64,000 bases of DNA from a virus. The stretch is taken from the IMG/VR virus record IMGVR_UViG_3300028840_002336, positions 6,145 to 70,144 of that record; one strand, written 5' to 3'. Below, piece after piece: positions 1 to 64,000 of the stretch (positions are counted from its first letter, which is position 1; every line of letters starts with the position of its first letter). The position numbers and the translations under genes are program-made. The notes under the pieces were generated by a model. That model ran no database searches and was not told the DNA's origin. It saw nothing but the letters and a program-made list of their open reading frames with translations.

Positions 1-746
1 AGGCCGCGGTTGACGCTGTCCTCGATCACCTTGGTGAAGAGGATGGTGGCGCCAGTGTCCGGGTCTGATGCGCCCAGCACCGCCACCTCGAGCGCCCCTA
101 CCGTGCACCTGGCCAAAGATGCCACGTACGACTTGATGCGCGCGCGGAAGCTGTCGTCGCTCTCTTCATCGCGGCCATGCAGGGTAGCGGCGGGATTCGT
201 CACCTCGTCGATGTTCGTCACCTTGGTCACGAACTTCACGATGGTGTCAGCGGCGACTTTACCGTCCGCGCCTGGGCTCTCCGCCGCCACGCCGCTCTCG
301 ACGTCCCGGCCGACACCGTGGCCGGAGATGATCTCCGGGCTCGTACTGGTGAGCTGCGCCGCGGTGGTCGTGACGAAGATGATGCCTCCCGCGGTCTTCA
401 CCTTGGTGCCGGCTGGGATGTCGACCGTCTCGCCGCCGCCCAGGGCGGTGGCCTTCGAGAAGACCACGTTGCCAGTGGCCTTTGCTGCCTCGAGCCTGGT
501 GATCACTGCCGGCTGGATATCCGCGGCGCGCTCGTCCAGGGCCTCGCCTGTGGCGGTGTCGATGTTGAACTCGGTGAGGATCAGGCTGGCCGCGTAGTAC
601 AGCTCGGCATCAGACATCGCAGAGGCCGACAGGAGGTGCTTGACCATCGCGCTGTCGCCGACGTCGCTAAGCTGCGACTTGGCGACGACGCCGGCTATCA
701 TGTCGGCGAGGATCTGCTGGTGCGTGCGTATCTGAAAGCGTGCCAT
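1..746 (-). CDS. Baseplate J-like wedge protein (runs off the window's left edge)
   Basis: Manual translation from ATG 746 gives MARFQIRTHQQILADMIAG...FNIDTATGEALDERAA...AKATGNVVF...DIPAGTKV...GRDEESDDSFRARI. The 'A.G..LD' and 'G.D.ESD..R.RI' motifs are typical of baseplate J. It lies directly downstream of the gp25-like gene and is absent from the ORF track because it is truncated. Confidence 0.85.
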   Translation of the reverse strand, partial: MARFQIRTHQQILADMIAGVVAKSQLSDVGDSAMVKHLLSASAMSDAELYYAASLILTEFNIDTATGEALDERAADIQPAVITRLEAAKATGNVVFSKATALGGGETVDIPAGTKVKTAGGIIFVTTTAAQLTSTSPEIISGHGVGRDVESGVAAESPGADGKVAADTIVKFVTKVTNIDEVTNPAATLHGRDEESDDSFRARIKSYVASLARCTVGALEVAVLGASDPDTGATILFTKVIEDSVNRG

Positions 747-754
747 CGTCTCTC

Positions 755-2734
755 CTACGTCACCGGCAGGATCACGTTCGTGGCGTCAGCCATCCCGCGA
801 GGCTCGACCTCAGCGTCAGCGATGACCCGGTCTGGTGAGCCTGTCTCCGGAGGTTCGAAGGTGACCTTGCGCACGTTGGCCACGCGAGCGTCGGCAGCGA
901 TCGACTCCGAGAGCCGGAAGCGAGCCATCTCCACATCGACCGGCGTGAGGCTGGTCCCCACGATGCGCTGCAATCCGAGCTGCTTGTAGAGTTGGTCGGT
1001 GCCGCGCTCGGTGTGCACACGAACGGTGAGCCCCTGGGCTAGGTTGTCGAGGCCCTCAGCCGGCGCCACATCGGTGGACCCGCCCTCGGTGTCGATGGCG
1101 ACGTCGTAGAACCCGTGGTTGTCGCGCTCGAGCTTCGTATCGACGCCGAAGAGGTGCTCGTCGGCCGGAGCCGTCTGCGGCACCCCCAGCACCGGGAGGT
1201 CGACCTCTGCGGTGATGGGCTGAGAGAAGTTGGGGATCAAGATCTTGCGCCCCACGCCAAGCACATTGTTGAGCGCGGTCTCGTCGCTGGGGTCGAGGCT
1301 GGCGGAGGCTTGCTCATTCACAAAGGGCGGGCGCAGGCCGTTGACCAGCGCGATCTCCTGCCACAGCCGCGCGTCGCCAAGGAAGGCAGCCGCCAAGCTC
1401 GCCAGGGTGTCGCCCTGGGCGACCGAATACTGCCTGGCGCCGGTGTACTGCGGGCGCGCATCGTAGGGCAGCAGCTCGCCTTCCGCCGACTCTACTTGGC
1501 CAGCGGTGTAGCCGGTGCCGGTGTCGAGGTCCGACATCGTCGAAGGCGGTGTGGCCGACTCCGCGGCTTCCTCTTCTGCATCCGACAGGCCCGACACGTT
1601 GGAGCTGTTGCGCGCCCCGCGCACCTGTTTCTGCGCGTCGGTCTCGAAGGCCGCCGACTGCGACCCGATGCGCTCGAGTCCCTTCTGGAGCGTGTAGAAC
1701 CGCACCAGAGTCTGGACGGTGAGCTTGATGTAGGGCTTCGCCACCTCGTCGGCCGCGGCCTCTGCATTGGCCGCCACCCGAAGCGCGTTGTCGATCATGG
1801 CGGTGGTGTTCGTCACCAGCGTCAGCGGCGAGAGAATGAGGTCGGTGACGCCCTCAACGTACGCGTCTGCCGCGTCGATGATGCTGTTCGCGTTCGTGAT
1901 GATGACGTTGAAATTCTGCACCAGGCCCTCGAGCTGGCCAGTGAGTAGCGTGAGATCTTGCACGGCCCCGCGTGCGACCTTGAGCCCGGTACTGATAGCG
2001 CTGGCGGCATCACGCAGCCCGTCGAGCACCGTCTTGTCCTCGGAGACGACCAGGCGCGACGCGTCCGCTTTGTCAACAACGAGCAGTTCAATGCTGTAGT
2101 CGTACAGGTTGTTCCGCCCGCGGCTGCGCTCGAGCGTGAACTCCATGGGCACGACGAGCCAGTGCTCGCCCTCGCGCGGGATGTGGAAGCGGAGGAAGGT
2201 CTCGCCGGCCGTCGCCGGGTCCCGTTTGAGGTCGCCATAAGTCCGGAAAACTGCGTCCTGTAGGTACTGGAAATGGCGCTGGCCGGAGATCTTCTCGATG
2301 ACCGCGGCCGGCAGCGACCGCGCGTAGCTCTTGCGCACGTCGGTGACGCCCAGGGCGGACCCGCTGGACGCGATCAGCGGCCGCGGCTTGAAGCCGGTGG
2401 TCCCCTGGATGCGCAGGCTGCGCTGGATGATCCCGTTCTCTTCGACGTAGAGCCCGCCGCCCAGGGTGGGCGTGGTCTCGACGGTGAAGGGCTCAGAGAG
2501 CGTGTAGGACGTGGGATTGATGACCAGAGGGAAGAGGAAGGTCCGGGTGCCTGTCGTGAAGCCGCCGGCCGCCACCGATGCCGGGACCTCCAGCTCGAAG
2601 AAGTAGAGCATCTTCTTCAAGAACTTGTCGTCGCCGGTGCGGAGCTGGCGGTTGTATTCGGAGATCAGCTGGGCCGTCTGCGTAGGCTCCGCAAACGCCG
2701 CTATCTCGTCGCCAACCCGGTCCAGTATGGCCAC
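755..2734 (-). CDS. Baseplate protein with LysM domain and C-terminal gp25/GPW-like wedge domain
   Basis: LysM-like YSVAQGDTLASLAAAFLGDARLWQEIALVNGL; C-terminal GLDNLAQGL..R..TERG...IAADARVANV is gp25-like; N-terminal LVINPTSYTLSEP resembles tube-initiator proteins. Confidence 0.7.
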   Translation of the reverse strand: MAILDRVGDEIAAFAEPTQTAQLISEYNRQLRTGDDKFLKKMLYFFELEVPASVAAGGFTTGTRTFLFPLVINPTSYTLSEPFTVETTPTLGGGLYVEENGIIQRSLRIQGTTGFKPRPLIASSGSALGVTDVRKSYARSLPAAVIEKISGQRHFQYLQDAVFRTYGDLKRDPATAGETFLRFHIPREGEHWLVVPMEFTLERSRGRNNLYDYSIELLVVDKADASRLVVSEDKTVLDGLRDAASAISTGLKVARGAVQDLTLLTGQLEGLVQNFNVIITNANSIIDAADAYVEGVTDLILSPLTLVTNTTAMIDNALRVAANAEAAADEVAKPYIKLTVQTLVRFYTLQKGLERIGSQSAAFETDAQKQVRGARNSSNVSGLSDAEEEAAESATPPSTMSDLDTGTGYTAGQVESAEGELLPYDARPQYTGARQYSVAQGDTLASLAAAFLGDARLWQEIALVNGLRPPFVNEQASASLDPSDETALNNVLGVGRKILIPNFSQPITAEVDLPVLGVPQTAPADEHLFGVDTKLERDNHGFYDVAIDTEGGSTDVAPAEGLDNLAQGLTVRVHTERGTDQLYKQLGLQRIVGTSLTPVDVEMARFRLSESIAADARVANVRKVTFEPPETGSPDRVIADAEVEPRGMADATNVILPVT

Positions 2735-2771
2735 AGCTCACCCCTCGCTGGTCTCGAGCCACGGTACACGA

Positions 2772-2808
2772 TTTCCAGGGTTATTGCATACCGCCAATAG
2801 TCTGGAAA
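2772..2808. promoter_or_regulatory. AT-rich intergenic segment bracketed by inverted copies of the TTTCCAG motif; possible promoter/operator
   Basis: TTTCCAG (2772-2778) and CTGGAAA (2802-2808) flank ggttattgcataccgccaatagt in the gap upstream of the 659-aa gene. Confidence 0.4.
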
Positions 2809-2811
2809 CTC

Positions 2812-3408
2812 TCAAGCGAAGGGCGTGTTGACCGGCCCAGGGTACACGATGAAGCCGCCCAGACTGGCCGAGAAGACCGGAGCCGCCAGCGTCGAAGTCG
2901 CCGCCAGCGCGATGGACCGGTCCCAGGGGATCTCCACAGGAGCCGGCGGAGCTGTCGCTGGCCCCAGCGCCAAGGTGGCCGCGCCCGCAGCGATGAACGC
3001 CCCGGGTAGCGCCGGCAGCGTCACCGGGGGTGTCGCAGAGACCGCCCCTGGAAACAGGGTCGCAGCTCCGGCCGAGACTGCGGCCCAGAACGCCGTGATG
3101 CCGGCCGTAAGCGCCGCCGGCGCCGTACCTGGCCCGGTGAGCCCGGCGTCCATGGCAGCGACCAGGGCCGTCTCGCAGCCGTCCAGAATCGGCCCAGGCA
3201 CCGGCGGGCTCGGACCCCCGCCCTCGGCGAACATGGCGGCGTAGGCGTAGCCCCAGGCTTGCCCGACAGTGTAGAGCGGCGCCGACGGCGGATCGCCCGG
3301 CCAACCCGCGCCAGCTCCAATCCCGGGCGGGAGGTCGGTCGGGTCATTAGTCGCCGGCACCATGAAGTCGGCCATCTTGGTCGCCATGGTGGCTGCGGAC
3401 ATCGCCAT
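2812..3408 (-). CDS. Hypothetical Pro/Gly/Ala-rich baseplate-region protein
   Basis: Fits tightly in the minus-strand operon between the spike and LysM genes. Confidence 0.6.
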   Translation of the reverse strand: MAMSAATMATKMADFMVPATNDPTDLPPGIGAGAGWPGDPPSAPLYTVGQAWGYAYAAMFAEGGGPSPPVPGPILDGCETALVAAMDAGLTGPGTAPAALTAGITAFWAAVSAGAATLFPGAVSATPPVTLPALPGAFIAAGAATLALGPATAPPAPVEIPWDRSIALAATSTLAAPVFSASLGGFIVYPGPVNTPFA

Positions 3409-3411
3409 GGC

Positions 3412-4464
3412 TCACCCGTCGGGGAAGATGACCTTGGTGCTCTTCACGTTGGTCGCCAGGTCAGGCGCCCCGATGATGGGCACCGGTGGACCCGTGGGGC
3501 CCATTGCCGAAGCGTGCGTGTGCGCGTCGAATGCTGTGAGCAGCGGCTTGATCGTACCGTTCCACCACGTCTCGAGGTGCTCGAAGACGGCCGCGTGCTT
3601 CGCGGTGCCGCCGCCGTCACCCACCGTCAACGTCGCGTCGCCGTCCCCGCCCTCGACCTTCATCGCCGCCTTGACCCCGTCGAGCAGCACCTCGTAGAGG
3701 TTCTCCCAGAGCCTGGCCGCAGCGAACGTCGCTGGTGAGGCCCCGCTCATGTCGTACAGCTCGTCGGAGATCTCTGCCGCTTGCTGCGCCCGCCGGTACT
3801 GCGAGCCCTTCCCGTCAGTCGGTGGGCCTGGCTCAGTGCCGTCGGGGTTGAGAGTGCCGTCGTTCGCGCGCGTGGTATCGACGACGTGGTCGCCGTTGTC
3901 AGCAATGCCGTAGTAGCTGCCGTGGTGGCGGAAGAAGTCGGGGTCACCGTCGGCGAGCTTGAGCCGCTTCCGGTGACCGATGTCATTGTCGCCGTTGCCC
4001 ACGTCGACGGACGGATGCGACACGCCCCCGAGAATGATCGGAAAGTTGAGGTTGTTATCGACGAAGCCGATCAACACGTGGTCGCCATCCCAGTTGGCCG
4101 GGTTGCTGCTCTTGTCGAAGTCAGGCGTGGAGCCCTCTGCAACGTCCACCGTCGTCGCGCGCGGCTTCCACACTCGCCCGCTGTGCATCCCGCCACGGTC
4201 TTGAAGCACCGGCACGGCAGGCAATTTGATGAAGCGCAGATTGGCGAGCGTGGAGTAGGCGAGCACGTCGCAGAACACGCCGAGCTGGGCACGGTCTTCC
4301 CGCCAGTTGGGCGCTCCATCCTCGTCGGTGGTGTAGGTAGCTGTCACCACCCCCCGGAGGTGCAGGCCCATCGCTGACGGCGCTGCGTCGCTTGGCGTCG
4401 TCGTAGGAATGCCCGCCTGCATCACCGACCGGCCAACGGGCCTCGTCGTGTACCTCATTGTCAT
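3412..4464 (-). CDS. Baseplate central spike (gpV/gp45-like)
   Basis: N-terminal OB-like region (GDHVLIGFVDNNLNFPIILG) and C-terminal apex motif FDAHTHASAMGPTGPP (HxH); follows the hub gene. Confidence 0.7.
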   Translation of the reverse strand: MTMRYTTRPVGRSVMQAGIPTTTPSDAAPSAMGLHLRGVVTATYTTDEDGAPNWREDRAQLGVFCDVLAYSTLANLRFIKLPAVPVLQDRGGMHSGRVWKPRATTVDVAEGSTPDFDKSSNPANWDGDHVLIGFVDNNLNFPIILGGVSHPSVDVGNGDNDIGHRKRLKLADGDPDFFRHHGSYYGIADNGDHVVDTTRANDGTLNPDGTEPGPPTDGKGSQYRRAQQAAEISDELYDMSGASPATFAAARLWENLYEVLLDGVKAAMKVEGGDGDATLTVGDGGGTAKHAAVFEHLETWWNGTIKPLLTAFDAHTHASAMGPTGPPVPIIGAPDLATNVKSTKVIFPDG

Positions 4465-4473
4465 GGCTTCTCC

Positions 4474-6003
4474 CTACGCAAAGCCCACCGTTGCTACGGC
4501 CTGGTGCGGGGTGGCGAAGAGCGGGGTCCGGTACTTGTCGGCCAGGTCACGCACAGTCTGGACGTAGTCGGTCATCGTGCCCCGCCAGCCCCTCGTCACA
4601 AGCATATTCGTCCGCAACCCAACACCCATCGTCCAGGCGTTAGTCACCTCCTCGACGTAGTACATCTCGTCGAGGAATCTGGTCGCGCCCGGGATCAACA
4701 CCCGCGTGCCTGCGCGGATGTCCGGTCGGCCCACGCCCAGGGTGATGGTCCCATTGAACAGGTACGGGTTGATCGCGTACCAGTCACGGAGCTTCTGCCG
4801 GAGGAAGGGCGCCAGCGTTAATGCCGTCGATGAGCCGTCGGGCGCCTCGTACCGCGACTCCACATCGAAGCGACGCAGCCCATGGATCAGGATATCCTCT
4901 TCGTCCCAGAGTGGCGTGGCGAGGTCCATGATGCCAGTAGCCACTGCTTCCTGAGTCGTCTGGGGGCCGACGAAGAAGGCGTTGTAGCGCTCGTGCCCGC
5001 CGCGACCGACGTCCTTGCGGTCGACGTCCTGCTTCGCGACGGTGTGCAGCGGCAGGTCAAACCACGGCGAGTCAAGTCCGAGCGGCGCTTCGACGAAGGG
5101 CTTGCCTCGAAGGATGTACCCCATCTTCGTGTCGGCCGGGCCGTACCCCTCGCTAATCAGTCGCGAGCTGTTCTGGCTGATCAACTCGGAACCAAGCGCA
5201 GCGTCGTCGAGATATGTGTCGGCGAACAACTCGGTGAAGAGCGGGTCCGACCACTCTTTGGCCAGGTCCCATGCTGTGCCCTGGGGGGCCATGAAGTTGG
5301 TGCTCAGCGACAGTCGCCTCGGGTCGTTCACGTTGGGATTGACGAAGGGCGCCATGGCGGAGAGAAAGGATTGGCCGCCGAAGTTGGGCACCGTCTTCGG
5401 AATCAGCCAGTTGGCGCGGCCGTAGTCGCCCAGTGGTTCCAGCCATTCACGAAGGAAGCGCTGCACGGTCTCTTCGACGGAGTAGCCGCCGATGTTGTCC
5501 GCGCTCAACACCTGATAGGCCACGCCGCCGGCCACATTCTCGAGAGTGAAGCGGTTGAACCAGATCGGTGTGAGCTTCCATATCTTGGTGATGTCGCGGC
5601 CGGTCACCGTATAAATCACCGTCGTCGCGCCGCGAGAACCCACGCTCGAAGCCTCACGTATCTCGTCGACAATCCCCCGCATGGTATGCCATTGGCGGCC
5701 GTGGCGCTTGAAAGTGATGTCGACCCAGTCGTCGTCGACAATGCGGTCAAGTAGCTTGTCACCGCCGCCCTCGAAGAGGTTGAACGAGAAGGTGCCCGGC
5801 TCACCGCCGACACCTTTCGTCGTCGTCACCGCCGTAAGGCACGACTGCTCGTCGGTGATGAAGCGCCCCGTTGCCTGAGTTCGGCCGATACTCTTGAACA
5901 GCACCGGATCGTCTTCGCGGTGGTAGATGACCACCTCTGCCGACGAGGTCTCACTCCCTTGGAAACCGGGGCGCCCAGGATTCTGTAGGTTCGTGCGGCT
6001 CAT
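4474..6003 (-). CDS. Baseplate hub / tail protein
   Basis: Lies between tape measure and spike; motifs YTVTGRD, GTITLGVGRPDIRAGTRV and YYVEEVTNAW are typical of hub proteins. Confidence 0.65.
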   Translation of the reverse strand: MSRTNLQNPGRPGFQGSETSSAEVVIYHREDDPVLFKSIGRTQATGRFITDEQSCLTAVTTTKGVGGEPGTFSFNLFEGGGDKLLDRIVDDDWVDITFKRHGRQWHTMRGIVDEIREASSVGSRGATTVIYTVTGRDITKIWKLTPIWFNRFTLENVAGGVAYQVLSADNIGGYSVEETVQRFLREWLEPLGDYGRANWLIPKTVPNFGGQSFLSAMAPFVNPNVNDPRRLSLSTNFMAPQGTAWDLAKEWSDPLFTELFADTYLDDAALGSELISQNSSRLISEGYGPADTKMGYILRGKPFVEAPLGLDSPWFDLPLHTVAKQDVDRKDVGRGGHERYNAFFVGPQTTQEAVATGIMDLATPLWDEEDILIHGLRRFDVESRYEAPDGSSTALTLAPFLRQKLRDWYAINPYLFNGTITLGVGRPDIRAGTRVLIPGATRFLDEMYYVEEVTNAWTMGVGLRTNMLVTRGWRGTMTDYVQTVRDLADKYRTPLFATPHQAVATVGFA

Positions 6004-8420
6004 TGGCCACCCGACGCCGGCGTGTTAGGCACCTTGTAGCCTATCTTCGTGAAGAAGTCGGCCATCACTGCCGTCGTGCCCTCGAGGTGAGAGACGAACA
6101 TGGGGAAGGTGCGCGATGATTTCTCCATGAGCTTGGAGAAGGACGCGAGCGGTTTGTCGACGAGATCGGTGAACGCGCGGTTCGTATTGAGCGTGGTCTG
6201 CTCGAGTGTCTGCACCGTGCTAGCCAGACGGCTACCCAGGTCGAGCTGCTGGTTGAGGATACCCGCCTGGCGCTTCATGTTCGGCGCCAGGGTAGTCACG
6301 ATGGTCTTGACGTCGGAGACGAGCTTGTCCGGGGTGATCTTGGCCGCCTCTCCGCGTGCAGCCGGGTCCGCCTGGAGGCGCATCAGTTCCTGCCGCTCTT
6401 CGTCGGTCAAGGTGCCACGGTGCCGTTTGTACATGAGCCGCGCCTCTTTGCGCCCGACCGGCATCCCCGCACGACCCATCGCCCGGTGCAACACCGCCAT
6501 CCCCTGGTGCGGAGACCCCGCCCCCCTCGTCACCAGACGCACGAACTCGTTAAGCCGCGAGCTGCGCTGCTCACCGGTGAGCCCCTCGAGCCCCTCGAGG
6601 TTCTCCATGGCAGTCCACCACTCCCGCATCCCGCCGCCGCGGAAGCCGCCGAAAGCGCGCATCATGGCGATGTCGACACCCGACTGCGGCCCGCCCCCGG
6701 AGATGCGCTGGGCGGCCGTCACCGCGCCCCTGGCGACCATCACACCGCGCAGCACCCCGAGCCCCATCGACGAGGCTTCCTTGCCGATCTCAGCGATCGA
6801 CGTCGGATTGAGCGGCATACCAGTCTGGCGCCACTGCATGAAGCCCTGCGCCATGGTCTGCAAGTAGTCATTCACCTCGGAGCCCTTGAGCCCCAGGGCG
6901 GTGGCCTCGGCCAGCGTCTTGGCGAGGGCCTCGCCGCCGGCGCCGGGCGCGCCCACCTGCATTCCGACCATACCTCCGCGCCGCTGTGCGCCCAGGAAGG
7001 CGCCGATGGTCTGCTCCTGCACCCCGAAGCGTGTCCTGGCCGCCATGCCCACGTCGAGCAGCCCGGCTCCGCGCAGCTCGGAAAGCGTCCCGCCGCCGGC
7101 CTGGACGATGGAGCCGGCGACCTGTAACGCCTCTTGCTCGCTGACGCCCATGAGATCTTTGCCGTAGCGACGGATGTCCCCCAGGATCGCCCGCTGCCCG
7201 GCCTGACGCTGCTTGTTCCGCGCCCTGCGCGCGGCGTTGCGCTGCTCGGCCTTCCGGCGCTCGAAGTTGGCCGTCGTCTCGACGCCGGCCGCGAAGTCGG
7301 CGTCCAACTCAGCCTGGCGCTCTGCGAGCAGCTCTCGTCGAGCAGCCGTGCGCGGCTCGCCCGCGCGCGTCTGGTCGTACTTCATCTTCTGTTCGCGGGT
7401 GTGCCGCTCGTAGTGGTTCTCGCTCTTCCGACGGCGCTCGACGTCGCGTAGGTTCTGGCGCCGGTCTTCAAGGATCTGCGCCTCGCGCTTGTTGATCGCC
7501 TCGGTCGAGATGTCCCCCAAGCTCGCCTGGGGGCCGGTGCCTCGCGCGGCCGCACGCACGCGGTCGCTCGCGGCCTGGGTGTTTTCCAGCCTTTCCAGGC
7601 CCCCAGTACCCATGACGTCGTAGAGCTGCGGGGCCAGGCCCAGGCGCTGCCGTTGGAGCTGGATCGCGCCCTGGGCGAAGCCTGCGACGGTCTGGAGCTG
7701 CCCGGCGAGGGCCCCGCCTATCATCGGGATGCCGGCCAGTCCCTGGGCCACGCCACCGACACCCTGGAACAGCGACATGCCCACGCCGGTGGCTCCCGCA
7801 CGCCCGAGCTGCGCGCCGAAGCCGAATGGTGCACGAGCGCCGCGCCCGACAGCCACACCGGCCGCCTGGCGGACAGCCCCCGGGCCGCGCTGGAGAAAGG
7901 TCGCCCCGGGCACCGCGCCCTGGAGGAAGCCCTGGAGGAAGGCGCCGCGCGCGGCCTCCGCCTCCTGCTTCATCTGGCGGACGGCCTCCGCCTCCTTCTT
8001 GAAGGCGCGCTCTGCCGTCGACGCCTCGCGCGCCAGACGTCCGTGCTCCCGGTTCAAGTCCTTGAGGGTGCCCTCGAGCAGCTTGTAGTGCTTGGTCCCC
8101 TCGGGGACGCCTTCCATGGCTTTGACGACGCGGTACTGGTCCTGGGCGACATCCTGCATTTCCTTGCGCAGGCCGTCGAGAGCCTTTCCGAACTCCTTGA
8201 CGTCGTCGGTGTAGCGCTTCGAGAAGAAGACCGAGCCCGAGATCTTCTGCCCCAGGCGTACGAAGCCGGAGGCCTTCTTCTCGACCTCAGCGTAGCCACG
8301 GGCTTGCTGTTGCAGCACCGCGGTCGTGTCGCGACCCGCCTGGTTGATAGTTCGGGTGACCTCGGAGAAGCCCTTGACCGAACCCTGGACGATTAGATTG
8401 GTTGTGTAGTCACGCGGCAT
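6000..8420 (-). CDS. Tape measure protein
   Basis: ~800 aa, helical/coiled-coil and Gly/Ala-rich, after the tail chaperones. ATG 8420 is preceded by GAGG; 8432 is an alternative start. Confidence 0.75.
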   Translation of the reverse strand: MPRDYTTNLIVQGSVKGFSEVTRTINQAGRDTTAVLQQQARGYAEVEKKASGFVRLGQKISGSVFFSKRYTDDVKEFGKALDGLRKEMQDVAQDQYRVVKAMEGVPEGTKHYKLLEGTLKDLNREHGRLAREASTAERAFKKEAEAVRQMKQEAEAARGAFLQGFLQGAVPGATFLQRGPGAVRQAAGVAVGRGARAPFGFGAQLGRAGATGVGMSLFQGVGGVAQGLAGIPMIGGALAGQLQTVAGFAQGAIQLQRQRLGLAPQLYDVMGTGGLERLENTQAASDRVRAAARGTGPQASLGDISTEAINKREAQILEDRRQNLRDVERRRKSENHYERHTREQKMKYDQTRAGEPRTAARRELLAERQAELDADFAAGVETTANFERRKAEQRNAARRARNKQRQAGQRAILGDIRRYGKDLMGVSEQEALQVAGSIVQAGGGTLSELRGAGLLDVGMAARTRFGVQEQTIGAFLGAQRRGGMVGMQVGAPGAGGEALAKTLAEATALGLKGSEVNDYLQTMAQGFMQWRQTGMPLNPTSIAEIGKEASSMGLGVLRGVMVARGAVTAAQRISGGGPQSGVDIAMMRAFGGFRGGGMREWWTAMENLEGLEGLTGEQRSSRLNEFVRLVTRGAGSPHQGMAVLHRAMGRAGMPVGRKEARLMYKRHRGTLTDEERQELMRLQADPAARGEAAKITPDKLVSDVKTIVTTLAPNMKRQAGILNQQLDLGSRLASTVQTLEQTTLNTNRAFTDLVDKPLASFSKLMEKSSRTFPMFVSHLEGTTAVMADFFTKIGYKVPNTPASGGQ

Positions 8421-8757
8421 CGACGCCCTCATTGAAGTCGGGAATGATCCCCATCTCTAGCTCGCGCTCCCACTTGTCGGCCAGCGCGTCCTCTGCTTCG
8501 CCTTCCCCTTCAATGGCGCGGTTGAGGTCCATCAGCTGCTTCAACAGCTCCGCCTGGTCCCCGCACCCGTGCTCGAGGTCGTCCTCGATCTCCTCCCGGC
8601 GCTGGTACATGTCCTCCCACATCTCCTGTAGCAGGTCGGCCTGGGAGCGGTTGACGAACAGCTCGTGGTTCGGCGGTAGCTTGTACTTCTTCGACCACCA
8701 CCTCGCCAGGTGCGTCACGCCTTCCTCGACGTTAACCCTCGCCAGTTCCTTCCGCAC
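8410..8757 (-). CDS. Tail assembly chaperone, downstream (T-like) part; probable frameshift extension
   Basis: Overlaps the 3' end of 8732..9244 in the +1 frame and precedes the tape measure gene; contains RWWSKKYKLPPNHELF. Confidence 0.6.
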   Translation of the reverse strand: MRKELARVNVEEGVTHLARWWSKKYKLPPNHELFVNRSQADLLQEMWEDMYQRREEIEDDLEHGCGDQAELLKQLMDLNRAIEGEGEAEDALADKWERELEMGIIPDFNEGVDAA

Positions 8758-9244
8758 GCCCCCATCCGAGAAACGTCGCCTCGTGAGAGAGCACCTCCTT
8801 GTACAGCTCCTGCAAGATCGCAGGGTCGTTCAAGTCGCGCAGTTCATTCGCCCACACCGGCCTCTTCACGAGGGAGAAGGCCATGTGCGAGACCATGAGA
8901 TTCAGCTCGTCGGTCATCGGGTCCAGACTCTCCGGCGGTAGTGCGCCGTTGAGCCGGGCTCGCATGACGCCAGCCATCTGGCGCTCCCTGATGCTGAGGA
9001 TCTTGTTGACGAAGTCGCCGACGTGCCGCCCGCCCCTGGCGTCGGTGAAGTCCATGGTGAAGGCGTATTCCTCTTTGAGCTTCGGATCGTTGAGGTCGGG
9101 TTTCTCCGGGTCGGGCGGCGGTGGGTCCACGGCCTTCTCGACCTCCGCCTTGAGGTCTTCGGTCTTCTCTGGCACCGGCGCATCGCGCAGGTGCCTGGGC
9201 TCGAAACGGTCGACCAGTTCGTCAGGTGATGGTGTCGATGACAT
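8732..9244 (-). CDS. Tail assembly chaperone (G-like)
   Basis: Canonical position between tail tube and tape measure; 170 aa. Confidence 0.65.
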   Translation of the reverse strand: MSSTPSPDELVDRFEPRHLRDAPVPEKTEDLKAEVEKAVDPPPPDPEKPDLNDPKLKEEYAFTMDFTDARGGRHVGDFVNKILSIRERQMAGVMRARLNGALPPESLDPMTDELNLMVSHMAFSLVKRPVWANELRDLNDPAILQELYKEVLSHEATFLGWGRAEGTGEG

Positions 9245-9391
9245 TGCGTCTCCCCGTGTTGTTCACGAGAAGATCATGCCAGCCCAGAGCTAGGGAAGCC
9301 AGAGATGAAAGCGGGGCCCCGTCAGCCGGGGGAGACGCCTCGGGGGCCCCTGGAAAGAACGAGACCCCTACGCCAGAAGGGGACCGACCGA

Positions 9392-9844
9392 CTACGAGAT
9401 CTCGCTCTCGTCCTTGAGCCTGATGGCGTTGAAAGTCACATCCTTGCCCACGACGCCTCGCGCGTCGACGCTGTAGTTCTGCGATGCGACCTTGACCTGC
9501 TCGAGGGTAGCCACCACGTTGCCGGTCTTACTGTCCTCGATCGTCGCTTGCAGCTCGCCGCTGGTGAGGATGTTCGTGAGGTGCTCTTCCGTGCTCTGCC
9601 CCAGGCTGGGGAACCAGCCCTTCGACTTGAACGTCTCGCCCACGATGCGGAACAGCGACGCCGTGAAGGTGACGCGGTACGCGATCGGGACGTGCTCGGA
9701 CACCTCGATGTTGTCCAGCTCTTCAATGGGCTGATACTCGATCTCCTCACCGACGGTGACGTTGCGAGCGAAGCCCACCTTCTCGCTGTTGATCGAGAAG
9801 CGCGCCCGCGCGCCAGTGAAGACTCTACCTTTCTGTCCTGCCAC
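9392..9844 (-). CDS. Tail tube protein
   Basis: 150 aa directly after the sheath; VFTGARARFSINSEKVGFARNVTVGEEIEYQPIEELDNIEVSEHVP resembles SPO1/Twort-like tube proteins. Confidence 0.8.
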   Translation of the reverse strand: MAGQKGRVFTGARARFSINSEKVGFARNVTVGEEIEYQPIEELDNIEVSEHVPIAYRVTFTASLFRIVGETFKSKGWFPSLGQSTEEHLTNILTSGELQATIEDSKTGNVVATLEQVKVASQNYSVDARGVVGKDVTFNAIRLKDESEIS

Positions 9845-9863
9845 GGTGGCCTCCCTTCACCCG

Positions 9864-12173
9864 CTACGCAGCGCTCTGGCGGATGGTGATCAGGTGGATG
9901 GTGATGGGGACGAAGTTAATCGGGACCGCGGGCGCGACCTGGACACTCATTTCGAGAGTGTCGACGATCAACTCGATGTTGAGCGCCTGGTGCGCGACCA
10001 TAGCCTCCTCGTCGATCAACAGCCCCAGCTTGTTGATCGCGGCCGACTTGCCGGCGTTCACCGTCCCGGCAAAGCCCTTTTTCCCGACGACGATCTGCAT
10101 CGCCTGGCGGAACTCATAGCTGATGAAATTCGAAGCCTCGTTGACTGAGGCCTCCGTGAACGCCACATTGGAAGACGACAGGTGCGTCGTGACGTTGCGA
10201 ACGACACGGCGGCCGACGCCGTCGACGGCCTCCATGAAGCAGCAGCCGCCGGCGATCATCTCTTCGGCGTCGTCGATGGGGTTCCACGTCGCGTGCTGCC
10301 GCAGCGCGAGCACGTTGGCGTACTTGCTCGTCAGCGACGTGCCGACGGACGAGCCCGCCTGCATCCCGGCGATGACCGCCGCATGGAACGGGGGCAGGAA
10401 CTCAGAGCGCTCACCCGCGCTGTCGAAGCGCTCGACCGCCTGACCGACGAGGCGCGCGTGCCGCGTGTTGAGGTCGACGACCTGCGCCTTGTATTCGTCC
10501 TTCGTCGGGACGTCGGTGAGACCGGCGTTGAGGGCGCCGGCGACGAAGTCGCGCTCGCTGCGCCCCAGGCCGCCCATGTACGCGCAGTGCGCGTCGCACA
10601 TCGCGTGGACCGCCGGGTCGCCGGTGAGCGGCACGACGGTGTTGACCCGCACCTGCTTGAGCAGATTGAGCGCGTCCTGCCAGTGCTGCGACGTGGTGGT
10701 GCCCTCGCCGCCGCCGGTCAGGAAGATGGGCGCGACCGTGTTGCTGGGCGCGCCGCCGCTGGCGCCGGTGGCCGCGGCCGCCGTGACGTACTGGCTGTTC
10801 TGGTTGATCCAGTCGATCACCGCCCAGAGGTCGGCGGTGAAGCCCGGGTCGGCCGGGTTGAGCACGCTCACCGCCGAGACCATGACGTCGAGATCGCTCA
10901 TGGCGAAGCTGGTGAGGCCGGTGGCCACCGTCAGCGTGAAGCCGTAGTCGCTCCCGCCGTAAGTCTCCTTCTTGGCGTTGAAGTAGTCGGCCGCCTTCTG
11001 GATCGTGGTCTGGGTGGTGCCGACGCTCTCTGCCGCCTCTGCGGAGAAGGTGAGCGTCCGCGCCGCCTCGACGTCGCCGAGCAGCATAACGGTGATGGCG
11101 GAGTAGTCGCCGACCGTCTGCACGCCGGTAGCGCCATTGAGCTGCACCCGCTCGCGCTGCACCGCGCCCGAAGCACTGAGCCCCTGAATGATCACGTCCT
11201 TGGTGGTCGCGCCGTCGGCGACGAAGTCGAGCTTGCCGGCGTTGACGAACATCGCCACGCCCTCGACGAGCCCCTGGGTCAGGGTCGCCGGCGCCAGGGC
11301 GCAGACCGCAGCGCCGCCGCCGTCCGCCTGGACGGTGACGGTGCCGACCGAGGCCGCGCTCTTGCGCGCACCCAGCACCTTGGTGAAGGTGCCGGAGAAG
11401 TCCACGGCCGTGAGCCCGGTCAGGGTCACCTTGCTGTAGAGCACGTTGCTGGACCCGTCGAGGCCCCAGACCTCGACCTCCTGGGTGGTGTCGCCGGCGT
11501 CGGAGCTGACCACCTCGAGCGCGGTGGCCGCGCCCGGCTGGGTCATGTCGGCGTCGAGGCCGCCCTCGTCGCGGGTGCCGTTGCACTCGACGCTGCCACC
11601 CGAGAGCACCTGGCCGGTCATCGCGTCCCAGCTCTTGGCGTGGGCCACGTAGGTCAGGTTGAAGATGTCGTCGCCGCCGATGTTGTCCTCGCTCTCGACG
11701 TCATCCTCGAAAGTGATCGTGATCAGCTTGCCCTGGGTGGTGCCGTCGGCGATGCTGATGTTGATCTGCGACGTGAACTCGCCGTAGTCGGCGCTGGTCA
11801 CGTCCATCGCGTCGCCCTGGGCGTTGGCGAAGCTCGCGGCCGACTGGGTCGCCGGGTTCACCTTCATGGCGATGACCTCGGCAGCGCCCGCGGGCACGTC
11901 GACGTCCTTGCCCGGCTCGAAGAGCATCCCGCCGACCTCGCGCAGGTCGCCCGAGCGGAAGGTCTTGCGCATCGCCTCCGGCTTGTAGAAGCGAAGGAGA
12001 TCCTTCACCTCCGTGATGGCCGACACCGGGCGCCCGCCCTCGGCGGTGCCCAGCACAGCGACGACGCCCGTTGCGCCCAGCGCGACCCCCTCGAGCCCAG
12101 AGGCATCGGTCTCGCTGTAGACTCCGGGGCGCCTGATGACTTTCCCGAGGAAGAAGATCGAAGATGCTGTCAT
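9864..12173 (-). CDS. Contractile tail sheath protein
   Basis: N-terminal RRPGVYSETDAS...VLGTAEGG.P, LTGGGEGTT..WQDALNLL, VVPLTGDPAVH and C-terminal VPINFVPITI; has a long central insertion. Confidence 0.9.
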   Translation of the reverse strand: MTASSIFFLGKVIRRPGVYSETDASGLEGVALGATGVVAVLGTAEGGRPVSAITEVKDLLRFYKPEAMRKTFRSGDLREVGGMLFEPGKDVDVPAGAAEVIAMKVNPATQSAASFANAQGDAMDVTSADYGEFTSQINISIADGTTQGKLITITFEDDVESEDNIGGDDIFNLTYVAHAKSWDAMTGQVLSGGSVECNGTRDEGGLDADMTQPGAATALEVVSSDAGDTTQEVEVWGLDGSSNVLYSKVTLTGLTAVDFSGTFTKVLGARKSAASVGTVTVQADGGGAAVCALAPATLTQGLVEGVAMFVNAGKLDFVADGATTKDVIIQGLSASGAVQRERVQLNGATGVQTVGDYSAITVMLLGDVEAARTLTFSAEAAESVGTTQTTIQKAADYFNAKKETYGGSDYGFTLTVATGLTSFAMSDLDVMVSAVSVLNPADPGFTADLWAVIDWINQNSQYVTAAAATGASGGAPSNTVAPIFLTGGGEGTTTSQHWQDALNLLKQVRVNTVVPLTGDPAVHAMCDAHCAYMGGLGRSERDFVAGALNAGLTDVPTKDEYKAQVVDLNTRHARLVGQAVERFDSAGERSEFLPPFHAAVIAGMQAGSSVGTSLTSKYANVLALRQHATWNPIDDAEEMIAGGCCFMEAVDGVGRRVVRNVTTHLSSSNVAFTEASVNEASNFISYEFRQAMQIVVGKKGFAGTVNAGKSAAINKLGLLIDEEAMVAHQALNIELIVDTLEMSVQVAPAVPINFVPITIHLITIRQSAA

Positions 12174-12188
12174 GGTTGCGGTCTCCTC

Positions 12189-12569
12189 TTAGACGGTCGG
12201 CCGATTGCGGAAGGCCTCGAGAGCCTCGCGCCACTCGGGGATCGTCATCCGTCCCAGGTTGTTCTTGATGGCGTACCGAACGAAGCCGGCCAGCTGGTCG
12301 GGCTTGATGCCCGAGCTGATCGCCCAGACCCGAAGGTCGACACGCGGGAGCACGCGCTCGGGCGAAGGCGCCGGCGCGGGCGGTGGAGCTGACTTGGGCT
12401 CTGGAGGGGGAGGCAGAGTCTCGTCCGGCGGGGGCGGGAAGTCGTCGTCGCCAAAGCTGGCGCGGAAGCTCTTGCCGCCCTCCGGAGTTTCCAGCCTATC
12501 GTCGGCTGGTGTGGTCGACTCTCCGGCCTTCTTCTCGGCCGGCTTGCTGCGAGATCGCCTTGTCGCCAT
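12189..12569 (-). CDS. Hypothetical Pro-rich protein
   Basis: Fits the operon spacing between the tail-completion and sheath genes. Confidence 0.6.
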   Translation of the reverse strand: MATRRSRSKPAEKKAGESTTPADDRLETPEGGKSFRASFGDDDFPPPPDETLPPPPEPKSAPPPAPAPSPERVLPRVDLRVWAISSGIKPDQLAGFVRYAIKNNLGRMTIPEWREALEAFRNRPTV

Positions 12570-12572
12570 GCG

Positions 12573-13247
12573 CTACCCCTCGTCGTCACCCAGTGTGTAC
12601 GGGGTCACCAATGTCTGGACTCCGCCAACATCGCTCGGACTGCCGCTGCTGTCAATGTGAATGCCCGAGACCTTGAAGGCCTTGCCCAGGCGGCTGTCGT
12701 GGTCGATGCGGCAGAACTCGGAGCCCGCTTTCACCGTGATTTGACGAAGGAAAAGGTGCTCGGGCAAGTAGCGCGGGTCGGGCGCCAGGTCCCCGCCGGA
12801 ATAGGTCACCTGGGTGATTCCAGCCTCTTCGTGGTTGACGAAGTAGCGCCTGGCCAGGAGCAGCACATACTTCGCGTAGTCGTACATGTACGTCGTCACG
12901 TCGGGGTGCTCGCTGTAGCAGAGCACCTGATACGTGTGGCCCCAGATCGACTCGTAGACGTCTGCGCCCAGGTCTTCGCCCTCGTCGACCATGTCGGCGT
13001 CGTCGCCCAGCATCAGCTCGTCCTCGCTCTCGTCGGCGATGACGACGGCGAAGAGGGGGAAGTCGCTATCGCGGCGCGCGTAGCCGTGGATGACCTCTAC
13101 CGGCGTCGAGAACAGCTCCCTGATGGCCGTCACCTCCGCGGCGCCGTACAGGAGCTGCTCGGAGAACAGCTCGTCGAGAATGGCTGGATCGTCGACCGCA
13201 GCCTGCATTCCAGACTTTAGAGACGCGTAGATCAAACGCTGCAACAT
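12573..13247 (-). CDS. Putative tail terminator / tail completion protein
   Basis: Position upstream of the sheath; acidic beta-rich 224-aa protein (VIHGYARRDSDFPLFAVVIADESE). Confidence 0.55.
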   Translation of the reverse strand: MLQRLIYASLKSGMQAAVDDPAILDELFSEQLLYGAAEVTAIRELFSTPVEVIHGYARRDSDFPLFAVVIADESEDELMLGDDADMVDEGEDLGADVYESIWGHTYQVLCYSEHPDVTTYMYDYAKYVLLLARRYFVNHEEAGITQVTYSGGDLAPDPRYLPEHLFLRQITVKAGSEFCRIDHDSRLGKAFKVSGIHIDSSGSPSDVGGVQTLVTPYTLGDDEG

Positions 13248-13250
13248 CGG

Positions 13251-14099
13251 TCACTCCCTCTCGACGTAGCTCTGGAGAGCCATGCCGACCAACCGCTGCA
13301 TGTGTCCAGACACTTCCTTGGCCAGGTGCCGGCCGTCCGTCGGACGCCGTATCCATTTGTCGTCGACGGCCGTGGAGATAGTCCGGAAAGTCGTGTACTG
13401 CGAGCCGTAGGCCTTCTTGTACTGCTTCCCACCCCGCAGCATGTCGGCGTAGATATCGGTGGTGTGGGGCGCCACAGTGACCGCCCGGCCGGCGCGATCT
13501 TGGATGGTCTCGTGCCCAGCTCGGAGCAACGGGGCGAAACCGCTTTCCAGCCTTTCCCCGGGCTCACCGAGATCGAAGTCCCTGGGCACTAGCCTCTTCG
13601 CCCTGGCGTGCACTGCCTTGCCGATCTCCGCGGCCGCGTCGCTGCCGTAACGGCGCCCGTAGGCCTCTCCCATGCGTGTGGCGATGGTGCCAGCCGACCC
13701 GGGGGTCTGGTGCCGGAAGGGGATCGAGCGGTAGAGGTGCTGGCCGTCGGCGGTCCTGTGCTTGCCCGACTGGCCGCGCGGCACTTCGGGCACACCAGGC
13801 CCCAGGAGCGTGTCGTGCATCCGGGTGAGGTCCCGGCCGTTCTCGAGGACGTCGGCGAGCTGGCCGACGAGAGAGAGCGTGCCCACGCTGTTGCGCACCG
13901 ACGGCTTCTGTATGCTCGAGATGTAGTCGAGCGCGGTAGTGCGGAAGGACTGGCCGGCGAGCTGTATCCACTTCGCTCGAGCGCCCTCGAGCGCGTCGAG
14001 GATGATCCCGTCGAGAATGCGCTGTGCAGCGCCCACGCTGATGACGGAAAGCAGCTCGGGCGGCACCAGCTCTTCGAGCTTGGTGATGACGACGGTCAC
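13251..14099 (-). CDS. Putative neck/tail-completion protein
   Basis: GTG 14099 overlaps the upstream stop (GTGA). Motifs YRSIPFRH and QYTTFRTIS...W resemble SPO1/Twort-like neck-region proteins. Confidence 0.55.
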   Translation of the reverse strand: MTVVITKLEELVPPELLSVISVGAAQRILDGIILDALEGARAKWIQLAGQSFRTTALDYISSIQKPSVRNSVGTLSLVGQLADVLENGRDLTRMHDTLLGPGVPEVPRGQSGKHRTADGQHLYRSIPFRHQTPGSAGTIATRMGEAYGRRYGSDAAAEIGKAVHARAKRLVPRDFDLGEPGERLESGFAPLLRAGHETIQDRAGRAVTVAPHTTDIYADMLRGGKQYKKAYGSQYTTFRTISTAVDDKWIRRPTDGRHLAKEVSGHMQRLVGMALQSYVERE

Positions 14100-14905
14100 A
14101 GCAGGAAGTCGAGACTCAGGCTCGCGTGGATGGGCAGAGCCACGATGTTGCCCCGCGGTGTCTGAGGGTTCGCGACCTTCTTCTTCACGTAGGTGGTGCG
14201 CGACACGTGCGGGTGGTTGACGACGAGATAGCGGGGATGGAACAGGTAGTGCACGACGAGCCGCGTGCCGGCCGCCGGCGAGCGCCCTTCCCGCCACTTG
14301 AGCAGCCCGGCGTCGAGGTAGTAGTCCGCGTCGGGCTGATAGATGGTGTCGACGGAGCGCACGAGGTTCACGCCCGTCATGCGGTAGCGCGCGCGTATCT
14401 CCGCCTGGGCCTCGAGCTGCTCGGCGAAGACAAGCTCGCTGTCGAGGTCGATCAGCTGGTCGTAGTAGCCGAGCTTGTTCTGCGGCCGCACCGTGCAATT
14501 CATCTTGCCGTCGACCCAGCGCCCCACCTGGGTGACCGGGTCCTCACTCGCTTCGATGCCGGTGACGACGCCGCGGATGACGACGGAGTCATCGTCGGCG
14601 ATGATCGCCTTCTGCGTGTCCGTCAGCTCGCCGACCTCGGTGGCGTCGTAGGTGCCTGGGCCGAAGTAGAGGTACCCGACGCCACGGCACAGCTCGCAGT
14701 TGGGATCCCACTGCTGCGTCTGGTTGTTCACGGGCTCGCAGGGGCACTGGCTGGCGCGTGCCCAGGCCAGGCGGTAGCCCTTCTGCTCGATCGCGACCTC
14801 GAACTTCTCGGGCTTGAAGTCGACGCGCGGGCGGTCCTTTTGGCCGGTTGGCAGGCCGATGGTGCCCCACTCGGGACGAATGTCTGGAATTTCGGTAACC
14901 GCCAT
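14096..14905 (-). CDS. Head completion / head-tail connector with Cys cluster
   Basis: WARASQCPC...DPNCELCRGVGYLY, a motif typical of Twort-like neck proteins. Confidence 0.65.
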   Translation of the reverse strand: MAVTEIPDIRPEWGTIGLPTGQKDRPRVDFKPEKFEVAIEQKGYRLAWARASQCPCEPVNNQTQQWDPNCELCRGVGYLYFGPGTYDATEVGELTDTQKAIIADDDSVVIRGVVTGIEASEDPVTQVGRWVDGKMNCTVRPQNKLGYYDQLIDLDSELVFAEQLEAQAEIRARYRMTGVNLVRSVDTIYQPDADYYLDAGLLKWREGRSPAAGTRLVVHYLFHPRYLVVNHPHVSRTTYVKKKVANPQTPRGNIVALPIHASLSLDFLL

Positions 14906-14907
14906 AA

Positions 14908-15930
14908 TTACGCCACCCTAAGTCGCAATCCTTTGTAGTATCGTAGAAGAGTTGGCACTATCTCCTTGATTTCCTTACTGTATTGCAAAAGTCTTGCGCC
15001 GTACCCTGCATTGGTGGCGCTGGAAGTGCTTGAAATGCTTTGGGAAAGTCCGTCAATGCTCAACGAGGTCGTCGCGATGCCAGCGCCCACGACGAGGTCC
15101 CCAGCGATGTTCAAGGGGCCGAAGCACGCGACCTTCGCGACCAAATCCTTGATGACCGCGGGCACCTCCCCACTGGGGAAGCCGGCCGTGTACTTGATGC
15201 GGAAGACGTTGGGGATCATCTTGCGCGTGCCGTAAATGAACGGCAGGTAGGCGCCGCTGGTGCCGAGCAGAATCAGATTGGCCGTGCCGGTCCCAGGCAC
15301 GAGCTGGAGCTGGCCGCTCTCCTTCTGGAGCTGGAACCACTCCTGGTCGAACTCGGTGATCAGCTGCTCGCCGGGCATCACCATCTTCACCGTCTCGACA
15401 TTGATGACCGGGAACACGTCCAGCTCGAGCCAGACGAAATTCTCGTAATCGTCGCGGATGAAGTCGTGCCGCTCGTCGGGGATCGTGCGCGGGATGATCG
15501 GGATGTCGAGCTTGTGCTCGACGGCGCTGACGGCCGAACGGATGAAGTGCTCGTACAGCTCCGTCGGATACTCCGTCCCCTCGTCGTCGGTGAGGTCGAG
15601 GCCGAAGAGGTAAAAGCTCTTCAACTCGTCGACGGAGATGACGTCGAGCGCGGGGTCCCCCTCGCCCTCCTGGGGGTCGGACAACGACGACTCGAGGGCG
15701 GAGGTCGAGTTGTAGAAGCTCGACTTGTAGTAGTAGCCCTCGTCGCCAGCGGTGTCCGTGTAGCTGTAGACGGTGACGCCGTCCTCGAGCGCAATGCGCG
15801 TGCCCACACCGGTGATCTCGGTGTAGACGCCGTCGATGCCGGTGGTGCTTCGGTAGATCTTGATGAAGTCGAAGTAGCTCCGCACCGTGTCGATGTCGGG
15901 CACCATCACGCTGAGCTTGATCACTGCCAT
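14908..15930 (-). CDS. Head-tail adaptor (neck) protein with extra N-terminal beta domain
   Basis: VEHKLDIPIIP, GQLQLVP, IKYTAGF and GAGIATTSLSIDGLSQSISSTSSATNAGYGA are Twort-like adaptor motifs. Confidence 0.7.
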   Translation of the reverse strand: MAVIKLSVMVPDIDTVRSYFDFIKIYRSTTGIDGVYTEITGVGTRIALEDGVTVYSYTDTAGDEGYYYKSSFYNSTSALESSLSDPQEGEGDPALDVISVDELKSFYLFGLDLTDDEGTEYPTELYEHFIRSAVSAVEHKLDIPIIPRTIPDERHDFIRDDYENFVWLELDVFPVINVETVKMVMPGEQLITEFDQEWFQLQKESGQLQLVPGTGTANLILLGTSGAYLPFIYGTRKMIPNVFRIKYTAGFPSGEVPAVIKDLVAKVACFGPLNIAGDLVVGAGIATTSLSIDGLSQSISSTSSATNAGYGARLLQYSKEIKEIVPTLLRYYKGLRLRVA

Positions 15931-15932
15931 CG

Positions 15933-16373
15933 CTAGTCTCTCCCGGTCAGCACCGGCTTGATGTCCGAGGCTACGAGCTGGGGTTCATCATGGCTGGAAA
16001 AGGTGCTCGGTTGCAAGGGCACAGCCGAGAGCGAGGGCACGCGCTCTCCGCGCGCGTAGGTGTCCGGGCTGAGCTTGTGCACCTTCATCGGCCCAGGCAC
16101 GCCCCCGGGCGCGCCACCGCCCCGCACGCCGGCAGCGTCGGTCTGGTATTCGATCTCCAGGGAGTCGCCGACGAGCAACGCCTCCTTCATCACGACAGTG
16201 CGCGGGGGGATGACGTCGAAGCCGTCGTCGAGGTCGGCCACCTTGAGGCGGCCATTCACGTAGGCATTGACCGTGGTCTCGTCGAAGTCGTACGAGACGA
16301 TGTAGGCCTGGTTGACGTTGTCGATGGCGCCCGTCAGGGTGTCGCCGGCCGTCTCTGTGATCAGGACGATCAT
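15933..16373 (-). CDS. Small structural protein (paralog of 16370..16612)
   Basis: Shares TLT...D.V....VNGR.K.A..DDG.....TV..KEA.L.GD with its neighbour. Confidence 0.6.
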   Translation of the reverse strand: MIVLITETAGDTLTGAIDNVNQAYIVSYDFDETTVNAYVNGRLKVADLDDGFDVIPPRTVVMKEALLVGDSLEIEYQTDAAGVRGGGAPGGVPGPMKVHKLSPDTYARGERVPSLSAVPLQPSTFSSHDEPQLVASDIKPVLTGRD

Positions 16374-16612
16374 GCGCGCCCCGCTTGCCCCTGGACCGTG
16401 TCACCGGAGAGAGGCGCTTCCTTGAGCCGAACGGTACTGCCGCCCAGCTCGGTCCAACCGTCATCCCAGGCCGCGATCTTGCGCCGGCCGTTGATCCAGA
16501 TCGACGTCGAGCCCGGAACGTAGACGAAGCCGAAGTCGAAGTCGGTGGTGACGCCGTCCGGGGCGGGCGTCAGGGTCTGTTTCTCAGGGTCGCGGGTGAT
16601 GTGGACGGCCAT
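16370..16612 (-). CDS. Small structural protein (paralog of 15933..16373)
   Basis: TLTPAPDGVTTDF...WINGRRKIAAWDDG...TVRLKEAPLSGD. Confidence 0.6.
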   Translation of the reverse strand: MAVHITRDPEKQTLTPAPDGVTTDFDFGFVYVPGSTSIWINGRRKIAAWDDGWTELGGSTVRLKEAPLSGDTVQGQAGRA

Positions 16613-16615
16613 CGC

Positions 16616-16984
16616 TCACTGGGCAGGTACCGGCGGCGGAGGCGGCGCTGGCTTGGGCACTGGGCGCATGGTCGGCCTGGGCTCGGGCTCCACCCGGAAC
16701 CGCTCGAGCAGCTTCTCGATGTTCTTGCTGTCGGTCTGCTGCTGCACCGCCATGTTCTCGGTGCGAGTGCCGAGGCGTTGGATCTCTTGAGTCTGGTACT
16801 GGTTCTGCTGTTCGGCGATGACGATGCGCGTCTCGAGCTTGTGGGCGTTGCCCTCACAGTCGCTCTTCGAGGCGTAGACCTTCATCGACAGCGCGCCCCC
16901 AGCTCCGAGCACCGCTAGCACCAGGCCAGCGATAGCGATCCAGTTACCCGCGGAGAGAGCCTGTTTTCCAGCCATATGAAACAT
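16616..16984 (-). CDS. Membrane protein with N-terminal TM and coiled coil (lysis/spanin-like candidate)
   Basis: Hydrophobic WIAIAGLVLAVLGAGGAL followed by a Gln-rich coiled coil and a Pro-rich tail. Confidence 0.5.
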   Translation of the reverse strand: MFHMAGKQALSAGNWIAIAGLVLAVLGAGGALSMKVYASKSDCEGNAHKLETRIVIAEQQNQYQTQEIQRLGTRTENMAVQQQTDSKNIEKLLERFRVEPEPRPTMRPVPKPAPPPPPVPAQ

Positions 16985-16988
16985 CCTC

Positions 16989-17831
16989 CTACCTCAAGTA
17001 TAGCCCTGCAAGCCTACCGTCGTCGAGTGAGGTCATGGCGCTCTGGTAGCCGACCATGTACAGCCTTTCGACCGTTTCCTCGTCGAGCCCAATGAAATTC
17101 AGCGAGTGCCACGGCACGTTGACCACGAGCGTCTGCGCCCAGGGGGCATCTTCCACGTGCTCGCGCTCGAGCCCCATACGCATCGTGCGCAGACACGCGA
17201 GCGCCAGCTCGAGGTCATTGTCCGGATAGTCTGGAAATTCCTGTACCTCGTCATCACGGCCGCGGAGCTGCACGCCCACGGCCGGGCCATCTAGCACGTC
17301 GACCGGGTAGTTGTTCAACAGGCCGCCGTCGGTGAGCGCGCGCCCCTCCCACGGCCGCAGCGCAAAGAGACCCGGCATCGACGAGCTGGTACACGCCGCC
17401 CAGGCCACGCTCACCGTTGGCGTGCGGCCTGGGTCGAAGATGATCAGCTCGTTGTGCGCGAGGTCCGTCGCCGTCACGTAGAGCGGGATCTTCGTGTTGC
17501 AGAACTGCTTGGGCACATGGCGCTCCAGGCAGCGCTCGATCCCGTCGAGGGTGAACTTGCCCAGGCGCTTGTGCTTGCGGCGCAGGAGCTTGTCCCAGAA
17601 CCCGGCCCAGTTGGGCCGGATGTGCTTCATCGGCAGCACGCGCTGGAGCAGCGGCAGACCTTCTCGCGGCTTCTGCCCTGACGACAGAAAGGCGCCGACC
17701 AGCGCGCCACCCGACGTCGCCACGATGGCCTCGGGGAGCTTGTCGCGGAAGACGGTCTCGTAGAGCGCCTGGCAGGCGCCCAAGTGAGCTGGGTAGAGCG
17801 CGGCCGAACCGCTGAGCACGAGGTTACACAC
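16989..17831 (-). CDS. Patatin-like phospholipase
   Basis: LVLSGSAALYPAHLG (oxyanion region variant), ATSGG nucleophile elbow, LYVTATDL, SSSMPGLF and DGGLLNNYP catalytic Asp motif. Confidence 0.85.
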   Translation of the reverse strand: MCNLVLSGSAALYPAHLGACQALYETVFRDKLPEAIVATSGGALVGAFLSSGQKPREGLPLLQRVLPMKHIRPNWAGFWDKLLRRKHKRLGKFTLDGIERCLERHVPKQFCNTKIPLYVTATDLAHNELIIFDPGRTPTVSVAWAACTSSSMPGLFALRPWEGRALTDGGLLNNYPVDVLDGPAVGVQLRGRDDEVQEFPDYPDNDLELALACLRTMRMGLEREHVEDAPWAQTLVVNVPWHSLNFIGLDEETVERLYMVGYQSAMTSLDDGRLAGLYLR

Positions 17832-17841
17832 GCCCCCTCCG

Positions 17842-18186
17842 TCAGTCCGGATTGCGCCTACGGTCGATAACGCGTTCGAGGCGCTTGACCGTCTCGATCA
17901 AGCCGCTGACCTTCGCCGTGTTGTCGACCTGGGCACGCTGTATGTCGCGCTGGTTGCTCACGAGAGAGCGCGGGACGTACCACAGCGGCGTGCCATCGGC
18001 GTCACACCGCTGGTGCTGTTTCCAGAGATCCTCTAACCACCCGCGCTCTTCGTTGGACAGCGCAACGATGACCTTGCCCGTCGAGGCCTTGCCGTTGGCG
18101 CGCTTCGACAGCAGCCACTTGATGGCTTCCACCAGCGCCATGATCACTGCGACCAGGGCAACGGTTATGGTGGTCTCTGACTCCAC
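17842..18186 (-). CDS. Holin-like single-TM protein
   Basis: N-terminal TM (ITVALVAVIMALVEAIKWLL) and C-terminal coiled coil. Confidence 0.45.
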   Translation of the reverse strand: MESETTITVALVAVIMALVEAIKWLLSKRANGKASTGKVIVALSNEERGWLEDLWKQHQRCDADGTPLWYVPRSLVSNQRDIQRAQVDNTAKVSGLIETVKRLERVIDRRRNPD

Positions 18187-18192
18187 GCACTC

Positions 18193-18582
18193 TTACTCGA
18201 TCGTGCCGGCGTAGAAGCCCTTGTCCTCGAGCCACTCGTACAGCGCGCGCTTGACGGCGTAGTAGGTCTTCTCGACCCACACCGCGCCCGCGGCCGCGTA
18301 CCGGAGCGAGTCCTCGGGATCGGAGGTCTCCACGTTCGGGGCGCTGTTGGAGACGACGGTATCGTAGGCCAAGTCGCCTTCGACATTCTGCACGGTGTGC
18401 AGCTGACGCTTGGCGATAGTCGACTCCACGAACTCGCCCTCGCTCATGTACCCCCTGGCGACGACGACGCGGATGGTCTTCGCCTCGGAGTTGTGGTCCG
18501 TGCTCACGATCTTCACGTGCGTGTACGACTTGCCGGGATCGAGATCACCCGGATCGAATGCGACTGACAGATTGAGCGGCAT
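18193..18582 (-). CDS. Hypothetical protein
   Basis: ATG 18582 preceded by an AAGGAG RBS. Confidence 0.6.
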   Translation of the reverse strand: MPLNLSVAFDPGDLDPGKSYTHVKIVSTDHNSEAKTIRVVVARGYMSEGEFVESTIAKRQLHTVQNVEGDLAYDTVVSNSAPNVETSDPEDSLRYAAAGAVWVEKTYYAVKRALYEWLEDKGFYAGTIE

Positions 18583-18645
18583 TGTCTTCTCCTTTGGTTG
18601 GTCCCCTGTTGCTCCCCAGCCATAACACGGGCCGCCCACCTAGCG

Positions 18646-19248
18646 CTAGGTTGAGGGCTCCATGTAAGTCCTTATCCATGCCACGAGGTTGATTTCTCCG
18701 GTAGTCCCGACCGCGTGATAGATCACGCGGAACCGGAGCCCGGCCGGAACCTTCGTTGTCTCCTCGGAAACGAACGGGCCGAGCTTTCCGTCGTCGGCGA
18801 GAAAGAGGTCGTCGCTGAATTGGCCCACGACGACCCAGCCGCCCTGTCCGTCCGGAGCCACGACATAGAACATGATGTGGTCGCCGCCCTCGCCAGGCGT
18901 GAAGTCGCCCCACACCTTTCCCTCTGCGCCGTTGAGGTAGCGAGTCTCGGCGAGCGGCACGTCGATGATCACCGGGTCGGCTTGCGGCAGCGTGATCTTC
19001 TTCGCCAGTCCAAGCGGGCGCAGCGGCGAGCCGACAGCTGCGGGGTTGAGCGCGACGACGGGCGTGCCGTCCCCCTTGACCGGAGTAGCCGCGCCGGCCG
19101 TCTCGACGACGGTGATCTTGTTCGCGTCGATGGTGTGAGTCGGATCGTTCGGGCACGCAGTCGGTGCACCTTCGACGTCGTCACGCCAGACGTACTTGTA
19201 GGCTCCTTCCGTCGAGCACCACACCCTGTACTTGCTGACTGCCGTCAT
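18646..19248 (-). CDS. Hypothetical virion-associated protein
   Basis: N-terminal YRVWC.TEG...W....PT.CPNDPTHTI motif; in operon. Confidence 0.6.
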   Translation of the reverse strand: MTAVSKYRVWCSTEGAYKYVWRDDVEGAPTACPNDPTHTIDANKITVVETAGAATPVKGDGTPVVALNPAAVGSPLRPLGLAKKITLPQADPVIIDVPLAETRYLNGAEGKVWGDFTPGEGGDHIMFYVVAPDGQGGWVVVGQFSDDLFLADDGKLGPFVSEETTKVPAGLRFRVIYHAVGTTGEINLVAWIRTYMEPST

Positions 19249-19249
19249 C

Positions 19250-20179
19250 TCACACCTCGAAGAACATGCTCAGCGACGCCGCGTAGATCGCAGGCGACGG
19301 GTTGCCAGCCACCATGCCTTGGAACTCCCAGATCGCCGGGCCGGTCGGGACGTTGGCAAGCGTGCCGATGTCGATCAGCGTCGGGTCCTCGTCGTTGATC
19401 TCGTATGGCCCAGCGATCACTTCGTCGTTGGTGACGTCGTAGATCCGCACCTCCGCCGTCTTCGCGGCGTTGCTCGTCCACCCGACGAACTTGATCGACG
19501 TCAAGCCGGCTTGCATATGCGCCGTGCCGGGGAACACCCACTGCGCCATCACGTCCCAAGCCGTCTTCGAGTAGGTGTAGACGTAGGCGGCCAGTCCAGA
19601 CGCCCACGACAGACAGATCATCTTCCCGACCGCCACGCGCAGGCTCTCGTCGGCGCCGTCGTCTTGTTCGGCGAGCGCGATGCCAGGGCCAGCCACCAGC
19701 TTGTCGGCGAGGTAACCTTCGTCGGTGTCATTGGCGCTGACCTTCACCCGCTCGTCGTCGGACTCGATAAGGACTGACTCATTGCCCCCATCGTTCTGCT
19801 CGGTGAGCGCGACGTAGTCGCCCGGCGCGAGCTTGCTGTCGAGGTAACCTGGCGTAGTGTCATTCGCAGACACCGCCACCTTCTCGTCCTCGGAAGCGCC
19901 CCCGGTCGCCTTGATCTCGAGGGTCTCGTCGCCACCGTCACCTTGCTCTGTGAACTCAATCCCGTCGCCAGCGACGAGCTTGCCGTTGAGGTAGCCGGAG
20001 GTGGTGTCATTACTGCTGACGCGCGCTTTCTCGTCTGAGCCTTCACGCGGGTCGAAGACGCCGGAGGCATCACGAAACTGGAGCGCCCCGTTGACGTATC
20101 TACTGGTACCGGGTTCGGTGGGTGCTTCCGTCTGCTCGATCCACTGGATCTCGTCGACGGTCTCGCTTCGGACGGTCAT
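19250..20179 (-). CDS. Fibre/appendage-like protein with three ~45-aa internal repeats
   Basis: DE(K/R)xxVSxNDTxxGYLxxKLxxGxxIxxxEQxDGxxExLxI is repeated three times. Confidence 0.65.
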   Translation of the reverse strand: MTVRSETVDEIQWIEQTEAPTEPGTSRYVNGALQFRDASGVFDPREGSDEKARVSSNDTTSGYLNGKLVAGDGIEFTEQGDGGDETLEIKATGGASEDEKVAVSANDTTPGYLDSKLAPGDYVALTEQNDGGNESVLIESDDERVKVSANDTDEGYLADKLVAGPGIALAEQDDGADESLRVAVGKMICLSWASGLAAYVYTYSKTAWDVMAQWVFPGTAHMQAGLTSIKFVGWTSNAAKTAEVRIYDVTNDEVIAGPYEINDEDPTLIDIGTLANVPTGPAIWEFQGMVAGNPSPAIYAASLSMFFEV

Positions 20180-20808
20180 CAGCCACGGGCCTTCCGGCGC
20201 GCCGGCTTCTTCTTCGCCGGCTTCTTCTTCGCGGCCTTCTTGGGCGTGCGCTTCGTGGCCTTCTTCGGCTTGGCCGCTGCCCGCTTCGTCTTCTCCAGCT
20301 CGGCCTTCTTCCGCCGCTCTTCGAGCGTGCCGTTGGCCTGGCGCGCAGCCTCCGCAGCAGACCTCGGGGCGTCATCCGCCGGAGTGCCGCCCTCGCCGTC
20401 CTTGACCAGCTCGAGCGACGTCTCCAGCTTCACGACCTCCGCGCGCCGCATCTTGGCGATCAGCTCGACAGCGTCCTTCATGCCGTCAGCGCGGCCGCCG
20501 GCCGCGACCGCCTTCTGCTGCTCGACGTCGGCCAGGTGATCAAGGAAGTCGCCCACGCGAGTGAGCCACCTCCGGAGAAGGTCGCCGACGCGTACAGCGT
20601 CGAGCCCGTCCTCAATCTTGCCCGCCTTCAAGTCCTTGTCGACTTCGCCGATCAAGGCCGCAGGGATCTTCTGCGCCGCCTGACGAAGCGCGGCCGTAGA
20701 GCCGGCCGCCTCATGGGCGGCTTTCAGCTGCCCCTCGTACTGGTCTTCGATGTCGGCGCCGATCTCGTTTGCTATCGAGATCTTCATCTGGGCTTTATGA
20801 GGGTTCAC
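20179..20808 (-). CDS. Hypothetical helical protein with Lys/Ala-rich histone-H1-like tail
   Basis: C-terminus AAAKPKKATKRTPKKAAKKKPAKKKPARRKARG. Confidence 0.6.
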   Translation of the reverse strand: MNPHKAQMKISIANEIGADIEDQYEGQLKAAHEAAGSTAALRQAAQKIPAALIGEVDKDLKAGKIEDGLDAVRVGDLLRRWLTRVGDFLDHLADVEQQKAVAAGGRADGMKDAVELIAKMRRAEVVKLETSLELVKDGEGGTPADDAPRSAAEAARQANGTLEERRKKAELEKTKRAAAKPKKATKRTPKKAAKKKPAKKKPARRKARG

Positions 20809-20826
20809 TCGTCGCCTCCGCTATGA

Positions 20827-22455
20827 TCAGCTACCCCAGACGACCATGGCGAGCTGGTCAGGGTTGGACCCGACGCCGCGCAGCGGATACTCGCACAGCA
20901 GGTCGCCGTTGGCCGCGCTCGTGCCCGGGTAGAAGTCGTGGTTGGCCGACGCGTCCGCCCCCAGGCGCGCGAACTCGCCGTTGAGGTAGACGTCGACGTC
21001 GTCGACGAAGGTCCCCACGCCGGAGTAGTCCGGCAGCTGGGCGTCGAGGTTGGGAGAGCCGCCGGCCCCGGTGATGTTGGTGTTCGCCGCCACGTTGGCG
21101 GTGAGCGTTGCGTGGCCCTTCACGCGTGCGGCCTTCTGGCTCGCCTGGATAAGCATGTTGGCCAGGGACACCTCGCCGAACTCGGTGTCCAGATCGCTCC
21201 ACTCCTGTTGCGTCTCCACCGCCTTCAAGGGCACGCTGAAAGTCGAGCCCGCGCGGTTGGCGTCGTCGAACAGCAGCTCGTTGGCCGCCTCCAGGGTCAG
21301 GTCACCAGAGCCACCAGACGCGACCTTGAGCGCTCCGCCGCTGTCGATCTGGTTGGCGGTCACGCCGATGTTGATCGTGGTCCCGGCCGCGCCGGTGTCC
21401 ACCTTCACGCCGTTGAGGAAGTCGCTGACCACGGCGTCGACGTCGAACTCGTCGACGTCGTCCTCGACCGCCACCTTCGACGTGCTGCCGGCCGACCCTT
21501 CGATGATCCGGAAGAGGATGGCCTGGGCGTCGTCACGGACCTGCCACTCCAGGCCAGCACCCTCGAGATCGAGGATGGCGTTGGTCACGAGGTCGACCGG
21601 GGTGACGCCCTGATTGGTGTAGGCGGTCTGCCGGTCGACGGTCCCCGCGCCGCTGCCCACGTCGACGATGGCGCCGCGCAGGAAGTCGTGCTCGGTGAGG
21701 TCGGTGAAGCGCACGCGCTCACGACTGGTGTAGTTGATGTCCTGACCCTGGATGTCGCCCGCGGGGCACGCCTCCAGGTCGTCGAAGGTCGCGTTGGGGC
21801 GCACGAAGCTGAGCTGGGCCCGGTTGGGGGTCGTGCCCGTCATCGTGTGCTCGTCGGTGCCGCTCTCGGTCTGGAACAGGGCCCAGACGCGCCGGCCGCT
21901 CGACAGGATGGGATCGCCGCTGTCGGCGTCGACGATCTCGCAGAGGTTGGCCGGGTTGAGCGCGTGCCCACCCGCCACCTCGGTGAGCGCGTGCGTGCCG
22001 AAGGTGCCTCCGTGCGCGGCCGCAACCGTGCCCAGGGTCGTCACCGCGCCAACGGCCGCGGTCGTGTTCGCCGGCAGCTCGGCGAGGGCCAAGACGACGA
22101 AGTTGTCGGCGCCGCCGACGGTGACGTCGGTCCCCACGTGGCTGACGTCGCGCAGGATGCGCTTCTTCTCAAGGGCGTGGATCGCAGCGTTGACCGCGTC
22201 GATGCCGCGGACGGTGCCGTCCTCGAGCGCCGTCGGCTTGGTCAGCGCCGCGAACCAGTCGCCGGTGGGGAAGCTGTCGCCGTCGCGGTTGTGCAGATCC
22301 TGTAGCTTGGACCGGATGGCGTTGAGGTCGTACGCCAGGTCGGTCGCATTGGTCTCGTAGTTCGCCTCCGACGGAGCGATGTTGTCGAGGAAGCCCACCG
22401 CAGAATCGCGGGAGCTGGCCACCTGGGCATCTTGACGCAAGAATGTGCGAGGCAT
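20827..22455 (-). CDS. Putative virion structural protein (fibre/decoration)
   Basis: 542 aa, acidic, Gly/Ala/Thr-rich, beta-type composition; lies downstream of the capsid gene. Confidence 0.6.
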   Translation of the reverse strand: MPRTFLRQDAQVASSRDSAVGFLDNIAPSEANYETNATDLAYDLNAIRSKLQDLHNRDGDSFPTGDWFAALTKPTALEDGTVRGIDAVNAAIHALEKKRILRDVSHVGTDVTVGGADNFVVLALAELPANTTAAVGAVTTLGTVAAAHGGTFGTHALTEVAGGHALNPANLCEIVDADSGDPILSSGRRVWALFQTESGTDEHTMTGTTPNRAQLSFVRPNATFDDLEACPAGDIQGQDINYTSRERVRFTDLTEHDFLRGAIVDVGSGAGTVDRQTAYTNQGVTPVDLVTNAILDLEGAGLEWQVRDDAQAILFRIIEGSAGSTSKVAVEDDVDEFDVDAVVSDFLNGVKVDTGAAGTTINIGVTANQIDSGGALKVASGGSGDLTLEAANELLFDDANRAGSTFSVPLKAVETQQEWSDLDTEFGEVSLANMLIQASQKAARVKGHATLTANVAANTNITGAGGSPNLDAQLPDYSGVGTFVDDVDVYLNGEFARLGADASANHDFYPGTSAANGDLLCEYPLRGVGSNPDQLAMVVWGS

Positions 22456-22479
22456 GGTCTCTTCCTTCTTCCCCCGTCG

Positions 22480-22959
22480 TTACACGTCAGGTTCGTAATC
22501 CGCGGCCAGTTTCTCCCAAGCCAGAAGACCGCTCCCGGCGGTCAACGTAATCGTATCATATCCTGTGCCGACACCCCCGCTCTCGCTGATCGAGTAGTCG
22601 CCACCCCGCTCCAAGCTCACCCCGTTCCGGTACACCTTCTCCGTCTCGGCGATGAACAGCTCTGGCGTCGTGAACACCAGATTGACGTTGTCCTTGACGC
22701 CCGCCAGCGGCCGCTGCCGCTTGCGCTCGACCGCGAGACTGTTGAGCACAGCCAGGACGGTAGCGAGGTTGACGGGGACACCGTCTTTCCAGTCGGCCGT
22801 GCCCAGTACCTGGCGAAGCTGCGAGATGACGAAGTCGAGGAACTCTTCGAGGTCGTCGGCGACAGCTTCGGCTTGCAGGATCTGCGCAGGGGTCTTCTGA
22901 TCGTCGTAGGTGCTCGACTCACGCGTCTCACGGAGCCGTAGTAGCTGGCGTGGGGACAC
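22480..22959 (-). CDS. Putative structural protein
   Basis: C-terminal GVKDNVNLVFTT...VYRNGV.L..G.DY resembles the 15.9-16.6 kb paralogs. Confidence 0.55.
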   Translation of the reverse strand: MSPRQLLRLRETRESSTYDDQKTPAQILQAEAVADDLEEFLDFVISQLRQVLGTADWKDGVPVNLATVLAVLNSLAVERKRQRPLAGVKDNVNLVFTTPELFIAETEKVYRNGVSLERGGDYSISESGGVGTGYDTITLTAGSGLLAWEKLAADYEPDV

Positions 22960-22983
22960 GTAGCCACCTCCCAGCTCCTGAGC

Positions 22984-23292
22984 TTACCCGCGCCGTTTGG
23001 CGGCGACAAGCTCGACGCTGGCGGTGCCGCCGATGCCTTTGAGCCAGACCTTGTCGATCTCCAGCGGCCCAGACCACTCACCGTGCGGCGTCTCCGCCGC
23101 CGGCACCGGAACTTGGATGTAGTTGGCGTTGGCCGTGAAGTCTTCCTCGTTGAAGTACACCCGCACCGGAAAGAGGGTCGTGCGGATGCGCACCCAGATC
23201 GACGACGACGGGAAGTCGTGAGACCGCCCGGTCGTATCGATCGCGGCGCGCAGAACATGCGGGTAGCCGCCCCGGGTCTGCACCAGGCTCAT
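22984..23292 (-). CDS. Hypothetical small beta protein
   Basis: AAGGAG RBS; in operon. Confidence 0.6.
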   Translation of the reverse strand: MSLVQTRGGYPHVLRAAIDTTGRSHDFPSSSIWVRIRTTLFPVRVYFNEEDFTANANYIQVPVPAAETPHGEWSGPLEIDKVWLKGIGGTASVELVAAKRRG

Positions 23293-23316
23293 GGGTCACT
23301 CCTTCCCGGGCGCGCG

Positions 23317-23658
23317 CTACTCGGCGAGCTGCCCGTCCACAGTGCCGATCACGACGAGGTGCAGCACCTCGGTGTCCGCACCACCCAGCACGTCGAAGCC
23401 GCCCACCGCGATGGTCGACTGGTCGACGGTCGCGCGCGAGGCGGTCTCACCCTGGACGATCACCACGTAGCTGGTGTTCGCCATCTTCTTCATGCCCACG
23501 GCCTCAAGATCGACCGAGAACGGCGCGGCGCCGCTCTGGGTGACCTGCTTGGCCTGGACGGTGATGCCGGCCTCTGCCGCGCCCGCCAGGTGCTCGATCC
23601 CCTGGTCGTGCAGGAAGGGCATGTAGTCGGACGCCTTCTTGGCGTGTGTTCCGCTCAT
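23317..23658 (-). CDS. Hypothetical protein (possible capsid decoration)
   Basis: GGAGG RBS; second gene after the major capsid gene. Confidence 0.55.
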   Translation of the reverse strand: MSGTHAKKASDYMPFLHDQGIEHLAGAAEAGITVQAKQVTQSGAAPFSVDLEAVGMKKMANTSYVVIVQGETASRATVDQSTIAVGGFDVLGGADTEVLHLVVIGTVDGQLAE

Positions 23659-23672
23659 AGCTCAGTCCTCCG

Positions 23673-24017
23673 TCAACCGCCGCGCCTGCGCGTGGTGGCC
23701 TTCTTCTTGGTGGTCTTCTTGGCCGCCGGCTTCGGACGCGCTGTGCGCGCGCGAGCTGCGCCCTCGTCATCCGGGTCGTCGGCCGGGGGCGGCGGGGGCG
23801 CCACGGGCGGCGGCAGGTCTGACGGCGGGAACGACGGCTGCGAGGCCGCCGGCTGCCGTGTGACGTGCTTGGCCCAGCTGCCTGGGTCCTTGAGCAGCAG
23901 CTGCGCGTGCTCGTCGGCCACGTCGCGCATCACGCCGTCGTCGCCGACCACGTACCGCACGCCGCCGACACCCAGCGCCTGGCCGCGCATGTGAGCCATC
24001 TTGCACTTGAGGTCCAT
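23673..24017 (-). CDS. Hypothetical protein with basic C-terminal tail
   Basis: AGGAG RBS; first gene after the capsid gene; ends PAAKKTTKKKATTRRRGG. Confidence 0.6.
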   Translation of the reverse strand: MDLKCKMAHMRGQALGVGGVRYVVGDDGVMRDVADEHAQLLLKDPGSWAKHVTRQPAASQPSFPPSDLPPPVAPPPPPADDPDDEGAARARTARPKPAAKKTTKKKATTRRRGG

Positions 24018-24060
24018 CGGGCTCTCCTACCCCTGATTCCAGACTTTCGGTAGATGCCCC

Positions 24061-24086
24061 AGCCTGGCGGCTCACGCCGCCAGGCT
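24061..24086 (-). terminator. Perfect 11-bp stem-loop after the major capsid gene (terminator or mRNA-stabilising hairpin)
   Basis: agcctggcggc-tcac-gccgccaggct; no U-tract. Confidence 0.6.
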
Positions 24087-24114
24087 AGAGTCTACCAGCT
24101 CGTCAGCCGTTGAC

Positions 24115-25539
24115 CTACGCGTAGGTCTCCGACCCGACCGCGCGGCCCAGGTTGGTGAACAGCACGTTCTTGAGCGGGGTGTAGAGCACCGGCACGATAT
24201 AAAGAAGTTGCATCCAGCGGATCGACGTGTCGATGGTCGCCAGCGGGATCTTCACCAGCGGCGCGAGCTGCTTGATGGACATGTTCTCCACGTTGCCCTG
24301 GAACAGGAACGCGGAGGTGGTGCCCGGCAGCTTGGCGTTGGTGTCGGTCAGGGTCTGCTCACCCGTGCCCGCGCCGTTGGCGATGCGCGCGATCAGCCGC
24401 TCGGTGCCGGCCGCGCCGCCCTTCACCGACCGGTACAGCTCGTACCAGTCGACGTCGGGGGTGGAGCCCGGCGGGGTCACGCCCATGTCGATCTGCTCGC
24501 CGGCGCCGCCCACCGCGACCGCGGTCATCTGGAGCTTGGCGCTGCGCCCGTGCCGGTTCACGGCCACGACCGCGTACTGGTAGGTGCCCACCTCGTCGGC
24601 GGTGAACTGGGAGCCGCTGCCGCTCGAGGCCGGCGCGGTGGTCTCGGTCGGGGTCGCCGGCCGGTCGGCCACCTTGCCGATCGCGGTCGCCGTCGGCGCG
24701 CCGCCGTCGGTGATGAACACGTCGGGCTGGAACCGCACCGGGCCGGCGGGGCTGTCCCACCCCTTGATCTGGGTGCGGACGATGCCGTCGCGGTCGGTGA
24801 AGGGGTCGTGGCGCTCCTTGGGGAAGAAGATCTTTGCCAAATCGCTGATCGGACCCGGTGCACCGAACAAGTCAGTGGGAGTTCCGAATCCGGGGGCATC
24901 CGACACGATCAGCGCCGCGTCGGTGAGCACGTCCTCGCTCCACGGCTTGCCCCGCATGTCGATGACCTTGGTCCCGCCGTCGACCATCTGCTTCTCGAAG
25001 CCGTCGAACTGGAGGCTCGAGAGGCTGGAGTCGCCGTTGAACAGCGCCCGCTCGGTCATCTTGAGCAGGTGCATGGTCCCGTTGACGGTCTCCTTGTTGA
25101 TGACGTTGCCGTGGGCCGGGCGCACGAGGCTCATCACGTGGGTGACGCGCCGCAGCGTGCCCAGGTACTTGACAACAGCGAACTTTCTCTCGTACTTGCT
25201 GTCATCCTCGGTCGGGAGATCACCCTCGTCGATGAACCCCGCATCGAGGTTTTCTCCGTATGATTCCAGCAGGTTGAACTCCTCAACCGTGTTATAGGCT
25301 GGAATCTTGGTGCACATCTTCCAGAGGCGAATGTGCTCCATACGGTACTGGACCGAGCGGAGGGTCGCCTCGAGTGACTCCACTCTGAGACTGAATCCGT
25401 CGCCCGCCGTCACCGCGCCCGGGGGGTTGATGCTCTGGCCGGCGCGGAGCGCCTTGTTGAGGTCGTCCACGTCCCTCTGCGTGGCGGACCCGAAGCCGTC
25501 GACGCCTTCGTAGTCCCGCCAGGTGACCATGTTGCTCAT
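24115..25539 (-). CDS. Major capsid protein (SPO1/Twort-like)
   Basis: DLNKALRAG...SLRVESLEATL, IPAYNTVEEF, KYLGTLRRV, ERALFNGDSSL..LQFDG, GFGTPTDLF and QLAPLVKIPLAT; follows protease and scaffold. Confidence 0.9.
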   Translation of the reverse strand: MSNMVTWRDYEGVDGFGSATQRDVDDLNKALRAGQSINPPGAVTAGDGFSLRVESLEATLRSVQYRMEHIRLWKMCTKIPAYNTVEEFNLLESYGENLDAGFIDEGDLPTEDDSKYERKFAVVKYLGTLRRVTHVMSLVRPAHGNVINKETVNGTMHLLKMTERALFNGDSSLSSLQFDGFEKQMVDGGTKVIDMRGKPWSEDVLTDAALIVSDAPGFGTPTDLFGAPGPISDLAKIFFPKERHDPFTDRDGIVRTQIKGWDSPAGPVRFQPDVFITDGGAPTATAIGKVADRPATPTETTAPASSGSGSQFTADEVGTYQYAVVAVNRHGRSAKLQMTAVAVGGAGEQIDMGVTPPGSTPDVDWYELYRSVKGGAAGTERLIARIANGAGTGEQTLTDTNAKLPGTTSAFLFQGNVENMSIKQLAPLVKIPLATIDTSIRWMQLLYIVPVLYTPLKNVLFTNLGRAVGSETYA

Positions 25540-25620
25540 CTCGTCATCCTCCTGCCCCGCTCAGGGGCCGCCCTGTAGGGCTGGGGTGTGCGCGCTCACT
25601 GCGCGCGGTTGAACGGCGCC

Positions 25621-26514
25621 CTACTGGGCCGCCCGGAACGCCTGCATCTCCTCGAGCAGCTGCGGCGACATGTCCATGGTGCCGTCGTACTTGGCGATGG
25701 CGATCGAGAAGTCCTCGCCGCACTTCGCCACCGGCCCCTCGCCGGCGTCGACGCTCTTCTCGAGCATGGACTGGAGCGTGTCCAGCACCTCGCTCTTGGT
25801 CATGTCCTCGAGCTGGCCACCACCGGCGGGGCCGCCGCTGCCGGCCGGGTCGCCGTGGAAGCTCTTGTTGAGCGGCTGCGCGCCCTGCACGCCCTGGCTC
25901 TTGGGCTCGCGCGCCGGCTGCTCCAGCGCCACGCCCAGCTTGTCGGCCATGCTCTTCACGAGCTTGCCGGTCTGGGCCACCGCGTTGGCGAGCACGATGT
26001 TGAACTCGTGCTGCCGCTTGTCGCGGCCCTCGACGTGCTCGGACAGCACGTCCATGCTCTTGGTGAGAGCCTCGTGCTGAGCCTTGAGGAAGGCGCTCAC
26101 GTCGAGCGCCTGGACGATGTCCTCGTCCTCGTCGAAGCCCTTGCGCAGGTCGTCGGAGAGAGAGGGCTCGCTGTCGGCGTCGCTGTCGCTCTTGCCGAGC
26201 AGCTGGAACAGCTCGTCCTTCTCCTCGTCGCTGATGTCGTCGCCCTGGGCCTTCGACAGCAGCTCCTGCTTGCGGCTGGTGGTGTCATCGCCATCGATCA
26301 AGGTCTCGAGCGCCTCCAGGCTCTTCTCGAGATCACCTTCCGTCAGGTGCTCCGACTTCTCGTTCATGTCCTCTTCCTCCGCTTCGGCGTCGTCACCGTC
26401 GTCGGCTTCCTCCGCCTGGGTTTGCTCTTCCTTCTTCTCTTCGGCCTCGGCCTCGGCGTCAGGTCCCTTCTCTTCCGCCTCGCCGTCGCCGCCGTTGTCG
26501 AACCCGTTGCTCAT
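25621..26514 (-). CDS. Capsid scaffold-like acidic protein
   Basis: Sits between protease and capsid genes; very acidic; many hydrophobic-x-K-(S/A/G) sites (LEKS, LSKA, LGKS, LRKG, LTKS, LVKS, LNKS, MTKS). Confidence 0.7.
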   Translation of the reverse strand: MSNGFDNGGDGEAEEKGPDAEAEAEEKKEEQTQAEEADDGDDAEAEEEDMNEKSEHLTEGDLEKSLEALETLIDGDDTTSRKQELLSKAQGDDISDEEKDELFQLLGKSDSDADSEPSLSDDLRKGFDEDEDIVQALDVSAFLKAQHEALTKSMDVLSEHVEGRDKRQHEFNIVLANAVAQTGKLVKSMADKLGVALEQPAREPKSQGVQGAQPLNKSFHGDPAGSGGPAGGGQLEDMTKSEVLDTLQSMLEKSVDAGEGPVAKCGEDFSIAIAKYDGTMDMSPQLLEEMQAFRAAQ

Positions 26515-26521
26515 GGTCGCC

Positions 26522-27361
26522 TCACAGCTTGCCCTGGCGCTTGAGCGCCCTGGCCGCGGCGACGAAACGTCGCGCGCTTTCCAGACTTGCGTTGGGGAGC
26601 CTGTCCTGCACCCAGCTGATCGCCTCAGCGTCAGTCAGGCTCTTCTTCGCGCGCTTCTTCGCGCACCCCTCGCACTCGCAGCCCTCCGGGTGCACGTCGC
26701 GCTCCAGACTCTCGGTCGCGAGCACCTGGCCGCTGGTCGCCGGTGGACCGCCCGGGTTGGCCGGGCCCATGGCGAGAGCCTTGTCCAGACTCTCGACCTC
26801 AAGCTCGCCAGACTCGACGGACTCCAGACTCTTGCTCAGCAGCTCGAGCTTGGTGTCCGGGTTGACCGGGCAGTGCGTGATCGCGATGTTGCGCACCATG
26901 GCCTTCGCGATGGTCTTCTTCTTCGGGCCGGTGCGCTGGAGGATCTTGCCCTCGACGGAGAAGCCCAGGCGCCTGGGGGTGCCCTGCAACGCCTTGCCCA
27001 TCTCCCAGACCTTCTTCGCATCGGTGGTCTCGAGAAGGTAGCCCTCCGCCCAGTGGCCGTCGCGGGTCGCGGTCGTGCCGTCGGGGAGCGTCTGCCCCTT
27101 GCGGAAGTAGTCGACATTCTCGGGGTAGCCGAGCACATCGGTGAGCTTCTTCCCGTGATTATTGTTGAACCAGCCCGCGGACACCGCCTCGGAGAAATCC
27201 AGAGACCTCTGGAGGATGGTCTCCTTCTGCTTGTCCTGCCTGTCGGTCGAGACGATGCCGCCGATGCGCCAGCGCTTCCCCTTCGGCGCTCCAGCCTTCT
27301 CGAAGAAGCTGACTGGCACCTCGAATTGGAACGTGTCTCGGCTCACCGTGTCTCCAAACAA
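26522..27361 (-). CDS. Prohead protease
   Basis: IGGIVST...DKQKE, GWFNNNH, WAEGYL, LGFSVEG (catalytic Ser) and NIAITHCPVNP. Confidence 0.88.
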   Translation of the reverse strand: MFGDTVSRDTFQFEVPVSFFEKAGAPKGKRWRIGGIVSTDRQDKQKETILQRSLDFSEAVSAGWFNNNHGKKLTDVLGYPENVDYFRKGQTLPDGTTATRDGHWAEGYLLETTDAKKVWEMGKALQGTPRRLGFSVEGKILQRTGPKKKTIAKAMVRNIAITHCPVNPDTKLELLSKSLESVESGELEVESLDKALAMGPANPGGPPATSGQVLATESLERDVHPEGCECEGCAKKRAKKSLTDAEAISWVQDRLPNASLESARRFVAAARALKRQGKL

Positions 27362-27451
27362 CGAAAGGGGCAGCTCGGCTGTGCCGAACTACCCCTTCCG
27401 GACCTTCCGCGCGCGATGCGCGGTCCCTACGGGCTCGATCAGTTTCCAGAC

Positions 27452-27481
27452 ACCCTAGCCCTGACCCCTCCAGACTGTCAA
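27452..27481 (-). promoter_or_regulatory. Sigma70-like promoter for the protease-scaffold-capsid operon
   Basis: Minus strand TTGACA-N18-TAGGGT, immediately followed by GTCTGGAAA (the dispersed motif). Confidence 0.5.
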
Positions 27482-27484
27482 CGT

Positions 27485-27691
27485 CTACTTCCTGAGCACG
27501 AACCGCTCCGCCAGACGGGGCTCTCCGGCACCCAAGGTCACCGGCAGGTAGAAGCGGCTCTTGCACCACTTGCAGCGCGCCTCGCAGCGGCCGTCGTCGT
27601 GGAACACCAGGGGCCCGTCAATGCGGAGCTTGGTGTCGTTTCCAGACTTCTGCATGAGCTTGTTGCGGCACCTGGGGCAGCGGACGCTCAC
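27485..27691 (-). CDS. Small zinc-ribbon protein
   Basis: GTG overlaps the MuF gene stop (GTGA); CPRC...CKWC. Confidence 0.6.
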   Translation of the reverse strand: MSVRCPRCRNKLMQKSGNDTKLRIDGPLVFHDDGRCEARCKWCKSRFYLPVTLGAGEPRLAERFVLRK

Positions 27692-29424
27692 GTCAGACCT
27701 CCGTTGCCGTCGAGGTAGATGACCTCTGCCAGCTCGTCGTCGGGATCGACGTTGCGCGCCTTCGGCTTCGGCCGCATCAGGTTCTTGCGCCCCACGCGGT
27801 CGATGCGCTCGCGGTTCTCTTCCGCCCACCCGCTGCCGACCAGGCCGCTAGGCTCGAGGGGGATGACGTAGCGGAGCTGGCGCGGCGCTGGCCGCCCCAT
27901 GTCCCACGCCTGCGGGTCTTGCTTTCCAGCCTTTGTCTCCGGCCAGGTCATCCGGTCACGCAGCTCTTCCGGGTCGACCACGTCGATCGGCGGCGCCGGC
28001 CGCGGGGCCTTCCCCTCGTAGTTGGCCGCGGTGCCGTAGCTCTTCGGCCAGGCGCCGGCAACCCAGTCCCGCGCGGCCGCTTCCGCCGGGTGCACCCCGG
28101 CCTTCATCATCTCGCCGCGGTCGGCCTTCGTGATCCCCACCCAGCGCTTGAAGGCGTCGATGTCCATCGCCTGGATGCCGCCGTAGCGGCGCAGGTCGGT
28201 CATGTGCGCCAGGTAGGCGTCGACGGCGTGGCTCTCGTGGATGAAGCCCAGGAAGCACTTGTCCTCGTCGAAGCTCCCCGTGTCCGGGTCGAGCTGGTGG
28301 ATGATGTAGACCTGGCGCGCGCCTGGGTCCGGGCCCAGATAGACGTCGATCTCGTCCTCGTCGGCGCCGGTGGTCGAGCGCACGTAGCCGTAGGGCAGCA
28401 GCATGTAGGTCTCGCCCGGGGTGCCGTCGGGGTCGGTCCACTTGCGCACGGTGCCCGGCCGGTTCTCGATCAGCACCGGGATGCCCTGGTACCAGACGAG
28501 GTCGCTCGTCTCGTAGGCCTTCACGAGGTCGAACTCGTCGGCGATGGCACGCGCCATCTCTTCGTGGCTCTGGTAGCGCACGCCCAGCTCGCCGCCCGGC
28601 ACGAGGTCGCCGTCCTCGTCGAAGCCCCATCCGTCAGGCACACGCACGAGCTGGCACTGGCAGTGCGGATGCACCGTGCCGACGACGGCTTTCCAGTCCT
28701 TCGCCTTCTTCCCGAAGTTGCTGCCGTTGGCCTCGAGCCAGGAGAGGCGGAAGATGCGCGGGATGCCGCCCACGGTGTGGAGCCTGATGCAGTGCTCGCA
28801 CGCGTTGGGCATCGGGATCTTGGCGACCCACGGGTCGTCGAAGCGCGCGCGGAAGTTGTCGGCGACGCCGTTCTGCATCGCCTGTTGCTTCTCGGTGACG
28901 GCAATGCGGTCGAAGTCGCGCTGCCAGTCGCCGGTCGCCCAGCCGAGACTGCTGCGGATAGTGCGCGCCGACTTGCGCTTCTCGACGGCCTCGCTGACGG
29001 TCGCCTCGATACGCTCCCGCATCTGCTGACGCAGCCGCGACTCTTCCGCGACGATGAACTGGTCGGCTTGCTGCACGACGCGCTCGCCCAGGCCGACGAT
29101 GAACTGGCCGGCGTGGTGAGAGGCCCAGTCAGAGGCGCGGCGCTCGACGTCAGTGAGCGCGATGGGGGCGTTGGGCAGCTGCGACTTGAACTGCTCGTAG
29201 GTCATCTTGTCGAGCGCGCCCGACTCGAGCTGCCCGACGAGCTGCCCGAAAAGGTAGGCGTCATTGACCGCGGCCATCTCCGGGTCGAGCAGTCCTCGCG
29301 CCTCCAGCTCGTCGAGCGTCTCCTGGGGCAAAGTCGCCATGCCGACGTAGTTGGCCACGAAGGCATTGTGGTGCCGACGGATGATCTCGCGGATCTCGTG
29401 CAGCTGCTCGTCGGTCAGGAGCAT
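27688..29424 (-). CDS. MuF-like head morphogenesis protein fused to an inorganic pyrophosphatase-like domain
   Basis: RIAVTE...ACEHC...VHPHCQC (MuF-type); IENRPGTVR...YGYVRSTTGADEDEIDVYLGP...FDEDKCFLGF (pyrophosphatase-like). Confidence 0.8.
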   Translation of the reverse strand: MLLTDEQLHEIREIIRRHHNAFVANYVGMATLPQETLDELEARGLLDPEMAAVNDAYLFGQLVGQLESGALDKMTYEQFKSQLPNAPIALTDVERRASDWASHHAGQFIVGLGERVVQQADQFIVAEESRLRQQMRERIEATVSEAVEKRKSARTIRSSLGWATGDWQRDFDRIAVTEKQQAMQNGVADNFRARFDDPWVAKIPMPNACEHCIRLHTVGGIPRIFRLSWLEANGSNFGKKAKDWKAVVGTVHPHCQCQLVRVPDGWGFDEDGDLVPGGELGVRYQSHEEMARAIADEFDLVKAYETSDLVWYQGIPVLIENRPGTVRKWTDPDGTPGETYMLLPYGYVRSTTGADEDEIDVYLGPDPGARQVYIIHQLDPDTGSFDEDKCFLGFIHESHAVDAYLAHMTDLRRYGGIQAMDIDAFKRWVGITKADRGEMMKAGVHPAEAAARDWVAGAWPKSYGTAANYEGKAPRPAPPIDVVDPEELRDRMTWPETKAGKQDPQAWDMGRPAPRQLRYVIPLEPSGLVGSGWAEENRERIDRVGRKNLMRPKPKARNVDPDDELAEVIYLDGNGGLT

Positions 29425-32400
29425 CAGGCCGCGCCTTCTTTGGCCGACTCGGGCTCAGCTTCCGGCGCCGCCCAGTGCGTATCGTCCTGCGCGCCCTCGG
29501 CATCCATCGCCGCCAGGCCGGAGATCACCGGCACCGCGTCGTAGTGCACCGGCGCGGCCGGGCCGTGCTTCCCGAACGACTGCAACACGCCCGCGGAGAC
29601 GATCTGCGCCACGTCGTGGTGGTCCTGGCCGTCGTGGTCGTAGTCGTCGCCCCCGTCGATGGGTGGCGGCTTCGGCGGCGCCTGGGGCGGCTGCTTCTTC
29701 GCCTGGGCCTTCGACAGGATGTCGGCGAAGTCGACGAGGGAGATGCCACCGGTCATCGCCTTCGCGAAGGCTTCGATGCCGGTCACCTTCGCGATGGTCT
29801 GCCAGAGCACCCCGTGGTCGGTGTCGCTACCGCCCTCTGCGTCCCACATACGCCACTGGGCCATGCCCAGGCGCAGCTCTTCGGGATCGTCCTGCTTGTA
29901 GCTCGCGCTGCGCCCCAGGGCGCCCTCAAACTCGCGGTAGAGGTCGCCGTCGGCCGCGATCTTGCTCGCGAGCTTCGTGGCCGCGTCGCCCTTCGCGCCG
30001 GTGAGATGCTGGAGCACCCGCGCGTCGATGCACCCGACGTTGCTGTAGCCGAGCAACTCGAGGCAGAAGCTGATCTTGGCGTTGGCCAGGCCACCGCCCC
30101 CGTGCTCCTTGAAGCCCGGATGCTCGCGCAGCCAGTCGCGCAGCTCGGGGCCGTGGTCGGGGAACTTCTTGATGCCCTCTTCGATGATCGCGCGCGAGGC
30201 CTTCGTCTTCCGGAACTCTTCGGTGCGCGCGTTCTGCACGCCCAGGGGGCGCATGATCTGCGTCAGCTCTTCGAGCTTGCGCTCGCCCTCCGGCCTGGTG
30301 AGCCACTGCTCGACCTGGGGCCAGACGCGCTCCTGCACCTTCGCGGAGGTCCGCTTCGACGTGATGGCGAAGAGGGCGATGGCGTCGATCACCGAGCCCG
30401 GCAGGTTTCCAGACTTACGCATCTCCGCCAGGCGCTGCATGTGCTTGCTCGCGCGCTGCACACCTTCCTTCTCGTAGCGCGCCGGGTCGTTCTGGGTGGT
30501 GTCGACCCATTGGCCATCCCAGCCCGGGTCTTCCTTCCACCCGTAGCGCTTCCACCAGTCCTTGCCGCCAGCCATGCGCTTGCCGCTGCTCTTCTTCGAG
30601 TGCACCGCGTGCTCGAAGCCGTGCTCCTTGGCGACCTTCTTCGAGACCTTCTCGCCGTGGTAGATCGCGTGCAGCGTCGAGCGCGCGTGCAGCTTCTCCG
30701 GCTTCTCCTTGAGGTCACGCGCGGGCTTGTCCTCGGAGCCGGACCACTTCTGCTTGAACTCGTCGCCGGACATCTCGTGTGCACCGCGCTGGTGCTCGCC
30801 AGGCGTGTGCGTACGCGTCCACGTGTTGTTCTGCTCGTTGTGGTAGAGCCGCGCCTTGCGCTGCTCGTTGACTGGCAGCCGGTGGCGCATCTTGCCCGCG
30901 TTGGGGTCGTACGGAATGGTGTGCTCGGGGTCCGCCCACTTCCCGCCCTTGGGACCGATGTACGGGCCGCCGCCGGTCATCGCCTTGATGAAGGCCTCGC
31001 CGTCTTCCTCGGAGATCTCTCCGCTGGCGACGAGCGACTTGAACATCTCGAAGAGGTCGAGGTGTTCGCCCTTCTCTTCCTTTGCCTTCACCGGCGTGCG
31101 CTTGAGCTGTTTGCGCTGACGCTTGCGGGGTTCCTTCTCCGCGGGCTCAGCCGGCGGCCCAGCTTCGACGCGGGCCATGAAGTCCGTCGACGACTCACCT
31201 TCACGGCGACCGCCGTACTGCGCTTCGATGACGTCAGTCACCGGCCGGATGCTGCTGGTGTACGACAGCTCCCAGTAGGAGTCGTCGGCCGTCTTCCTGG
31301 GCCGCAGCGTCACGCCGCCCGCCCTGGAGTCGTGGTTGAAGGTGTCCTCGCGGATCGTCACCGCGTCGTTTCCAGCCTTTCGCTGGTCGCGGAACCACCC
31401 GCGCAGGAAGGTCGCCTCCTTCGGCGAGATCTTCACCCCGGACCAGCCACCGCCCTCGACGGGCTCTTCCCGCTCCTTGCGGTGCAGCTGCTTCACGCGC
31501 TTGGCCAGCTCGTCTGGCACCTCGTCGAGGTAGGTGGCCGCGATCTCGTTCGTCTTGTGGAAGAAGGGGCGCACCGTCTCCTTGCGCCGGCGCAGGTCGT
31601 CGTGCGCGAGCACCTTGCGCGACAGCTCGCCCAGGCCCGTGGATGCGTGGCGCGCCATAGCGCGCGCCTCGGGGTCGCGATCCTTCTCGCTCGCCATCTC
31701 GTCTTCGAGGTTCGACAGGTCGGTGAGCAGCCGCGCGATGCGCCCGGCCGTCGCCTTGTCCCCGGGCAGGGTGAACTTTCCAGACTTCTGGTCGAAGTGC
31801 CGGTGAAGCTCCTGATAGGCCGCGCGCTCTTCATCGTCGAGGCCGTGCCCCTCGGGATCGGTCGCGAACTCCGCCACCCGGGACTCGAAGGTAGTCACCG
31901 CCCACTGGGGCACCTTGACCGTGGGGCCAGTCGGCTTCTCCGTTGTCACTTCTGGCGCGTTGGTCGTGCCTGGGGGCTCGTAGGCGAAGGCCTGGCCACC
32001 GCGGTCACCGGCTGCGTAGGACCGGTCGAGCCGGCCCTGCTTGTAGAGCTTCTCCAGCGTCGAGCGAATGGCGTCGCTCAACTCCCGGTCGTCGAGCATC
32101 TTCGCGTGCTCGGGGAGCGCGGCCTGCTTGTAGTAGTCCTTGAGCCACGCCACGGTCAACGAGGGCTCCTTGGACATCCCGGTCCCACTCCGCCACCGCT
32201 CGTACGCGTCGGTGATGAAGCGCGGCAGCTCGCCGGCAAACCACTCGCGCGTCTGCGCGCGGCGATCCGCCTGGCGCTGCCCGACGTCAGGGGGCTTGGC
32301 CTCGGGCTCGTGCACCTCTGTCGAGACCGCCTTGCCCTCGTCGGTGACCGTCGCCTGGATCGCCTGCACCAAAGCCGCGTTAGGCTTCTCACCGCGCAGC

Positions 32401-35399
32401 TCGGCCAGAACGCTCTCAACGGAGACGTCGGTGTTGAGCCACCGGTTCTCTTCCTCTGTGAGGACACGCCCCTCGTTCTGCTTCTTGGTCAGCTCGATCT
32501 TGTACTTGAGCAGCGACGAGATGGCGGTGTCGAAGTCATTGCCCTCCGCCGTCACCCAGTAGACGTTGACGGGCTTGTCCTGGCCGGGCCGGTGGGCACG
32601 CGCCTCTGCCTGGCGGAACTCCATGGCCGTCCAGGGCAGGTCATTGAAGACCACCTTGTCGACGGACGTGAGCGTAGCTCCCTCCTGCAACGTATCCATC
32701 GTCCCGACGAGCACGCGGGCCTTCTCGTTCTCGTCGCGCGTCGACGGCTTGAACTTCCGCTTGATGCGCTCGCGGGCCTCGTCGCCAGTCTCGCCGAAGT
32801 GCAGTTCGGCCAGGCCGTCCTCGCGCTCGTTGAATCGCTTGGTCAGCTCTCGCGCGGCCCCCTTGCTGTTCGTGAAGACCAGCACGTTGCTGTCGCTGCT
32901 GTCGAGGATCTCGTTGACGAAGTCCGCCGTCATCGGCGCCTTGGCCTGCGCCAGCGCGGTCTTGATTCTGCTGTAGTCGCCGATGCCGTATTGCAGCATC
33001 CCCTCGAGCAGGCCGGCGGCGCTCTCACTGCCCTCCGACGCCTTCATCTGCAACTCTTGGATACGCTCCCGCAGCGCCTCGACTGCCTCATCTGCGATGA
33101 CGTCGGCTTCCTCCGGGGTCTTCCCCTTCTCGATCGCGGACGCGCGCGTGAACCACCTCTCGTTGTTCACGAGCTTCTCGTGGTCGGTCGGGAGGTCAGG
33201 CGCCCCGGGCGCCTTGTGCGGCAGCAACTGCAAGGTCTTCGGCGGCAGGTCTTTGAGGACGATGTCCTTCTGCCTGGCCAGGTAGAAGTCGCGCATCTCC
33301 GACCAGAGCTGACCGGTGGTGCGGTCCTTGATGACGTTGCGTTGGTAGTCGCCCCACTCGCCGCGCACGGTGCGATAACCGTACTTGCCCGGCCGCACCA
33401 TCTCAATCTGCGTGATCAGGTCGTCGCGCTTGTTCTTGACGGCCGTGCCCGACAACAGGATCTTGTGCGGCGTCGACTCGCCGAGCTGTTGGATCGCCTT
33501 GGTGCGCTTCGCCCCAGGATTCTTCATCCGATGCGACTCGTCCATCACCATCACCTCGAAGCCGGCAGCTGCGAGGTAGGGAGTGAACTTCGCGACGGAC
33601 TCGTAGTTGATCGTCGCCAGGTTGGCGTCGGCGAGTCCCAGGCGCTCCGCGATGATCTGCTCGTCGCTCTTCTCGAAGAAGCTGGCGAGCGGGTCGTACG
33701 GCTTGCCCGCCTCTTTGTCGGCCGCCTCCTGAGCCTTCTTCTCCTTGGCGAGCTTGCGCTTCTCCTTGAGCAGCGCCTTGCTGTTCAACTCCTTGCCGAC
33801 GAAGTGGGTGGGGAAGAATTGGTCCGCCTCTTCCACCCAGGTGCGCCGCACCGTCTTCGGGCAAATCACGACGGTCTTCTTCCCGGTGACGGCGGCGTAG
33901 GCCAAGACCTGGAACGTCTTGCCCAGTCCCATCTCGTCGCCGAGCATCGCGTTGCCGTCCTTGTCGAGCAAGAACCGGATGCCTTCATTCTGATACGGGA
34001 AAGCCTTGAACTCCGGGTTGAGCTTCGCAGCGACTTCGGGGATCGGCTGGCGGAGCTGTGCCTGCCTCGCATCTTCCTTCGCTCGCGCCTCGTCGAAGCC
34101 CTCGGTGACGATGGTCATCTCGGGGTCGACTTCCTTGATGTACCGGAGAGCCGCCTCCGCGGTGTCGATGTCGAAGACGTGCACGCCCCAGGGTTGCGTC
34201 GTCGAGTCCCACCACGTCAGGGCCGTGAGGTAGCCGGCCTTGTTCGAGAAGATCTTGGAGAGCTTACCCTTCGGGAAACGGAACTCGATCGTGCCCTTGT
34301 CGGGGTTGACCTTCGCGCCGACCGCCTTCTTGTAGGTGCCGTCGGCCAGGCCGCGCCAGACCGCGTCGACAGGGCTCTCCGACTTGACGGCCGCCTCGAG
34401 CGCGGCCTTCTCTTCTGCCGCGCGCTCCTTGGGGGTCTTACCCCTGGGGGGAGTGTCGGGGAAGATGGCGTCGGGGATGATTTCGACGAGGCCCTTCTTG
34501 TAGGCGTCGAAGTCGAAATCGTCCCACTCCTTCAACACGTAGACGCCGCGAGCTGGGAACATGCCCAGGCCCTTGTGGTAGGCGTGCACCTCTTCCCAAA
34601 CCGCACGGTCCTTGATGTAAGCGTCGACCTTGACGTTGAGGCTGCCGAACGTCGGGTGAATGCCCCACACGACGGGCATCGGGTCTTGCGGCGCGTTGCC
34701 GTACTTCGGGTCGTGCGCGGAGATGCCGGCCGCGTAGTAGTCGTGGGGGTTCTGCTCGAGGATCTGTCGACGGTACTTGTAGAGCAGCTTGCGCATCTTG
34801 TGCAGACTGCCCCGCACGCTCTCCCATCGCTCCATGTCGTGCGACGAGAAGCCGGTGGCGTCGCGCTCCCGACTGTTCAAGCGTTGCAGCTCGTACAGGC
34901 CGTCGCCGATGGTCTGGCAGACGAGCGTAGCCTTCTCGTCGCCGTACCGCTCCCCCTTGTCGTGCTCCTTCGCGTGCTCGACCTTGTGCCTCACCTCCGC
35001 CTTTACCTTGCCGTGCTTGGCCGGGTCCCAGTGGATGGTGTGCTTCGGGTCCGCCCAGAGACCACCGCGGGGGCCGATGTACGGCCCGCCCTTCGGGGGC
35101 GCCTTCTTCTTTCCAGCCTTTTCCAAGCTCTTCTCACCGTCCTCGTCGACAGCCTGGCCCAGCACCTCTGCGATCTCCGCGTTCATCGACTTGAGCTGGT
35201 CCCCGTAGGCCTCGCGCAGCCGGCCGTGCAAGTCGCGCAGCACCTGCCAGTGCAGGTCGACGGAGGCCTCGCGCAGGCTCTTTTCCAGGCTTTTCGCGAG
35301 GGCCGGGTTGAAGGGCCTGACCTGTTCGGCCAGGCTCTTCACCATCTCCGTGCCCTTATCCCGCAGCTCCGCGGGTTCGGCCTCAAGGCGCAGTTTCAT
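29424..35399 (-). CDS. Giant polyvalent protein: SNF2-family helicase plus HhH DNA-glycosylase-like domain, with two copies of the leader motif
   Basis: FPYQNEG, GDEMGLGKT, VMDESH, LLSGT and QAEARAHRPGQ (SNF2); GGLANAKISFCLELLGYSNVGCIDARV (Ogg-like HhH with K and D). Confidence 0.85.
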   Translation of the reverse strand: MKLRLEAEPAELRDKGTEMVKSLAEQVRPFNPALAKSLEKSLREASVDLHWQVLRDLHGRLREAYGDQLKSMNAEIAEVLGQAVDEDGEKSLEKAGKKKAPPKGGPYIGPRGGLWADPKHTIHWDPAKHGKVKAEVRHKVEHAKEHDKGERYGDEKATLVCQTIGDGLYELQRLNSRERDATGFSSHDMERWESVRGSLHKMRKLLYKYRRQILEQNPHDYYAAGISAHDPKYGNAPQDPMPVVWGIHPTFGSLNVKVDAYIKDRAVWEEVHAYHKGLGMFPARGVYVLKEWDDFDFDAYKKGLVEIIPDAIFPDTPPRGKTPKERAAEEKAALEAAVKSESPVDAVWRGLADGTYKKAVGAKVNPDKGTIEFRFPKGKLSKIFSNKAGYLTALTWWDSTTQPWGVHVFDIDTAEAALRYIKEVDPEMTIVTEGFDEARAKEDARQAQLRQPIPEVAAKLNPEFKAFPYQNEGIRFLLDKDGNAMLGDEMGLGKTFQVLAYAAVTGKKTVVICPKTVRRTWVEEADQFFPTHFVGKELNSKALLKEKRKLAKEKKAQEAADKEAGKPYDPLASFFEKSDEQIIAERLGLADANLATINYESVAKFTPYLAAAGFEVMVMDESHRMKNPGAKRTKAIQQLGESTPHKILLSGTAVKNKRDDLITQIEMVRPGKYGYRTVRGEWGDYQRNVIKDRTTGQLWSEMRDFYLARQKDIVLKDLPPKTLQLLPHKAPGAPDLPTDHEKLVNNERWFTRASAIEKGKTPEEADVIADEAVEALRERIQELQMKASEGSESAAGLLEGMLQYGIGDYSRIKTALAQAKAPMTADFVNEILDSSDSNVLVFTNSKGAARELTKRFNEREDGLAELHFGETGDEARERIKRKFKPSTRDENEKARVLVGTMDTLQEGATLTSVDKVVFNDLPWTAMEFRQAEARAHRPGQDKPVNVYWVTAEGNDFDTAISSLLKYKIELTKKQNEGRVLTEEENRWLNTDVSVESVLAELRGEKPNAALVQAIQATVTDEGKAVSTEVHEPEAKPPDVGQRQADRRAQTREWFAGELPRFITDAYERWRSGTGMSKEPSLTVAWLKDYYKQAALPEHAKMLDDRELSDAIRSTLEKLYKQGRLDRSYAAGDRGGQAFAYEPPGTTNAPEVTTEKPTGPTVKVPQWAVTTFESRVAEFATDPEGHGLDDEERAAYQELHRHFDQKSGKFTLPGDKATAGRIARLLTDLSNLEDEMASEKDRDPEARAMARHASTGLGELSRKVLAHDDLRRRKETVRPFFHKTNEIAATYLDEVPDELAKRVKQLHRKEREEPVEGGGWSGVKISPKEATFLRGWFRDQRKAGNDAVTIREDTFNHDSRAGGVTLRPRKTADDSYWELSYTSSIRPVTDVIEAQYGGRREGESSTDFMARVEAGPPAEPAEKEPRKRQRKQLKRTPVKAKEEKGEHLDLFEMFKSLVASGEISEEDGEAFIKAMTGGGPYIGPKGGKWADPEHTIPYDPNAGKMRHRLPVNEQRKARLYHNEQNNTWTRTHTPGEHQRGAHEMSGDEFKQKWSGSEDKPARDLKEKPEKLHARSTLHAIYHGEKVSKKVAKEHGFEHAVHSKKSSGKRMAGGKDWWKRYGWKEDPGWDGQWVDTTQNDPARYEKEGVQRASKHMQRLAEMRKSGNLPGSVIDAIALFAITSKRTSAKVQERVWPQVEQWLTRPEGERKLEELTQIMRPLGVQNARTEEFRKTKASRAIIEEGIKKFPDHGPELRDWLREHPGFKEHGGGGLANAKISFCLELLGYSNVGCIDARVLQHLTGAKGDAATKLASKIAADGDLYREFEGALGRSASYKQDDPEELRLGMAQWRMWDAEGGSDTDHGVLWQTIAKVTGIEAFAKAMTGGISLVDFADILSKAQAKKQPPQAPPKPPPIDGGDDYDHDGQDHHDVAQIVSAGVLQSFGKHGPAAPVHYDAVPVISGLAAMDAEGAQDDTHWAAPEAEPESAKEGAA

Positions 35400-35410
35400 C
35401 GCGGGCCCCT

Positions 35411-35794
35411 CTACGAAGCGTCACCCCAGACAGCAAAGACACCGGTGACGTCGGCGTCGACCGGCGCCTCCAGCTCGAGCTGGGACAGGTCGCACTCCAT
35501 CAGGAGCTTCGCGTACGACGCGCCCCCGGCCTTCCGCAGCTGGATGTCGTCGGTGCTGCCGTTGAGGCGCACGACGCACTCCTGGTCGACCTTGAGGTAG
35601 AAGCCCTTGACCGCGTCGACGTCACCGAAGGGCAGCGACTCGGTCACCGTCTGGGCCACGCGGACCTTGGTGCTGGCCGCGCGCTGAAAGCCGTCGCTCT
35701 GGGTCTGAGCCAGAGTCTCGTCGGTGTCGAAGAGCTTGTCCTTGAACTCGGTGTCGTCTCCGATCCTCACGATGACCGTGTGCCTCACTCGCAT
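35411..35794 (-). CDS. Hypothetical protein
   Basis: GGAG RBS; between the portal and the giant protein. Confidence 0.6.
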   Translation of the reverse strand: MRVRHTVIVRIGDDTEFKDKLFDTDETLAQTQSDGFQRAASTKVRVAQTVTESLPFGDVDAVKGFYLKVDQECVVRLNGSTDDIQLRKAGGASYAKLLMECDLSQLELEAPVDADVTGVFAVWGDAS

Positions 35795-35803
35795 GGTGTC
35801 TCC

Positions 35804-37528
35804 CTAGAGCTTGAGGTCGATGACGACCGCGTCTCTTCCGTAGGACTCGCTTCGTCCGAAGGGGGAGGGGGCCCCGCCTTCTCCTCCCCCTCCCGCGGCC
35901 GCAGCTGCTGGAGGTGGGCCAGCCTCAGCCTCGCCAGCTTCTTCTTCCTCCGGCTGTTCGCCGCCCATCTGCTCCGCGAACCCCTGTTCATCGAAGTCTT
36001 CCTCCCCCTCTTCACCTTCGGCAGCCGCCTGAGCCTGGGCGTCGATGCCCTGGGAGAACTGCTGCCACGTCGGGTCGAGGATGACCTGGCCCTTGCCGTC
36101 GGGCAGGGGCGGCTTGTCCTCTTCGGCGCGGATCTCGTCGACCATCATGCTCGTCTTGACCCGCTTGCCGTTGAGGTCGATCAACGCGTCCTGCGTCTTG
36201 GCGTCGAGGCCGACGAAGTCGAAGCTGAAATTCTCGTTCATCGGCCAGACGATGTACTGGTTGATGCAGTCGGCGACGAACTGGAGCAACGGGCGCAGGC
36301 CGCGCTCCTTCGACTCGGTGACCTTCTCCTTGTTCGACGCTTCCTGCATCCCGCTCTTCTGGCCGGTGTTGCCGTACTTGAAGTTGATCTCGACGGGGTC
36401 GATGGTGTACATCGCGCAGGCGACCTTGATCAGGAAGTCCATCCACGCGTTGTATTCCATATCTCTCGACGAGGATTGCATGTTGACCCACTGCAAGTCC
36501 TCGGCGTTGACGATGGGCGTCTTAAAGGCGTTTTCGACGCCAGCGACCTGGGAGTGGAAGTGACGACGGAACTGGCGCAGCTGGACCTCGGGGATCGCGC
36601 CCTTGAAGTTGAGCACGCCCTTCTGCGACACGCCCTGCGAGAACGCCTTGGTGTTGTATTCCCAGGCGTAGAGCATCGACGTGATGCAGTTGATCAGCAT
36701 CTCCAGCTCGGAGGTGCCGTAGCCGTAGAGCCTGATGTCCGCGCGCGGGTTGCGCACGCCGAAGCACAGCTCGTCGGTGCGATACTCCGACACGATCATG
36801 CCGTCGTAGATCTGCACGTACTTGACGTCGGTGTCGACGTTCTGCTTGAGGTGCATCGTCGCGGTGTCGGCGAGCCGCAGGGTGCGCCCGTCGACGGCGT
36901 ACCACTCGGCCGGCTTGCCCAGGCGGTTGGGCACGACCTCGAAGCCCATCTGGTCGTAGACCAGGGAGTCGCGCACGATCTTCTTGACGAAGGCCTCGAG
37001 CGTGTCACGCGACCGCATGTTGCTGGTCACGCCCGTCGTCGACAGCACACCCTCGCACCGCTTCATCCACCGCTTGTCAGCCGGCGACGGCTTGTCCTCC
37101 GCCTCACGGAGCTTGATCTTGTAGCCGAGCTGGTACCGGTCCCGCTGGGGCCGGCAGAACGCGGCGACCTGATTGACCCGCGTCTGGACAATGGTCTGCA
37201 CGATCGGCATCCGCCAGAGGATGGCGTCGAGCGTCCCGTAGGTGATCGACGACGGCCGGTCACGGTAGCCCATCTGCTCGATGATCGAGAACGGGTCCCA
37301 GAAGAGGCTCTGCGGGTCCCCCTCCGCCGGCTCGCGCACCACGCCTCCGGCGCGGGTGTGATCGCGCGGGGGAGCGAGCGCGGTGTCCTCCAGCTCGGGC
37401 TGGACGTCGGTATCCGCCTGGTCCTGGTCCTTCGGGTCCAGGGTCGCCTTCGCCAGCTCCTGTAGCATCTCGCCGGCCAGGCCGGCGGTGACACCAGCCG
37501 CGCGCAGGATGCGGTCGCGGAAGCTCAT
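35804..37528 (-). CDS. Portal protein
   Basis: IVQTRVNQVAAF, VRDSLVYDQ, WYAVDGRTLR, RNPRADI..YGYG.SELE, RDMEYNAW and IDPVEINF are SPO1/Twort-like portal motifs. Confidence 0.9.
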   Translation of the reverse strand: MSFRDRILRAAGVTAGLAGEMLQELAKATLDPKDQDQADTDVQPELEDTALAPPRDHTRAGGVVREPAEGDPQSLFWDPFSIIEQMGYRDRPSSITYGTLDAILWRMPIVQTIVQTRVNQVAAFCRPQRDRYQLGYKIKLREAEDKPSPADKRWMKRCEGVLSTTGVTSNMRSRDTLEAFVKKIVRDSLVYDQMGFEVVPNRLGKPAEWYAVDGRTLRLADTATMHLKQNVDTDVKYVQIYDGMIVSEYRTDELCFGVRNPRADIRLYGYGTSELEMLINCITSMLYAWEYNTKAFSQGVSQKGVLNFKGAIPEVQLRQFRRHFHSQVAGVENAFKTPIVNAEDLQWVNMQSSSRDMEYNAWMDFLIKVACAMYTIDPVEINFKYGNTGQKSGMQEASNKEKVTESKERGLRPLLQFVADCINQYIVWPMNENFSFDFVGLDAKTQDALIDLNGKRVKTSMMVDEIRAEEDKPPLPDGKGQVILDPTWQQFSQGIDAQAQAAAEGEEGEEDFDEQGFAEQMGGEQPEEEEAGEAEAGPPPAAAAAGGGGEGGAPSPFGRSESYGRDAVVIDLKL

Positions 37529-37540
37529 GGCCGTCTCCTG

Positions 37541-40486
37541 CTAGTCGGGGCGCCCCACCTTCACGTCAGCCGGCATCGGGGGCCGGCGCAACACCGGGTT
37601 CCGGCCGCTGCTCTTCTCGAGCACCCGGCCAGGCACCGGCACCGCGGTGGCCGTGCCGTCACCGCAGTGCGGGCAGGCCGACAGCATGGCCGCGAAGTGA
37701 CCGTTGCAGCTCTTGCAGAGCTGCCCCTGGTTGACCACGGCGCGCTGGGGGCCCAGCTCCACCGACTCTCCCTTCTCGAGGTACTGCTCGACGGCGAGGT
37801 CGGCGGCGTTGCTGTAGAGCACCGTGGCACCGGAGCCCTGGTCCCAGACGCGCGCCTTGACCATCGGCTCGGGCTCTGGGGGCGGGGGCGCGCCGGGCAC
37901 GCCCACCTGGGTGTCGTGGCTCTTCTGGAGCTGGCCGGCGACCACCGCGTCGGCGTAGGCGCGGTCGCGATCGAGGCCGTTGGGGCTCGCGTCGAAGCTC
38001 TTGTTGACCGAGCGCTCCAGCGGCTTCTTGCCCGGCTTCATCTGCTGGTTCTCGTCGTCGTCATCCTCGGAGAGCTTCTGCTTCTTGCCCTTGCCGGGGC
38101 TCTCCTCGCCGGGCACGCCCTTCGGGGTGTTGCTGCCGCTGGTCTTCCCGGTGCCCTCGAGCTTGCCGCCCTCCTTCTGAGACGACACCTCGGTCGACCC
38201 GGACGGGAGCTGGGACGGCTGGCCGAGCTGCATCCCGCCGCTCATGCCGCTGCTCTGGTTGTGGACCGAGCCGCCGGGGGTGACGACGATGCCCTTCTCG
38301 AAGAGGTCTTCCTGGCCGCCCTCGTCGGCGTCGCTGCCGTCGTAGATCTCGTCCAGGCTCTTCTGCATGGGATCGTTGGCCTCGAGCCAGGAGTCGATGT
38401 CGCGACTCTTGACCATGTCGCTCTCCTCGTCGATGCTCTTCTTGGCGAAGTCGTCACGGCTGACGTGCTTCACCCGGTCACTCGTGACGTGCTCATGAAA
38501 CTCGTCGTGTGGGGTCACCTTGCCGACGCCCTTGGGGCCGGTACCGCCGACCTTCTTGTACCCCTCGTCACCGACGTGCTCGTACCTGGAGACGGCACCC
38601 GACTTGTGGCTGACGATCAGCTGATGCCCCTTCTCGGCGTTCTTGGCGACCGCCCGGCGAGCGCTGCGCCCTTCGCCCCAGTGCACCCCCTCCTTGCGGT
38701 CCTCTGCCTTCGACGGGATCGCGCCCTTCCCACGCTGGCCGCGGATGACGTTCTCGTGCGCGCGCCCGCTCTCGTCCATCGCCGCCTTGGCAGCCTCGTA
38801 ACCCTTCGGGTCCTTCGCTGCGCCGGGATGTGCGAGGAATGCGGCCTTCGCCTTCTCGTGCGCCTTCTTCGTCTTGTCCCGCGCCTTGATGTGCTTCTTC
38901 TGGAGCAGGTGGTCGTGATCGCCAGCCGTGGCCTCGTCGTGGAACTGGTCAGCCATCGCCTTCGCGGCCGCGCGTCGGGTCGCCGGGTCGAACTGGTGGC
39001 CCTTGCCGCTGCCGTGATCCTTGGCGTACTTCTTCGACGCGCTATCGGCGAGGTACCCGAAGAGCTTGGCCGCCTTGTGGTGCTCGTACTTACCCTCGGC
39101 CATCTTGTTGACGAGGTTGCGGCGGATGGGCTCGTGCTGCTGACGGTGCAGGTCACCGTCGTTCTCGGTGTAGAGATGCAGCTCCCTGGCGCCGTGCTCG
39201 TCGTGGTCCTTGTGCGCCATCTGCGCCTTGCCGCCGGCCTCACGCTTCTCGTCCCAGGGGATCGTGTGCTGAGGATTGGCCCACTTGCCACCCTTCGGGC
39301 CGATGTAAGGGCCGCCGCTCTTGGCGAAGCTCTCGAGCTGATCGAATGCTGACATAGCGTCTCCTTTGCCGAGCCCCTTGATCTTGCGATGCCTCGCCAA
39401 GTCGTGGGCCTGTTTCATCTTGTGATGGTGTGAACGCATCATGGCGTGCTTCTCAGCCTCAGCCCCCACGCGAGTCTGCTCCGCCGCGCTCTGACTGCGA
39501 GCGCCCGCCCGGTCGTGGCTGTGCATTGCCTCGGTGTGGTCCTCTACGGACCAGCCCTTGTGCTGCTTCTCGAATGCAGCGCTCAGGCGAGTCCCCCGCA
39601 TGGCGGCGTGCTTCAACGCCCCCGTGCGCTCGTGCTGGCCACGCATGTACTTCCGCGCGCTGCGGTAGATCGGCTTTCCCGAGCTGGTGTGCCCGATGAT
39701 GTTGCCGCCCCTCGAGCCCTCGCCGGCGCCAGCCTTCTCGAGTGCCTCGAATGCTGCCATAGCAACGTCTCCCTTCTTCATCGCGGCCTTCTCTTTGGCC
39801 TTCTTCGCGCGGCGTAGCCGAGCGTTCACGCTAGAAATCTCCTTGTGGTACCGCTGCGCTGCCTCGTGCGCGCCACCGTGCACGTCCGCCAGCTTGCGCG
39901 CCTCATTCCGCGCATTGGTGACGTGGTGCTTCGCCCGCTCGAGGTGATGGATATGCTTATCGTGATCCTTGGCTTCCTTGGCGTCCGTCGCTGCGCGGCT
40001 GTGCTCGCCGAACTTGTCGGCGTGGGGGAACCACTTGCCGTAGGTCGCTTGCTTCGACGGCTCCTTCCCCTTCTCCTTCTTCGAGTCGTAGTGGTGCGCC
40101 ATCGCATCACTGTGCGCGGATATCATGTCGTAGTGGCGCCCGGCACGTTCGGCATGGTGGGTCGCCTCAGCCTTGAGCTTCTCCAGACGCCCCTTCTCTT
40201 CGGGCTTGGGGCCATGCCCCCGGCCGCTCTCGAGGTGCTCGATTTCTCGATAGCGCGCGTCGTGCTCGCCTTCGTGATGGCTGGCCCGGTCCTCGTGGTG
40301 CTTCATCTGAGTGGTGTGCACCTTCTCAGCGTCCGCGTGATCTGCCGCGGTGTAGTGCTTGAAGTGCGCTGGACTCAGCTGGGCACCGGCAGACGGCGCG
40401 TAGATCGGCTTGCCGCTCGCAGTGTGGCCGATGACCTTCCCGCCCCTGGAGCCTTCGCCTGCGCCCTTTTCCAGAGTATCCGCCAT
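37541..40486 (-). CDS. Modular His/Lys-rich putative internal head protein with leader motifs and C-terminal Zn ribbon
   Basis: Two GEGSRGG.(V/I)IGHT.SGKPIY repeats, one GPYIGPKGGKWANPQHTIPW leader, many K-(S/A/G) sites, and CKSC...CPHC. Confidence 0.75.
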   Translation of the reverse strand: MADTLEKGAGEGSRGGKVIGHTASGKPIYAPSAGAQLSPAHFKHYTAADHADAEKVHTTQMKHHEDRASHHEGEHDARYREIEHLESGRGHGPKPEEKGRLEKLKAEATHHAERAGRHYDMISAHSDAMAHHYDSKKEKGKEPSKQATYGKWFPHADKFGEHSRAATDAKEAKDHDKHIHHLERAKHHVTNARNEARKLADVHGGAHEAAQRYHKEISSVNARLRRAKKAKEKAAMKKGDVAMAAFEALEKAGAGEGSRGGNIIGHTSSGKPIYRSARKYMRGQHERTGALKHAAMRGTRLSAAFEKQHKGWSVEDHTEAMHSHDRAGARSQSAAEQTRVGAEAEKHAMMRSHHHKMKQAHDLARHRKIKGLGKGDAMSAFDQLESFAKSGGPYIGPKGGKWANPQHTIPWDEKREAGGKAQMAHKDHDEHGARELHLYTENDGDLHRQQHEPIRRNLVNKMAEGKYEHHKAAKLFGYLADSASKKYAKDHGSGKGHQFDPATRRAAAKAMADQFHDEATAGDHDHLLQKKHIKARDKTKKAHEKAKAAFLAHPGAAKDPKGYEAAKAAMDESGRAHENVIRGQRGKGAIPSKAEDRKEGVHWGEGRSARRAVAKNAEKGHQLIVSHKSGAVSRYEHVGDEGYKKVGGTGPKGVGKVTPHDEFHEHVTSDRVKHVSRDDFAKKSIDEESDMVKSRDIDSWLEANDPMQKSLDEIYDGSDADEGGQEDLFEKGIVVTPGGSVHNQSSGMSGGMQLGQPSQLPSGSTEVSSQKEGGKLEGTGKTSGSNTPKGVPGEESPGKGKKQKLSEDDDDENQQMKPGKKPLERSVNKSFDASPNGLDRDRAYADAVVAGQLQKSHDTQVGVPGAPPPPEPEPMVKARVWDQGSGATVLYSNAADLAVEQYLEKGESVELGPQRAVVNQGQLCKSCNGHFAAMLSACPHCGDGTATAVPVPGRVLEKSSGRNPVLRRPPMPADVKVGRPD

Positions 40487-40540
40487 GTCGCTCTCCCGGT
40501 TTCCAGCCAGTCTATACTCGGCTGGCGCTGAGGCCCAGAC

Positions 40541-43500
40541 TTATAGTCGGCCGACGATTTTCCCGACTTTCTCCATGTCGTCGCGGTGCTTGGTCTTGGG
40601 GGACTCGCCGAAGCCCAGGTCGGAGAGCGCCTCCGGTGCCTCCGCGTGGAGCTTGTTGGCTAGGGCCCTGGCCGATGAGACGTCCTTGGTGCCCGTGACC
40701 GTCAGGCCGGACGGCCGGTGGGTGATGGCGTACTTCTCGCCGCCCCGGCCGGTGACCGACTCGTGGACGCTCCACTGGCCAGCGGTGTGCTTGGTGTCCA
40801 GTTCGGTGACGCCCTCGCCCGCGGTGCGCCGCATCGCCAGCTTGACCTTCTTCGGATCGGTGTGCTGCTTGACCTCCGCGTGCTGCTCCTTGCGCCACTT
40901 CTTGTCGAGGTCGGTGTGCTTGATCTCCTTGTCGATGCCGTGCTTCTTCTTGTGCTCGGCGAGCGCCATGTCGCGCGTTGCCGGGCCGCGCCCGACGCCG
41001 GGGTGGTCGATGACGTAGTCGTGATACTTCTCCCCGCCGGGTGCCGTCGGGTCCTCGACGGTGTAGGTAGTGGTCCGGTGCCCGCGGTCGATGACGGTGG
41101 CCTCGACGTGGTGGTAGGGGTCCTCGCCCTTGGCGCGCAGGTCCGCGCGCTTCTTGGCGTCGGCCTTCTTCTGCCGCTTGTGCGCGTCCTCGACGAGCTT
41201 CGCCTCGCGCTTGAGCTTCTCCTTGTGCGCCTGGCGAGCTGCCTCCTTGCGCTCCTGTTCCTTCTTCTTGCGCATGGCCTCGCGCTCTTCCCAAATCGCG
41301 CTCGCCTTCGCCTTGATGTCCTCGTGTGAGGCCTTCGCCTCCGCCTCGATCTTCTTCGCCTCGGGCGAGAGGTTCTTGATGCCGAAGTCGGACGCGTCGG
41401 GGAGCTTCGGCAGCCGCTTCAAGCCGCGGCGCTTCGCGCCTAGATAGTCGTCCCAGGCCTTCCGATAATCGGCGGCACCGCCCTTCGTGCCCATGCCGGT
41501 ATCCTTGGCCTTGTCGTTCATCTCCTTCACCGTCTCGACGACAGCCTGCTTGTGCTCCGTGCCGGCCTTCCGCTTGTCGTAGTAGGCCTGGTGCCCCTCC
41601 AGCTCGATCCGCTGGTGCTCGGGAAGATGGTGGCCGTGCTCGTCGTAAAAGGCCTTCTTCTGATCGGCCGTGCTGTAGGCCATGTGCACGCCGACGTGCT
41701 TGATGTGGCCCTTCTCGTCCATCTTCATCACGGCCGCGCCGGAGTAGGTGCTGGCCTTCGGCTTGTTCCAGCGGCCGGTCTTCGGGTTCTTGGTCTGCGA
41801 CATCATGCGCGTGCCGCGCCCCTTCTTCGTTTCCAGCCAGTACCGCATCTGGGTGCGGGTCTTCCGGCCGTAGGGGTAGTCGTCGACGACGTAGGCCGTC
41901 TCCGCGCTGTTGTGCTTGGGGCTCAGCGTGTCCCCGGGCTGGTAGGGGCCCTTGCCGGCTACCGCGGCGCCAGCGCTGGTCGCCTTCCCCTGGGAGTCCT
42001 TGAAGCGCTCGTCGACCGCGGCCTTCGTCTGCTCCCGCTTTCCAGCCTTTTCCGGGGCCGGCTTCGGGCCAGGCTTCGGGGGCTCTGCCGGCGGCGGGGG
42101 CGAGTCCTGCCCGAACGCGAGCTGCTTCGGGTCGTCGAGAGCCTCCTTCGGCGCGATCAGGTGGCGCGACACGGTATCCGTGGCGCCGCTCTCGAGCCGA
42201 TCGAGCACGTGCGCGGTGTCGCGCGGCTTGCTCTCGTACCCAGGAAGCGGCTTGTTGGTCTTGGCGTCGACGCCGGTGACGTCCCACTTCCCGCTGGGGA
42301 GCTTGGTCGCGGTGAAGCGCGCGTCGATGACCGCTCCCTCGTCCTGGGGCTGGTCCGCGTCGTCACTGTCGGTCGGGTCGTAGTCCATCGCCCAGGTGTA
42401 GGTCGCCTTCGCCGGGAGCTTCTGCATCTGCTCGTGCGTCGGGTCGCTGATCTCCTCCAGGTCACCGTCCTCGTCGTACTTCCCGGGGTGGTACTGCTCC
42501 CAGTGGTCGACGCCCGAGGTGCCGGCGAGCTTCTTCGTCGACAGCGTGTCGGCGACGCCCTTCGCCTCCTTGAAGCCGACGTGCTTGCCGTTGCGGCGTT
42601 CCTGCCACTTGGTGTCGCTGACCTTCACCATCTGGTGGCCTTCGCCGAAGTCGAGCGTCGTGCCCTGGGGGACGGAGTTGAGCTTGGCCTCCGCGCGGCC
42701 CTTGAACTCGAGCACCGACTTGTCCGACGGCATCCGCTCCCAGCCGGCCTGGCTCTCGCCCAGGTCGCGCTTCACCTTCTCCGTCGTCGTCTTGGGGGTG
42801 GGCGGTGACGGAGGCCTGGTCGGCGACTTCACCGGCGTCGAGGTTCCCCCGCCCTGGCGGCGGATCGAGCCCTCAGCGGCCTGAGACATGAATGTCGAGA
42901 GGCCGAACGAGGTGTGCATCTTCGACTTGGTGTAGCCGTACGCCTCACCGTTGCGGAACATCGACCACTCGCCGCTCGCGTCCTTCGTGGCGACGTACTT
43001 CGCCCCGTCGGCCATGCCCGTCCACGAGTAGGACGTCGCTGCCGGGTCGTCGGTGAGCCCGCGCTCCCCGGGGAACTTGGCCGGCTTGCCGGCCGGCTCC
43101 TTCTTCTCCCGCCGTTGCGTAGCGTCGTGCTTCTTCACCCACGCCACGGCTTCCTTGACGTTCTTGGCGCGCGTCACGAACCCGCCGGTACCGTCATTGG
43201 TGTGGATGTACTTGCCGGAGCGCTTGTCGTGGGAGATGTTGATCTCGAAGCCGCCTGGCGACGTGTAGATGGTAGTGCGTCCGTCGCTCGTCTCCGTCTT
43301 CTCCCAGCCCTTGGGGATCGGCCCCGGGTGGTTCCAGGCGCCCGGCTTCGGGTCGGGCATCCGCTCGAAGCCCGGCTCGCTCTTCTTCTCACCGATCGGC
43401 TGTAGGCCGGCGTGACCGAGCTTCGAGAGCACCGCGTGGAGCGCCTCGGGGTGGCCACGCATCTCGTGCTCGCGCCCAGAAAACCCTTCACGCGTGTTGC

Positions 43501-45268
43501 CCGTGCGCTCGAAGTGCACGGTCTTGTCGCCGACCTTCAGCGAGAAATCGCCAAAGCCCTCGTGCTTGAGGTCGCCCGCCGCCTTCGAGGCGTTGACGAA
43601 GTCACTGTCGACGTAGTGCTTGCCGCCACGCGCGATGTAGCCGGTCTTACCGGTGAGCTTCTCCTGGGCCTGAGCCGGCTTCTCGACGGTCGCGGCCGGC
43701 ACGGGCTCGACCTTCGGCTTCTCGGCCGGCTTCGGCGCCGGAACTGCGGGCACCTTGCCCTTCGGCGGCTCGCCCTTCCACTGGGTGCCCTTCTTCTCGC
43801 CACGCTTCCCACCAATGGTGAACGTGAGGCCTTCGGCTGGGACGTCGCCCTTCGGAGGCTTCTTCTCCGGCGGCGGCTCCGCAACCTTCGGCTTCTCCGG
43901 CTTCGCCGGACCCTCCTTCACATACTCGCCCTCGGCGACCTTGCGATAGCCGCCCGGGGTGAGCCCGCCGACGGGCGTGACGACCTGGCTGTGCAGCGCG
44001 TTGTGCACGTCCTGCTCGAGCGCGGCGATCTCCGTCTCCATGCCGCCGGTCTCGCTCTGCGTCTTCCTCGCCGACACGTAACTGGCCATGTTCTCGTAAG
44101 CCTGGGCCAGGCCCTTCTCACCGGCCTCGCGTGCGGACGCAGCTCGACGACGGAGCGCGTTCGGCGTGTTGCCCTTACCGGGGGCGCCGAACTTCTCGAT
44201 GAACTTCTCGGTGGCGACCTTCGCGCGCTTCTCCGTCGTCTCCGGCTTGGCGACCGCTTCCGCGGCCTTCTTCTTGGCCTCCGCCCGCTTCGCCTTCGTG
44301 TCGCGCGCCTTCTTCTTCTCGGCGTCGACCTTCACGCGTGACTCGTGACCGATACGCGTGGCCGTCTCGGTGTCGCGGCCCAGGCCGAACTTGCGCGGGT
44401 TGGGCTCGACGCCCTTCTTCGCGGCGCGGTGGTACTTGTCCATCGCCCGGCGGTAGCCCTCGACGTCCTTCTTCGGCTCCGGCTTCGGCTTCTCCCCGGG
44501 CTTCTGCCGCCGGTCGCCGCCCTGGCCGGTCTTCTCCGGGGGTACGTAGCCCGCCTTGTGCGCCTGGGCGATCTGCTTGGCTGCATACTCGCGCGCGTAC
44601 TGCGTCTTGAGGTGCTTGTCCCAGGCGCCCTTCGAGGTCTCGCGGATCTTCTGCTTGGCCGCGTGCAGACCGTGCACGAGGTGCGCCTCGCGAGAATCCT
44701 TGTACGCCTTGTCCGCGTGGATGTGCAGCACATCCTTGTCGCGCTCGTGAGCTGCTTCCTTCTCGGCGTGCATGTCGGCGTGGCGCTGCTTCGCCGTGTC
44801 GCGCGCGGTCTCGATTATCGTCTTGGCGTCGTCGTGGCCCTGCCCCTTGAGCTGCCGGTCCCAGTGCCAGAGCGCCTTGTGCCCGACGTGGTCCTTCTCG
44901 CGCTTCGCCCGCGCCTTGTTGTGCTTGATGGCGGTGCTCTTGCCCTTCGCGGTGAGGTTGCCGGTGGGGTGCATCATGCCGCGCGCCTGGAGGTCGGCCT
45001 TGATGCCCTTCGGCAAGTCGTCGGCTTTGCCTTGCTTGCTGTAGACGTAGAGCAGCGCTTCCTTGTGGTCCTTGCCGATCATGCCGCGCTTCGCGAGATG
45101 GCTGGTGTGCTCCATCTCGTGAGCCTTGGCGCCGACCTCCTTGTGGCCACCGTGCTCGGGCTTCCACGGGATCGTGTGTTTCGCGTCCGCCCATTTGCCC
45201 CCCTTCGGGCCGATGTAGAGCGCCTTGTCGAGGCTGTCGACAGAGGTCTTCAAGGTGACGTCGCTCAC
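40541..45268 (-). CDS. Giant basic modular protein (1575 aa) starting with the leader motif
   Basis: SLDKALYIGPKGGKWADAKHTIPW at the N-terminus; several small globular segments separated by Pro/Lys linkers. Confidence 0.75.
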   Translation of the reverse strand: MSDVTLKTSVDSLDKALYIGPKGGKWADAKHTIPWKPEHGGHKEVGAKAHEMEHTSHLAKRGMIGKDHKEALLYVYSKQGKADDLPKGIKADLQARGMMHPTGNLTAKGKSTAIKHNKARAKREKDHVGHKALWHWDRQLKGQGHDDAKTIIETARDTAKQRHADMHAEKEAAHERDKDVLHIHADKAYKDSREAHLVHGLHAAKQKIRETSKGAWDKHLKTQYAREYAAKQIAQAHKAGYVPPEKTGQGGDRRQKPGEKPKPEPKKDVEGYRRAMDKYHRAAKKGVEPNPRKFGLGRDTETATRIGHESRVKVDAEKKKARDTKAKRAEAKKKAAEAVAKPETTEKRAKVATEKFIEKFGAPGKGNTPNALRRRAASAREAGEKGLAQAYENMASYVSARKTQSETGGMETEIAALEQDVHNALHSQVVTPVGGLTPGGYRKVAEGEYVKEGPAKPEKPKVAEPPPEKKPPKGDVPAEGLTFTIGGKRGEKKGTQWKGEPPKGKVPAVPAPKPAEKPKVEPVPAATVEKPAQAQEKLTGKTGYIARGGKHYVDSDFVNASKAAGDLKHEGFGDFSLKVGDKTVHFERTGNTREGFSGREHEMRGHPEALHAVLSKLGHAGLQPIGEKKSEPGFERMPDPKPGAWNHPGPIPKGWEKTETSDGRTTIYTSPGGFEINISHDKRSGKYIHTNDGTGGFVTRAKNVKEAVAWVKKHDATQRREKKEPAGKPAKFPGERGLTDDPAATSYSWTGMADGAKYVATKDASGEWSMFRNGEAYGYTKSKMHTSFGLSTFMSQAAEGSIRRQGGGTSTPVKSPTRPPSPPTPKTTTEKVKRDLGESQAGWERMPSDKSVLEFKGRAEAKLNSVPQGTTLDFGEGHQMVKVSDTKWQERRNGKHVGFKEAKGVADTLSTKKLAGTSGVDHWEQYHPGKYDEDGDLEEISDPTHEQMQKLPAKATYTWAMDYDPTDSDDADQPQDEGAVIDARFTATKLPSGKWDVTGVDAKTNKPLPGYESKPRDTAHVLDRLESGATDTVSRHLIAPKEALDDPKQLAFGQDSPPPPAEPPKPGPKPAPEKAGKREQTKAAVDERFKDSQGKATSAGAAVAGKGPYQPGDTLSPKHNSAETAYVVDDYPYGRKTRTQMRYWLETKKGRGTRMMSQTKNPKTGRWNKPKASTYSGAAVMKMDEKGHIKHVGVHMAYSTADQKKAFYDEHGHHLPEHQRIELEGHQAYYDKRKAGTEHKQAVVETVKEMNDKAKDTGMGTKGGAADYRKAWDDYLGAKRRGLKRLPKLPDASDFGIKNLSPEAKKIEAEAKASHEDIKAKASAIWEEREAMRKKKEQERKEAARQAHKEKLKREAKLVEDAHKRQKKADAKKRADLRAKGEDPYHHVEATVIDRGHRTTTYTVEDPTAPGGEKYHDYVIDHPGVGRGPATRDMALAEHKKKHGIDKEIKHTDLDKKWRKEQHAEVKQHTDPKKVKLAMRRTAGEGVTELDTKHTAGQWSVHESVTGRGGEKYAITHRPSGLTVTGTKDVSSARALANKLHAEAPEALSDLGFGESPKTKHRDDMEKVGKIVGRL

Positions 45269-48200
45269 TGCTCTCTCCTCTCGAGGATGTAGAACCCCTT
45301 AGCCAGCCTCTCGGCCACACGCTTCGGTGGCGGCGGGGCTGCGTGCTCTTCAAAGATCAGGCCGTGCTCGCGCGCGTACGCGGCCGCGGCCAGGCTTGCG
45401 TTGTAGGCCAGCGGGTAGGGCAGGAACTCGACGTGCTGGCTGTCCTTGTCGTCGTCTAGGTGCAGGCAGGCACCCTGGCCCTTCCACTCCCAGGCCACCG
45501 TCGTCGGCAGCATCCCCCGGCCGCGCAGCCGCGCATCGGCCGCCTGGAGAATGAGCCTGACGATGGCGATCTTAGGGTCCGCGCCCTGTAGCTCCGCCTT
45601 CACGAGGTCGTCGTCGAGGTGGCCCAGGTCGAGCGCCTTCTTCACCCACTCGGCGGTGTCAGACAGCTCGTAGCCCGCCTCCCGCCGCTGCTTGATCTCG
45701 TCAGCGACGTCGGCCAACTTCATGTTGGTACTGAAATCGGCACCGACCTTCTCTTCCAACTCGAGGTAGGTCTCGAAGAGATTGGGGTTATACTTCGCCG
45801 CGACCATGGTGTCCTCGCGGGAGGCGAAGACGCAGAAGACGCAGCTCAGCCGGCGCATCCCCAGGTCGTACGCCTTGTGGTGCGCGACCCCGGACTCTTC
45901 GATCTTCTTCCAGACCTTCTCTTCCCGCCAGCGGTGGATGGGGAACCAGTCGTCGACGATCTGGTTGCTGTTCTCGAGGGTGCGGCCGAAGTTTTCCATC
46001 GCAAGGCGCCCGCTCGACTCCTGGGCGCGGATGCCCATGGCGTTGAGCACCTTACCCGCCCGGCCGTGCTTCGCCTTGATGTCCTTGTTGAGCTGCGTGA
46101 TCAGCCGATCAACCTCGACGCGCTTGTGGTCGGAAGTACAGAACCGACTCGTCATATCGGGCCAGGCGATGTTCTTACCCCAGTCGACAGCCCAGTCCCA
46201 GGGGTCGCCCTTGGCCTCGAGCGCGGCGAGCTTCTCGCGCGCATCGTCGACCCGGGCCTTCGCGTTAACTCGCGCCTTGTCGCTCTTCGCCCCCGCACCC
46301 TTCTTCGTCCACGTGTCGATGCTCCCCTGGAGCTTCGCCATCGCCTTCTCGTGCTTCTTGGCAACAGCGTTACGCTTATGCTTCGCGCGGCGCACCAGCT
46401 CGGAGGCGCGCCTCGCACCCTCCCATTTCGACGAGCCCTTGCCCGAGCCGATGATCTTCTCGACGTCACTGGGCTTCATGTCGTGCAGCTGGCGCCAGGT
46501 CTTCACCCCCGCCTCGTGGAGCGCGACGGTGTCGACGTCCTTCTGGGAGAGGTCGCCGTAGCGCTCTTCGATCTGCTCGATCAGGTCATTCTGCTGCCGC
46601 TGCACCACCTCGAAGCGCAGGCCGTAGTGCTCCGCCTGCTTCCGGGCGAGATCCTTCGTCCCCTCCCACTCGACGCGGCCCAGGTCGGCGTGCACCGCGA
46701 TGATCTTCTCGCGTGGAAAGCCCTGACTGTCGGCCACTTCAATAGCACGGGTCATCATGGCCTGGCTGTCCTTGCCGGCCGACGTATTGATGATGATCCA
46801 GTCGTAGCTCTCGAGCTTGGGCGCCCAGTCCTCGTCGCCCTCCTGCTGCCAGGGGGCGCGGCCGGTACCGCTGCCGTAGTCAGGATGGCTCCACTTGTCG
46901 GTCGGCTTCGGCGCCTTCAAGTTGAGCGGCTCGTTGAGCCGCGCGCCGGCCGGGAGCTTCCACTCCGCCGGGTCACCTGGGTCGCGCTTCTGAGCCGCGA
47001 GTAGCCCGTCGCTCTTCGGCTTCATCTTCTGCGCGTCGGTGAGGGCAGGGTCCTTCTCGACGATGGTGTCGAAGAGGCCCAGGGCGGGCTCGGGCGCCGG
47101 CCGCTCTGGCTTCTTCCGCAGCTGCTTGCGGTGACGCTTCCGCCCGTGCACCTCTTCGCGGTAGGGGATCGTGTGGGCAGCGTCTGCCCAACGGCCGCCC
47201 TTGGGCCCGATGTATAGCGCCTTCGAGATCTCGAGCTTGCCACCAGACGCGACCCACTCCTTGATGCCCTCGCGCTTGCGCCCCGTCGTCGTGAACCGGC
47301 CGCCGTGTAGCTTGAGCCCACCCTTCGCCGTCGGGCGCAGCTCGCCGATGGTGGCGAAGTGCCACTCGGCGTCGAGTAGCTCGCTCACCCAGGGGCTGTC
47401 GTAGTTGGGCGCGCCGTCCTCGTCGGTCGCCTGGAGCCAACGGTCGGGGTTGGAGATGAACTGCTTGGCGCCGGCCTCGTCAATGAACCCGAGCTTCTGC
47501 ATCTCGGCAGCCATGCCCTCGCGCCGCGGCTTCGAGATCCAGTCGTTCACCTGGCCGATGTGGTCGGTGTAGTCCATGTCGAAGACCACGTCGTAGACGT
47601 CGTCTTCGGCCTGCGCGCGGGCGCGGTCCTGGGCAGCGGTGAGGGAGCGCGGCGCGTTGTCCTTGCCGTCGCGGCCCACCACCGACGTGATGAAGACGGA
47701 GTCGGCCGTCATCTGGATGTCGCGCCCCTCGAGCACCGCCTGCACCTTGGGGTAGACGTCACCCTTCGGCCCCAGCCCCAGGAGATGGATGCGCTTCACC
47801 TGCGGGCGCGCGTCGAGAAACTCGGCGAGCTGCTCCGGGGTGGCGGCATTCTTCATCATGGGGATCGCGCGGATGTAGTCGCCGCCGACGATCTTCTCGA
47901 CCTCTGCGTCGAAGTCGGCCATCGACTGCGGCCCGAGCTGCACGGCGCACATGATGTTCGCGCCCAGCTCGCGGATGGCCTTCACCTCGTGCTGGTAGCG
48001 GTGCAGCCGCTCGAGCGTCACCGCCTGGTTCCCGACTTGGTCGGGCATCACCGGGTAGAGCTGGTCGCCCAGGGCCTGGGCCAGGTCGTGGTAGAGGTCC
48101 AGGCGCTTCGCCCACTCGTCGTCGGAGATGGGGCTCGTGACCTTCGGCGGCCCGTCCTTCTGTACGGTGACCTCGGAAAAAGCGCCACTATCGACGAAGA

Positions 48201-50994
48201 CCTTGTTGCCGTGCCCCGCCAGCTGCTTGAGCGTGTAGACCTCGACCGGGGACAGCTCCGGCGCGGTGACGCCGACATTCCAGCCAATCTCGGCGAAGCC
48301 CTGGATCTCACCCAGGTGGTTGGAGCCCGACGGGAAGTAGCCGCCGAGGTCGATGTCCGCGGCCTTCGCGTCACGACGAAGCTCGTCGAGGTCGAGCTGC
48401 GAGTTGTCCGTCACCGGCTTCTTCCTCAGTTGCTTGCGGTGCCGCTTGCGGCCGTGCTTCTCTTCGTCGTAGGGGATGGTGTGCTGGGGGTCGCCCCAGC
48501 GTCCGCCCCGGGGGCCGATGTAGAGGGCCTTCGTGATGTCGTCGCTCTTCGGGTCGAAGGTACCGACGTTGCCGATGGCGCTCTTGATCTGGCCGGGCTC
48601 GAAGGCGACGACCTCCATGAAGTCGGGGTCCTCGTCGTCGCCGTGGTACACGATGCCGTCGTAGCCCTGGTCGCGCAGCTCCGCGTAGCTCTCCGGCGTG
48701 ATGGTGACGACTTCCTTGTAGCGGTCGCCCTTCGGGTCGTGGATGACGTACGGGTGCTTGATGCTGAGGTAGGCGGGGATGACATTGCCGCCTTTCTTCT
48801 CCCCCTTCGCCTGGGCGTATGACGACGCGTAGTCCGGGTCGACGGAGAAGTGAGCCCCTCGTGCCTGGCGGCCGAACTTGTCCTCGCGCGCGCCCGTGTC
48901 GAACGAGGCAAAGTCTTTCACCGTGCCGTGGTAGACCTTGAGCGGCTTGCCTTCCTTGTCGACGATCTTCGAGCCCTTGAACCAGGCGCCGAACGCCTCT
49001 GACTTCGTCGGGTGCGCCGCCTCTTCCTTCCAAGGAATCGTGTGAGTCGCGTCCTGCCACTTCCCGCCGCGCGGGCCGATGTAGAGGGCCTTCGAGAGCT
49101 TCTCTCCGCCGACCTCTTTGATCTGCTCCGGCGACACGCCGTCGACCACGTACTGGGTCCGGCCTGACTTGAGGTCCACGTCGTCGGGGTCGTAGCTCAG
49201 CGTGTCGCCGTCGACGAGGACACGGATGATTACCGGGGAGCCGCCGTGCTTGGTCGCGGCGTGGTCGGCGTACCACTGCGCAGAGCCCGGCCCGCTGTGC
49301 TCCGACGTCAGGAAGACGTGGTCGGGCGAGGCGGCCGTCATCGCGGTGGCGCCCACGTTGGACTGCTTCCCGTGCTCGCGCGCGGGTTGCAGCCCCTTCG
49401 ACCTGATGTCGCTAAGCAAGCTCGACGTCGTACCGTGGTACAGCCAGACCTTCTTGCCGCGCAGCTCCGAGAGCTTCTTCCCAGAGGGATCGACTCCCTG
49501 GGCCTCGTACTTCGCCTCAGCGGCCTCCGCGTCGGCAGCCTTCTGCCTGGTCGCGTCGGCGGTCTCGGTGTGCTTGTCCTGCCACTCGCGGAACTCACGC
49601 ACCGTCTCTTCGTGCTCTGGGTGCTTCGGGTCGGCGAGCGCTGGCCGGGCTTCTTCCATCGCAGCGCGCCACTTCTTCGGGTCCTTGCGCGCCATCATGT
49701 TGGAGAAGTAGCCGTGCATGTGCTTCGGGTGCTTCTTCTCCCAGGCGAGCGCAGCGTCGAGGGCGTGGGCGGGGTGCTCGGCTTCGGCGAATGCCTGGCG
49801 GTGCTGGTCCGCAGTCTCGGCCTCTTTCCACGGAATGGTGTGGGCAGCGTCCTGCCACTTCCCTCCGCGGGGACCGATGAAGGGGCCACCGCCCTTCTTC
49901 AACTCGCCCTTCGGCTCGCGGTACATGCCCTCGCTGATCTCGTAGTCTTTCTTCCTGCCTTTGTTCTCAACGTAGCCGTGGCGCTTGTAGAACTTCTTGA
50001 GTCTCGGCACCGATCCGCCGTAGTCACCGCTGGGGGTCAGCGTCATCGTCTTGCCGTGCGCGTCGGCGAAGCGGTGTAGTGCATCCATCACCGCTGAGCC
50101 CGTGCCGCCGGAGCGCTTGTCCTTCGGCACGACGACGCGCGAGAGGTTCACCTTGTCACCGTGGTGGAAGACGTCGAGCTTCACGCCGTGGTGCTCTTCG
50201 AGGTGCTTCCCCAGGGCGCGCAGGTGCTCGCGGCTTCCGGGCTCGACGTCGTGGGCGGTCCACGGAATGGTGTGCGCGGGGTCCGCCCATTTACCCCCGC
50301 GCGGTCCTATAAAAGGGCCACTGCCCTTCACCAAAATTGTGGGAGCGTCAGCGTCCAAAAGCCCCGCCTCGTCGACGGGGATGACGAACACCTCGCCGCG
50401 AGCCTTCCGCAGTGCTGCCGCCTGGTGCACGTTCGGGAAGTCGACGCCGGCCCGCGCCAGCGTCATCCCCCGCTGCACGGAAGTCGGGACTTCCGTGCAT
50501 TCCAGACTCTTCTTCAACGGGCTGTACCAGCGCAGCGGGTGCCCTTGGCTCACCAGCTTGCCATTGCCCTTCATACGCTCGAGCGTCGCGAAGACGTCCC
50601 GCGCGCGCTGCTTCGGGGCGCAGCCGTTGAAGTCGGCATGGCAGTCCCCGCGCGCGGCCAGGGCCTCGGTGAGGGCCGGCACCGTGAGCTGCGGCTCCGC
50701 AGCCCCGTTGTCCCTCTCCCGGCGCTTCTGCCAGAGACCGTAGTGCGCCGACACCTCATGCTCGAGGGAGCGCTCGAGCCAGGCCTGGTAGTCCGGGCTC
50801 CGCACCGCAGGGGACCCGCCAGGGATGACGAACTTGATGGGGCCCTCCGCCTCGGTGGCGGGGGGTCCCCCGGCGTTTCCAGACTTTACCGGGGAGGCCC
50901 CCTTCACCGCTGCCGGCTGCCGAGGACGCTTTCCAGACAATCCCGGCGTCGCCGGCTGACCGGCGCCCGCCCCCTTGCGGAGGATGTGCTTCAC
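45265..50994 (-). CDS. Giant polyvalent protein (1909 aa): GNAT, two ADP-ribosyltransferase-like, TGT/DpdA-like and PAPS-reductase-like domains, each behind a leader motif
   Basis: VPKDKRSGGTGS..FYKRHGY; LYHGT..GL.P..VFLT; WFKGSKIVD..GKPL.VYHGT..QIKSAIGN.GTFD; VFVDSGAFS..IHLLGL; SAGKDS..GIRAQES..RLSCVFC. Confidence 0.85.
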   Translation of the reverse strand: MKHILRKGAGAGQPATPGLSGKRPRQPAAVKGASPVKSGNAGGPPATEAEGPIKFVIPGGSPAVRSPDYQAWLERSLEHEVSAHYGLWQKRRERDNGAAEPQLTVPALTEALAARGDCHADFNGCAPKQRARDVFATLERMKGNGKLVSQGHPLRWYSPLKKSLECTEVPTSVQRGMTLARAGVDFPNVHQAAALRKARGEVFVIPVDEAGLLDADAPTILVKGSGPFIGPRGGKWADPAHTIPWTAHDVEPGSREHLRALGKHLEEHHGVKLDVFHHGDKVNLSRVVVPKDKRSGGTGSAVMDALHRFADAHGKTMTLTPSGDYGGSVPRLKKFYKRHGYVENKGRKKDYEISEGMYREPKGELKKGGGPFIGPRGGKWQDAAHTIPWKEAETADQHRQAFAEAEHPAHALDAALAWEKKHPKHMHGYFSNMMARKDPKKWRAAMEEARPALADPKHPEHEETVREFREWQDKHTETADATRQKAADAEAAEAKYEAQGVDPSGKKLSELRGKKVWLYHGTTSSLLSDIRSKGLQPAREHGKQSNVGATAMTAASPDHVFLTSEHSGPGSAQWYADHAATKHGGSPVIIRVLVDGDTLSYDPDDVDLKSGRTQYVVDGVSPEQIKEVGGEKLSKALYIGPRGGKWQDATHTIPWKEEAAHPTKSEAFGAWFKGSKIVDKEGKPLKVYHGTVKDFASFDTGAREDKFGRQARGAHFSVDPDYASSYAQAKGEKKGGNVIPAYLSIKHPYVIHDPKGDRYKEVVTITPESYAELRDQGYDGIVYHGDDEDPDFMEVVAFEPGQIKSAIGNVGTFDPKSDDITKALYIGPRGGRWGDPQHTIPYDEEKHGRKRHRKQLRKKPVTDNSQLDLDELRRDAKAADIDLGGYFPSGSNHLGEIQGFAEIGWNVGVTAPELSPVEVYTLKQLAGHGNKVFVDSGAFSEVTVQKDGPPKVTSPISDDEWAKRLDLYHDLAQALGDQLYPVMPDQVGNQAVTLERLHRYQHEVKAIRELGANIMCAVQLGPQSMADFDAEVEKIVGGDYIRAIPMMKNAATPEQLAEFLDARPQVKRIHLLGLGPKGDVYPKVQAVLEGRDIQMTADSVFITSVVGRDGKDNAPRSLTAAQDRARAQAEDDVYDVVFDMDYTDHIGQVNDWISKPRREGMAAEMQKLGFIDEAGAKQFISNPDRWLQATDEDGAPNYDSPWVSELLDAEWHFATIGELRPTAKGGLKLHGGRFTTTGRKREGIKEWVASGGKLEISKALYIGPKGGRWADAAHTIPYREEVHGRKRHRKQLRKKPERPAPEPALGLFDTIVEKDPALTDAQKMKPKSDGLLAAQKRDPGDPAEWKLPAGARLNEPLNLKAPKPTDKWSHPDYGSGTGRAPWQQEGDEDWAPKLESYDWIIINTSAGKDSQAMMTRAIEVADSQGFPREKIIAVHADLGRVEWEGTKDLARKQAEHYGLRFEVVQRQQNDLIEQIEERYGDLSQKDVDTVALHEAGVKTWRQLHDMKPSDVEKIIGSGKGSSKWEGARRASELVRRAKHKRNAVAKKHEKAMAKLQGSIDTWTKKGAGAKSDKARVNAKARVDDAREKLAALEAKGDPWDWAVDWGKNIAWPDMTSRFCTSDHKRVEVDRLITQLNKDIKAKHGRAGKVLNAMGIRAQESSGRLAMENFGRTLENSNQIVDDWFPIHRWREEKVWKKIEESGVAHHKAYDLGMRRLSCVFCVFASREDTMVAAKYNPNLFETYLELEEKVGADFSTNMKLADVADEIKQRREAGYELSDTAEWVKKALDLGHLDDDLVKAELQGADPKIAIVRLILQAADARLRGRGMLPTTVAWEWKGQGACLHLDDDKDSQHVEFLPYPLAYNASLAAAAYAREHGLIFEEHAAPPPPKRVAERLAKGFYILERREQ

Positions 50995-51006
50995 GGGGTG
51001 CCCCCT

Positions 51007-51507
51007 CTACAGCTCGACGGTCCTGTAGGCCATGAAGACCTCGACCTCGTTGTCGTCGGCGAGGTTGCCGACGATCTCCCCGGCGCCGATGTTGTGCAGC
51101 ACGAGGGCCTGGTTCTCCGCACCGGTCGCCGCGACGATGGCGTCGGCCGCGGCCGGGATGCTGGTGTAGGTGTCCGCGGCCTGGTCGATGAAGTCGGTGG
51201 CCTCGATGTCGCCGGAGACCTGCACACCACTGCCGTCGGTGTACTTGATGCCCAGGTTGGAGCCACCGCCGTCCTCTGCGAAGACGTTGTTCCCGCCGTA
51301 GATGAGCCGCGCGTGCCCGCCCACGAAGAGGTGGACCTTCCCCGCACCGGGCGCCGCGAGCAGCACCGCGGGGGACGCGGCCAGGGCCTTCACCTGCGCC
51401 GCCGTGAGCTTCGTGCGGACCACGCCGAGGAAGCCCTCGACCGCGTTGTACTTCGCCAGCCCCGCGACCTTGTCGCCCAGGGTCTCTCTCACCGTCTGCT
51501 CGCCCAT
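51007..51507 (-). CDS. Putative structural (jelly-roll-like) protein
   Basis: AAGGGAG RBS; GC3-rich codons; Ala/Gly/Val-rich. Confidence 0.65.
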   Translation of the reverse strand: MGEQTVRETLGDKVAGLAKYNAVEGFLGVVRTKLTAAQVKALAASPAVLLAAPGAGKVHLFVGGHARLIYGGNNVFAEDGGGSNLGIKYTDGSGVQVSGDIEATDFIDQAADTYTSIPAAADAIVAATGAENQALVLHNIGAGEIVGNLADDNEVEVFMAYRTVEL

Positions 51508-52056
51508 GTCAGTCTCCCTTGCTGTTGTGTTGCCAAAGTCTGGAAAGCCAGGGCGCTGCCCTCACGGCCGCCCCCGGGTCCCCGGACGGATGGTCATCGC
51601 GGATGGGACCCGCTCGGCGCACACAGCGCACCGGGGAGCCCCCTGGCGGCACCCTGGGGCAGGTCCGTGCGTCAGTCCCCGCCTCCAGCGCCGCTTGGAG
51701 CCCCGCCCAGGCCCCGGACGCGTCATGCGGAGGAACCAGCTCTGCCTGCGCCCAGGGGCCGGACGGGACAGGGTTGTGGGCCCAGGGTGCCCCTTCTATG
51801 GGACCCGCTGGCGCACGGAGAATCACCGGGAGGGCCCCGGGGGGAGCCCACTGCGGACCAGTCCGGCTGGGGGTGGTGAACCCAGGGTCACGGTGGCGAG
51901 GTGGTCCCCACGCCGACCCGGCCAGATGGGACCCATCCCCGGGCTCGTCACCGGGCTCCCCTCCCCCCTCCCGGGGTCGCTCGAGCGGGCCCAGCACGAT
52001 GGCCCACGCATCGCTCTCGCTCAGCTGCGATGCGTGTCTGCTTGTGTTCTCCGTCG
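51508..52056. other. Non-coding, very GC-rich region with short direct repeats
   Basis: No convincing ORF; ATGGGACCCGCT(C)GGCGCAC at ~51603 and ~51798, ATGGGACCC at ~51926; many G/C runs. Confidence 0.55.
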
Positions 52057-53118
52057 TCACTCTTCGTCGTCCTCTGTCTTGCGCCGCTTGCGCTTCCCCT
52101 TCGGTGGTGTGCGTAGGCGTCCGCGCGCGTAGCACGCGCTCCCCTTCTCTAGCAGGGAAGCCGCTTCCTTGGCGACTCGATCTGCCCCCCATTGGTCTGC
52201 TAGGTCTCTGAGGTCGCTTGCCGCTGGTGAGCTGGGGAGGCGAGCTAGCAGCGCCTTGCGCAGCTCCGTCGTCGAGGTCCGTTTCCTGCCTTTCGGTGGG
52301 CGAGCGCGTAGAACCCCGGACGGGCCCTGTGCACGGCGTAGCTCGTCGGGACTGAGCACCCTTGCCCTCGAGAACCCGTCGACAGCCGGCCGTCCGCGCT
52401 CCGTTTCCAGACTTTGCCGACGCCACCGCAGGGCGCGCGCGACCAGCGCGCGCCGCAGCTCGGCACCCCCCAACGGCGTCATTGTCGGGTCGCCGCCGGA
52501 GACGCTGTTGCCGCCGTCGGTTCCAGCCTCTGCGCCACGCTTTCCAGCCTTTACTCTACGCGCTCGATTTCCAGACATTCCGCCCGGAGACATCGCCGCG
52601 GTGATGTCGAGTATCGCCGCACGCGCCTCCGCGTCGCTGAGCCTCTGTCCCTTCCACTGCTCGAGCTTTGCTCTCCACTGCTCGCGGTCTCTGCTGTTGA
52701 ACCCTAACCCTCTCAGCACATCGTTGACTGTCCCTAGGTGGCGCTTGCTCTCGACGTCACGTGCTTCGTTCTCTGCGGTGTTCGGCTTGGGCTTGCGGTT
52801 GGTCATCTTGTCGAGGTTGCGCTGTGCCCTTCGCAGTGCTGTTCGCTCTGCTTGCATGTCCGGTATCTGTCCTGGGGTTCTGTAGCTCCACGCTCCTTGT
52901 GGGATGACGAGGGCTTTGACCAGCGGGTCGAGTCCGCTGTCGCGTTGTTCCAGACACTCACTCGGTGTGAGCGCTTCGTTTCCAGACTTATTGACGGTCA
53001 TCCGCTTGTAGATTCCGACGACGTAGGGCCAGTCGTTCTCGTGCCCCTCTTCGGCTGCTCGCTTCTTCGCTTTCGTCCAGTAGCGTTCGAGTCCTGGCTT
53101 GACGATGTTCGCCGGCAT
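52057..53118 (-). CDS. Basic protein with K-(A/S/G) sites; likely first gene of the head-cargo operon
   Basis: MPANIVKPGLERYWTKAKKRAAEEGHENDWPYVVGIYKRM; VNKS, LVKA, LRKA and LEKG sites; atypical codon usage. Confidence 0.6.
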   Translation of the reverse strand: MPANIVKPGLERYWTKAKKRAAEEGHENDWPYVVGIYKRMTVNKSGNEALTPSECLEQRDSGLDPLVKALVIPQGAWSYRTPGQIPDMQAERTALRRAQRNLDKMTNRKPKPNTAENEARDVESKRHLGTVNDVLRGLGFNSRDREQWRAKLEQWKGQRLSDAEARAAILDITAAMSPGGMSGNRARRVKAGKRGAEAGTDGGNSVSGGDPTMTPLGGAELRRALVARALRWRRQSLETERGRPAVDGFSRARVLSPDELRRAQGPSGVLRARPPKGRKRTSTTELRKALLARLPSSPAASDLRDLADQWGADRVAKEAASLLEKGSACYARGRLRTPPKGKRKRRKTEDDEE

Positions 53119-53187
53119 CGCGTCTCACCCTCTGGGTGACGACGAGGGCTGTGCCCTCGTCGTTCATTGGGTTGGGTCAGTGTCTGG

Positions 53188-53216
53188 ACAATGCCGCGGT
53201 TGGCTGCGGCTGGCAA
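53188..53216 (-). promoter_or_regulatory. Possible sigma70-like promoter upstream of 53118
   Basis: Minus strand TTGCCA-N17-CATTGT followed by a TCCAGACA motif variant and two hairpins. Confidence 0.35.
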
Positions 53217-53218
53217 GG

Positions 53219-53512
53219 TCAGTCTTCGTTTTCCCGACTTTCGCTGTCGTCGAAGGGCCCGAGCGCTTCCTCTTCGAGCTGGCGCAGCTCTGCCATCACG
53301 CTGTCGACGGTCGGCAATCGTCCGGCCGCTGCGAGATCCTCGTCGAGCAACTCCCGCGGTTGGTCGTACGCTTCCCCCGGAGGAAGTCGACCACGCGCCT
53401 CCCCTGGGTAGAACTGCGCGCCGCTGTCCGCCATCATTTCGTTGAGCCAGGCGAGACGCTCCCGTTGCTCGCGCCGCTTGCGGTACTTCTCCAGGTCGAT
53501 GACCTCACCCAT
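53219..53512 (-). CDS. Hypothetical protein
   Basis: MGEVIDLEKYRKRR start, a common phage N-terminal motif. Confidence 0.55.
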   Translation of the reverse strand: MGEVIDLEKYRKRREQRERLAWLNEMMADSGAQFYPGEARGRLPPGEAYDQPRELLDEDLAAAGRLPTVDSVMAELRQLEEEALGPFDDSESRENED

Positions 53513-53876
53513 CGGTCGGCTCACTTTCCAGCCTTTCCACCGGTCGCATCGGCGGAGCGCTCCGCGGTCCTTCTCCCTGAGCGTAGCACGTCGAACACCA
53601 GTAGCGACCGCCCCGCTCGCGCTCGATCTCGTGTCCTGCTTCGCAGCGGTACGTGATCAGCTCCGGCTCGGGCTTCGGGTCGTAGTCGCCGAGGGCTTCG
53701 CTCAGGATGGCGTCGACGAGAGCCCACTTGCCGTCGCGCTGGGCGTCTCTCGCCTCTCGTATCACTCGCATCAGCTTGCACCCGAGGTGCCCGCCGTCGA
53801 CGAACTCGAGCTGCTTGGGCTCAACGCAGCACTCCGGCACGTCTACCGCTTCCACTCCGTCGAGGTCAACCGGCAT
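53505..53876 (-). CDS. Hypothetical Cys/His-rich protein
   Basis: AAGGGAG RBS; CEAGH...CSTC. Confidence 0.55.
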   Translation of the reverse strand: MPVDLDGVEAVDVPECCVEPKQLEFVDGGHLGCKLMRVIREARDAQRDGKWALVDAILSEALGDYDPKPEPELITYRCEAGHEIERERGGRYWCSTCYAQGEGPRSAPPMRPVERLESEPTDG

Positions 53877-54032
53877 CGTCGTCTCCCTTCTCCACCACGA
53901 ACCGATGCACCGCCTTTCGACGTAGCTCGTCGAGTGGCTTGCTTCGGTACACGGTCACCGGGTCGATCCACCCGCAGTGTTCGCACTCGTCGGGCATCCT
54001 GCGCTGAAAGCGCTTGCTCTCGACCTTCTCTG

Positions 54033-54374
54033 TCATGTCGGCACCTCGTCACTCGCGTGCTCCGCGAACTCGAAGGTGGGCCGCTCGTCCCCGTCGGGGA
54101 ACACGACCAACACCGGGTTGAGACCGAAGAGCCCACCGCCGGCGTAGTTGCACGGCTGCTTGCCGCTGCACATGCCGTTGTCGGGCTCAGTGTGCCGACC
54201 GATGCAGGAGAAGCCCACCTCTCCCTCACTCGCGCCGACTGCCTCCCAGTCTGCGACGCTGGCGACGTGCCCGCAGCTGGGGCAGACGAACCGCCATTGC
54301 TCCGGGTTGTCACCGAAGCGCTCGCGCCCTTCACGTCGCCACTCTTCGTAAGTCAGCTTGCGTTGCTCTGTCAT
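54033..54374 (-). CDS. VVA0879-like phage protein
   Basis: EEWRREGRERFG...WRFVCPSCG...SCIGR...CNYAGGGLF.LNP pattern recalled for this family. Confidence 0.65.
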   Translation of the reverse strand: MTEQRKLTYEEWRREGRERFGDNPEQWRFVCPSCGHVASVADWEAVGASEGEVGFSCIGRHTEPDNGMCSGKQPCNYAGGGLFGLNPVLVVFPDGDERPTFEFAEHASDEVPT

Positions 54375-54387
54375 CGTTTCCAGCCTT

Positions 54388-54717
54388 TCACTTGAATGGT
54401 GTGAACTCGTGACGATGCGTCTTGCTGCCGTCCGCTTGCATCGCCACGTGGATCGTCCACACCACCTTGGGTGGTTCTTTGCCCTCGTCGACCTCCGGCA
54501 ACCCAGGCCCCTCGAGAATGACCCAGCTGTCGCCGTCACCGCCGTTGACCAACGTCACCGACACGAGCTTGATGTCGCCCAAGTCCCACGCATCCGCCAA
54601 CCTGTCGAGCAACTTGCCCGCGCTCACCAGTCCGCGCAGGTCTGCCTTCGACGCCTCGAGCGTCTGCATGAGTAGCTCCGTCGACACCATCGCCATACCT
54701 GTTTGTCTCGTCGTCAT
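54388..54717 (-). CDS. Hypothetical protein
   Basis: Tightly packed minus-strand ORF. Confidence 0.5.
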   Translation of the reverse strand: MTTRQTGMAMVSTELLMQTLEASKADLRGLVSAGKLLDRLADAWDLGDIKLVSVTLVNGGDGDSWVILEGPGLPEVDEGKEPPKVVWTIHVAMQADGSKTHRHEFTPFK

Positions 54718-54721
54718 GCTG

Positions 54722-54934
54722 TCACCTGTCGAACCAACGCGAAGCGCGCCGGGCCTTCTCCCTCGTCGTGTAGACGAACCGTTGCGCTACCGTGTCCTGC
54801 TCTCCGCGCCCATCCTCGACGATGACCATGCGTTGCCCGCCGACGACGAAGAGCGCGCGGATCATCACCTTGCGCACCGCCGGGTCGGCGATCCAACCAT
54901 AGGAGCCCTTCACCAGCTCGCGCGGCTTAGCCAT
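54722..54934 (-). CDS. Small SH3-like hypothetical protein (paralog-like to 54927..55142)
   Basis: W...VRKV.IR..FVV.G..R.V...VY.TR..A shared with its neighbour. Confidence 0.5.
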   Translation of the reverse strand: MAKPRELVKGSYGWIADPAVRKVMIRALFVVGGQRMVIVEDGRGEQDTVAQRFVYTTREKARRASRWFDR

Positions 54935-55142
54935 CGTCGATGACACCAAGCCCCGCTGTTGCGTCGGCTCTCGTCTTGTACACGTCGCCCCCCTTCCACT
55001 GCTTGACGCTACCGTCGCCGTAGATGACCTCGACCTTGCGGAGCTGGCCGAGCACCACGAACGTCGAGCGTACCTTAACCTTTATCGGTCGGCTGCCGTC
55101 GAGCACCCACACGTGGCGAGGGAATGGCACACAGTAGCGCAT
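54927..55142 (-). CDS. Small SH3-like hypothetical protein
   Basis: GGGAG RBS; VWVLDG..IKVKVRSTFVVLGQLRKV..DVYKTRADA. Confidence 0.5.
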   Translation of the reverse strand: MRYCVPFPRHVWVLDGSRPIKVKVRSTFVVLGQLRKVEVIYGDGSVKQWKGGDVYKTRADATAGLGVIDDG

Positions 55143-55151
55143 GGCGTCTCC

Positions 55152-55739
55152 CTAGTGTCGCGTCTCGCCGTCCCCAGCTCGGGCTGCGCGGCAGCTTTCG
55201 CAGTTGCACTCGTCGCCGGCAGGGATGACGTCACCGCCTATCATCTGGGAGAGCAGATCGCCGAGGTTACCAGGCGCACGCTGTCGCCGCTGCACTGCAC
55301 CGATCGCCCGGCCGTTGTCGCCGAACCGGGCCGCCCGCAGTAGGGCCACCGTCGTGCGGTCGCCGAGCGCGCCGCCGGAGCTGTCGCTGCGCTGGTCCTG
55401 CACGTATGCCGCGACCTTCACGTGGCTGCCGACGAAGAGCGCGAGCCCGATGATCCGGTTGAGCGCGGCAAACACGCTTTCCAGACTATTCACGTCGACC
55501 TCGAGTATCACCTCCCCGGTGAGCGGGTCGGGGTTGCGATCGAGCGCGTCCGCCGGCCAAGCACAACGGTCGCCGTTGACGAACTGCACCTGCACATCGC
55601 CGTCGCTGTCCGGGCCCATGACGATCACCACCGGCTTGCCCACCAAGCCCCTGCCCTCGTCGGTGAGCCGCTCGTCGTCGAGCAGCACCGCCTGCATCCC
55701 GATCATGTCGCTGATCGCCCCGTCGTTCGTCCTCGCCAT
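55152..55739 (-). CDS. Hypothetical protein
   Basis: GAGGA RBS; 195 aa. Confidence 0.55.
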   Translation of the reverse strand: MARTNDGAISDMIGMQAVLLDDERLTDEGRGLVGKPVVIVMGPDSDGDVQVQFVNGDRCAWPADALDRNPDPLTGEVILEVDVNSLESVFAALNRIIGLALFVGSHVKVAAYVQDQRSDSSGGALGDRTTVALLRAARFGDNGRAIGAVQRRQRAPGNLGDLLSQMIGGDVIPAGDECNCESCRAARAGDGETRH

Positions 55740-55772
55740 TGCGTTGTCCTCTCTGCGGCTGCCCAGCCGCTG

Positions 55773-55931
55773 TTACTCGTCGAGCACGTCGCGCATTCGA
55801 CGCTCTCGCTCTCGCCACTCTCTGATCGCGTAGTAGATCCCCCACGCGCCACCGACGACAATCACGACCGCCAACAGCATGAAGCCGATGACGTGACTCC
55901 ACACGATGACGTCGAGCACGGTGTCTCTCAT
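55773..55931 (-). CDS. Small membrane protein
   Basis: Hydrophobic VIGFMLLAVVIVVGGAWGIYYAI. Confidence 0.5.
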   Translation of the reverse strand: MRDTVLDVIVWSHVIGFMLLAVVIVVGGAWGIYYAIREWRERERRMRDVLDE

Positions 55932-56308
55932 GGCTTCACCTTGATGTTGCTCGCCAGCACGCGATAGCCAGCTCTCGACGCGTGCGCCGCTGCTTCGCCT
56001 GGCTCGTCGAAGGGGCCGACGCTTCCCTCGTCGGTGTATTCCTCGTCGTAGTAGCACCACGCGTCAGCGTTGCCCATGTAACCGTTCACGACGATAGCGT
56101 CAGGCTTGTCGCAGGTCGGCACGAAGATCTCGTTGGCCTGGAGCGCGCGCAGGCACGCCTCCTTCGCCCGTCGAAGGAAATCGTTGACCTCTTCCTCGGT
56201 CATGCGTAGCGGCAGGTTCAACGCGCGCCGCCGCACGACCTCCTTGGCCACGAGCGGCACGACGCTGAGCCCCCACTCTGCCTTCTGCTTCTCGTCGTCA
56301 GTAGGCAT
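55928..56308 (-). CDS. Hypothetical protein
   Basis: GGAGG RBS; overlaps the upstream stop. Confidence 0.55.
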   Translation of the reverse strand: MPTDDEKQKAEWGLSVVPLVAKEVVRRRALNLPLRMTEEEVNDFLRRAKEACLRALQANEIFVPTCDKPDAIVVNGYMGNADAWCYYDEEYTDEGSVGPFDEPGEAAAHASRAGYRVLASNIKVKP

Positions 56309-56907
56309 CACCCCTCCGGCATCAGAGCGCACACCCAGCACAGCATGTCGTCGAGGCTGCCGCTGTTGATACGCTCCTTGTTCGGGCCTGGGCCGAACTC
56401 GATGCGCTTGGCGTTCCATCCCCCGCGCTTCGATTTCCAGACTTTCCCGACGACGGCGCCGGTCTTCTCGCGGTGGTACTTCACGCCGTATGACAACGTG
56501 CCGTCGTCGCCTTCACCCAGGGAGATCGTCCCCATCTCTGCTTCGGGCGCCTCTTCGCAGAACTTCAGCGTCGGGCCCATGTACACTTCGTGAATGCTCA
56601 CCCGCATCGTGCGCAGCATGTTCTCCGCGGTCTTCGGCATACCCTCTTCGAGGAAGATCAGCGCGCCGTGGATGATCTGCCTGCGCTCGAGCGCGAGTAG
56701 CTCGAATGATCGCACGCGCTCGACCGCTTCGCGCTTGGCCTGGGCGAGCTGGTTGCGAAGGCACAACACGTCGCCGGGGTTGTGCGTGTAGCACGGCCCG
56801 AGGAAGTAGCCGACGACGGTCACGACCTCGCCACAGTCGGGACACTTGCGCTGGTCCGGGCGCAGCGACTTCTCTTCTTCGTCGAACTTCTGCACTGTCT
56901 CAGTCAT
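56308..56907 (-). CDS. Hypothetical protein with Zn-finger-like N-terminus
   Basis: CPDC...C..H....C. Confidence 0.55.
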   Translation of the reverse strand: MTETVQKFDEEEKSLRPDQRKCPDCGEVVTVVGYFLGPCYTHNPGDVLCLRNQLAQAKREAVERVRSFELLALERRQIIHGALIFLEEGMPKTAENMLRTMRVSIHEVYMGPTLKFCEEAPEAEMGTISLGEGDDGTLSYGVKYHREKTGAVVGKVWKSKRGGWNAKRIEFGPGPNKERINSGSLDDMLCWVCALMPEG

Positions 56908-56910
56908 CGC

Positions 56911-57123
56911 TCACTCCATAGCGTCGGGGAGGCGCCGCACATAGCGCGCCTTCGTCCGCCAGCTGGCGCCGCAACTCATGCACATCACGTGTGACCACTC
57001 GCTCGGTGTCCAACGCCCGCCGTTGAACGCGGAGTGATTGCACTGCCGCTGTAGCACGCACCAGTCGCGATCCACCGGCGGCTTCTGCCGCTCTTCGCAC
57101 TGGCACGCGGTGCCGCCGCTCAT
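56911..57123 (-). CDS. Small Cys-rich phage protein
   Basis: W.V.QR.CNHSAFNG...TPS.WS.V.C..CG..WRTKA.YV. Confidence 0.6.
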   Translation of the reverse strand: MSGGTACQCEERQKPPVDRDWCVLQRQCNHSAFNGGRWTPSEWSHVMCMSCGASWRTKARYVRRLPDAME

Positions 57124-57350
57124 GGCTCTACCTCGGCGTAAGCCTCATTGATCGGCCCGTGGTAGACGTTGCCCTGCACGACAGCGCGCGGCATAGCCAC
57201 CTCTTCGCCTATCTCTGGATCGCCCTCGCCGGTCACGTCGAAGCGTAGGTCTAGCATCTGCGCCTTGCTGATCGCCGCCTCTTCGCCCTCAGCCTCAACG
57301 GCTACATTCACCGACGTCACCACAGGCAGCGTCACCACATAGGTCTTCAT
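57120..57350 (-). CDS. Hypothetical protein
   Basis: MKTYVVTLPV...VEAEGEEAAI.KA; AAGGAG RBS. Confidence 0.55.
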   Translation of the reverse strand: MKTYVVTLPVVTSVNVAVEAEGEEAAISKAQMLDLRFDVTGEGDPEIGEEVAMPRAVVQGNVYHGPINEAYAEVEP

Positions 57351-57640
57351 CGCTCTTCTCCTTCGGGGAGCTTGCACTCCACCTTGAGACAGTCGACGTA
57401 CTGATCGCCGCACGCGAGCTGCCGCGCATAGGCCTCTTCGAGGTGCTGGCACCGGGTGAAGGCCCGTCGACACATCGCCTCGCAGACGTGGTAGAGCGGC
57501 CGCTCGTCGGCCGTCGTAGCGCACGCCCCGACGACGCAGACGTAGAACGTCAGCGGGATGAAGATGGCCAGCATGATCGCACCCAGCTCGGCCAGGTCAC
57601 GCAGCGCCGCCGTCAGGATCATTCTCGTCGTCACCCACAT
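57347..57640 (-). CDS. Membrane/exported Cys-rich protein (possible lipoprotein)
   Basis: TM followed by VGAC and a cluster of Cys residues. Confidence 0.45.
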   Translation of the reverse strand: MWVTTRMILTAALRDLAELGAIMLAIFIPLTFYVCVVGACATTADERPLYHVCEAMCRRAFTRCQHLEEAYARQLACGDQYVDCLKVECKLPEGEER

Positions 57641-57642
57641 CG

Positions 57643-57903
57643 TCAGCCCCCTAACTCCCGCAAGATCTTCTTCACTGCTCGAGCGTACACTCCCGGCTGC
57701 GGCGGCCGTATCGCTTTGATGTAGATACTGCGCGCCCCCGTCGGCACGTGCCGCAATTCTGTCCCATGCGACGCGGGCATATCCATGGTGTCGTGTCCGA
57801 TGTCTTCTCGCATCTCGAAATCGAAGCCGCGCATGTCCCACGTCTGGGAATGCACCTTCCCGTCGTCACCACGGAAGCGAATCGTCAAGCTCGTCACGTT
57901 CAT
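57643..57903 (-). CDS. Hypothetical protein
   Basis: Packed ORF. Confidence 0.45.
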   Translation of the reverse strand: MNVTSLTIRFRGDDGKVHSQTWDMRGFDFEMREDIGHDTMDMPASHGTELRHVPTGARSIYIKAIRPPQPGVYARAVKKILRELGG

Positions 57904-57904
57904 A

Positions 57905-58156
57905 TCAGCACCGCTCGTCGTCATAGAACGCCGGCGCGCTCTCCGGCATCTCTTCGTTGGTCTCGACCACCCTGGGCGTGTCAGCGTAGGCGTCCCAGTC
58001 CGGCGCGCGGCGGATGTGCAAGTCTGGAAAGTAGTCCCAGTCGTATGGCGTCTTGCGCCAGGCCAAAGCCTTCGCAGCTCCGACCGTCGCCTCGAAGACG
58101 AGCAGCGACCCGTCGCTAGGGTCTGGTCCGCACCAGACGTGCCACGCCTTGAGCAT
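57905..58156 (-). CDS. Hypothetical protein
   Basis: MLKAW.V.......LLVF..T...AK..A, a common phage small-protein pattern. Confidence 0.55.
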   Translation of the reverse strand: MLKAWHVWCGPDPSDGSLLVFEATVGAAKALAWRKTPYDWDYFPDLHIRRAPDWDAYADTPRVVETNEEMPESAPAFYDDERC

Positions 58157-58641
58157 CAGAGACCCGCACCTTCCTCACTGGGGCGGTGCGTGTAGCCGAT
58201 CGACTCACCCATGCGGAGCTTGCGCGCCACCGCCTCAGCCTCGCGCTTGGTGCGACACCAGCGGGGGTTGTCCTGCAAGGTGCTCAGTTCGACCTTCATC
58301 TCATCCAGGCGGTAGAACACCTGCGGCGCCAACTTCGCCGGCCGGATGCGGCCGCAGCGCGCGAGCCTGATAGTGAACGCGGTGATCTGGTACTTGATTA
58401 TGCGGAACTCGGATACCTGCCCGCCTCGGCCGCTTCCCTCACACGCTGGACACGTGAAGTCCTCGTCTTGGTCGTCGCTGTGCAGATAGCCCACGTCGTC
58501 ACAGACGTCACAGCCTGCGAAGCTACCCTCGAACTCGTCGACGAGATAGAACCGATCACCGACGGTGTACGGCACCTCGAATTTAGTCTGCGCCCGCCCG
58601 CGCTTGATCGCGCTCTTCTTGGCTGCCCGTTTCGTCGCCAT
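58156..58641 (-). CDS. Hypothetical protein with DnaJ-type CxxCxGxG zinc motif
   Basis: CDVCDDVG...CPACEGSG. Confidence 0.55.
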   Translation of the reverse strand: MATKRAAKKSAIKRGRAQTKFEVPYTVGDRFYLVDEFEGSFAGCDVCDDVGYLHSDDQDEDFTCPACEGSGRGGQVSEFRIIKYQITAFTIRLARCGRIRPAKLAPQVFYRLDEMKVELSTLQDNPRWCRTKREAEAVARKLRMGESIGYTHRPSEEGAGL

Positions 58642-58849
58642 TGGTTGTCCCCTTCGAGTCGGTGACGGGTCTCCAACCGTCGTCGACCCAGACGAATGCT
58701 TGCTTGTCATCGTCGACGATGATCTCGCCAACGTAGTAGAGCCTCACTCCGCAGAACCTGCACGCGCTTCCCTTCCTCGTCGCCGCGATGCCGTGACACG
58801 CCGGACAGTGGATAGTGCTCGGGCGCCGCTTGTTGCCGTAGCGCGGCAC
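58583..58849 (-). CDS. Small zinc-ribbon protein
   Basis: CPAC...CRFC, directly after terminase. Confidence 0.45.
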   Translation of the reverse strand: MPRYGNKRRPSTIHCPACHGIAATRKGSACRFCGVRLYYVGEIIVDDDKQAFVWVDDGWRPVTDSKGTTNGDETGSQEERDQARAGAD

Positions 58850-60714
58850 TACCAGAACCTTCCCATCTGCGATGGCGACGGCGCGCCTTCCTTGAGCGTA
58901 CCCGTATCCTCGTCGACGAGGTTGAACTTCGGTGCACTGGCGTCGGGCACCTTCTCTTCCGTCTTCACTGTGCCAGCGGCCACCGCCTCGAGCACGCGCT
59001 TCTGGTCGGCCGCCACTTCGGCCATGTACTTCTCCAGCTCTTCCTTGGTGAGCGCGCTCTCCTTCAACTCCCCCTTGGCGATCTTGTGGTCGACGTAGTC
59101 ATCCTCTTCGTCACCGAATGAGAACGAGAACGCGCCCTGGCTGATGGCGTTCTCGCACATCCAATTCGCCATCACGGTATCGTCGTGCGTAGCCACGGAC
59201 ACCACCTTGCCCTCGTCGAAGGTGAAGGCGCGCAGCTCGGCGACCCACACGTCGGTCAGCTCGACGCTGCGCGTGTCCCCGCGCGGGATGCGGTACTTCT
59301 TGTTCTCGAATTTCACACGCAGCGACGGGACGCCCTTCTCGAGACTGTGCTTCTCTTCGCCAGTCTCGTAGAGCTTCACCGGTAGGTCGGTCGTGCGTAT
59401 CAGCTCGGTGCCGAACACTCGCTGCGCCTGGTTCGCTTCGATGAAGATCAAGTCCGCCTTGTAGCGCCTGGCGATGCTGTTGATGTGGCTCAGCTGCACG
59501 TGGTAGTCGAGCCCCTTGTCTCGGAAGATGTCCAGTATCCACCGGTTCTCGAAGACGTCGATACCCATCGTCCAGATCACGGTGTAGTCAGCGCCGGCCG
59601 ACGACGACAGCGCGATGTCAACGCCCATGAAGACGCTGCGGATGCCTGCCTTGCGCCAGAACTCGATCGGCATACCCAGCTTGACCAGCGGCTGCTCGAT
59701 CGGTGAGCCCTGGAATAGCGTCGAGGGGAACAGCGACATCTCGTCGCTGACCGGCACGCATTGGAACTCGCGCGCGAAGCGCACGGTGCCGATCTCTCGA
59801 CGCCTCTGCTCGAGCCGCTCGCGGTTGTAGCGCTCCGGCCAGAGCACGCGCCCGGTGTCCTCGTCGAGGGCCTGATAGCGGACGAACTTATACTCGACGT
59901 TCGTGCGGAGCTGGGCGTAGAGGTCCGCCTCGTGGAACGGCGTACCGACGACGATGATCTGACCACCCGGCACGATCATGTTCGTGATGGCGGTGTAGAA
60001 GTAGTCCACGTGCTTCTTGCGCACGGTCTCGCTGTAGGCGTCCTCGTCATTGAGGCCGTCGTCGACGACGATCCACGTTGGGTGAGCGCCGCGGACCTTG
60101 GTGCCGAACCCGCGTGCGTAGATGCGGTGGCCGTTGCTGAGCTTGATTGCCGTCGACGACCACATCGTCTTGTTCTTGGGCACGAGGTGCTGGAGCTTCG
60201 GGTTGCGCTCCAGCTCGTCCTTGATGTCCTGCAAGATGCGCTCGGCCTGGGGAGCTGTCGCCGAGAAGATGAAGCCGATCCCGTTGGGCTCCTTCGACGC
60301 GCGCCAGATCGGATAGGCCAGGTCGAAGAAGAAGGTCTTGGAGTGGTCGCGAGGCGCCATGATGCAGATACGATGGTGCTCGCGCACCAACGCGTCCCAC
60401 TCTTCGTGATGGCGACCGATCAGGAACCTGCCGTTGTACGGTGGGTCAGGCGGCCCGCTGAGCACCTCGCTGGCGAAGAAGGCGCAGCTGTAGTCGAGCA
60501 GCTGCTGTAGATGCTCCCCGAGCTTTCCAGCCTTTTGCACCTCGACCGCAAGCGCACCCGCGCCGTCGGTGACGCCGGCGTTCTCCATTGCGGTCTCTAG
60601 CGCGCTCGGCTTCGGTGAGAAGCGGCCGTGCTCGTCACGCTTGGCCGGGGTCCTCTTCACCGGCCGTCGGCGGCGCGGCTTTTCCTGACTTTCCATCCTT
60701 CGAGTCTGCCTCAC
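58849..60714 (-). CDS. terL: Terminase large subunit
   Basis: Walker A APRDHSKT, RGAHP..IVVDD Walker B, VVGTP motif, nuclease FMGVDIA, ADYT and HDDTVMA. The start may be ATG 60696. Confidence 0.92.
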   Translation of the reverse strand: MRQTRRMESQEKPRRRRPVKRTPAKRDEHGRFSPKPSALETAMENAGVTDGAGALAVEVQKAGKLGEHLQQLLDYSCAFFASEVLSGPPDPPYNGRFLIGRHHEEWDALVREHHRICIMAPRDHSKTFFFDLAYPIWRASKEPNGIGFIFSATAPQAERILQDIKDELERNPKLQHLVPKNKTMWSSTAIKLSNGHRIYARGFGTKVRGAHPTWIVVDDGLNDEDAYSETVRKKHVDYFYTAITNMIVPGGQIIVVGTPFHEADLYAQLRTNVEYKFVRYQALDEDTGRVLWPERYNRERLEQRRREIGTVRFAREFQCVPVSDEMSLFPSTLFQGSPIEQPLVKLGMPIEFWRKAGIRSVFMGVDIALSSSAGADYTVIWTMGIDVFENRWILDIFRDKGLDYHVQLSHINSIARRYKADLIFIEANQAQRVFGTELIRTTDLPVKLYETGEEKHSLEKGVPSLRVKFENKKYRIPRGDTRSVELTDVWVAELRAFTFDEGKVVSVATHDDTVMANWMCENAISQGAFSFSFGDEEDDYVDHKIAKGELKESALTKEELEKYMAEVAADQKRVLEAVAAGTVKTEEKVPDASAPKFNLVDEDTGTLKEGAPSPSQMGRFW

Positions 60715-61045
60715 TTTCCAGACTTTGTCGAACCTTGGTCTCTGCCTCCGCTTGCGTCAGGCGCCAGCGCAGCACGTGCACTTGTTCGTCGAGCGCCTTG
60801 AGCATCGTCGTCATCGACTCCACCTGCGTCTTGCAGCTCTCCACCTGCGACTCGAGCGCAATCGCTTGAGCGCGCAACGCGTGGACCTCGTCCTCGTAGC
60901 GCCAGTCTCTGTGTTGCATCAGTCCCTGCTGTGAAGAAGAGACCGGCAGCTCTAGCTCATTGCAGTCGGGGGGGAGGACCGCGCCGAGCGTCGAGCTGCC
61001 GGTCATGGCTTGGGCAGCCACACCCATCATACCGACGTCACCCAT
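60635..61045 (-). CDS. Coiled-coil hypothetical protein
   Basis: GGAG RBS; heptad-rich; overlaps the terminase 5' end. Confidence 0.5.
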   Translation of the reverse strand: MGDVGMMGVAAQAMTGSSTLGAVLPPDCNELELPVSSSQQGLMQHRDWRYEDEVHALRAQAIALESQVESCKTQVESMTTMLKALDEQVHVLRWRLTQAEAETKVRQSLESEADSKDGKSGKAAPPTAGEEDPGQA

Positions 61046-61059
61046 GCCGTCAACTCCAG

Positions 61060-61407
61060 TCAGAACGGCACAGCGTCAGCGTGCGCCGGGTTGTTACCAG
61101 TGGCCGCCAGCGCGACGAGAAGCGCGATGTCGACCTCGAGATCTGCGACCTCACGAGCGGCCTGGACAGAGACCTCTACCTCAGCCGCCGCCTCTTCACG
61201 CTGCTGCTCACGGCAGTCAGCGACGTGGTCGCGCCACATCTCCTTCTTGATTTGGTGCCAGAGCCCGAGGATGGTGTGGCGCCGCTTGTAGCGCCACGTC
61301 GACGGGTCATCGCTCGCGCTCCACAGCATCCCGTAGATGTCTTGGTAGGTGAACCCTGTGCGGAAGTCGTCATATACCAGTTCGCAGACGGGACAGACTT
61401 CACACAC
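61060..61407 (-). CDS. Hypothetical protein
   Basis: GAGG RBS; CPVC motif. Confidence 0.55.
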   Translation of the reverse strand: MCEVCPVCELVYDDFRTGFTYQDIYGMLWSASDDPSTWRYKRRHTILGLWHQIKKEMWRDHVADCREQQREEAAAEVEVSVQAAREVADLEVDIALLVALAATGNNPAHADAVPF

Positions 61408-61416
61408 GTCGTCACC

Positions 61417-61758
61417 TCACGGTTGAATGATGCCGACGCCGATGGTGCTCTCTGCTTCCTTGCACAGCAGATCGAACGCCACCTGGCCGATGGTCCCTGT
61501 CCGGTAGTAGCCCTTGATCTCGCCGAGCACGCCGCCCGTCTTCACCATGAGCTGCCAGCCCATCCGCTTGTAGGCTCGCACCGACACGCCGAAGCTCTGC
61601 GGGTTGGTCCCCATCAGGTCGATCTGTCGACGGAAAGCGGCGCACTCGTCGATCATGCGCCGGCACTCGTTCACCGCCTGGTCACCTCGCGTGATGCGCT
61701 CACTCTCGGGGAGCTTCTGCGCCTCAGCGTCGAAGATGTGCGGGTTGGGATTGTCCAT
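61417..61758 (-). CDS. Hypothetical protein
   Basis: ATG 61758, directly after the stop of the upstream gene. Confidence 0.55.
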   Translation of the reverse strand: MDNPNPHIFDAEAQKLPESERITRGDQAVNECRRMIDECAAFRRQIDLMGTNPQSFGVSVRAYKRMGWQLMVKTGGVLGEIKGYYRTGTIGQVAFDLLCKEAESTIGVGIIQP

Positions 61759-61759
61759 G

Positions 61760-62356
61760 TCACCACTCGCTGGGGATGCGTGAGCGAAAGCAGCTGATCG
61801 TGTTCGGGCGCCACGGCCACGACGAGCGCTGCCCGCCCTTCGTCGACACGCCCTCGTCGGCGGGCCAGCTCGGCTCGTCACCTGGGCGCAGAGAATGGAT
61901 GCCGGAGTGAAACAGCCCGATGTTGAACGTCGACGCCGCCACGCGGCAGCCGAAGAAGTCGACGCACTCCCGGGCGAACGCCTGCCCGCGCTCGCGCGCG
62001 AACGTCGAGCACGTCCGCCACCAGACCAAGCTCTCGGGGCGCATCCTCGACGACAACGCCACCATGGGCGCGTGCCAGGGATGCGTCGGACTGGTGAAGA
62101 CCACGCGGTTGATCGCCTTGCCGCCGACGTAGACGCGGCCGGGGCTGCCGTGTCCCCAGAAGTGAAGCTCTGCGATCGGGTCGGGCTGCTCGATCAGCGC
62201 GGCAGCTCGCAACGTCGACGACCAGTCCACTGCGGGGATGACGACGTCGAAGCGGCCGAACTTGCGCGCCCAGTAGGCGCCGAACGCCCAGGTCTCGTCG
62301 AGCAGCCCAGGCGCCCGCACCGCGTCGTATATCAGAACTCGCAAGCCGTTCGACAT
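61760..62356 (-). CDS. DUF4347-like / caspase-hemoglobinase-fold protein with putative His-Cys dyad
   Basis: ELHFWGHGSPGRVYVG ... LVWWRTCSTF..ERGQAF....FGCRVAAS. Confidence 0.55.
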   Translation of the reverse strand: MSNGLRVLIYDAVRAPGLLDETWAFGAYWARKFGRFDVVIPAVDWSSTLRAAALIEQPDPIAELHFWGHGSPGRVYVGGKAINRVVFTSPTHPWHAPMVALSSRMRPESLVWWRTCSTFARERGQAFARECVDFFGCRVAASTFNIGLFHSGIHSLRPGDEPSWPADEGVSTKGGQRSSWPWRPNTISCFRSRIPSEW

Positions 62357-62406
62357 GAAGCGCCTACCCTACCAGTCCGTCGTCACGCGCTCAACTTTCC
62401 TGACTT

Positions 62407-62607
62407 TCACTTGCGCTTGCTCCCGCTGCCGCCCTTGTTGTCCAGACAGTGGCAGCCGTACGACCACGTCGGTGCGTCCGGGTGCTGGGCACGCCAGCAC
62501 GCGTAGTCGCACGAGCCCCATCCCACGATCAGCAGTACGAGCAGCAGCAGCCATCCGAGCGCTTTCCAGGCTTCCCGCCCCTTCTCGTCGCCGTCGGTCT
62601 TCTTCAT
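62407..62607 (-). CDS. Small membrane protein
   Basis: TM ALGWLLLLVLLIVGWG; GGAGG RBS. Confidence 0.5.
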   Translation of the reverse strand: MKKTDGDEKGREAWKALGWLLLLVLLIVGWGSCDYACWRAQHPDAPTWSYGCHCLDNKGGSGSKRK

Positions 62608-62649
62608 GGCGCCTCCCCTACTAGGTAAAACACATCAGCGCCGCGATCG

Positions 62650-62934
62650 TTACGGTGGCGCGCCGGTCCTCGTCGGAATCGGCCCATGCAATTCCAGACT
62701 ATTCACTGCGGCATGTCGGCGAGCTGCGCCCGCCAGGGATCGCTCATACTCTCGGTTGGCGATGGCGAGCCGCTCGCACACCCGCTGCTGCACCAGAGCT
62801 GTCTGCCGCTGCTCAGCTACCTGACGACGCAGGCGCTCCAGCTCGCGCCCCTGGGCACCGTTTTGCAACCACAGCCAGGTCACCGCCGCACTGGCGACGA
62901 AGGCTAGGACAGCCACGGTAGCCCAGCGCAGCAT
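62650..62934 (-). CDS. N-terminal TM plus coiled-coil protein
   Basis: WATVAVLAFVASAAVTWLWL followed by heptads. Confidence 0.5.
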   Translation of the reverse strand: MLRWATVAVLAFVASAAVTWLWLQNGAQGRELERLRRQVAEQRQTALVQQRVCERLAIANREYERSLAGAARRHAAVNSLELHGPIPTRTGAPP

Positions 62935-62935
62935 G

Positions 62936-63241
62936 TCAGCGCACTCGGCTTTCCATCCACGCCTTGTAGTCTTCCAAGAGCTGGATCAGGTCGGTGGCGT
63001 CGGAAGACCGGAACCATTTGGTGGTACGGTCGTTCCGCGTCTTCCGGCCGACGGAGAACGACGTGCGGTAGCCGCGACCGTCAGACAGAGCCGCCTGACG
63101 GACCTCGAGATGAAGGTCGCCGTTTTCCAGAGTATCGACAGTCTGCCAATCCAGCGGCGGGAGCGGCGGCCGGTCGCCTCGACCGTTGCCGCCCATGCCT
63201 CTGCCGCTGCCCCTGCGCTCTTGCGCTCCATTCCCACGCAC
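62936..63241 (-). CDS. Hypothetical protein
   Basis: GGAGG-TCAC-GTG start at 63241. Confidence 0.55.
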   Translation of the reverse strand: MRGNGAQERRGSGRGMGGNGRGDRPPLPPLDWQTVDTLENGDLHLEVRQAALSDGRGYRTSFSVGRKTRNDRTTKWFRSSDATDLIQLLEDYKAWMESRVR

Positions 63242-63249
63242 GTGACCTC

Positions 63250-64000
63250 CTAGCGCCACCAGGCGCCCTCTGTGTTGCCCTCTGCGGCTGCCTGAGCAGC
63301 TGCCGCGCCCGCTGCTTCCCAGACGCGCGCGGAGGCCGCCTCGAAGGCTTCCTCGCACGCGTCGATGCCGATGAAATCGAGTCCGTGCTTCACTGCCGCC
63401 ACCCCGAACGCGCCGCTCCCCATGAAGGGGTCACAGAGTATATCGCCGGCGCCGGCACTTTGACGAATGAGGATCTCCGCCAGCTCGACAGGCTTCTCGG
63501 TCGGGTAGCCCCGCCAGACCCTGGGCACCTCGAGCACGTCGTCGATCTCGTCGAGCGCCGCGGGCCCCTTGAGCACGTCGGGCACGCCCAGGTCGGCGAG
63601 CTTGCGCTTGCCCTTCTCGGCGAAGAGGATGAACTCGTAGCGCGCGCGGTAGTGGTAGCCCATGCCGATCTTCATCTTGTCCCAGACCAGCCGTTTCCAG
63701 ACTTTGAAACCGGCGGCCGCCAGCTCGGGCTTGAGCACGTCGCTGGTCTCGTCGTCGCACATCACGTAGCAGTGCGAGCCCGGCCGGAGCACGCGGTACA
63801 GCTCCGCGCAGAAGTCTGGAAAGCGGCTGTTGGGGAAGATGTTGAACCAGTCATTCGAGCTGGCCTTGCTGTGGCTCAACCGGGTCGTGGTTCCACGGGC
63901 GCGGTGCTTTTCCAGGCTTTCGTAGGCCGGGTCGGTCACCACGATGTCGATCGAGCTGGGCGCCATCGCGCGCAGTGCGTGCACGGCATCGCAATGCAGT
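63250..64000 (-). CDS. DNA amino-methyltransferase (N6-A/N4-C, beta class); 5' end probably outside the window
   Basis: IDIVVTDPAY (DPPY-type motif IV), YRVLRPG, WDK..GMGY.YR..YE, YPTEKP and DPFMGSG (motif I). Confidence 0.88.
   Translation of the reverse strand, partial: LHCDAVHALRAMAPSSIDIVVTDPAYESLEKHRARGTTTRLSHSKASSNDWFNIFPNSRFPDFCAELYRVLRPGSHCYVMCDDETSDVLKPELAAAGFKVWKRLVWDKMKIGMGYHYRARYEFILFAEKGKRKLADLGVPDVLKGPAALDEIDDVLEVPRVWRGYPTEKPVELAEILIRQSAGAGDILCDPFMGSGAFGVAAVKHGLDFIGIDACEEAFEAASARVWEAAGAAAAQAAAEGNTEGAWWR

Follow-up and report, generated by a model that had tools for sequence, protein, structure and literature searches.

The DNA uptake sequences of the Neisseriaceae and Pasteurellaceae are words of 9 to 12 bp that occur about once per kb and are read by the competence machinery, and the nick motifs of T5, phiKMV-like and tf-like phages comprise a few to about 14 sites. 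Among phage repressors, the L5 type has more than twenty 13-mer sites; these stoperators occupy promoters and the short gaps between genes, and function in one orientation only (as described in sections of PMC9283540). Chi-rich phages, in the part of Zheng et al. 2025 (PMC12315714) drawn on here, show a top-strand bias of 20:3 and 32:0 on a map with the terminase at the left, their sites cluster close to one genome end, and they are described as being without a recombination module.

The word discussed here was found in a window of 64 kb (the whole stretch of DNA that was analysed) out of a 70-kb fragment of a tailed phage, uncultured and from sediment, whose genome of roughly 108 kb it covers to ~65%; the remaining ~35% is missing from the record. 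All genes recognised in the window are encoded on the - strand. The full word, TTTCCAGVCTTT, is AT-rich and 12 bases long, with the core TTTCCAGVCT, which reads AGBCTGGAAA on the gene-sense strand. This asymmetric 12-mer is present in 18 exact copies, which are distributed as follows.

7583..7594, + strand: exact copy (TTTCCAGCCTTT) within gene 6000-8432(-)
13544..13555, + strand: exact copy in a region without a called gene (13248-14095)
27923..27934, + strand: exact copy within gene 27688-29424(-)
31369..31380, + strand: exact copy within the 1991-aa SNF2-domain gene 29424-35399(-)
35110..35121, + strand: exact copy within the same SNF2-domain gene
35282..35293, + strand: exact copy, G variant, within the same SNF2-domain gene
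42039..42050, + strand: exact copy within the 1575-aa gene 40541-45268(-)
50876..50887, + strand: exact copy close to the 5' end of the 1909-aa gene 45265-50994(-); the sole copy flanked by a G+C-rich inverted repeat
51535..51546, - strand: the only exact reverse copy, in intergenic DNA 27 nt ahead of the start codon (ATG) of gene 51007-51507(-)
52404..52415, + strand: exact copy within ORF 52057-53118(-)
52541..52552, + strand: exact copy within ORF 52057-53118(-), with a one-mismatch copy 27 nt off at 52568
53525..53536, + strand: exact copy where genes 53505-53876 and 53219-53524 meet
54377..54388, + strand: exact copy overlapping the stop codon of gene 54388-54717
56434..56445, + strand: exact copy preceding the ATG of gene 55928-56419 by 14 nt
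60524..60535, + strand: exact copy within the large terminase gene 58849-60714(-)
60715..60726, + strand: exact copy immediately preceding the earliest possible start of the large terminase gene
63694..63705, + strand: exact copy within gene 63250-63984(-) for the N6_N4 DNA methyltransferase, where it reads K-V-W-K
63909..63920, + strand: exact copy, G variant, within the methyltransferase gene

A further 20 copies deviate from the word at a single position.

2797..2808, - strand: one-mismatch reverse copy (TTTCCAGACTAT), intergenic
12488..12499, + strand: one-mismatch copy
13207..13218, + strand: one-mismatch copy in the K-S-G frame
17226..17237, - strand: one-mismatch reverse copy within gene 16989-17831
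24036..24047, + strand: one-mismatch copy between genes, 18 nt before the gene start at 24017
26578..26589, + strand: one-mismatch copy in the S-L-E frame
27639..27650, + strand: one-mismatch copy, intergenic
30406..30417, + strand: one-mismatch copy
31777..31788, + strand: one-mismatch copy
40559..40570, + strand: one-mismatch copy
52282..52293, + strand: one-mismatch copy in ORF 52057-53118
52568..52579, + strand: one-mismatch copy in ORF 52057-53118
52979..52990, + strand: one-mismatch copy in ORF 52057-53118
53230..53241, + strand: one-mismatch copy
55478..55489, + strand: one-mismatch copy
58019..58030, - strand: one-mismatch reverse copy
60681..60692, + strand: one-mismatch copy
62396..62407, + strand: one-mismatch copy
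62563..62574, + strand: one-mismatch copy
63811..63822, - strand: one-mismatch reverse copy within the methyltransferase gene 63250-63984(-)

The 17 exact copies on the + strand and the single one on the - strand (51535) lie where an earlier note on this DNA had placed them, and its estimate that chance would yield far less than one exact copy agrees with dinucleotide shuffles, which gave a mean of 0.00, none of the 100 containing any match. Allowing up to two mismatches, there are 63 matches, while the shuffles averaged 4.74 (sd 2.24) and never exceeded 12. The near-matches it had listed are found at one or two mismatches, except for 27443, where the first 8 bases only agree, and for 2799, which really is 2797. 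Its intergenic copies (24036, 40500, 51535) are indeed intergenic, and the higher density it had noticed at ~50.5-53.5 kb corresponds to 11 copies with at most two mismatches between 50876 and 53536.

Of the 18 exact copies, 13 to 15 are gene-internal. The motif is read in all three frames, including the K-S-G, S-L-E and K-V-W-K readings reported before, and its copies use codons that are rare in this phage, as had also been claimed: AAA accounts for 5.9% of Lys, GGA for 7.7% of Gly, GCT for 10.6% of Ala and GAA for 18% of Glu codons. The codon-shuffle null proposed in the earlier note, here run 300 times as a protein-preserving shuffle of synonymous codons in 64 - strand genes, leaves the enrichment in place, with 13 exact + copies in coding DNA vs 0.027 expected and, at up to one mismatch, 25 vs 1.32 on the + strand and 4 vs 0.20 on the - strand. 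The enrichment overrides a strong codon bias and survives both nulls; selection targets the DNA and not the proteins. Neither conservation beyond the 12 bases around the copies nor a tRNA or Rfam family at the word was found; hence, a mobile element and a structured RNA are ruled out for it.

With regard to orientation, the 8-base core occurs in genes 30 times on the + strand and six times on the - strand, compared with codon-aware expectations of 2.87 and 0.84, and is, thus, enriched ~10-fold and ~7-fold, respectively. Counted in 10-kb bins against a second-order Markov model, the core has 35 + and 9 - occurrences vs ~1.0 expected each. Positions at which the 10-mer can be written synonymously are used in 22 of 39 cases in one orientation and in 4 of 9 in the other, and the copies with at most one mismatch outside gene calls comprise three on the + strand (13544, 24036, 27639) and two on the - strand (2797, 51535). 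The word is enriched in both orientations, and most of its strand bias arises because coding runs on one strand. The exact 12-mer, split 15:0 in genes against a masked codon-aware expectation of 0.0035:0.0042, is not fully accounted for by coding constraint, and some true polarity may exist.

Relatives of this phage carry TCCAG-core words in spellings of their own. G001 contains TTCCAGAA at 135 sites in 109 kb (63 + and 72 -), while none of the 14 other TTCNNGAA words occurs there more than four times; its genes hold 49 and 59 copies in the two orientations vs 9.3 and 5.4 in codon shuffles. The 9-mer TTCCAGAAA is found 55+57 times in G001 and 51+54 times in G002 (controls at most 3), and TCCAGCAA occurs in G003 with 26 + and 24 - copies vs ~1.3 to 1.8 expected each. 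The genes of the relatives lie nearly all on one strand, yet their words run both ways. When loci were grouped by the identity of their major capsid protein (MCP) to that of this phage, TCCAG words were present in 14 of the 23 loci with an MCP at least 50% identical, whose G+C ranges from 0.48 to 0.66, and in none of the 44 more distant loci, six of which have other words. Similar words over so wide a G+C range are more in keeping with a reader borne by the phage than with one specific to the host. The exact 12-mer is absent from 64 of the 66 related loci, among which there is no close relative of this phage. On the capsid tree, word presence is patchy among close relatives, including sister pairs with and without the word, and needs eight changes, which 34 of 500 label shuffles achieve equally well; this patchiness would also fit host switching.

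Within the G001 clade, sites are kept in position at ~72% DNA identity (9 of 18 vs 9.4% for all 8-mers; in further comparisons, 9 of 17 vs 11.2% and 7 of 12 vs 19.1%). Such retention, 5 times above background, speaks against the word being a functionless by-product of context-specific mutation or repair bias, an explanation to which we give next to no credence. Short-patch repair inflates CCAG-type words in E. coli, and in G001 and G003 the pentamer TCCAG/CTGGA exceeds its first-order expectation ~2.6- to 2.7-fold. However, repair bias amounts to ~2-fold on 4- to 5-mers, compared with over 400-fold for a 12-mer with T-rich flanks, and single-change neighbours of the word are not depleted in G001.

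The view of the earlier note that the word is a recognition site for some factor remains the most plausible one; its claim of an intrinsically strand-oriented, stoperator-like element is not supported. A stoperator-type repressor would, from the asymmetric word, block transcript initiation and elongation genome-wide. As in cluster A mycobacteriophages (L5 gp71-type; sections of PMC9283540), the site is asymmetric, of 12 to 13 bp and present in tens of copies, and its spellings differ by lineage. Of the 18 exact copies here, 17 have one orientation relative to transcription. Unlike stoperators, however, the copies are situated mostly in genes, in three frames; both orientations are enriched here, the relatives are mixed (63:72, 26:24), and up to 135 sites, as in the 109 kb of G001, would be far above any known repressor. 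Lysogeny genes were not found in the relatives: the PF00589 tyrosine integrase was detected in none of the four records searched, including three near-complete relatives, no repressor was detected among 30 proteins scanned in G001, and this genome, annotated in detail, encodes a lytic-type replisome with DnaB-like and DnaG-like proteins. A stoperator function is considered highly improbable. Promoters of a phage RNA polymerase or sigma factor were likewise considered and rejected, given mostly gene-internal copies and, in the relatives, mixed orientations despite near one-way genes.

The main rival, although unlikely, is a Chi-like role, in which the gene-sense word KCTGGAAA would be a host crossover hotspot at which the RecBCD or AddAB of the host would turn from degradation of phage DNA to promoting recombination. 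The genomic signature agrees with that given in the same part of Zheng et al. 2025 (PMC12315714). The 8-base core is the top-ranked enriched word of the whole contig (36 + and 9 -, i.e., 45 in 70 kb; about one per 2 kb is usual in Chi-dependent phages), as Chi is the top over-represented octamer of LLS, MD8 and P1, which are Chi-enriched and rely on host RecBCD; there as here, about one site is found per 1.6 to 1.9 kb, in coding DNA, mostly on the gene-sense strand of late genes and clustered towards one end. In this phage, that is the terminase end, with 18 + copies at up to one mismatch at 50-64 kb vs 4 at 0-24 kb (tail end). The sense-strand reading starts with GCTGG or TCTGG, a further point of resemblance; in 10 of the 18 exact copies it is GCTGGAAA, which has GCTGG in common with E. 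coli Chi (GCTGGTGG) and matches 6 of 8 bases of the candidate GCTGGAGG in the portion of Buton and Bobay 2021 (PMC8022716) drawn on here.

Unlike Chi, however, the word is AT-rich and extends over 10 to 12 bases, and its strand bias derives largely from coding constraint and is lacking in the relatives. Recombination genes are also present in the latter (RecA-like in 3 of 3 near-complete relatives; SbcC-like, RuvC-like and SSB-like in G001), the non-structural module of this phage itself lying outside the record, alike words span phage G+C contents from 0.48 to 0.66, and an AT-rich word of rare codons every few kb would be costly to a host of 66% G+C. The 12-mer was, furthermore, counted in 401 genomes of the Verrucomicrobiota, a candidate phylum picked solely since one relative sits in a Lentisphaeria MAG. 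The maximum was 43 copies per genome (4.4 to 5.4 Mb), and 70 genomes had none, compared with 18 copies in 70 kb here.

The DnaB-like and DnaG-like proteins of G001 would also accord with strong sites for a phage DnaG-type primase, or the word may mark site-specific nicks as in T5, phiKMV-like and tf-like phages; either is rather improbable. In the priming version, CTG in the template and the stretch then copied would give a primer starting with AG. The complementary strand of all TCCAG-type spellings has CTG, and the per-strand spacing in G001, ~1.5 to 1.7 kb, is within the Okazaki fragment size range. However, spacing is uneven and Poisson-like, the coefficient of variation being 0.85 to 1.16 per strand in the relatives and 1.43 here, and primases, to our knowledge, require just ~3 bases, so that selection for 8 to 12 would be left without explanation. 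Like the word, nick motifs are short and specific and recur in a phage genome with most sites on one strand. They differ in that the word has dozens of copies and, in the relatives, occupies both strands, with some pairs very close; the closest sites in G001 are 8 bases apart and the closest opposite-strand pairs 22 bases, where nicks could break the DNA.

A modification target is distinctly improbable, too. The candidate enzyme would be either the N6_N4 methyltransferase (63250-63984), the only recognised DNA-modifying enzyme in the window, or a head-cargo PAPS-reductase-like domain, in line with a PAPS_reduct domain in one giant head gene; asymmetric sites of 5 to 8 bp are typical of such enzymes. 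Target status gives, however, no account of a 10- to 500-fold enrichment, and G001 and G003, both of which bear words, gave no tblastn match to the methyltransferase.

The explanation we favour, if tentatively, is an orientation-neutral recognition site for a DNA-binding or DNA-processing factor of the phage lineage. The word resembles DNA uptake sequences in occurring in both orientations, with random placement, within genes in any frame and in lineage 'dialects'; these are, however, signals of bacterial chromosomes, while the word belongs to a lytic-type phage. The 12-base word would be one spelling in a TCCAG-core family, whose carriers would form a clade of lytic tailed phages, uncultured and with genomes of roughly 108 kb. 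A putative sequence-specific reader, tied to the lineage and most likely phage-encoded, would act on phage DNA, where it would meet a site every 2 to 4 kb, and hardly ever on host DNA, since the 12-mer is AT-rich and rare in bacterial DNA. As a self-tag, the word might steer replication, recombination, packaging or protective modification to phage DNA. The missing methyltransferase match in the word-bearing G001 and G003 counts against this self-tag reading, as do the patchy occurrence of words on the capsid tree, the 15:0 split of the exact 12-mer in genes and the ~35% of the genome that the record lacks, and the thinning of copies from terminase to tail is not predicted by a plain self-tag.

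Somewhat more speculatively, the clade may write a TCCAG-core signature on both strands every 1 to 2 kb, and a phage-encoded reader may discriminate phage from host DNA by it. The signature word would then be written at rare-codon cost and, if true, this would amount to a so far undescribed way in which lytic phages tag their own DNA.

The 12-mer TTTCCAGVCTTT ("the word") occurs 18 times in the window, 17 times on the + strand and once on the − strand, exactly as counted in the earlier note, and is found in none of 100 dinucleotide shuffles; with up to two mismatches allowed, there are 63 copies versus 4.74 expected. The enrichment also survives the protein-preserving null proposed in that note, for which 300 synonymous-codon shuffles were made with each protein kept: 13 exact + copies are present in coding DNA versus 0.027, and coding copies with at most one mismatch number 25 versus 1.32 on the + strand and 4 versus 0.20 on the − strand. 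The word was said to force rare codons and to be read irrespective of frame, and the copies bear this out; codons that are rare in this genome are used (AAA, 5.9% of Lys; GGA, 7.7% of Gly; GCT, 10.6% of Ala), all three frames occur, and some copies are intergenic. One near-match on its list, at 27443, agrees in the 8-base core TTTCCAGV only. Beyond its 12 bases, no conservation is seen, and tRNA and Rfam scans gave no match. Given the two nulls, the rare codons, the use of all frames, the intergenic copies and the bare flanks, the enrichment of the word is real and acts on the DNA.

The source record is a single sequence of 70,144 bp with a CheckV completeness of 65%, of which the window covers bases 6145-70144, and the G+C content is 63 to 68%. 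Since the contigs that carry capsid relatives at 54 to 65% identity measure 97 to 110 kb, approximately 38 kb are absent from the record; synteny with G001, an uncultured relative phage, suggests that this part is the non-structural module. All ORFs with a recognisable family lie on the − strand, with which the codon-position G+C pattern agrees; the gene calls are our own, made from ORFs and codon-position G+C.

Recognised genes in the window
Baseplate and tail proteins, − strand, families recognised
24115-25539, − strand, major head protein, SU10 type
29424-35399, − strand, 1991-aa protein with SNF2 and Helicase_C domains, a giant head-region gene
35804-37528, − strand, portal
45265-50994, − strand, 1909-aa protein with ART-PolyVal and PAPS_reduct domains, a giant head-region gene
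58849-60714, − strand, large terminase
63250-63984, − strand, N6_N4 DNA methyltransferase

The copy at 50876, just within the 5' end annotated for the 1909-aa gene, occupies the loop between two G+C-rich inverted-repeat arms (50861-50901; GGGGGTCCCCCGG ... CCGGGGAGGCCCCC); it is the sole exact copy with such arms. Between the gene at 51007-51507 and an ORF at 52057-53118, a very G+C-rich stretch of about 540 bp (51520-52056) holds no convincing gene, but several direct repeats, e.g., two copies of ATGGGACCCGCT at a distance of 195 bp, as well as long-range inverted repeats; the sole reverse exact copy of the word is at its edge.

The window was present as contigs in three of the five listed runs (sediment and seawater metagenomes), identical wherever compared and free of variants, and no RNA dataset that contains it was listed. 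A phage collection contained neither a DNA nor a protein match to this phage, the large terminase had zero matches in a scan of metagenome contigs, and the top capsid identity in the viral, genome and metagenome collections searched was 65%; a close relative with this exact spelling was not found in them.

The word contains six T versus one A and the genes lie on one strand, so that coding alone must favour one orientation. Expectations for each orientation were computed from each protein sequence and the codon usage of the genome. Within genes, the core TTTCCAGV occurs 30 times on the + and 6 times on the − strand versus 2.87 and 0.84 expected with the observed sites masked (3.72 and 0.97 unmasked). 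While the "strand-oriented" label of the earlier note holds as a count (17:1) and the proposed comparison with transcription direction does return a bias (30:6), intrinsic orientation does not follow, because both orientations are enriched, approximately 10-fold (+) and 7-fold (−), and the observed ratio of 5:1 is close to the 3.4:1 expected from coding. The positions at which the 10-mer could be written synonymously are used in 22 of 39 cases in one orientation and in four of nine in the other; outside gene calls, copies with at most one mismatch split 3:2. Over the whole contig, the core is found 36 times on the + and 9 times on the − strand, and a second-order Markov tally in 10-kb bins gives 35 and 9 versus about 1.0 expected each. 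The ratio changes with position, being 7:6 up to 20 kb and 29:3 beyond (Fisher p = 0.011, at a cut picked post hoc), and the expectation from local composition moves in parallel, from about 0.55:1 to about 2.2:1. In genes, the full exact 12-mer splits 15:0, which exceeds the bias in the masked expectation, 0.0035:0.0042; since, in addition, the synonymous model does not price amino-acid changes, the word may have some true polarity. The 17:1 ratio itself is not good evidence for it, and more generally, wherever all genes occupy one strand, coding alone is expected to skew a T/A-asymmetric word strongly towards one orientation.

Related words are carried by other phages. Of 66 capsid-related viral loci, 64 lack the 12-mer and the other two contain it once; in many of them, nevertheless, a different word ranks top. 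G001 (109,277 bp, rated 100% complete, genes almost all on one strand) contains 63 copies of TTCCAGAA and 72 of its complement, the remaining 14 TTCNNGAA words reaching at most four copies each; in its genes, the copies number 49 and 59 versus 9.3 and 5.4 in codon shuffles. In G002, another uncultured relative, the 9-mer TTCCAGAAA has 51+54 copies (controls, at most 3), and in G003 (109,201 bp, 64% G+C) TCCAGCAA has 26+24 copies versus about 1.3 to 1.8 expected each. The core TCCAG, KCTGGA(A) when read on the opposite strand, is common to this phage, G001 and G003, whose words differ in the tail. As a separate observation, one strand of G003 (L076-L081) has 19 to 22 copies of TCGCTCTCCT(C) and the opposite strand has one; this sequence, complementary to (G)AGGAGAGCGA, resembles an extended and highly uniform ribosome-binding site common to many genes.

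For scoring, loci below 9 kb, duplicates and partial capsid genes were removed, leaving 67 non-redundant rows, i.e., this phage and the 66 loci of at least 9 kb with a near-full capsid gene. TCCAG-type words exceed our threshold in 14 of the 23 rows with a capsid identity of at least 50% (G+C 0.48 to 0.66 in these 14) and in none of the 44 more distant loci, six of which have other words (TTCCGA-type, CGACAATT, AATCCTAA). On a capsid tree of 31 of the 67 rows (those with 43% capsid identity or more, together with five remoter ones), all TCCAG words fall inside one 23-row clade with support 98/96. Within this clade, the word is patchy, with sister pairs that differ in having it, for which G003 and the 104,933-bp contig of L086 are an example; eight changes are needed, which 34 of 500 label shuffles equal, and the patchiness may be partly due to our threshold on short loci. 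More remote capsid relatives have over-represented 8-mers of their own in both orientations (listed below); dispersed words may be a wider trait of this phage group.

Over-represented 8-mers of more distant capsid relatives, copies per orientation
L025, CGACAATT, 18+10
L115, CTGACAAT, 10+8
L027/L047, TTCCGAAG, 14+10
L048/L136, TTCCGATA, 2+6
L061/L062/L152, AATCCTAA, 14+1 in L152

Conservation of sites was measured on the relatives' spelling. For locus L002 and L007 of the G001 clade, which are about 72% identical in DNA, 9 of the 18 word sites of L002 that align are intact in L007 versus 9.4% of all aligned 8-mers, and further pairs of similar identity give 9 of 17 versus 11.2% and 7 of 12 versus 19.1%; purifying selection thus acts on the sites, which also turn over. 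No core site of this phage coincides with a site of its relatives in 10 orthologous gene pairs with G001 or in 8 with G003. Spacing is Poisson-like, with a coefficient of variation per strand of 0.85 to 1.16 in the relatives and of 1.43 in this phage, where a gradient of copies raises it. Neither even spacing nor alternating orientation was found (59 orientation switches in G001 versus 67.2 expected), and close pairs, 20 versus 15.7, are barely above chance. A role as priming or nick sites is possible, yet the spacing lends it no support.

The earlier note had likened the word to stoperators, dispersed sites of a repressor system. In PMC9283540, stoperators are placed in promoters and short intergenic gaps, with one functional orientation only; here, by contrast, the sites are mostly intragenic and enriched in both orientations, no lysogeny genes were seen, and relatives have up to 135 sites, which makes a system of this type unlikely.

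The closest published signature is the enrichment of Chi in phages that depend on host RecBCD, and the sense-strand reading GCTGGAAA resembles the Escherichia coli Chi sequence, GCTGGTGG. According to PMC12315714, the Chi-rich phages LLS and P1 have one site per 1.86 to 1.9 kb, top-strand ratios are 20:3 (LLS) and 32:0 (MD8), and sites cluster near one end; as portrayed there, such phages lack recombination genes, whereas relatives of this phage have them, which speaks against Chi here. Two further points do so too: the strand bias in this phage is mostly a coding effect, and similar words occur in phages of very different G+C content. On the bacterial side, the 401 genomes searched of Verrucomicrobiota, the one candidate phylum for the host, contain at most 43 copies of the 12-mer per genome and none shows strong enrichment; in both MAGs with capsid relatives, TTCCAGAA enrichment is absent. 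In the literature, the matches listed for TTCCAGAA were all unrelated, and further searches gave no description of this word family.

Somewhat short of even confidence, we favour the reading of the words as orientation-neutral recognition sites of a putative factor linked to the phage lineage; this fits the contrast in base composition, because the word comes near to tagging phage DNA uniquely. The replication machinery of G001 comprises a DnaB-like helicase, a DnaG-like primase, an 846-aa helicase, a family-A-type polymerase with an HNH insert and a clamp-like protein, next to SSB-like, SbcC-like and RuvC-like proteins. All three near-complete relatives have a RecA-like gene, and none of four records has a tyrosine integrase. 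The methyltransferase of the window is ruled out as a shared reader of the word, because it has no tblastn match in the word-bearing G001 or G003. The ORF at 52057-53118 (− strand, 353 aa) was also rejected as a candidate reader; it has no Pfam or PHROG family and belongs to a conserved family without sign of DNA binding. Its well-conserved N-terminus, MPANIVKPG...DWPYVVGIYKRM, is common to seven database homologues, one of them on a 3.5-Mb contig of a Myxococcales MAG, and a G001 ORF, while its C-terminal half is basic, Gly/Arg-rich and without the conserved GGTYYRRV...RYRYYYD block of the family; the ORF at 51509-52426, in another frame, was ruled out as the family's missing C-terminal half. 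The 353-aa ORF contains five word copies with at most one mismatch, and its exact product also has a database record from a 107,997-bp contig.

A few phage systems with dispersed recognition words are known, those of Chi-rich phages and of stoperators, and each showed one factor reading an entire genome. In this phage, the signal ranks with the strongest genomic features, overrides codon bias and recurs in varied spellings across an uncultured clade that also bears large enzyme-carrying head genes. If its reader is encoded by the phage, the word would constitute a compact self-recognition code with evolving specificity; if it is encoded by the host, the word would reveal which Chi-like sequence an uncultured sediment bacterium has.

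Follow-up and report, generated by a model that had tools for sequence, protein, structure and literature searches.

A repeated cassette of lysine site and predicted hairpin in giant multi-enzyme proteins encoded next to an uncultured phage's portal gene

In an uncultured phage, four giant multi-enzyme ORFs close to the portal gene are split into modules by a repeated cassette of about 25 residues, which resembles a cutting site of the head protease with a small hairpin after it. The analysed stretch of DNA, called the window here, comprises 64,000 nucleotides and corresponds to positions 6,145 to 70,144 of the 70,144-base IMG/VR record IMGVR_UViG_3300028840_002336. When all six frames of the entire window were scanned with the regular expression [YF]IGP[RK]GGxWx[DN]xxHTI[PH][WY], nine copies were found, all confined to the four giant ORFs on the minus strand, and a profile search of the 70,144-base virus record recovered the same nine at 67–78 bits. 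Because the E values were 1e-19 to 3e-23 for each copy, their occurrence is far beyond chance. The IGP residues are located at aa 229, 373, 639, 826 and 1262 of the 1909-aa protein (p1909), aa 19 of p1575, aa 395 of p981, and aa 108 and 1481 of p1991. An earlier, sequence-only reading had counted five, one, one and two leaders in these proteins, all of which were found as placed, and had stated that each follows a K-(A/S/G) site; the nine sites indeed read as listed (LVKG, LKKG, LSKA, ITKA, ISKA, LDKA, FAKS, LEKA and FIKA). All copies stand 5–14 residues after such a hydrophobic-x-K-[AGS] site, the distance from the site to the Y/F being 2–5 residues in seven of the nine, 7 for FIKA and 13 for LEKA. 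The LEKA copy also has a nearer PPKG. At the DNA level, the nine copies are 58–82% identical, 208 of 498 identical-residue codon pairs (42%) differ synonymously, and all four third bases are used in the Gly codons. Because of this synonymous divergence, and because the peptide is retained in loci of 33–71% G+C, conservation acts on the peptide and not on the DNA.

The largest number of cassettes is found in p1909 (45265..50994, minus strand, as are all genes given below), a polyvalent protein for which the Pfam and motif positions predict six modules: aa 8-223 without assignment, 224-367 GNAT-like, 368-635 weakly PARP-like, 636-822 ART-PolyVal, 823-1258 without assignment and 1259-1909 PAPS-reductase-like. 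The underlying Pfam matches were ART-PolyVal (E 4.5e-25), PAPS_reduct (7.2e-11), a weak GNAT and a very weak PARP-like match, and the 436-aa module matched nothing in Pfam. With a slash for the predicted cut, cassette 1 (50260..50334, aa 221-245) reads LVK/GSGPF-IGPRGGKWADPAHTIPW, cassette 2 (49828..49902, aa 365-389) LKK/GGGPF-IGPRGGKWQDAAHTIPW, and cassette 3 (49030..49098, aa 633-655) LSK/ALY-IGPRGGKWQDATHTIPW, followed by ART-PolyVal. Cassette 4 (48469..48537, aa 820-842; ITK/ALY-IGPRGGRWGDPQHTIPY) continues into a basic extension, HGRKRHRKQLRKKP (48415-48468), and the same extension (47107-47160) follows cassette 5 (47161..47229, aa 1256-1278; ISK/ALY-IGPKGGRWADAAHTIPY). The Lys-rich p1575 (40541..45268) carries one N-terminal cassette, LDK/ALY-IGPKGG..., at aa 13-35 (45164-45232), and gave no Pfam, PHROG or NCBIfam match. 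The His-rich, site-dense p981 (37541..40486), for which no Pfam family was found, has one cassette at aa 387-411 (39254-39328) and additionally two copies of a second leader, K/GAGEGSRGG-[VI]IGHT-SGKPIY (40397-40474 and 39665-39742). In p1991 (29424..35399), a SNF2-helicase polyvalent protein (SNF2-rel_dom 5.4e-27, Helicase_C 2.7e-11), cassettes occur at aa 92-124 (35028-35126) and aa 1470-1497 (30909-30992). By their predicted SNF2, ART-PolyVal, PAPS-reductase and GNAT domains, the giant ORFs, four in all, belong to the phage-type polyvalent (multi-effector) proteins. The proposal that an unrelated enzyme follows each leader held in one part: the segments are unrelated by Pfam, but an enzyme was recognised for some modules only, because p1575, p981 and the 436-aa module of p1909 are without a Pfam family. 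No peptidase family was retrieved when the giant ORFs were scanned against Pfam, and therefore the MPTase route ascribed to other polyvalent proteins, in the available text of Iyer, Burroughs, Anand, de Souza and Aravind (2017, J Bacteriol, PMC5512222), is unavailable here.

Beyond the window, 801 protein clusters out of 1.84 billion representatives matched the cassette, which is not covered by any entry in Pfam, NCBIfam or the PDB. It was absent from the cultured phages searched, including Herelleviridae, and from the plasmids searched, and its sequence strings were not found in any paper in the literature search. The cassette is thus widespread yet uncatalogued. Among the matches listed (120 proteins), K[AGS] occurs within 12 residues upstream in 271 of 285 copies, at a distance of 5–7 in 247, against a background of 0.024 per residue. 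In an independently fetched set of 143 non-redundant copies it precedes 134, and P3 is hydrophobic in 128 of these, so that it is missing in 14/285 and 9/143 copies, respectively. The first copy lies within 25 residues of the N-terminus in 27 of 119 proteins, and none of the 285 copies lies within 25 residues of a C-terminus, again among the matches listed; the cassette starts modules and ORFs and never ends them. Since 26 of the 27 N-terminal copies keep a pre-peptide of 3–17 residues ending in the Lys site, the site is retained even where there is no upstream module to remove. Pfam lists show different modules downstream of the cassette from one relative to the next. Many unrelated families follow the leader, which in the 23 Pfam best-stretch rows checked never overlaps the matched stretch; this argues against its being an integral part of the adjacent domain. 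Head genes like those of the window were found within 10 kb on the same strand in 65 of 70 viral and 5 of 7 MAG loci, and the MuF ORF runs on into the cassette in 24 of 56 related loci. The expectation that the leader would be preceded by a K site in other proteins, followed by variable modules and located near head genes, thus holds in hundreds of unrelated metagenomic proteins.

In the window, the giant ORFs are surrounded by head genes. The large terminase subunit (58849..60714; Pfam Terminase_6C 6.6e-12) marks the start of the module, which further contains the portal protein (35804..37528; Phage_portal 2.7e-21), the MuF-like head protein p578 fused to InPase (27688..29424; InPase 5.3e-34, weak VG15, PHROG 'minor head protein'), an S78-like prohead serine protease (26522..27361), an acidic scaffold-like protein (25621..26514), and an SPO1/Herelleviridae-type major capsid protein (24115..25539; phrog_752 4.6e-80; PDB 9vel_C, 5lii_P and 9row_B), which is 37% identical to those of Bacillus SPO1-like phages. 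The protease was assigned by phrog_1028, head maturation protease (7e-28), with H69 and S135 invariant in the alignment and a Peptidase_S78 match of 0.0024, below the Pfam cut-off. The scaffold label rests on position and composition because the family searches gave no match.

We then compared the occurrence of the site hydrophobic-x-K-[AGS] with counts expected from shuffled sequences. The capsid protein contains exactly one, DLNK29/A30 (25450-25467), in agreement with the claim that the cargo site recurs at the capsid N-terminus, and L-x-K-A is kept in all 16 capsid rows, 12 of them distinct. Capsid proteins of the A511/Twort type are processed at the N-terminus. K29/A30 aligns with K24/S25 of the phi812 capsid protein, whose deposited 439-residue chain 9row_B starts at S25 of the 463-residue 5lii_P; this link to maturation is based on the deposited chain length together with the A511/Twort-type processing, and we found no paper stating the cleavage site of phi812-type capsids. 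The portal protein likewise has exactly one site, LAK27/A (37445-37456), and a site falls within the first 60 residues in 37 of 38 non-redundant portal homologues. As had been claimed, sites recur throughout the scaffold (10 observed vs. 1.2 expected, z 8.2); the protease has six (vs. 1.3), and its C-terminal tail (26684-26788) carries LDK194/ALAMGP..., resembling the capsid N-arm. A site (LVK302/A) without the hairpin described below is also present at the MuF/InPase junction of p578. In p981, 14 sites were counted against 4.5 expected (z 4.6), whereas the other giant proteins are not enriched as wholes (p1909, 11 vs. 8.3; p1991, 12 vs. 8.4; p1575, 3 vs. 7.8), so the argument rests on placement and not on number. 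The ORFs from 2812 to 24017 have 0–3 sites each, showing no enrichment, and sites are nearly absent from tail proteins. Because of the phi812 chain start, the N-terminal conservation in capsid and portal and the concentration in scaffold and protease tail, the predicted assignment of the Lys site to the prohead protease has gained independent support.

An AlphaFold2 model of p1909 cassette 3 was of moderate confidence (mean pLDDT 70, core block 88) and predicted the conserved element of about 20 residues to be a tiny β-hairpin (Y-I, turn GPRGG, K-W) with a trailing ADPxHTIPW segment. The hairpin is found on cargo only and is absent at the capsid, portal, scaffold and protease sites; therefore, it is taken here for a tag specific to cargo rather than for part of protease recognition.

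The reading we favour, with moderate confidence and from sequence evidence, is that the giant ORFs are packaged and cut by the prohead protease at the Lys sites, and that the modules keep the hairpin tag. The giant polyvalent proteins would be incorporated into the procapsid, where the phage's own S78-like serine protease would cut them after the lysine of hydrophobic-x-K/[A/G/S], the same enzyme and site type serving to trim the capsid and, probably, the portal, the scaffold and the tail of the protease itself. A spacer of 1–4 residues would separate the cut from the conserved element, and cleavage would release modules of about 300 residues (median), each with the hairpin at its new N-terminus. 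The putative tag would most likely serve in retaining or organising cargo in the head, by docking to shell, core or packaged DNA, and/or in co-ejection. By analogy to T4, the short peptide before the site, rather than the leader, could be the targeting signal. The original proposal of a polyprotein is thereby partly supported, by the sequence grammar and by the independent support for the prohead protease as the cutter.

The strongest alternative, which we nevertheless regard as unlikely, is that the chains stay intact and that lysine and hairpin form one repeated binding motif giving avidity for DNA, the capsid interior or a host protein. Cleavage is predicted here from sequence, the lysine keeps an almost constant distance to the hairpin, as it would in a single motif, and could belong to a longer, uncleaved motif, and the stretch of 30 residues downstream of the hairpin has a net charge above the average (+1.9 vs. 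+0.5), this basic character fitting nucleic-acid binding. Moreover, N4 vRNAP is packaged unprocessed, according to the accessible text of PMC5512222. However, the spacing between Lys and hairpin ranges over 5–10 residues (spacers AL, GP, GGP and GGGP), the pre-peptide before the lysine is kept in nearly all N-terminal copies, and sites lacking the hairpin are present at the capsid residue that aligns with the phi812 chain start, at the N-terminus of the portal, in the scaffold and in the tail of the protease.

We give still less credence to a hairpin that works only after injection, docking effectors on a conserved host or phage target such as DNA ends, the replisome, the sliding clamp or RNA polymerase, while loading depends on the pre-site peptide, MuF or other factors. 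A universal partner would fit a peptide that is near-invariant while portal and capsid are only 30–60% identical and G+C spans the above range better than a fast-evolving shell does, and clamp-binding-like QLxLF strings are enriched in the linkers of cassette proteins (10 vs. 0.7 expected, reversed control 0). Yet the docking partner is hypothetical, and among the viral loci, plasmids and cultured phages searched the cassette was found beside one head-module type only, which points to co-dependence with that capsid and protease lineage.

It is very improbable that the giant proteins are late cytoplasmic products which are never packaged, with the site pattern being coincidental or meant for another protease. 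The clade is known here from its genes, but these lie on a single strand among the terminase, portal, MuF, protease and capsid genes, and MuF-cassette fusions recur among the related loci. Furthermore, the proteins have the set of domains known from phage-type polyvalent proteins, for which packaging is predicted (PMC5512222, available text), and large DarB-like and helicase proteins, including a 1715-aa helicase protein, are reported from virions of Thermus phage Lalka27a in the accessible part of the preprint (bioRxiv 10.64898/2026.04.20.719267). Finally, repeats acting as DNA-level recombination joints for module shuffling, with a functionless peptide, would fit the varying modules and the basic extension common to cassettes 4 and 5 of p1909, but this already disfavoured idea is hardly credible given the divergent codons of the copies and the peptide's retention across 33–71% G+C.

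Among known systems, the T4 internal proteins IPI-III and Alt carry a short N-terminal peptide that ends in a prohead-protease site and is removed in the head, after which DNA and mature protein are injected together; the capsid targeting sequence was reportedly described by Mullaney and Black in 1996. The 3–17 residue pre-peptides of the N-terminal cassettes look analogous, but the T4 protease differs, with L-x-E sites, and the T4 proteins are single chains that are cut once, at the N-terminus, with the signal before and not after the cut and no known conserved element left on the mature protein. In HK97, cleavage occurs after Lys103. The present phage resembles HK97/S78 systems and Herelleviridae in its serine protease with conserved His and Ser, its capsid similarity to SPO1-like phages and the predicted post-Lys cut, whereas the cultured Herelleviridae searched are without the cassette, and we know of no cargo polyproteins in them. 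Cargo-loading peptides of encapsulins are short, conserved sequences on unrelated enzymes that direct these into an HK97-fold shell. The hairpin is putatively similar in being a short conserved peptide on unrelated enzymes, its capsid binding being hypothetical; encapsulin peptides differ in sequence, are usually C-terminal and are not tied to proteolysis.

In SPN3US, the prohead protease gp245 acts on capsid, portal and abundant ejection proteins as well as on its own C-terminal tail, trimming them at a simple three-residue motif, A-x-E; long propeptides are cut at several sites, and 13 of 14 mapped cuts remove N-terminal propeptides (PMC10052503, accessible text). Such phiKZ-type systems share the principle of one protease with a simple motif acting on head proteins and on its own tail, but, as far as that text describes them, have neither a polyprotein of unrelated enzymes nor a tag kept after the cut. 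The phage-type polyvalent proteins are giant chains, with 2–15 effector domains (ART-PolyVal, InPase, SNF2, GNAT, ddrB-ParB, Zeta toxin, RelA/SpoT, GGDEF) whose genes adjoin portal, MuF and terminase, whose products are predicted to be packaged and injected, and whose processing is ascribed to zincin MPTase domains within the proteins (PMC5512222, available text). The giant effector chains described here have the same gene neighbours, but their joints carry a capsid-type Lys site and a hairpin without a Pfam or NCBIfam model, and the Pfam scan gave no peptidase family for the ORFs; in the available text of PMC5512222, neither a common inter-module cassette nor a link to the prohead protease was found, 'prohead protease' occurring in the reference list only. 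The 250-kDa multi-enzyme antirestriction protein DarB of P1 is loaded into the head, its N-terminal 30 residues sufficing for capsid targeting and being able to carry a reporter, and no consensus signal was found for the Dar proteins by the authors (PMC9024508, accessible part). In contrast, all cargo modules here and hundreds of phages share one near-invariant tag, which is also repeated within the chains.

The hairpin leader [YF]IGP[RK]GGxWx[DN]xxHTI[PH][WY], about 20 residues long, was found nine times in the four giant minus-strand ORFs p1909 (45265-50994), p1575 (40541-45268), p981 (37541-40486) and p1991 (29424-35399), at every position named in the sequence-only reading, and a six-frame scan of the window yielded no extra copy. 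All nine copies are preceded by a hydrophobic-x-K-[AGS] site (Lys site), as that reading had claimed, and we refer to site and leader together as the cassette. A profile search of the whole record scored each of the nine cassettes at 67-78 bits.

The window has a G+C content of 66%, and its source virus record comprises 70,144 bases and was judged 65% complete. On the minus strand, a DNA methylase and the large terminase gene (58849-60714) are followed by small ORFs, p353, a gap of 550 bases, p1909, p1575, p981, the portal gene (35804-37528), p127, p1991, the MuF-like/InPase ORF p578 (27688-29424), the protease ORF p279 (26522-27361), the acidic scaffold-like p297 (25621-26514) and the capsid ORF p474 (24115-25539). 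We take the ORFs beyond the capsid gene to be tail genes, judged by their position; one of them gave a sub-threshold match to a tail-tube initiator. The capsid protein shares 37% identity with those of SPO1-like Bacillus phages over 97% of its length and matched SPO1 Gp6.1 in the PDB (E 5.5e-75). The protease matched phrog_1028 (7e-28), and its match to Pfam Peptidase_S78 stayed below the cut-off (E 0.0024, 18.5 vs. 21 bits); all 18 aligned homologues have the catalytic residues H69 and S135. Between p353 and p1909, the otherwise packed late operon contains about 550 bases (51508-52056) without a convincing ORF; the ORFs listed there (p118 and p305) are of low complexity, rich in Arg, Pro and Ser and typical of off-frame sequence of high G+C content. 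The unassigned p353 (52057-53118, 353 residues), upstream of the giant ORFs, contains four Lys sites vs. 1.1 expected (z 2.9) and may be another processed head protein.

Pfam searches returned GNAT (weak), ART-PolyVal and PAPS_reduct domains in p1909, SNF2 and Helicase_C domains besides long unassigned regions in p1991, and an InPase domain in p578. At least two unrelated effector domains per chain are thus present in p1909 and p1991; p1575 and p981 are without an assignable domain, with zero matches in Pfam, PHROGs and NCBIfam, and p1575 gave no usable match in an ESM Atlas search. Packaging and head genes adjoin these ORFs in the minus-strand order from the terminase to the capsid gene, as is characteristic of phage-type polyvalent proteins, and by their sequences we assign the four giant ORFs together with p578 to this class. 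Because p1575 and p981 match no family, the proposal of an interchangeable enzyme behind each leader is established for part of the cargo only. Homologues of the ART and GNAT modules were scarce in the fetched loci. The best phage match to p1991, from Thermus phage MN1 (26.6% identity over the helicase core), was rejected as a polyvalent relative, the MN1 protein being a 679-aa helicase of a replication module. About 15 residues past its hairpin, p1575 carries the HExxH-like string HEMEH.

The arrangement of the cassette was analyzed in the 120 best related proteins, which were ranked by summed score, are hence biased to multi-copy proteins and include two from the window (P0001 and P0046). 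Of these, 119 proteins contain 285 copies in total, mostly two to five each; P0112 gave no regular-expression match and was counted as zero. A K[AGS] dipeptide, which has a background frequency of 0.024 per residue, lies within 12 residues upstream of 271 of the 285 copies, and it precedes the core Gly-Pro by 5, 6 or 7 residues in 41, 139 and 67 copies, respectively. An independent set of 143 non-redundant copies, taken from the DNA of IMG/VR and MAG contigs and omitting copies less than 18 residues from the frame start or 32 from its end as well as duplicates in the central 30 residues, showed K[AGS] in 134 and a hydrophobic P3 residue in 128 cases. Across both sets, 5-6% of the cassettes lack the Lys. 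The extended consensus reads h-x-K-[AGS]-(G)(G)-P-[YF]-I-G-P-[RK]-G-G-K-W-A-D-[PA]-x-H-T-I-P-W-K-E. A second K[AGS] was found 15-17 residues upstream of 60 of 252 copies, about three times background, and would mark off a short acidic spacer peptide.

The cassette is the start of modules: in 27 of the 119 proteins, no more than 25 residues separate the first copy from the N-terminus. No copy comes that close to a C-terminus, and only two proteins have one within 60 residues of it. A pre-peptide of 3-17 residues ending in K[AGS] precedes 26 of the 27 N-terminal cassettes, the window sites being K15 of p1575, K7 of p981 and K7 of p1909. Successive copies are spaced by a median of 296 residues (interquartile range 213-452, n = 166).

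Several further features accompany the cassettes. The 30 residues past the hairpin have a net charge of +1.9 compared to an average of +0.5. A basic extension, HGRKRHRKQLRKKP, is repeated behind cassettes 4 and 5 of p1909 (48415-48468 and 47107-47160), and the similar RKRQRKQLKRTP occurs in p1991 near 31095-31130. Two cassette subtypes are common to several phages, namely K↓AL[YF]IGP...HTIPYDEEKHG (the arrow marks the predicted cut) and GGLWADPxHTxHWDPxxHG. A second leader, K↓G(A)GEGSRGG-x-[VI]IGHT-x-[SG]GKP[IV]Y, also stands behind a Lys site at residues 5-30 (40397-40474) and 249-274 (39665-39742) of p981 as well as in P0007, P0041 and P0107; because the RGGK...HT...P-aromatic skeleton is common to both, this leader may have diverged from the same element as the main hairpin. 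The Pro/Lys-rich linkers of related proteins (P0003, P0014, P0027, P0037, P0042, P0071, P0087, P0096, P0099, P0108, P0115 and others) contain strings of the type (K/E)Q[LM]x[LM]F[GDS], which resemble the pentapeptide that binds the sliding clamp and weak forms of which are present in the window behind copies 4 and 5 of p1909. The pattern QL.LF was observed 10 times vs. 0.7 expected and 0 in a reversed control. In several cases the string abuts the Lys site (QLSLFK↓G), so that it would come to be C-terminal after a cut.

The nine copies were combined into a 42-residue profile, which matched 655 proteins at E ≤ 0.01 among 1,989 candidates, and a 50-residue profile matched 801 of 1.84 billion cluster representatives (clusters at 50% identity) at E ≤ 0.001, of which 575 were at ≤ 1e-10 and 61 at ≤ 1e-30. 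The matches are large proteins with a polyvalent repertoire, including InPase, Zeta toxin, ddrB-ParB, ART-PolyVal, topoisomerase IB, GGDEF, RelA/SpoT, GNAT, SNF2, DarA_C, LPD1 and S-AdoMet lyase domains. A homologue of the window portal, MuF, protease or capsid lies within 10 kb on the strand of the cassette in 65 of 70 viral loci, some of the others (L012, L014, L018, L051 and L064) being contig ends. The sequence-only reading had proposed a database search with the leader, and the association expected there, with the Lys site before, variable domains after and portal or MuF genes nearby, was indeed observed. In 24 of the 56 loci having a MuF homologue, the MuF ORF continues into the cassette, which in 14 of these 24 lies within 13-28 residues of the end of the MuF alignment. 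The G+C content of cassette-bearing loci ranges from 33 to 71%. Among prokaryotes (one genome for each of 185,579 species), the cassette was found at seven loci only, all in MAGs (Acidimicrobiia, Lentisphaeria, Myxococcales and Sedimentisphaerales), five of which have a window-like head homologue nearby. Tblastn searches of 50,697 cultured phage records with a window copy and a consensus-like copy gave no match at E ≤ 1, and the cassette was not found in 72,556 plasmid records; the three-cassette protein P0012 matched 512 phage records, the 25 matches listed covering the InPase part only (query residues 647-823). None of the 23 best-stretch Pfam rows of eight cassette-bearing proteins overlaps a cassette, no NCBIfam model covers the hairpin in p981, p1575 or P0004 (p1909 gave PAPS-type rows only), no PHROG covers it in p981 or p1575, and a PDB profile search with the cassette alignment gave no match at E ≤ 10.

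The Lys site is probably the site of the prohead protease, as judged from its recurrence in the head proteins. The sequence-only reading had placed the same site type at the capsid N-terminus and throughout the scaffold, and both were recovered: the capsid protein contains a single site, DLNK29↓A30, and the scaffold-like p297 contains 10 vs. 1.2 expected (z 8.2). HMMER aligned K29↓A30 with K24↓S25 of the phi812 capsid (5lii_P, a chain of 463 residues), and a second deposit of this capsid, 9row_B, comprises 439 residues starting at S25, as would be expected if the mature capsid begins there. A stated mature N-terminus of Herelleviridae capsids was not found in the literature searched; A511/Twort-type capsids presumably lose about 23 N-terminal residues, in agreement with this alignment. 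The motif L-x-K-A occurs at residues 25-40 or thereabouts in each of the 16 rows of capsid homologues (12 distinct sequences), and 37 of 38 non-redundant portal homologues have a Lys site among residues 1-60, mostly at 21-36, which suggests that the portal is trimmed as well. These portal sites stand 9-43 residues from the N-terminus, behind a conserved MG(L/F)xD... helix (window 37445-37456, residues 25-28; homologues L004-L069). Sites are also enriched in the protease p279 (6 vs. 1.3 expected, z 4.3) and in p981 (14 vs. 4.5, z 4.6), while the ORFs beyond the capsid gene (2812-24017) contain 0-3 each and none is enriched. The protease has conserved His and Ser as in HK97-type enzymes, and its C-terminal tail carries LDK↓ALAMGP....

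Speaking against the protease reading are the Lys-less cassettes and the absence of whole-protein enrichment in p1909 (11 vs. 8.3 expected), p1991 (12 vs. 8.4) and p1575 (3 vs. 7.8 by shuffles). The latter is a Lys-rich protein of 1575 residues, and its few sites look as if selection had acted against internal cuts. A co-fold, run without controls, of the catalytic domain of the protease (residues 1-172) with a 50-residue cassette reached 0.04 compared to a mark of 0.32 and counts neither way. As a different cutting enzyme, an internal MPTase (zincin) domain has been proposed to process polyvalent proteins (PMC5512222); this domain is frequent in the class and non-obligatory. Because no peptidase family, and hence no MPTase, turned up when the giant ORFs were searched with Pfam (E ≤ 0.01), such processing would be without its enzyme here, and we continue to regard the prohead protease as the probable one. 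The tail of this protease (26684-26788) resembles the N-terminal arm of the capsid protein (25360-25467) from the cut site on, with LDK↓ALAMGPANPGG...ATESLERD in the window and K↓AL-x-x-G...PG...GEGFPLR-x-ESL in relatives (L020, L039, L044-L050, L060 and L062). This capsid-like tail may be a route for co-assembly of the protease into the procapsid ahead of its self-release by cutting.

AlphaFold2 modelled the cassette from a 144-row alignment with a mean pLDDT of 70 (88 for the core block), placing short strands Y-I and K-W on either side of the GPRGG turn, and we propose with moderate confidence that the element is a minimal beta-hairpin. The hairpin might have represented the primed side of the protease site; this was rejected, because the sites in the capsid, portal, scaffold and protease tail are without it, and the hairpin is not a general recognition element of the protease. 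Nor is it part of one neighbouring fold, since many unrelated families come after it, which removes the objection, raised beforehand, that the leader might be integral to the adjacent domain. That the repeats are DNA recombination joints was rejected on codon evidence: at the DNA level the nine copies share 58-82% identity, and among 498 codon pairs for identical residues 208 differ synonymously, showing that conservation acts on the peptide.

From this grammar, which is itself solid, we infer the mechanistic steps as follows. Polyvalent proteins would enter the procapsid with their pre-peptides, hairpins or MuF as candidate routes, the prohead protease would cut behind each Lys to leave modules small enough for ejection, and every module would retain its N-terminal hairpin, a tag specific to cargo that would serve in retention, DNA tethering or exit. 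It is possible, if rather doubtful, that a portable "cut-and-tag" grammar makes these effector genes of tailed phages true viral polyproteins, in which any enzyme placed behind hydrophobic-x-K↓[AGS] and YIGPRGGKWADPxHTIPW is loaded into an SPO1-type capsid and released by the prohead protease, the hairpin, often with a basic tail, tethers it to packaged DNA or the shell, and the separate enzymes leave with the genome. In that case, tailed phages would have in the hairpin their first cargo tag that is defined by sequence and distributed across a clade. It would be comparable to the loading peptides of encapsulins, and foreign proteins could be brought into phage heads with it as a ready handle.

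Polyvalent proteins are regarded as arsenals for anti-defence and host takeover that are injected into the host, and we know of no account of how chains of up to 2,000 residues enter the capsid, pass the tail and reach different targets. If the cassette, which is present in 801 clusters of a large uncultured phage clade, couples the capsid maturation protease to a conserved tag, it would answer this question simply and testably, and it would allow cargo modules to be predicted from sequence alone. With the cleavage predicted here, the system would show that tailed phages, too, process polyproteins in nature, and the same logic may extend to clades whose proteases differ in specificity. Among the related contigs, the longest group around 100-113 kb, and the ICTV profile gives genomes of 125-170 kb in its entry for Herelleviridae, which have a homologous capsid protein; if the shell is of equal size, such as a T=16 shell of the SPO1 type, the shortfall could provide room for protein cargo.

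Among known systems, the polyvalent proteins, as delimited in the relevant sections of Iyer et al. 2017 (PMC5512222), include the giant ORFs of the window by their effector domains and head-gene neighbourhood. Several systems are precedents for the proposed mechanism. P1 DarB carries an N-terminal signal, for which no consensus among the Dar proteins was found (PMC9024508). The protease gp245 of SPN3US is described in PMC10052503 as cutting capsid, portal, ejection proteins and its own tail at A-x-E, and Lalka27a virions are reported to contain a 1715-aa helicase protein and a DarB homologue (bioRxiv 10.64898/2026.04.20.719267). The motif strings of the cassette were not found in the literature searched, and neither there nor in the work on polyvalent proteins and prohead proteases did we find a description of a tag-plus-cut-site grammar, just as the sequence-only reading had known of none. 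Relative to that literature, a common, near-invariant tag coupled to the predicted maturation site of the capsid, its repetition within chains that may be read as polyproteins, and its clade-wide distribution would be new. As for substrates of the HK97/S78 type, the head module of the window does encode a protease of this kind with the catalytic His and Ser. The cargo of T4 carries a short N-terminal targeting peptide ending in a prohead-protease site, and the same arrangement, here with a predicted site, is seen in 26 of 27 N-terminal cassettes. The T4 protease belongs to the gp21 family and has Glu at P1, whereas that of the window is S78-like with Lys as the predicted P1 residue. In view of these two differences, the window system is not a member of the T4 internal-protein/targeting-sequence system, but may resemble it functionally.
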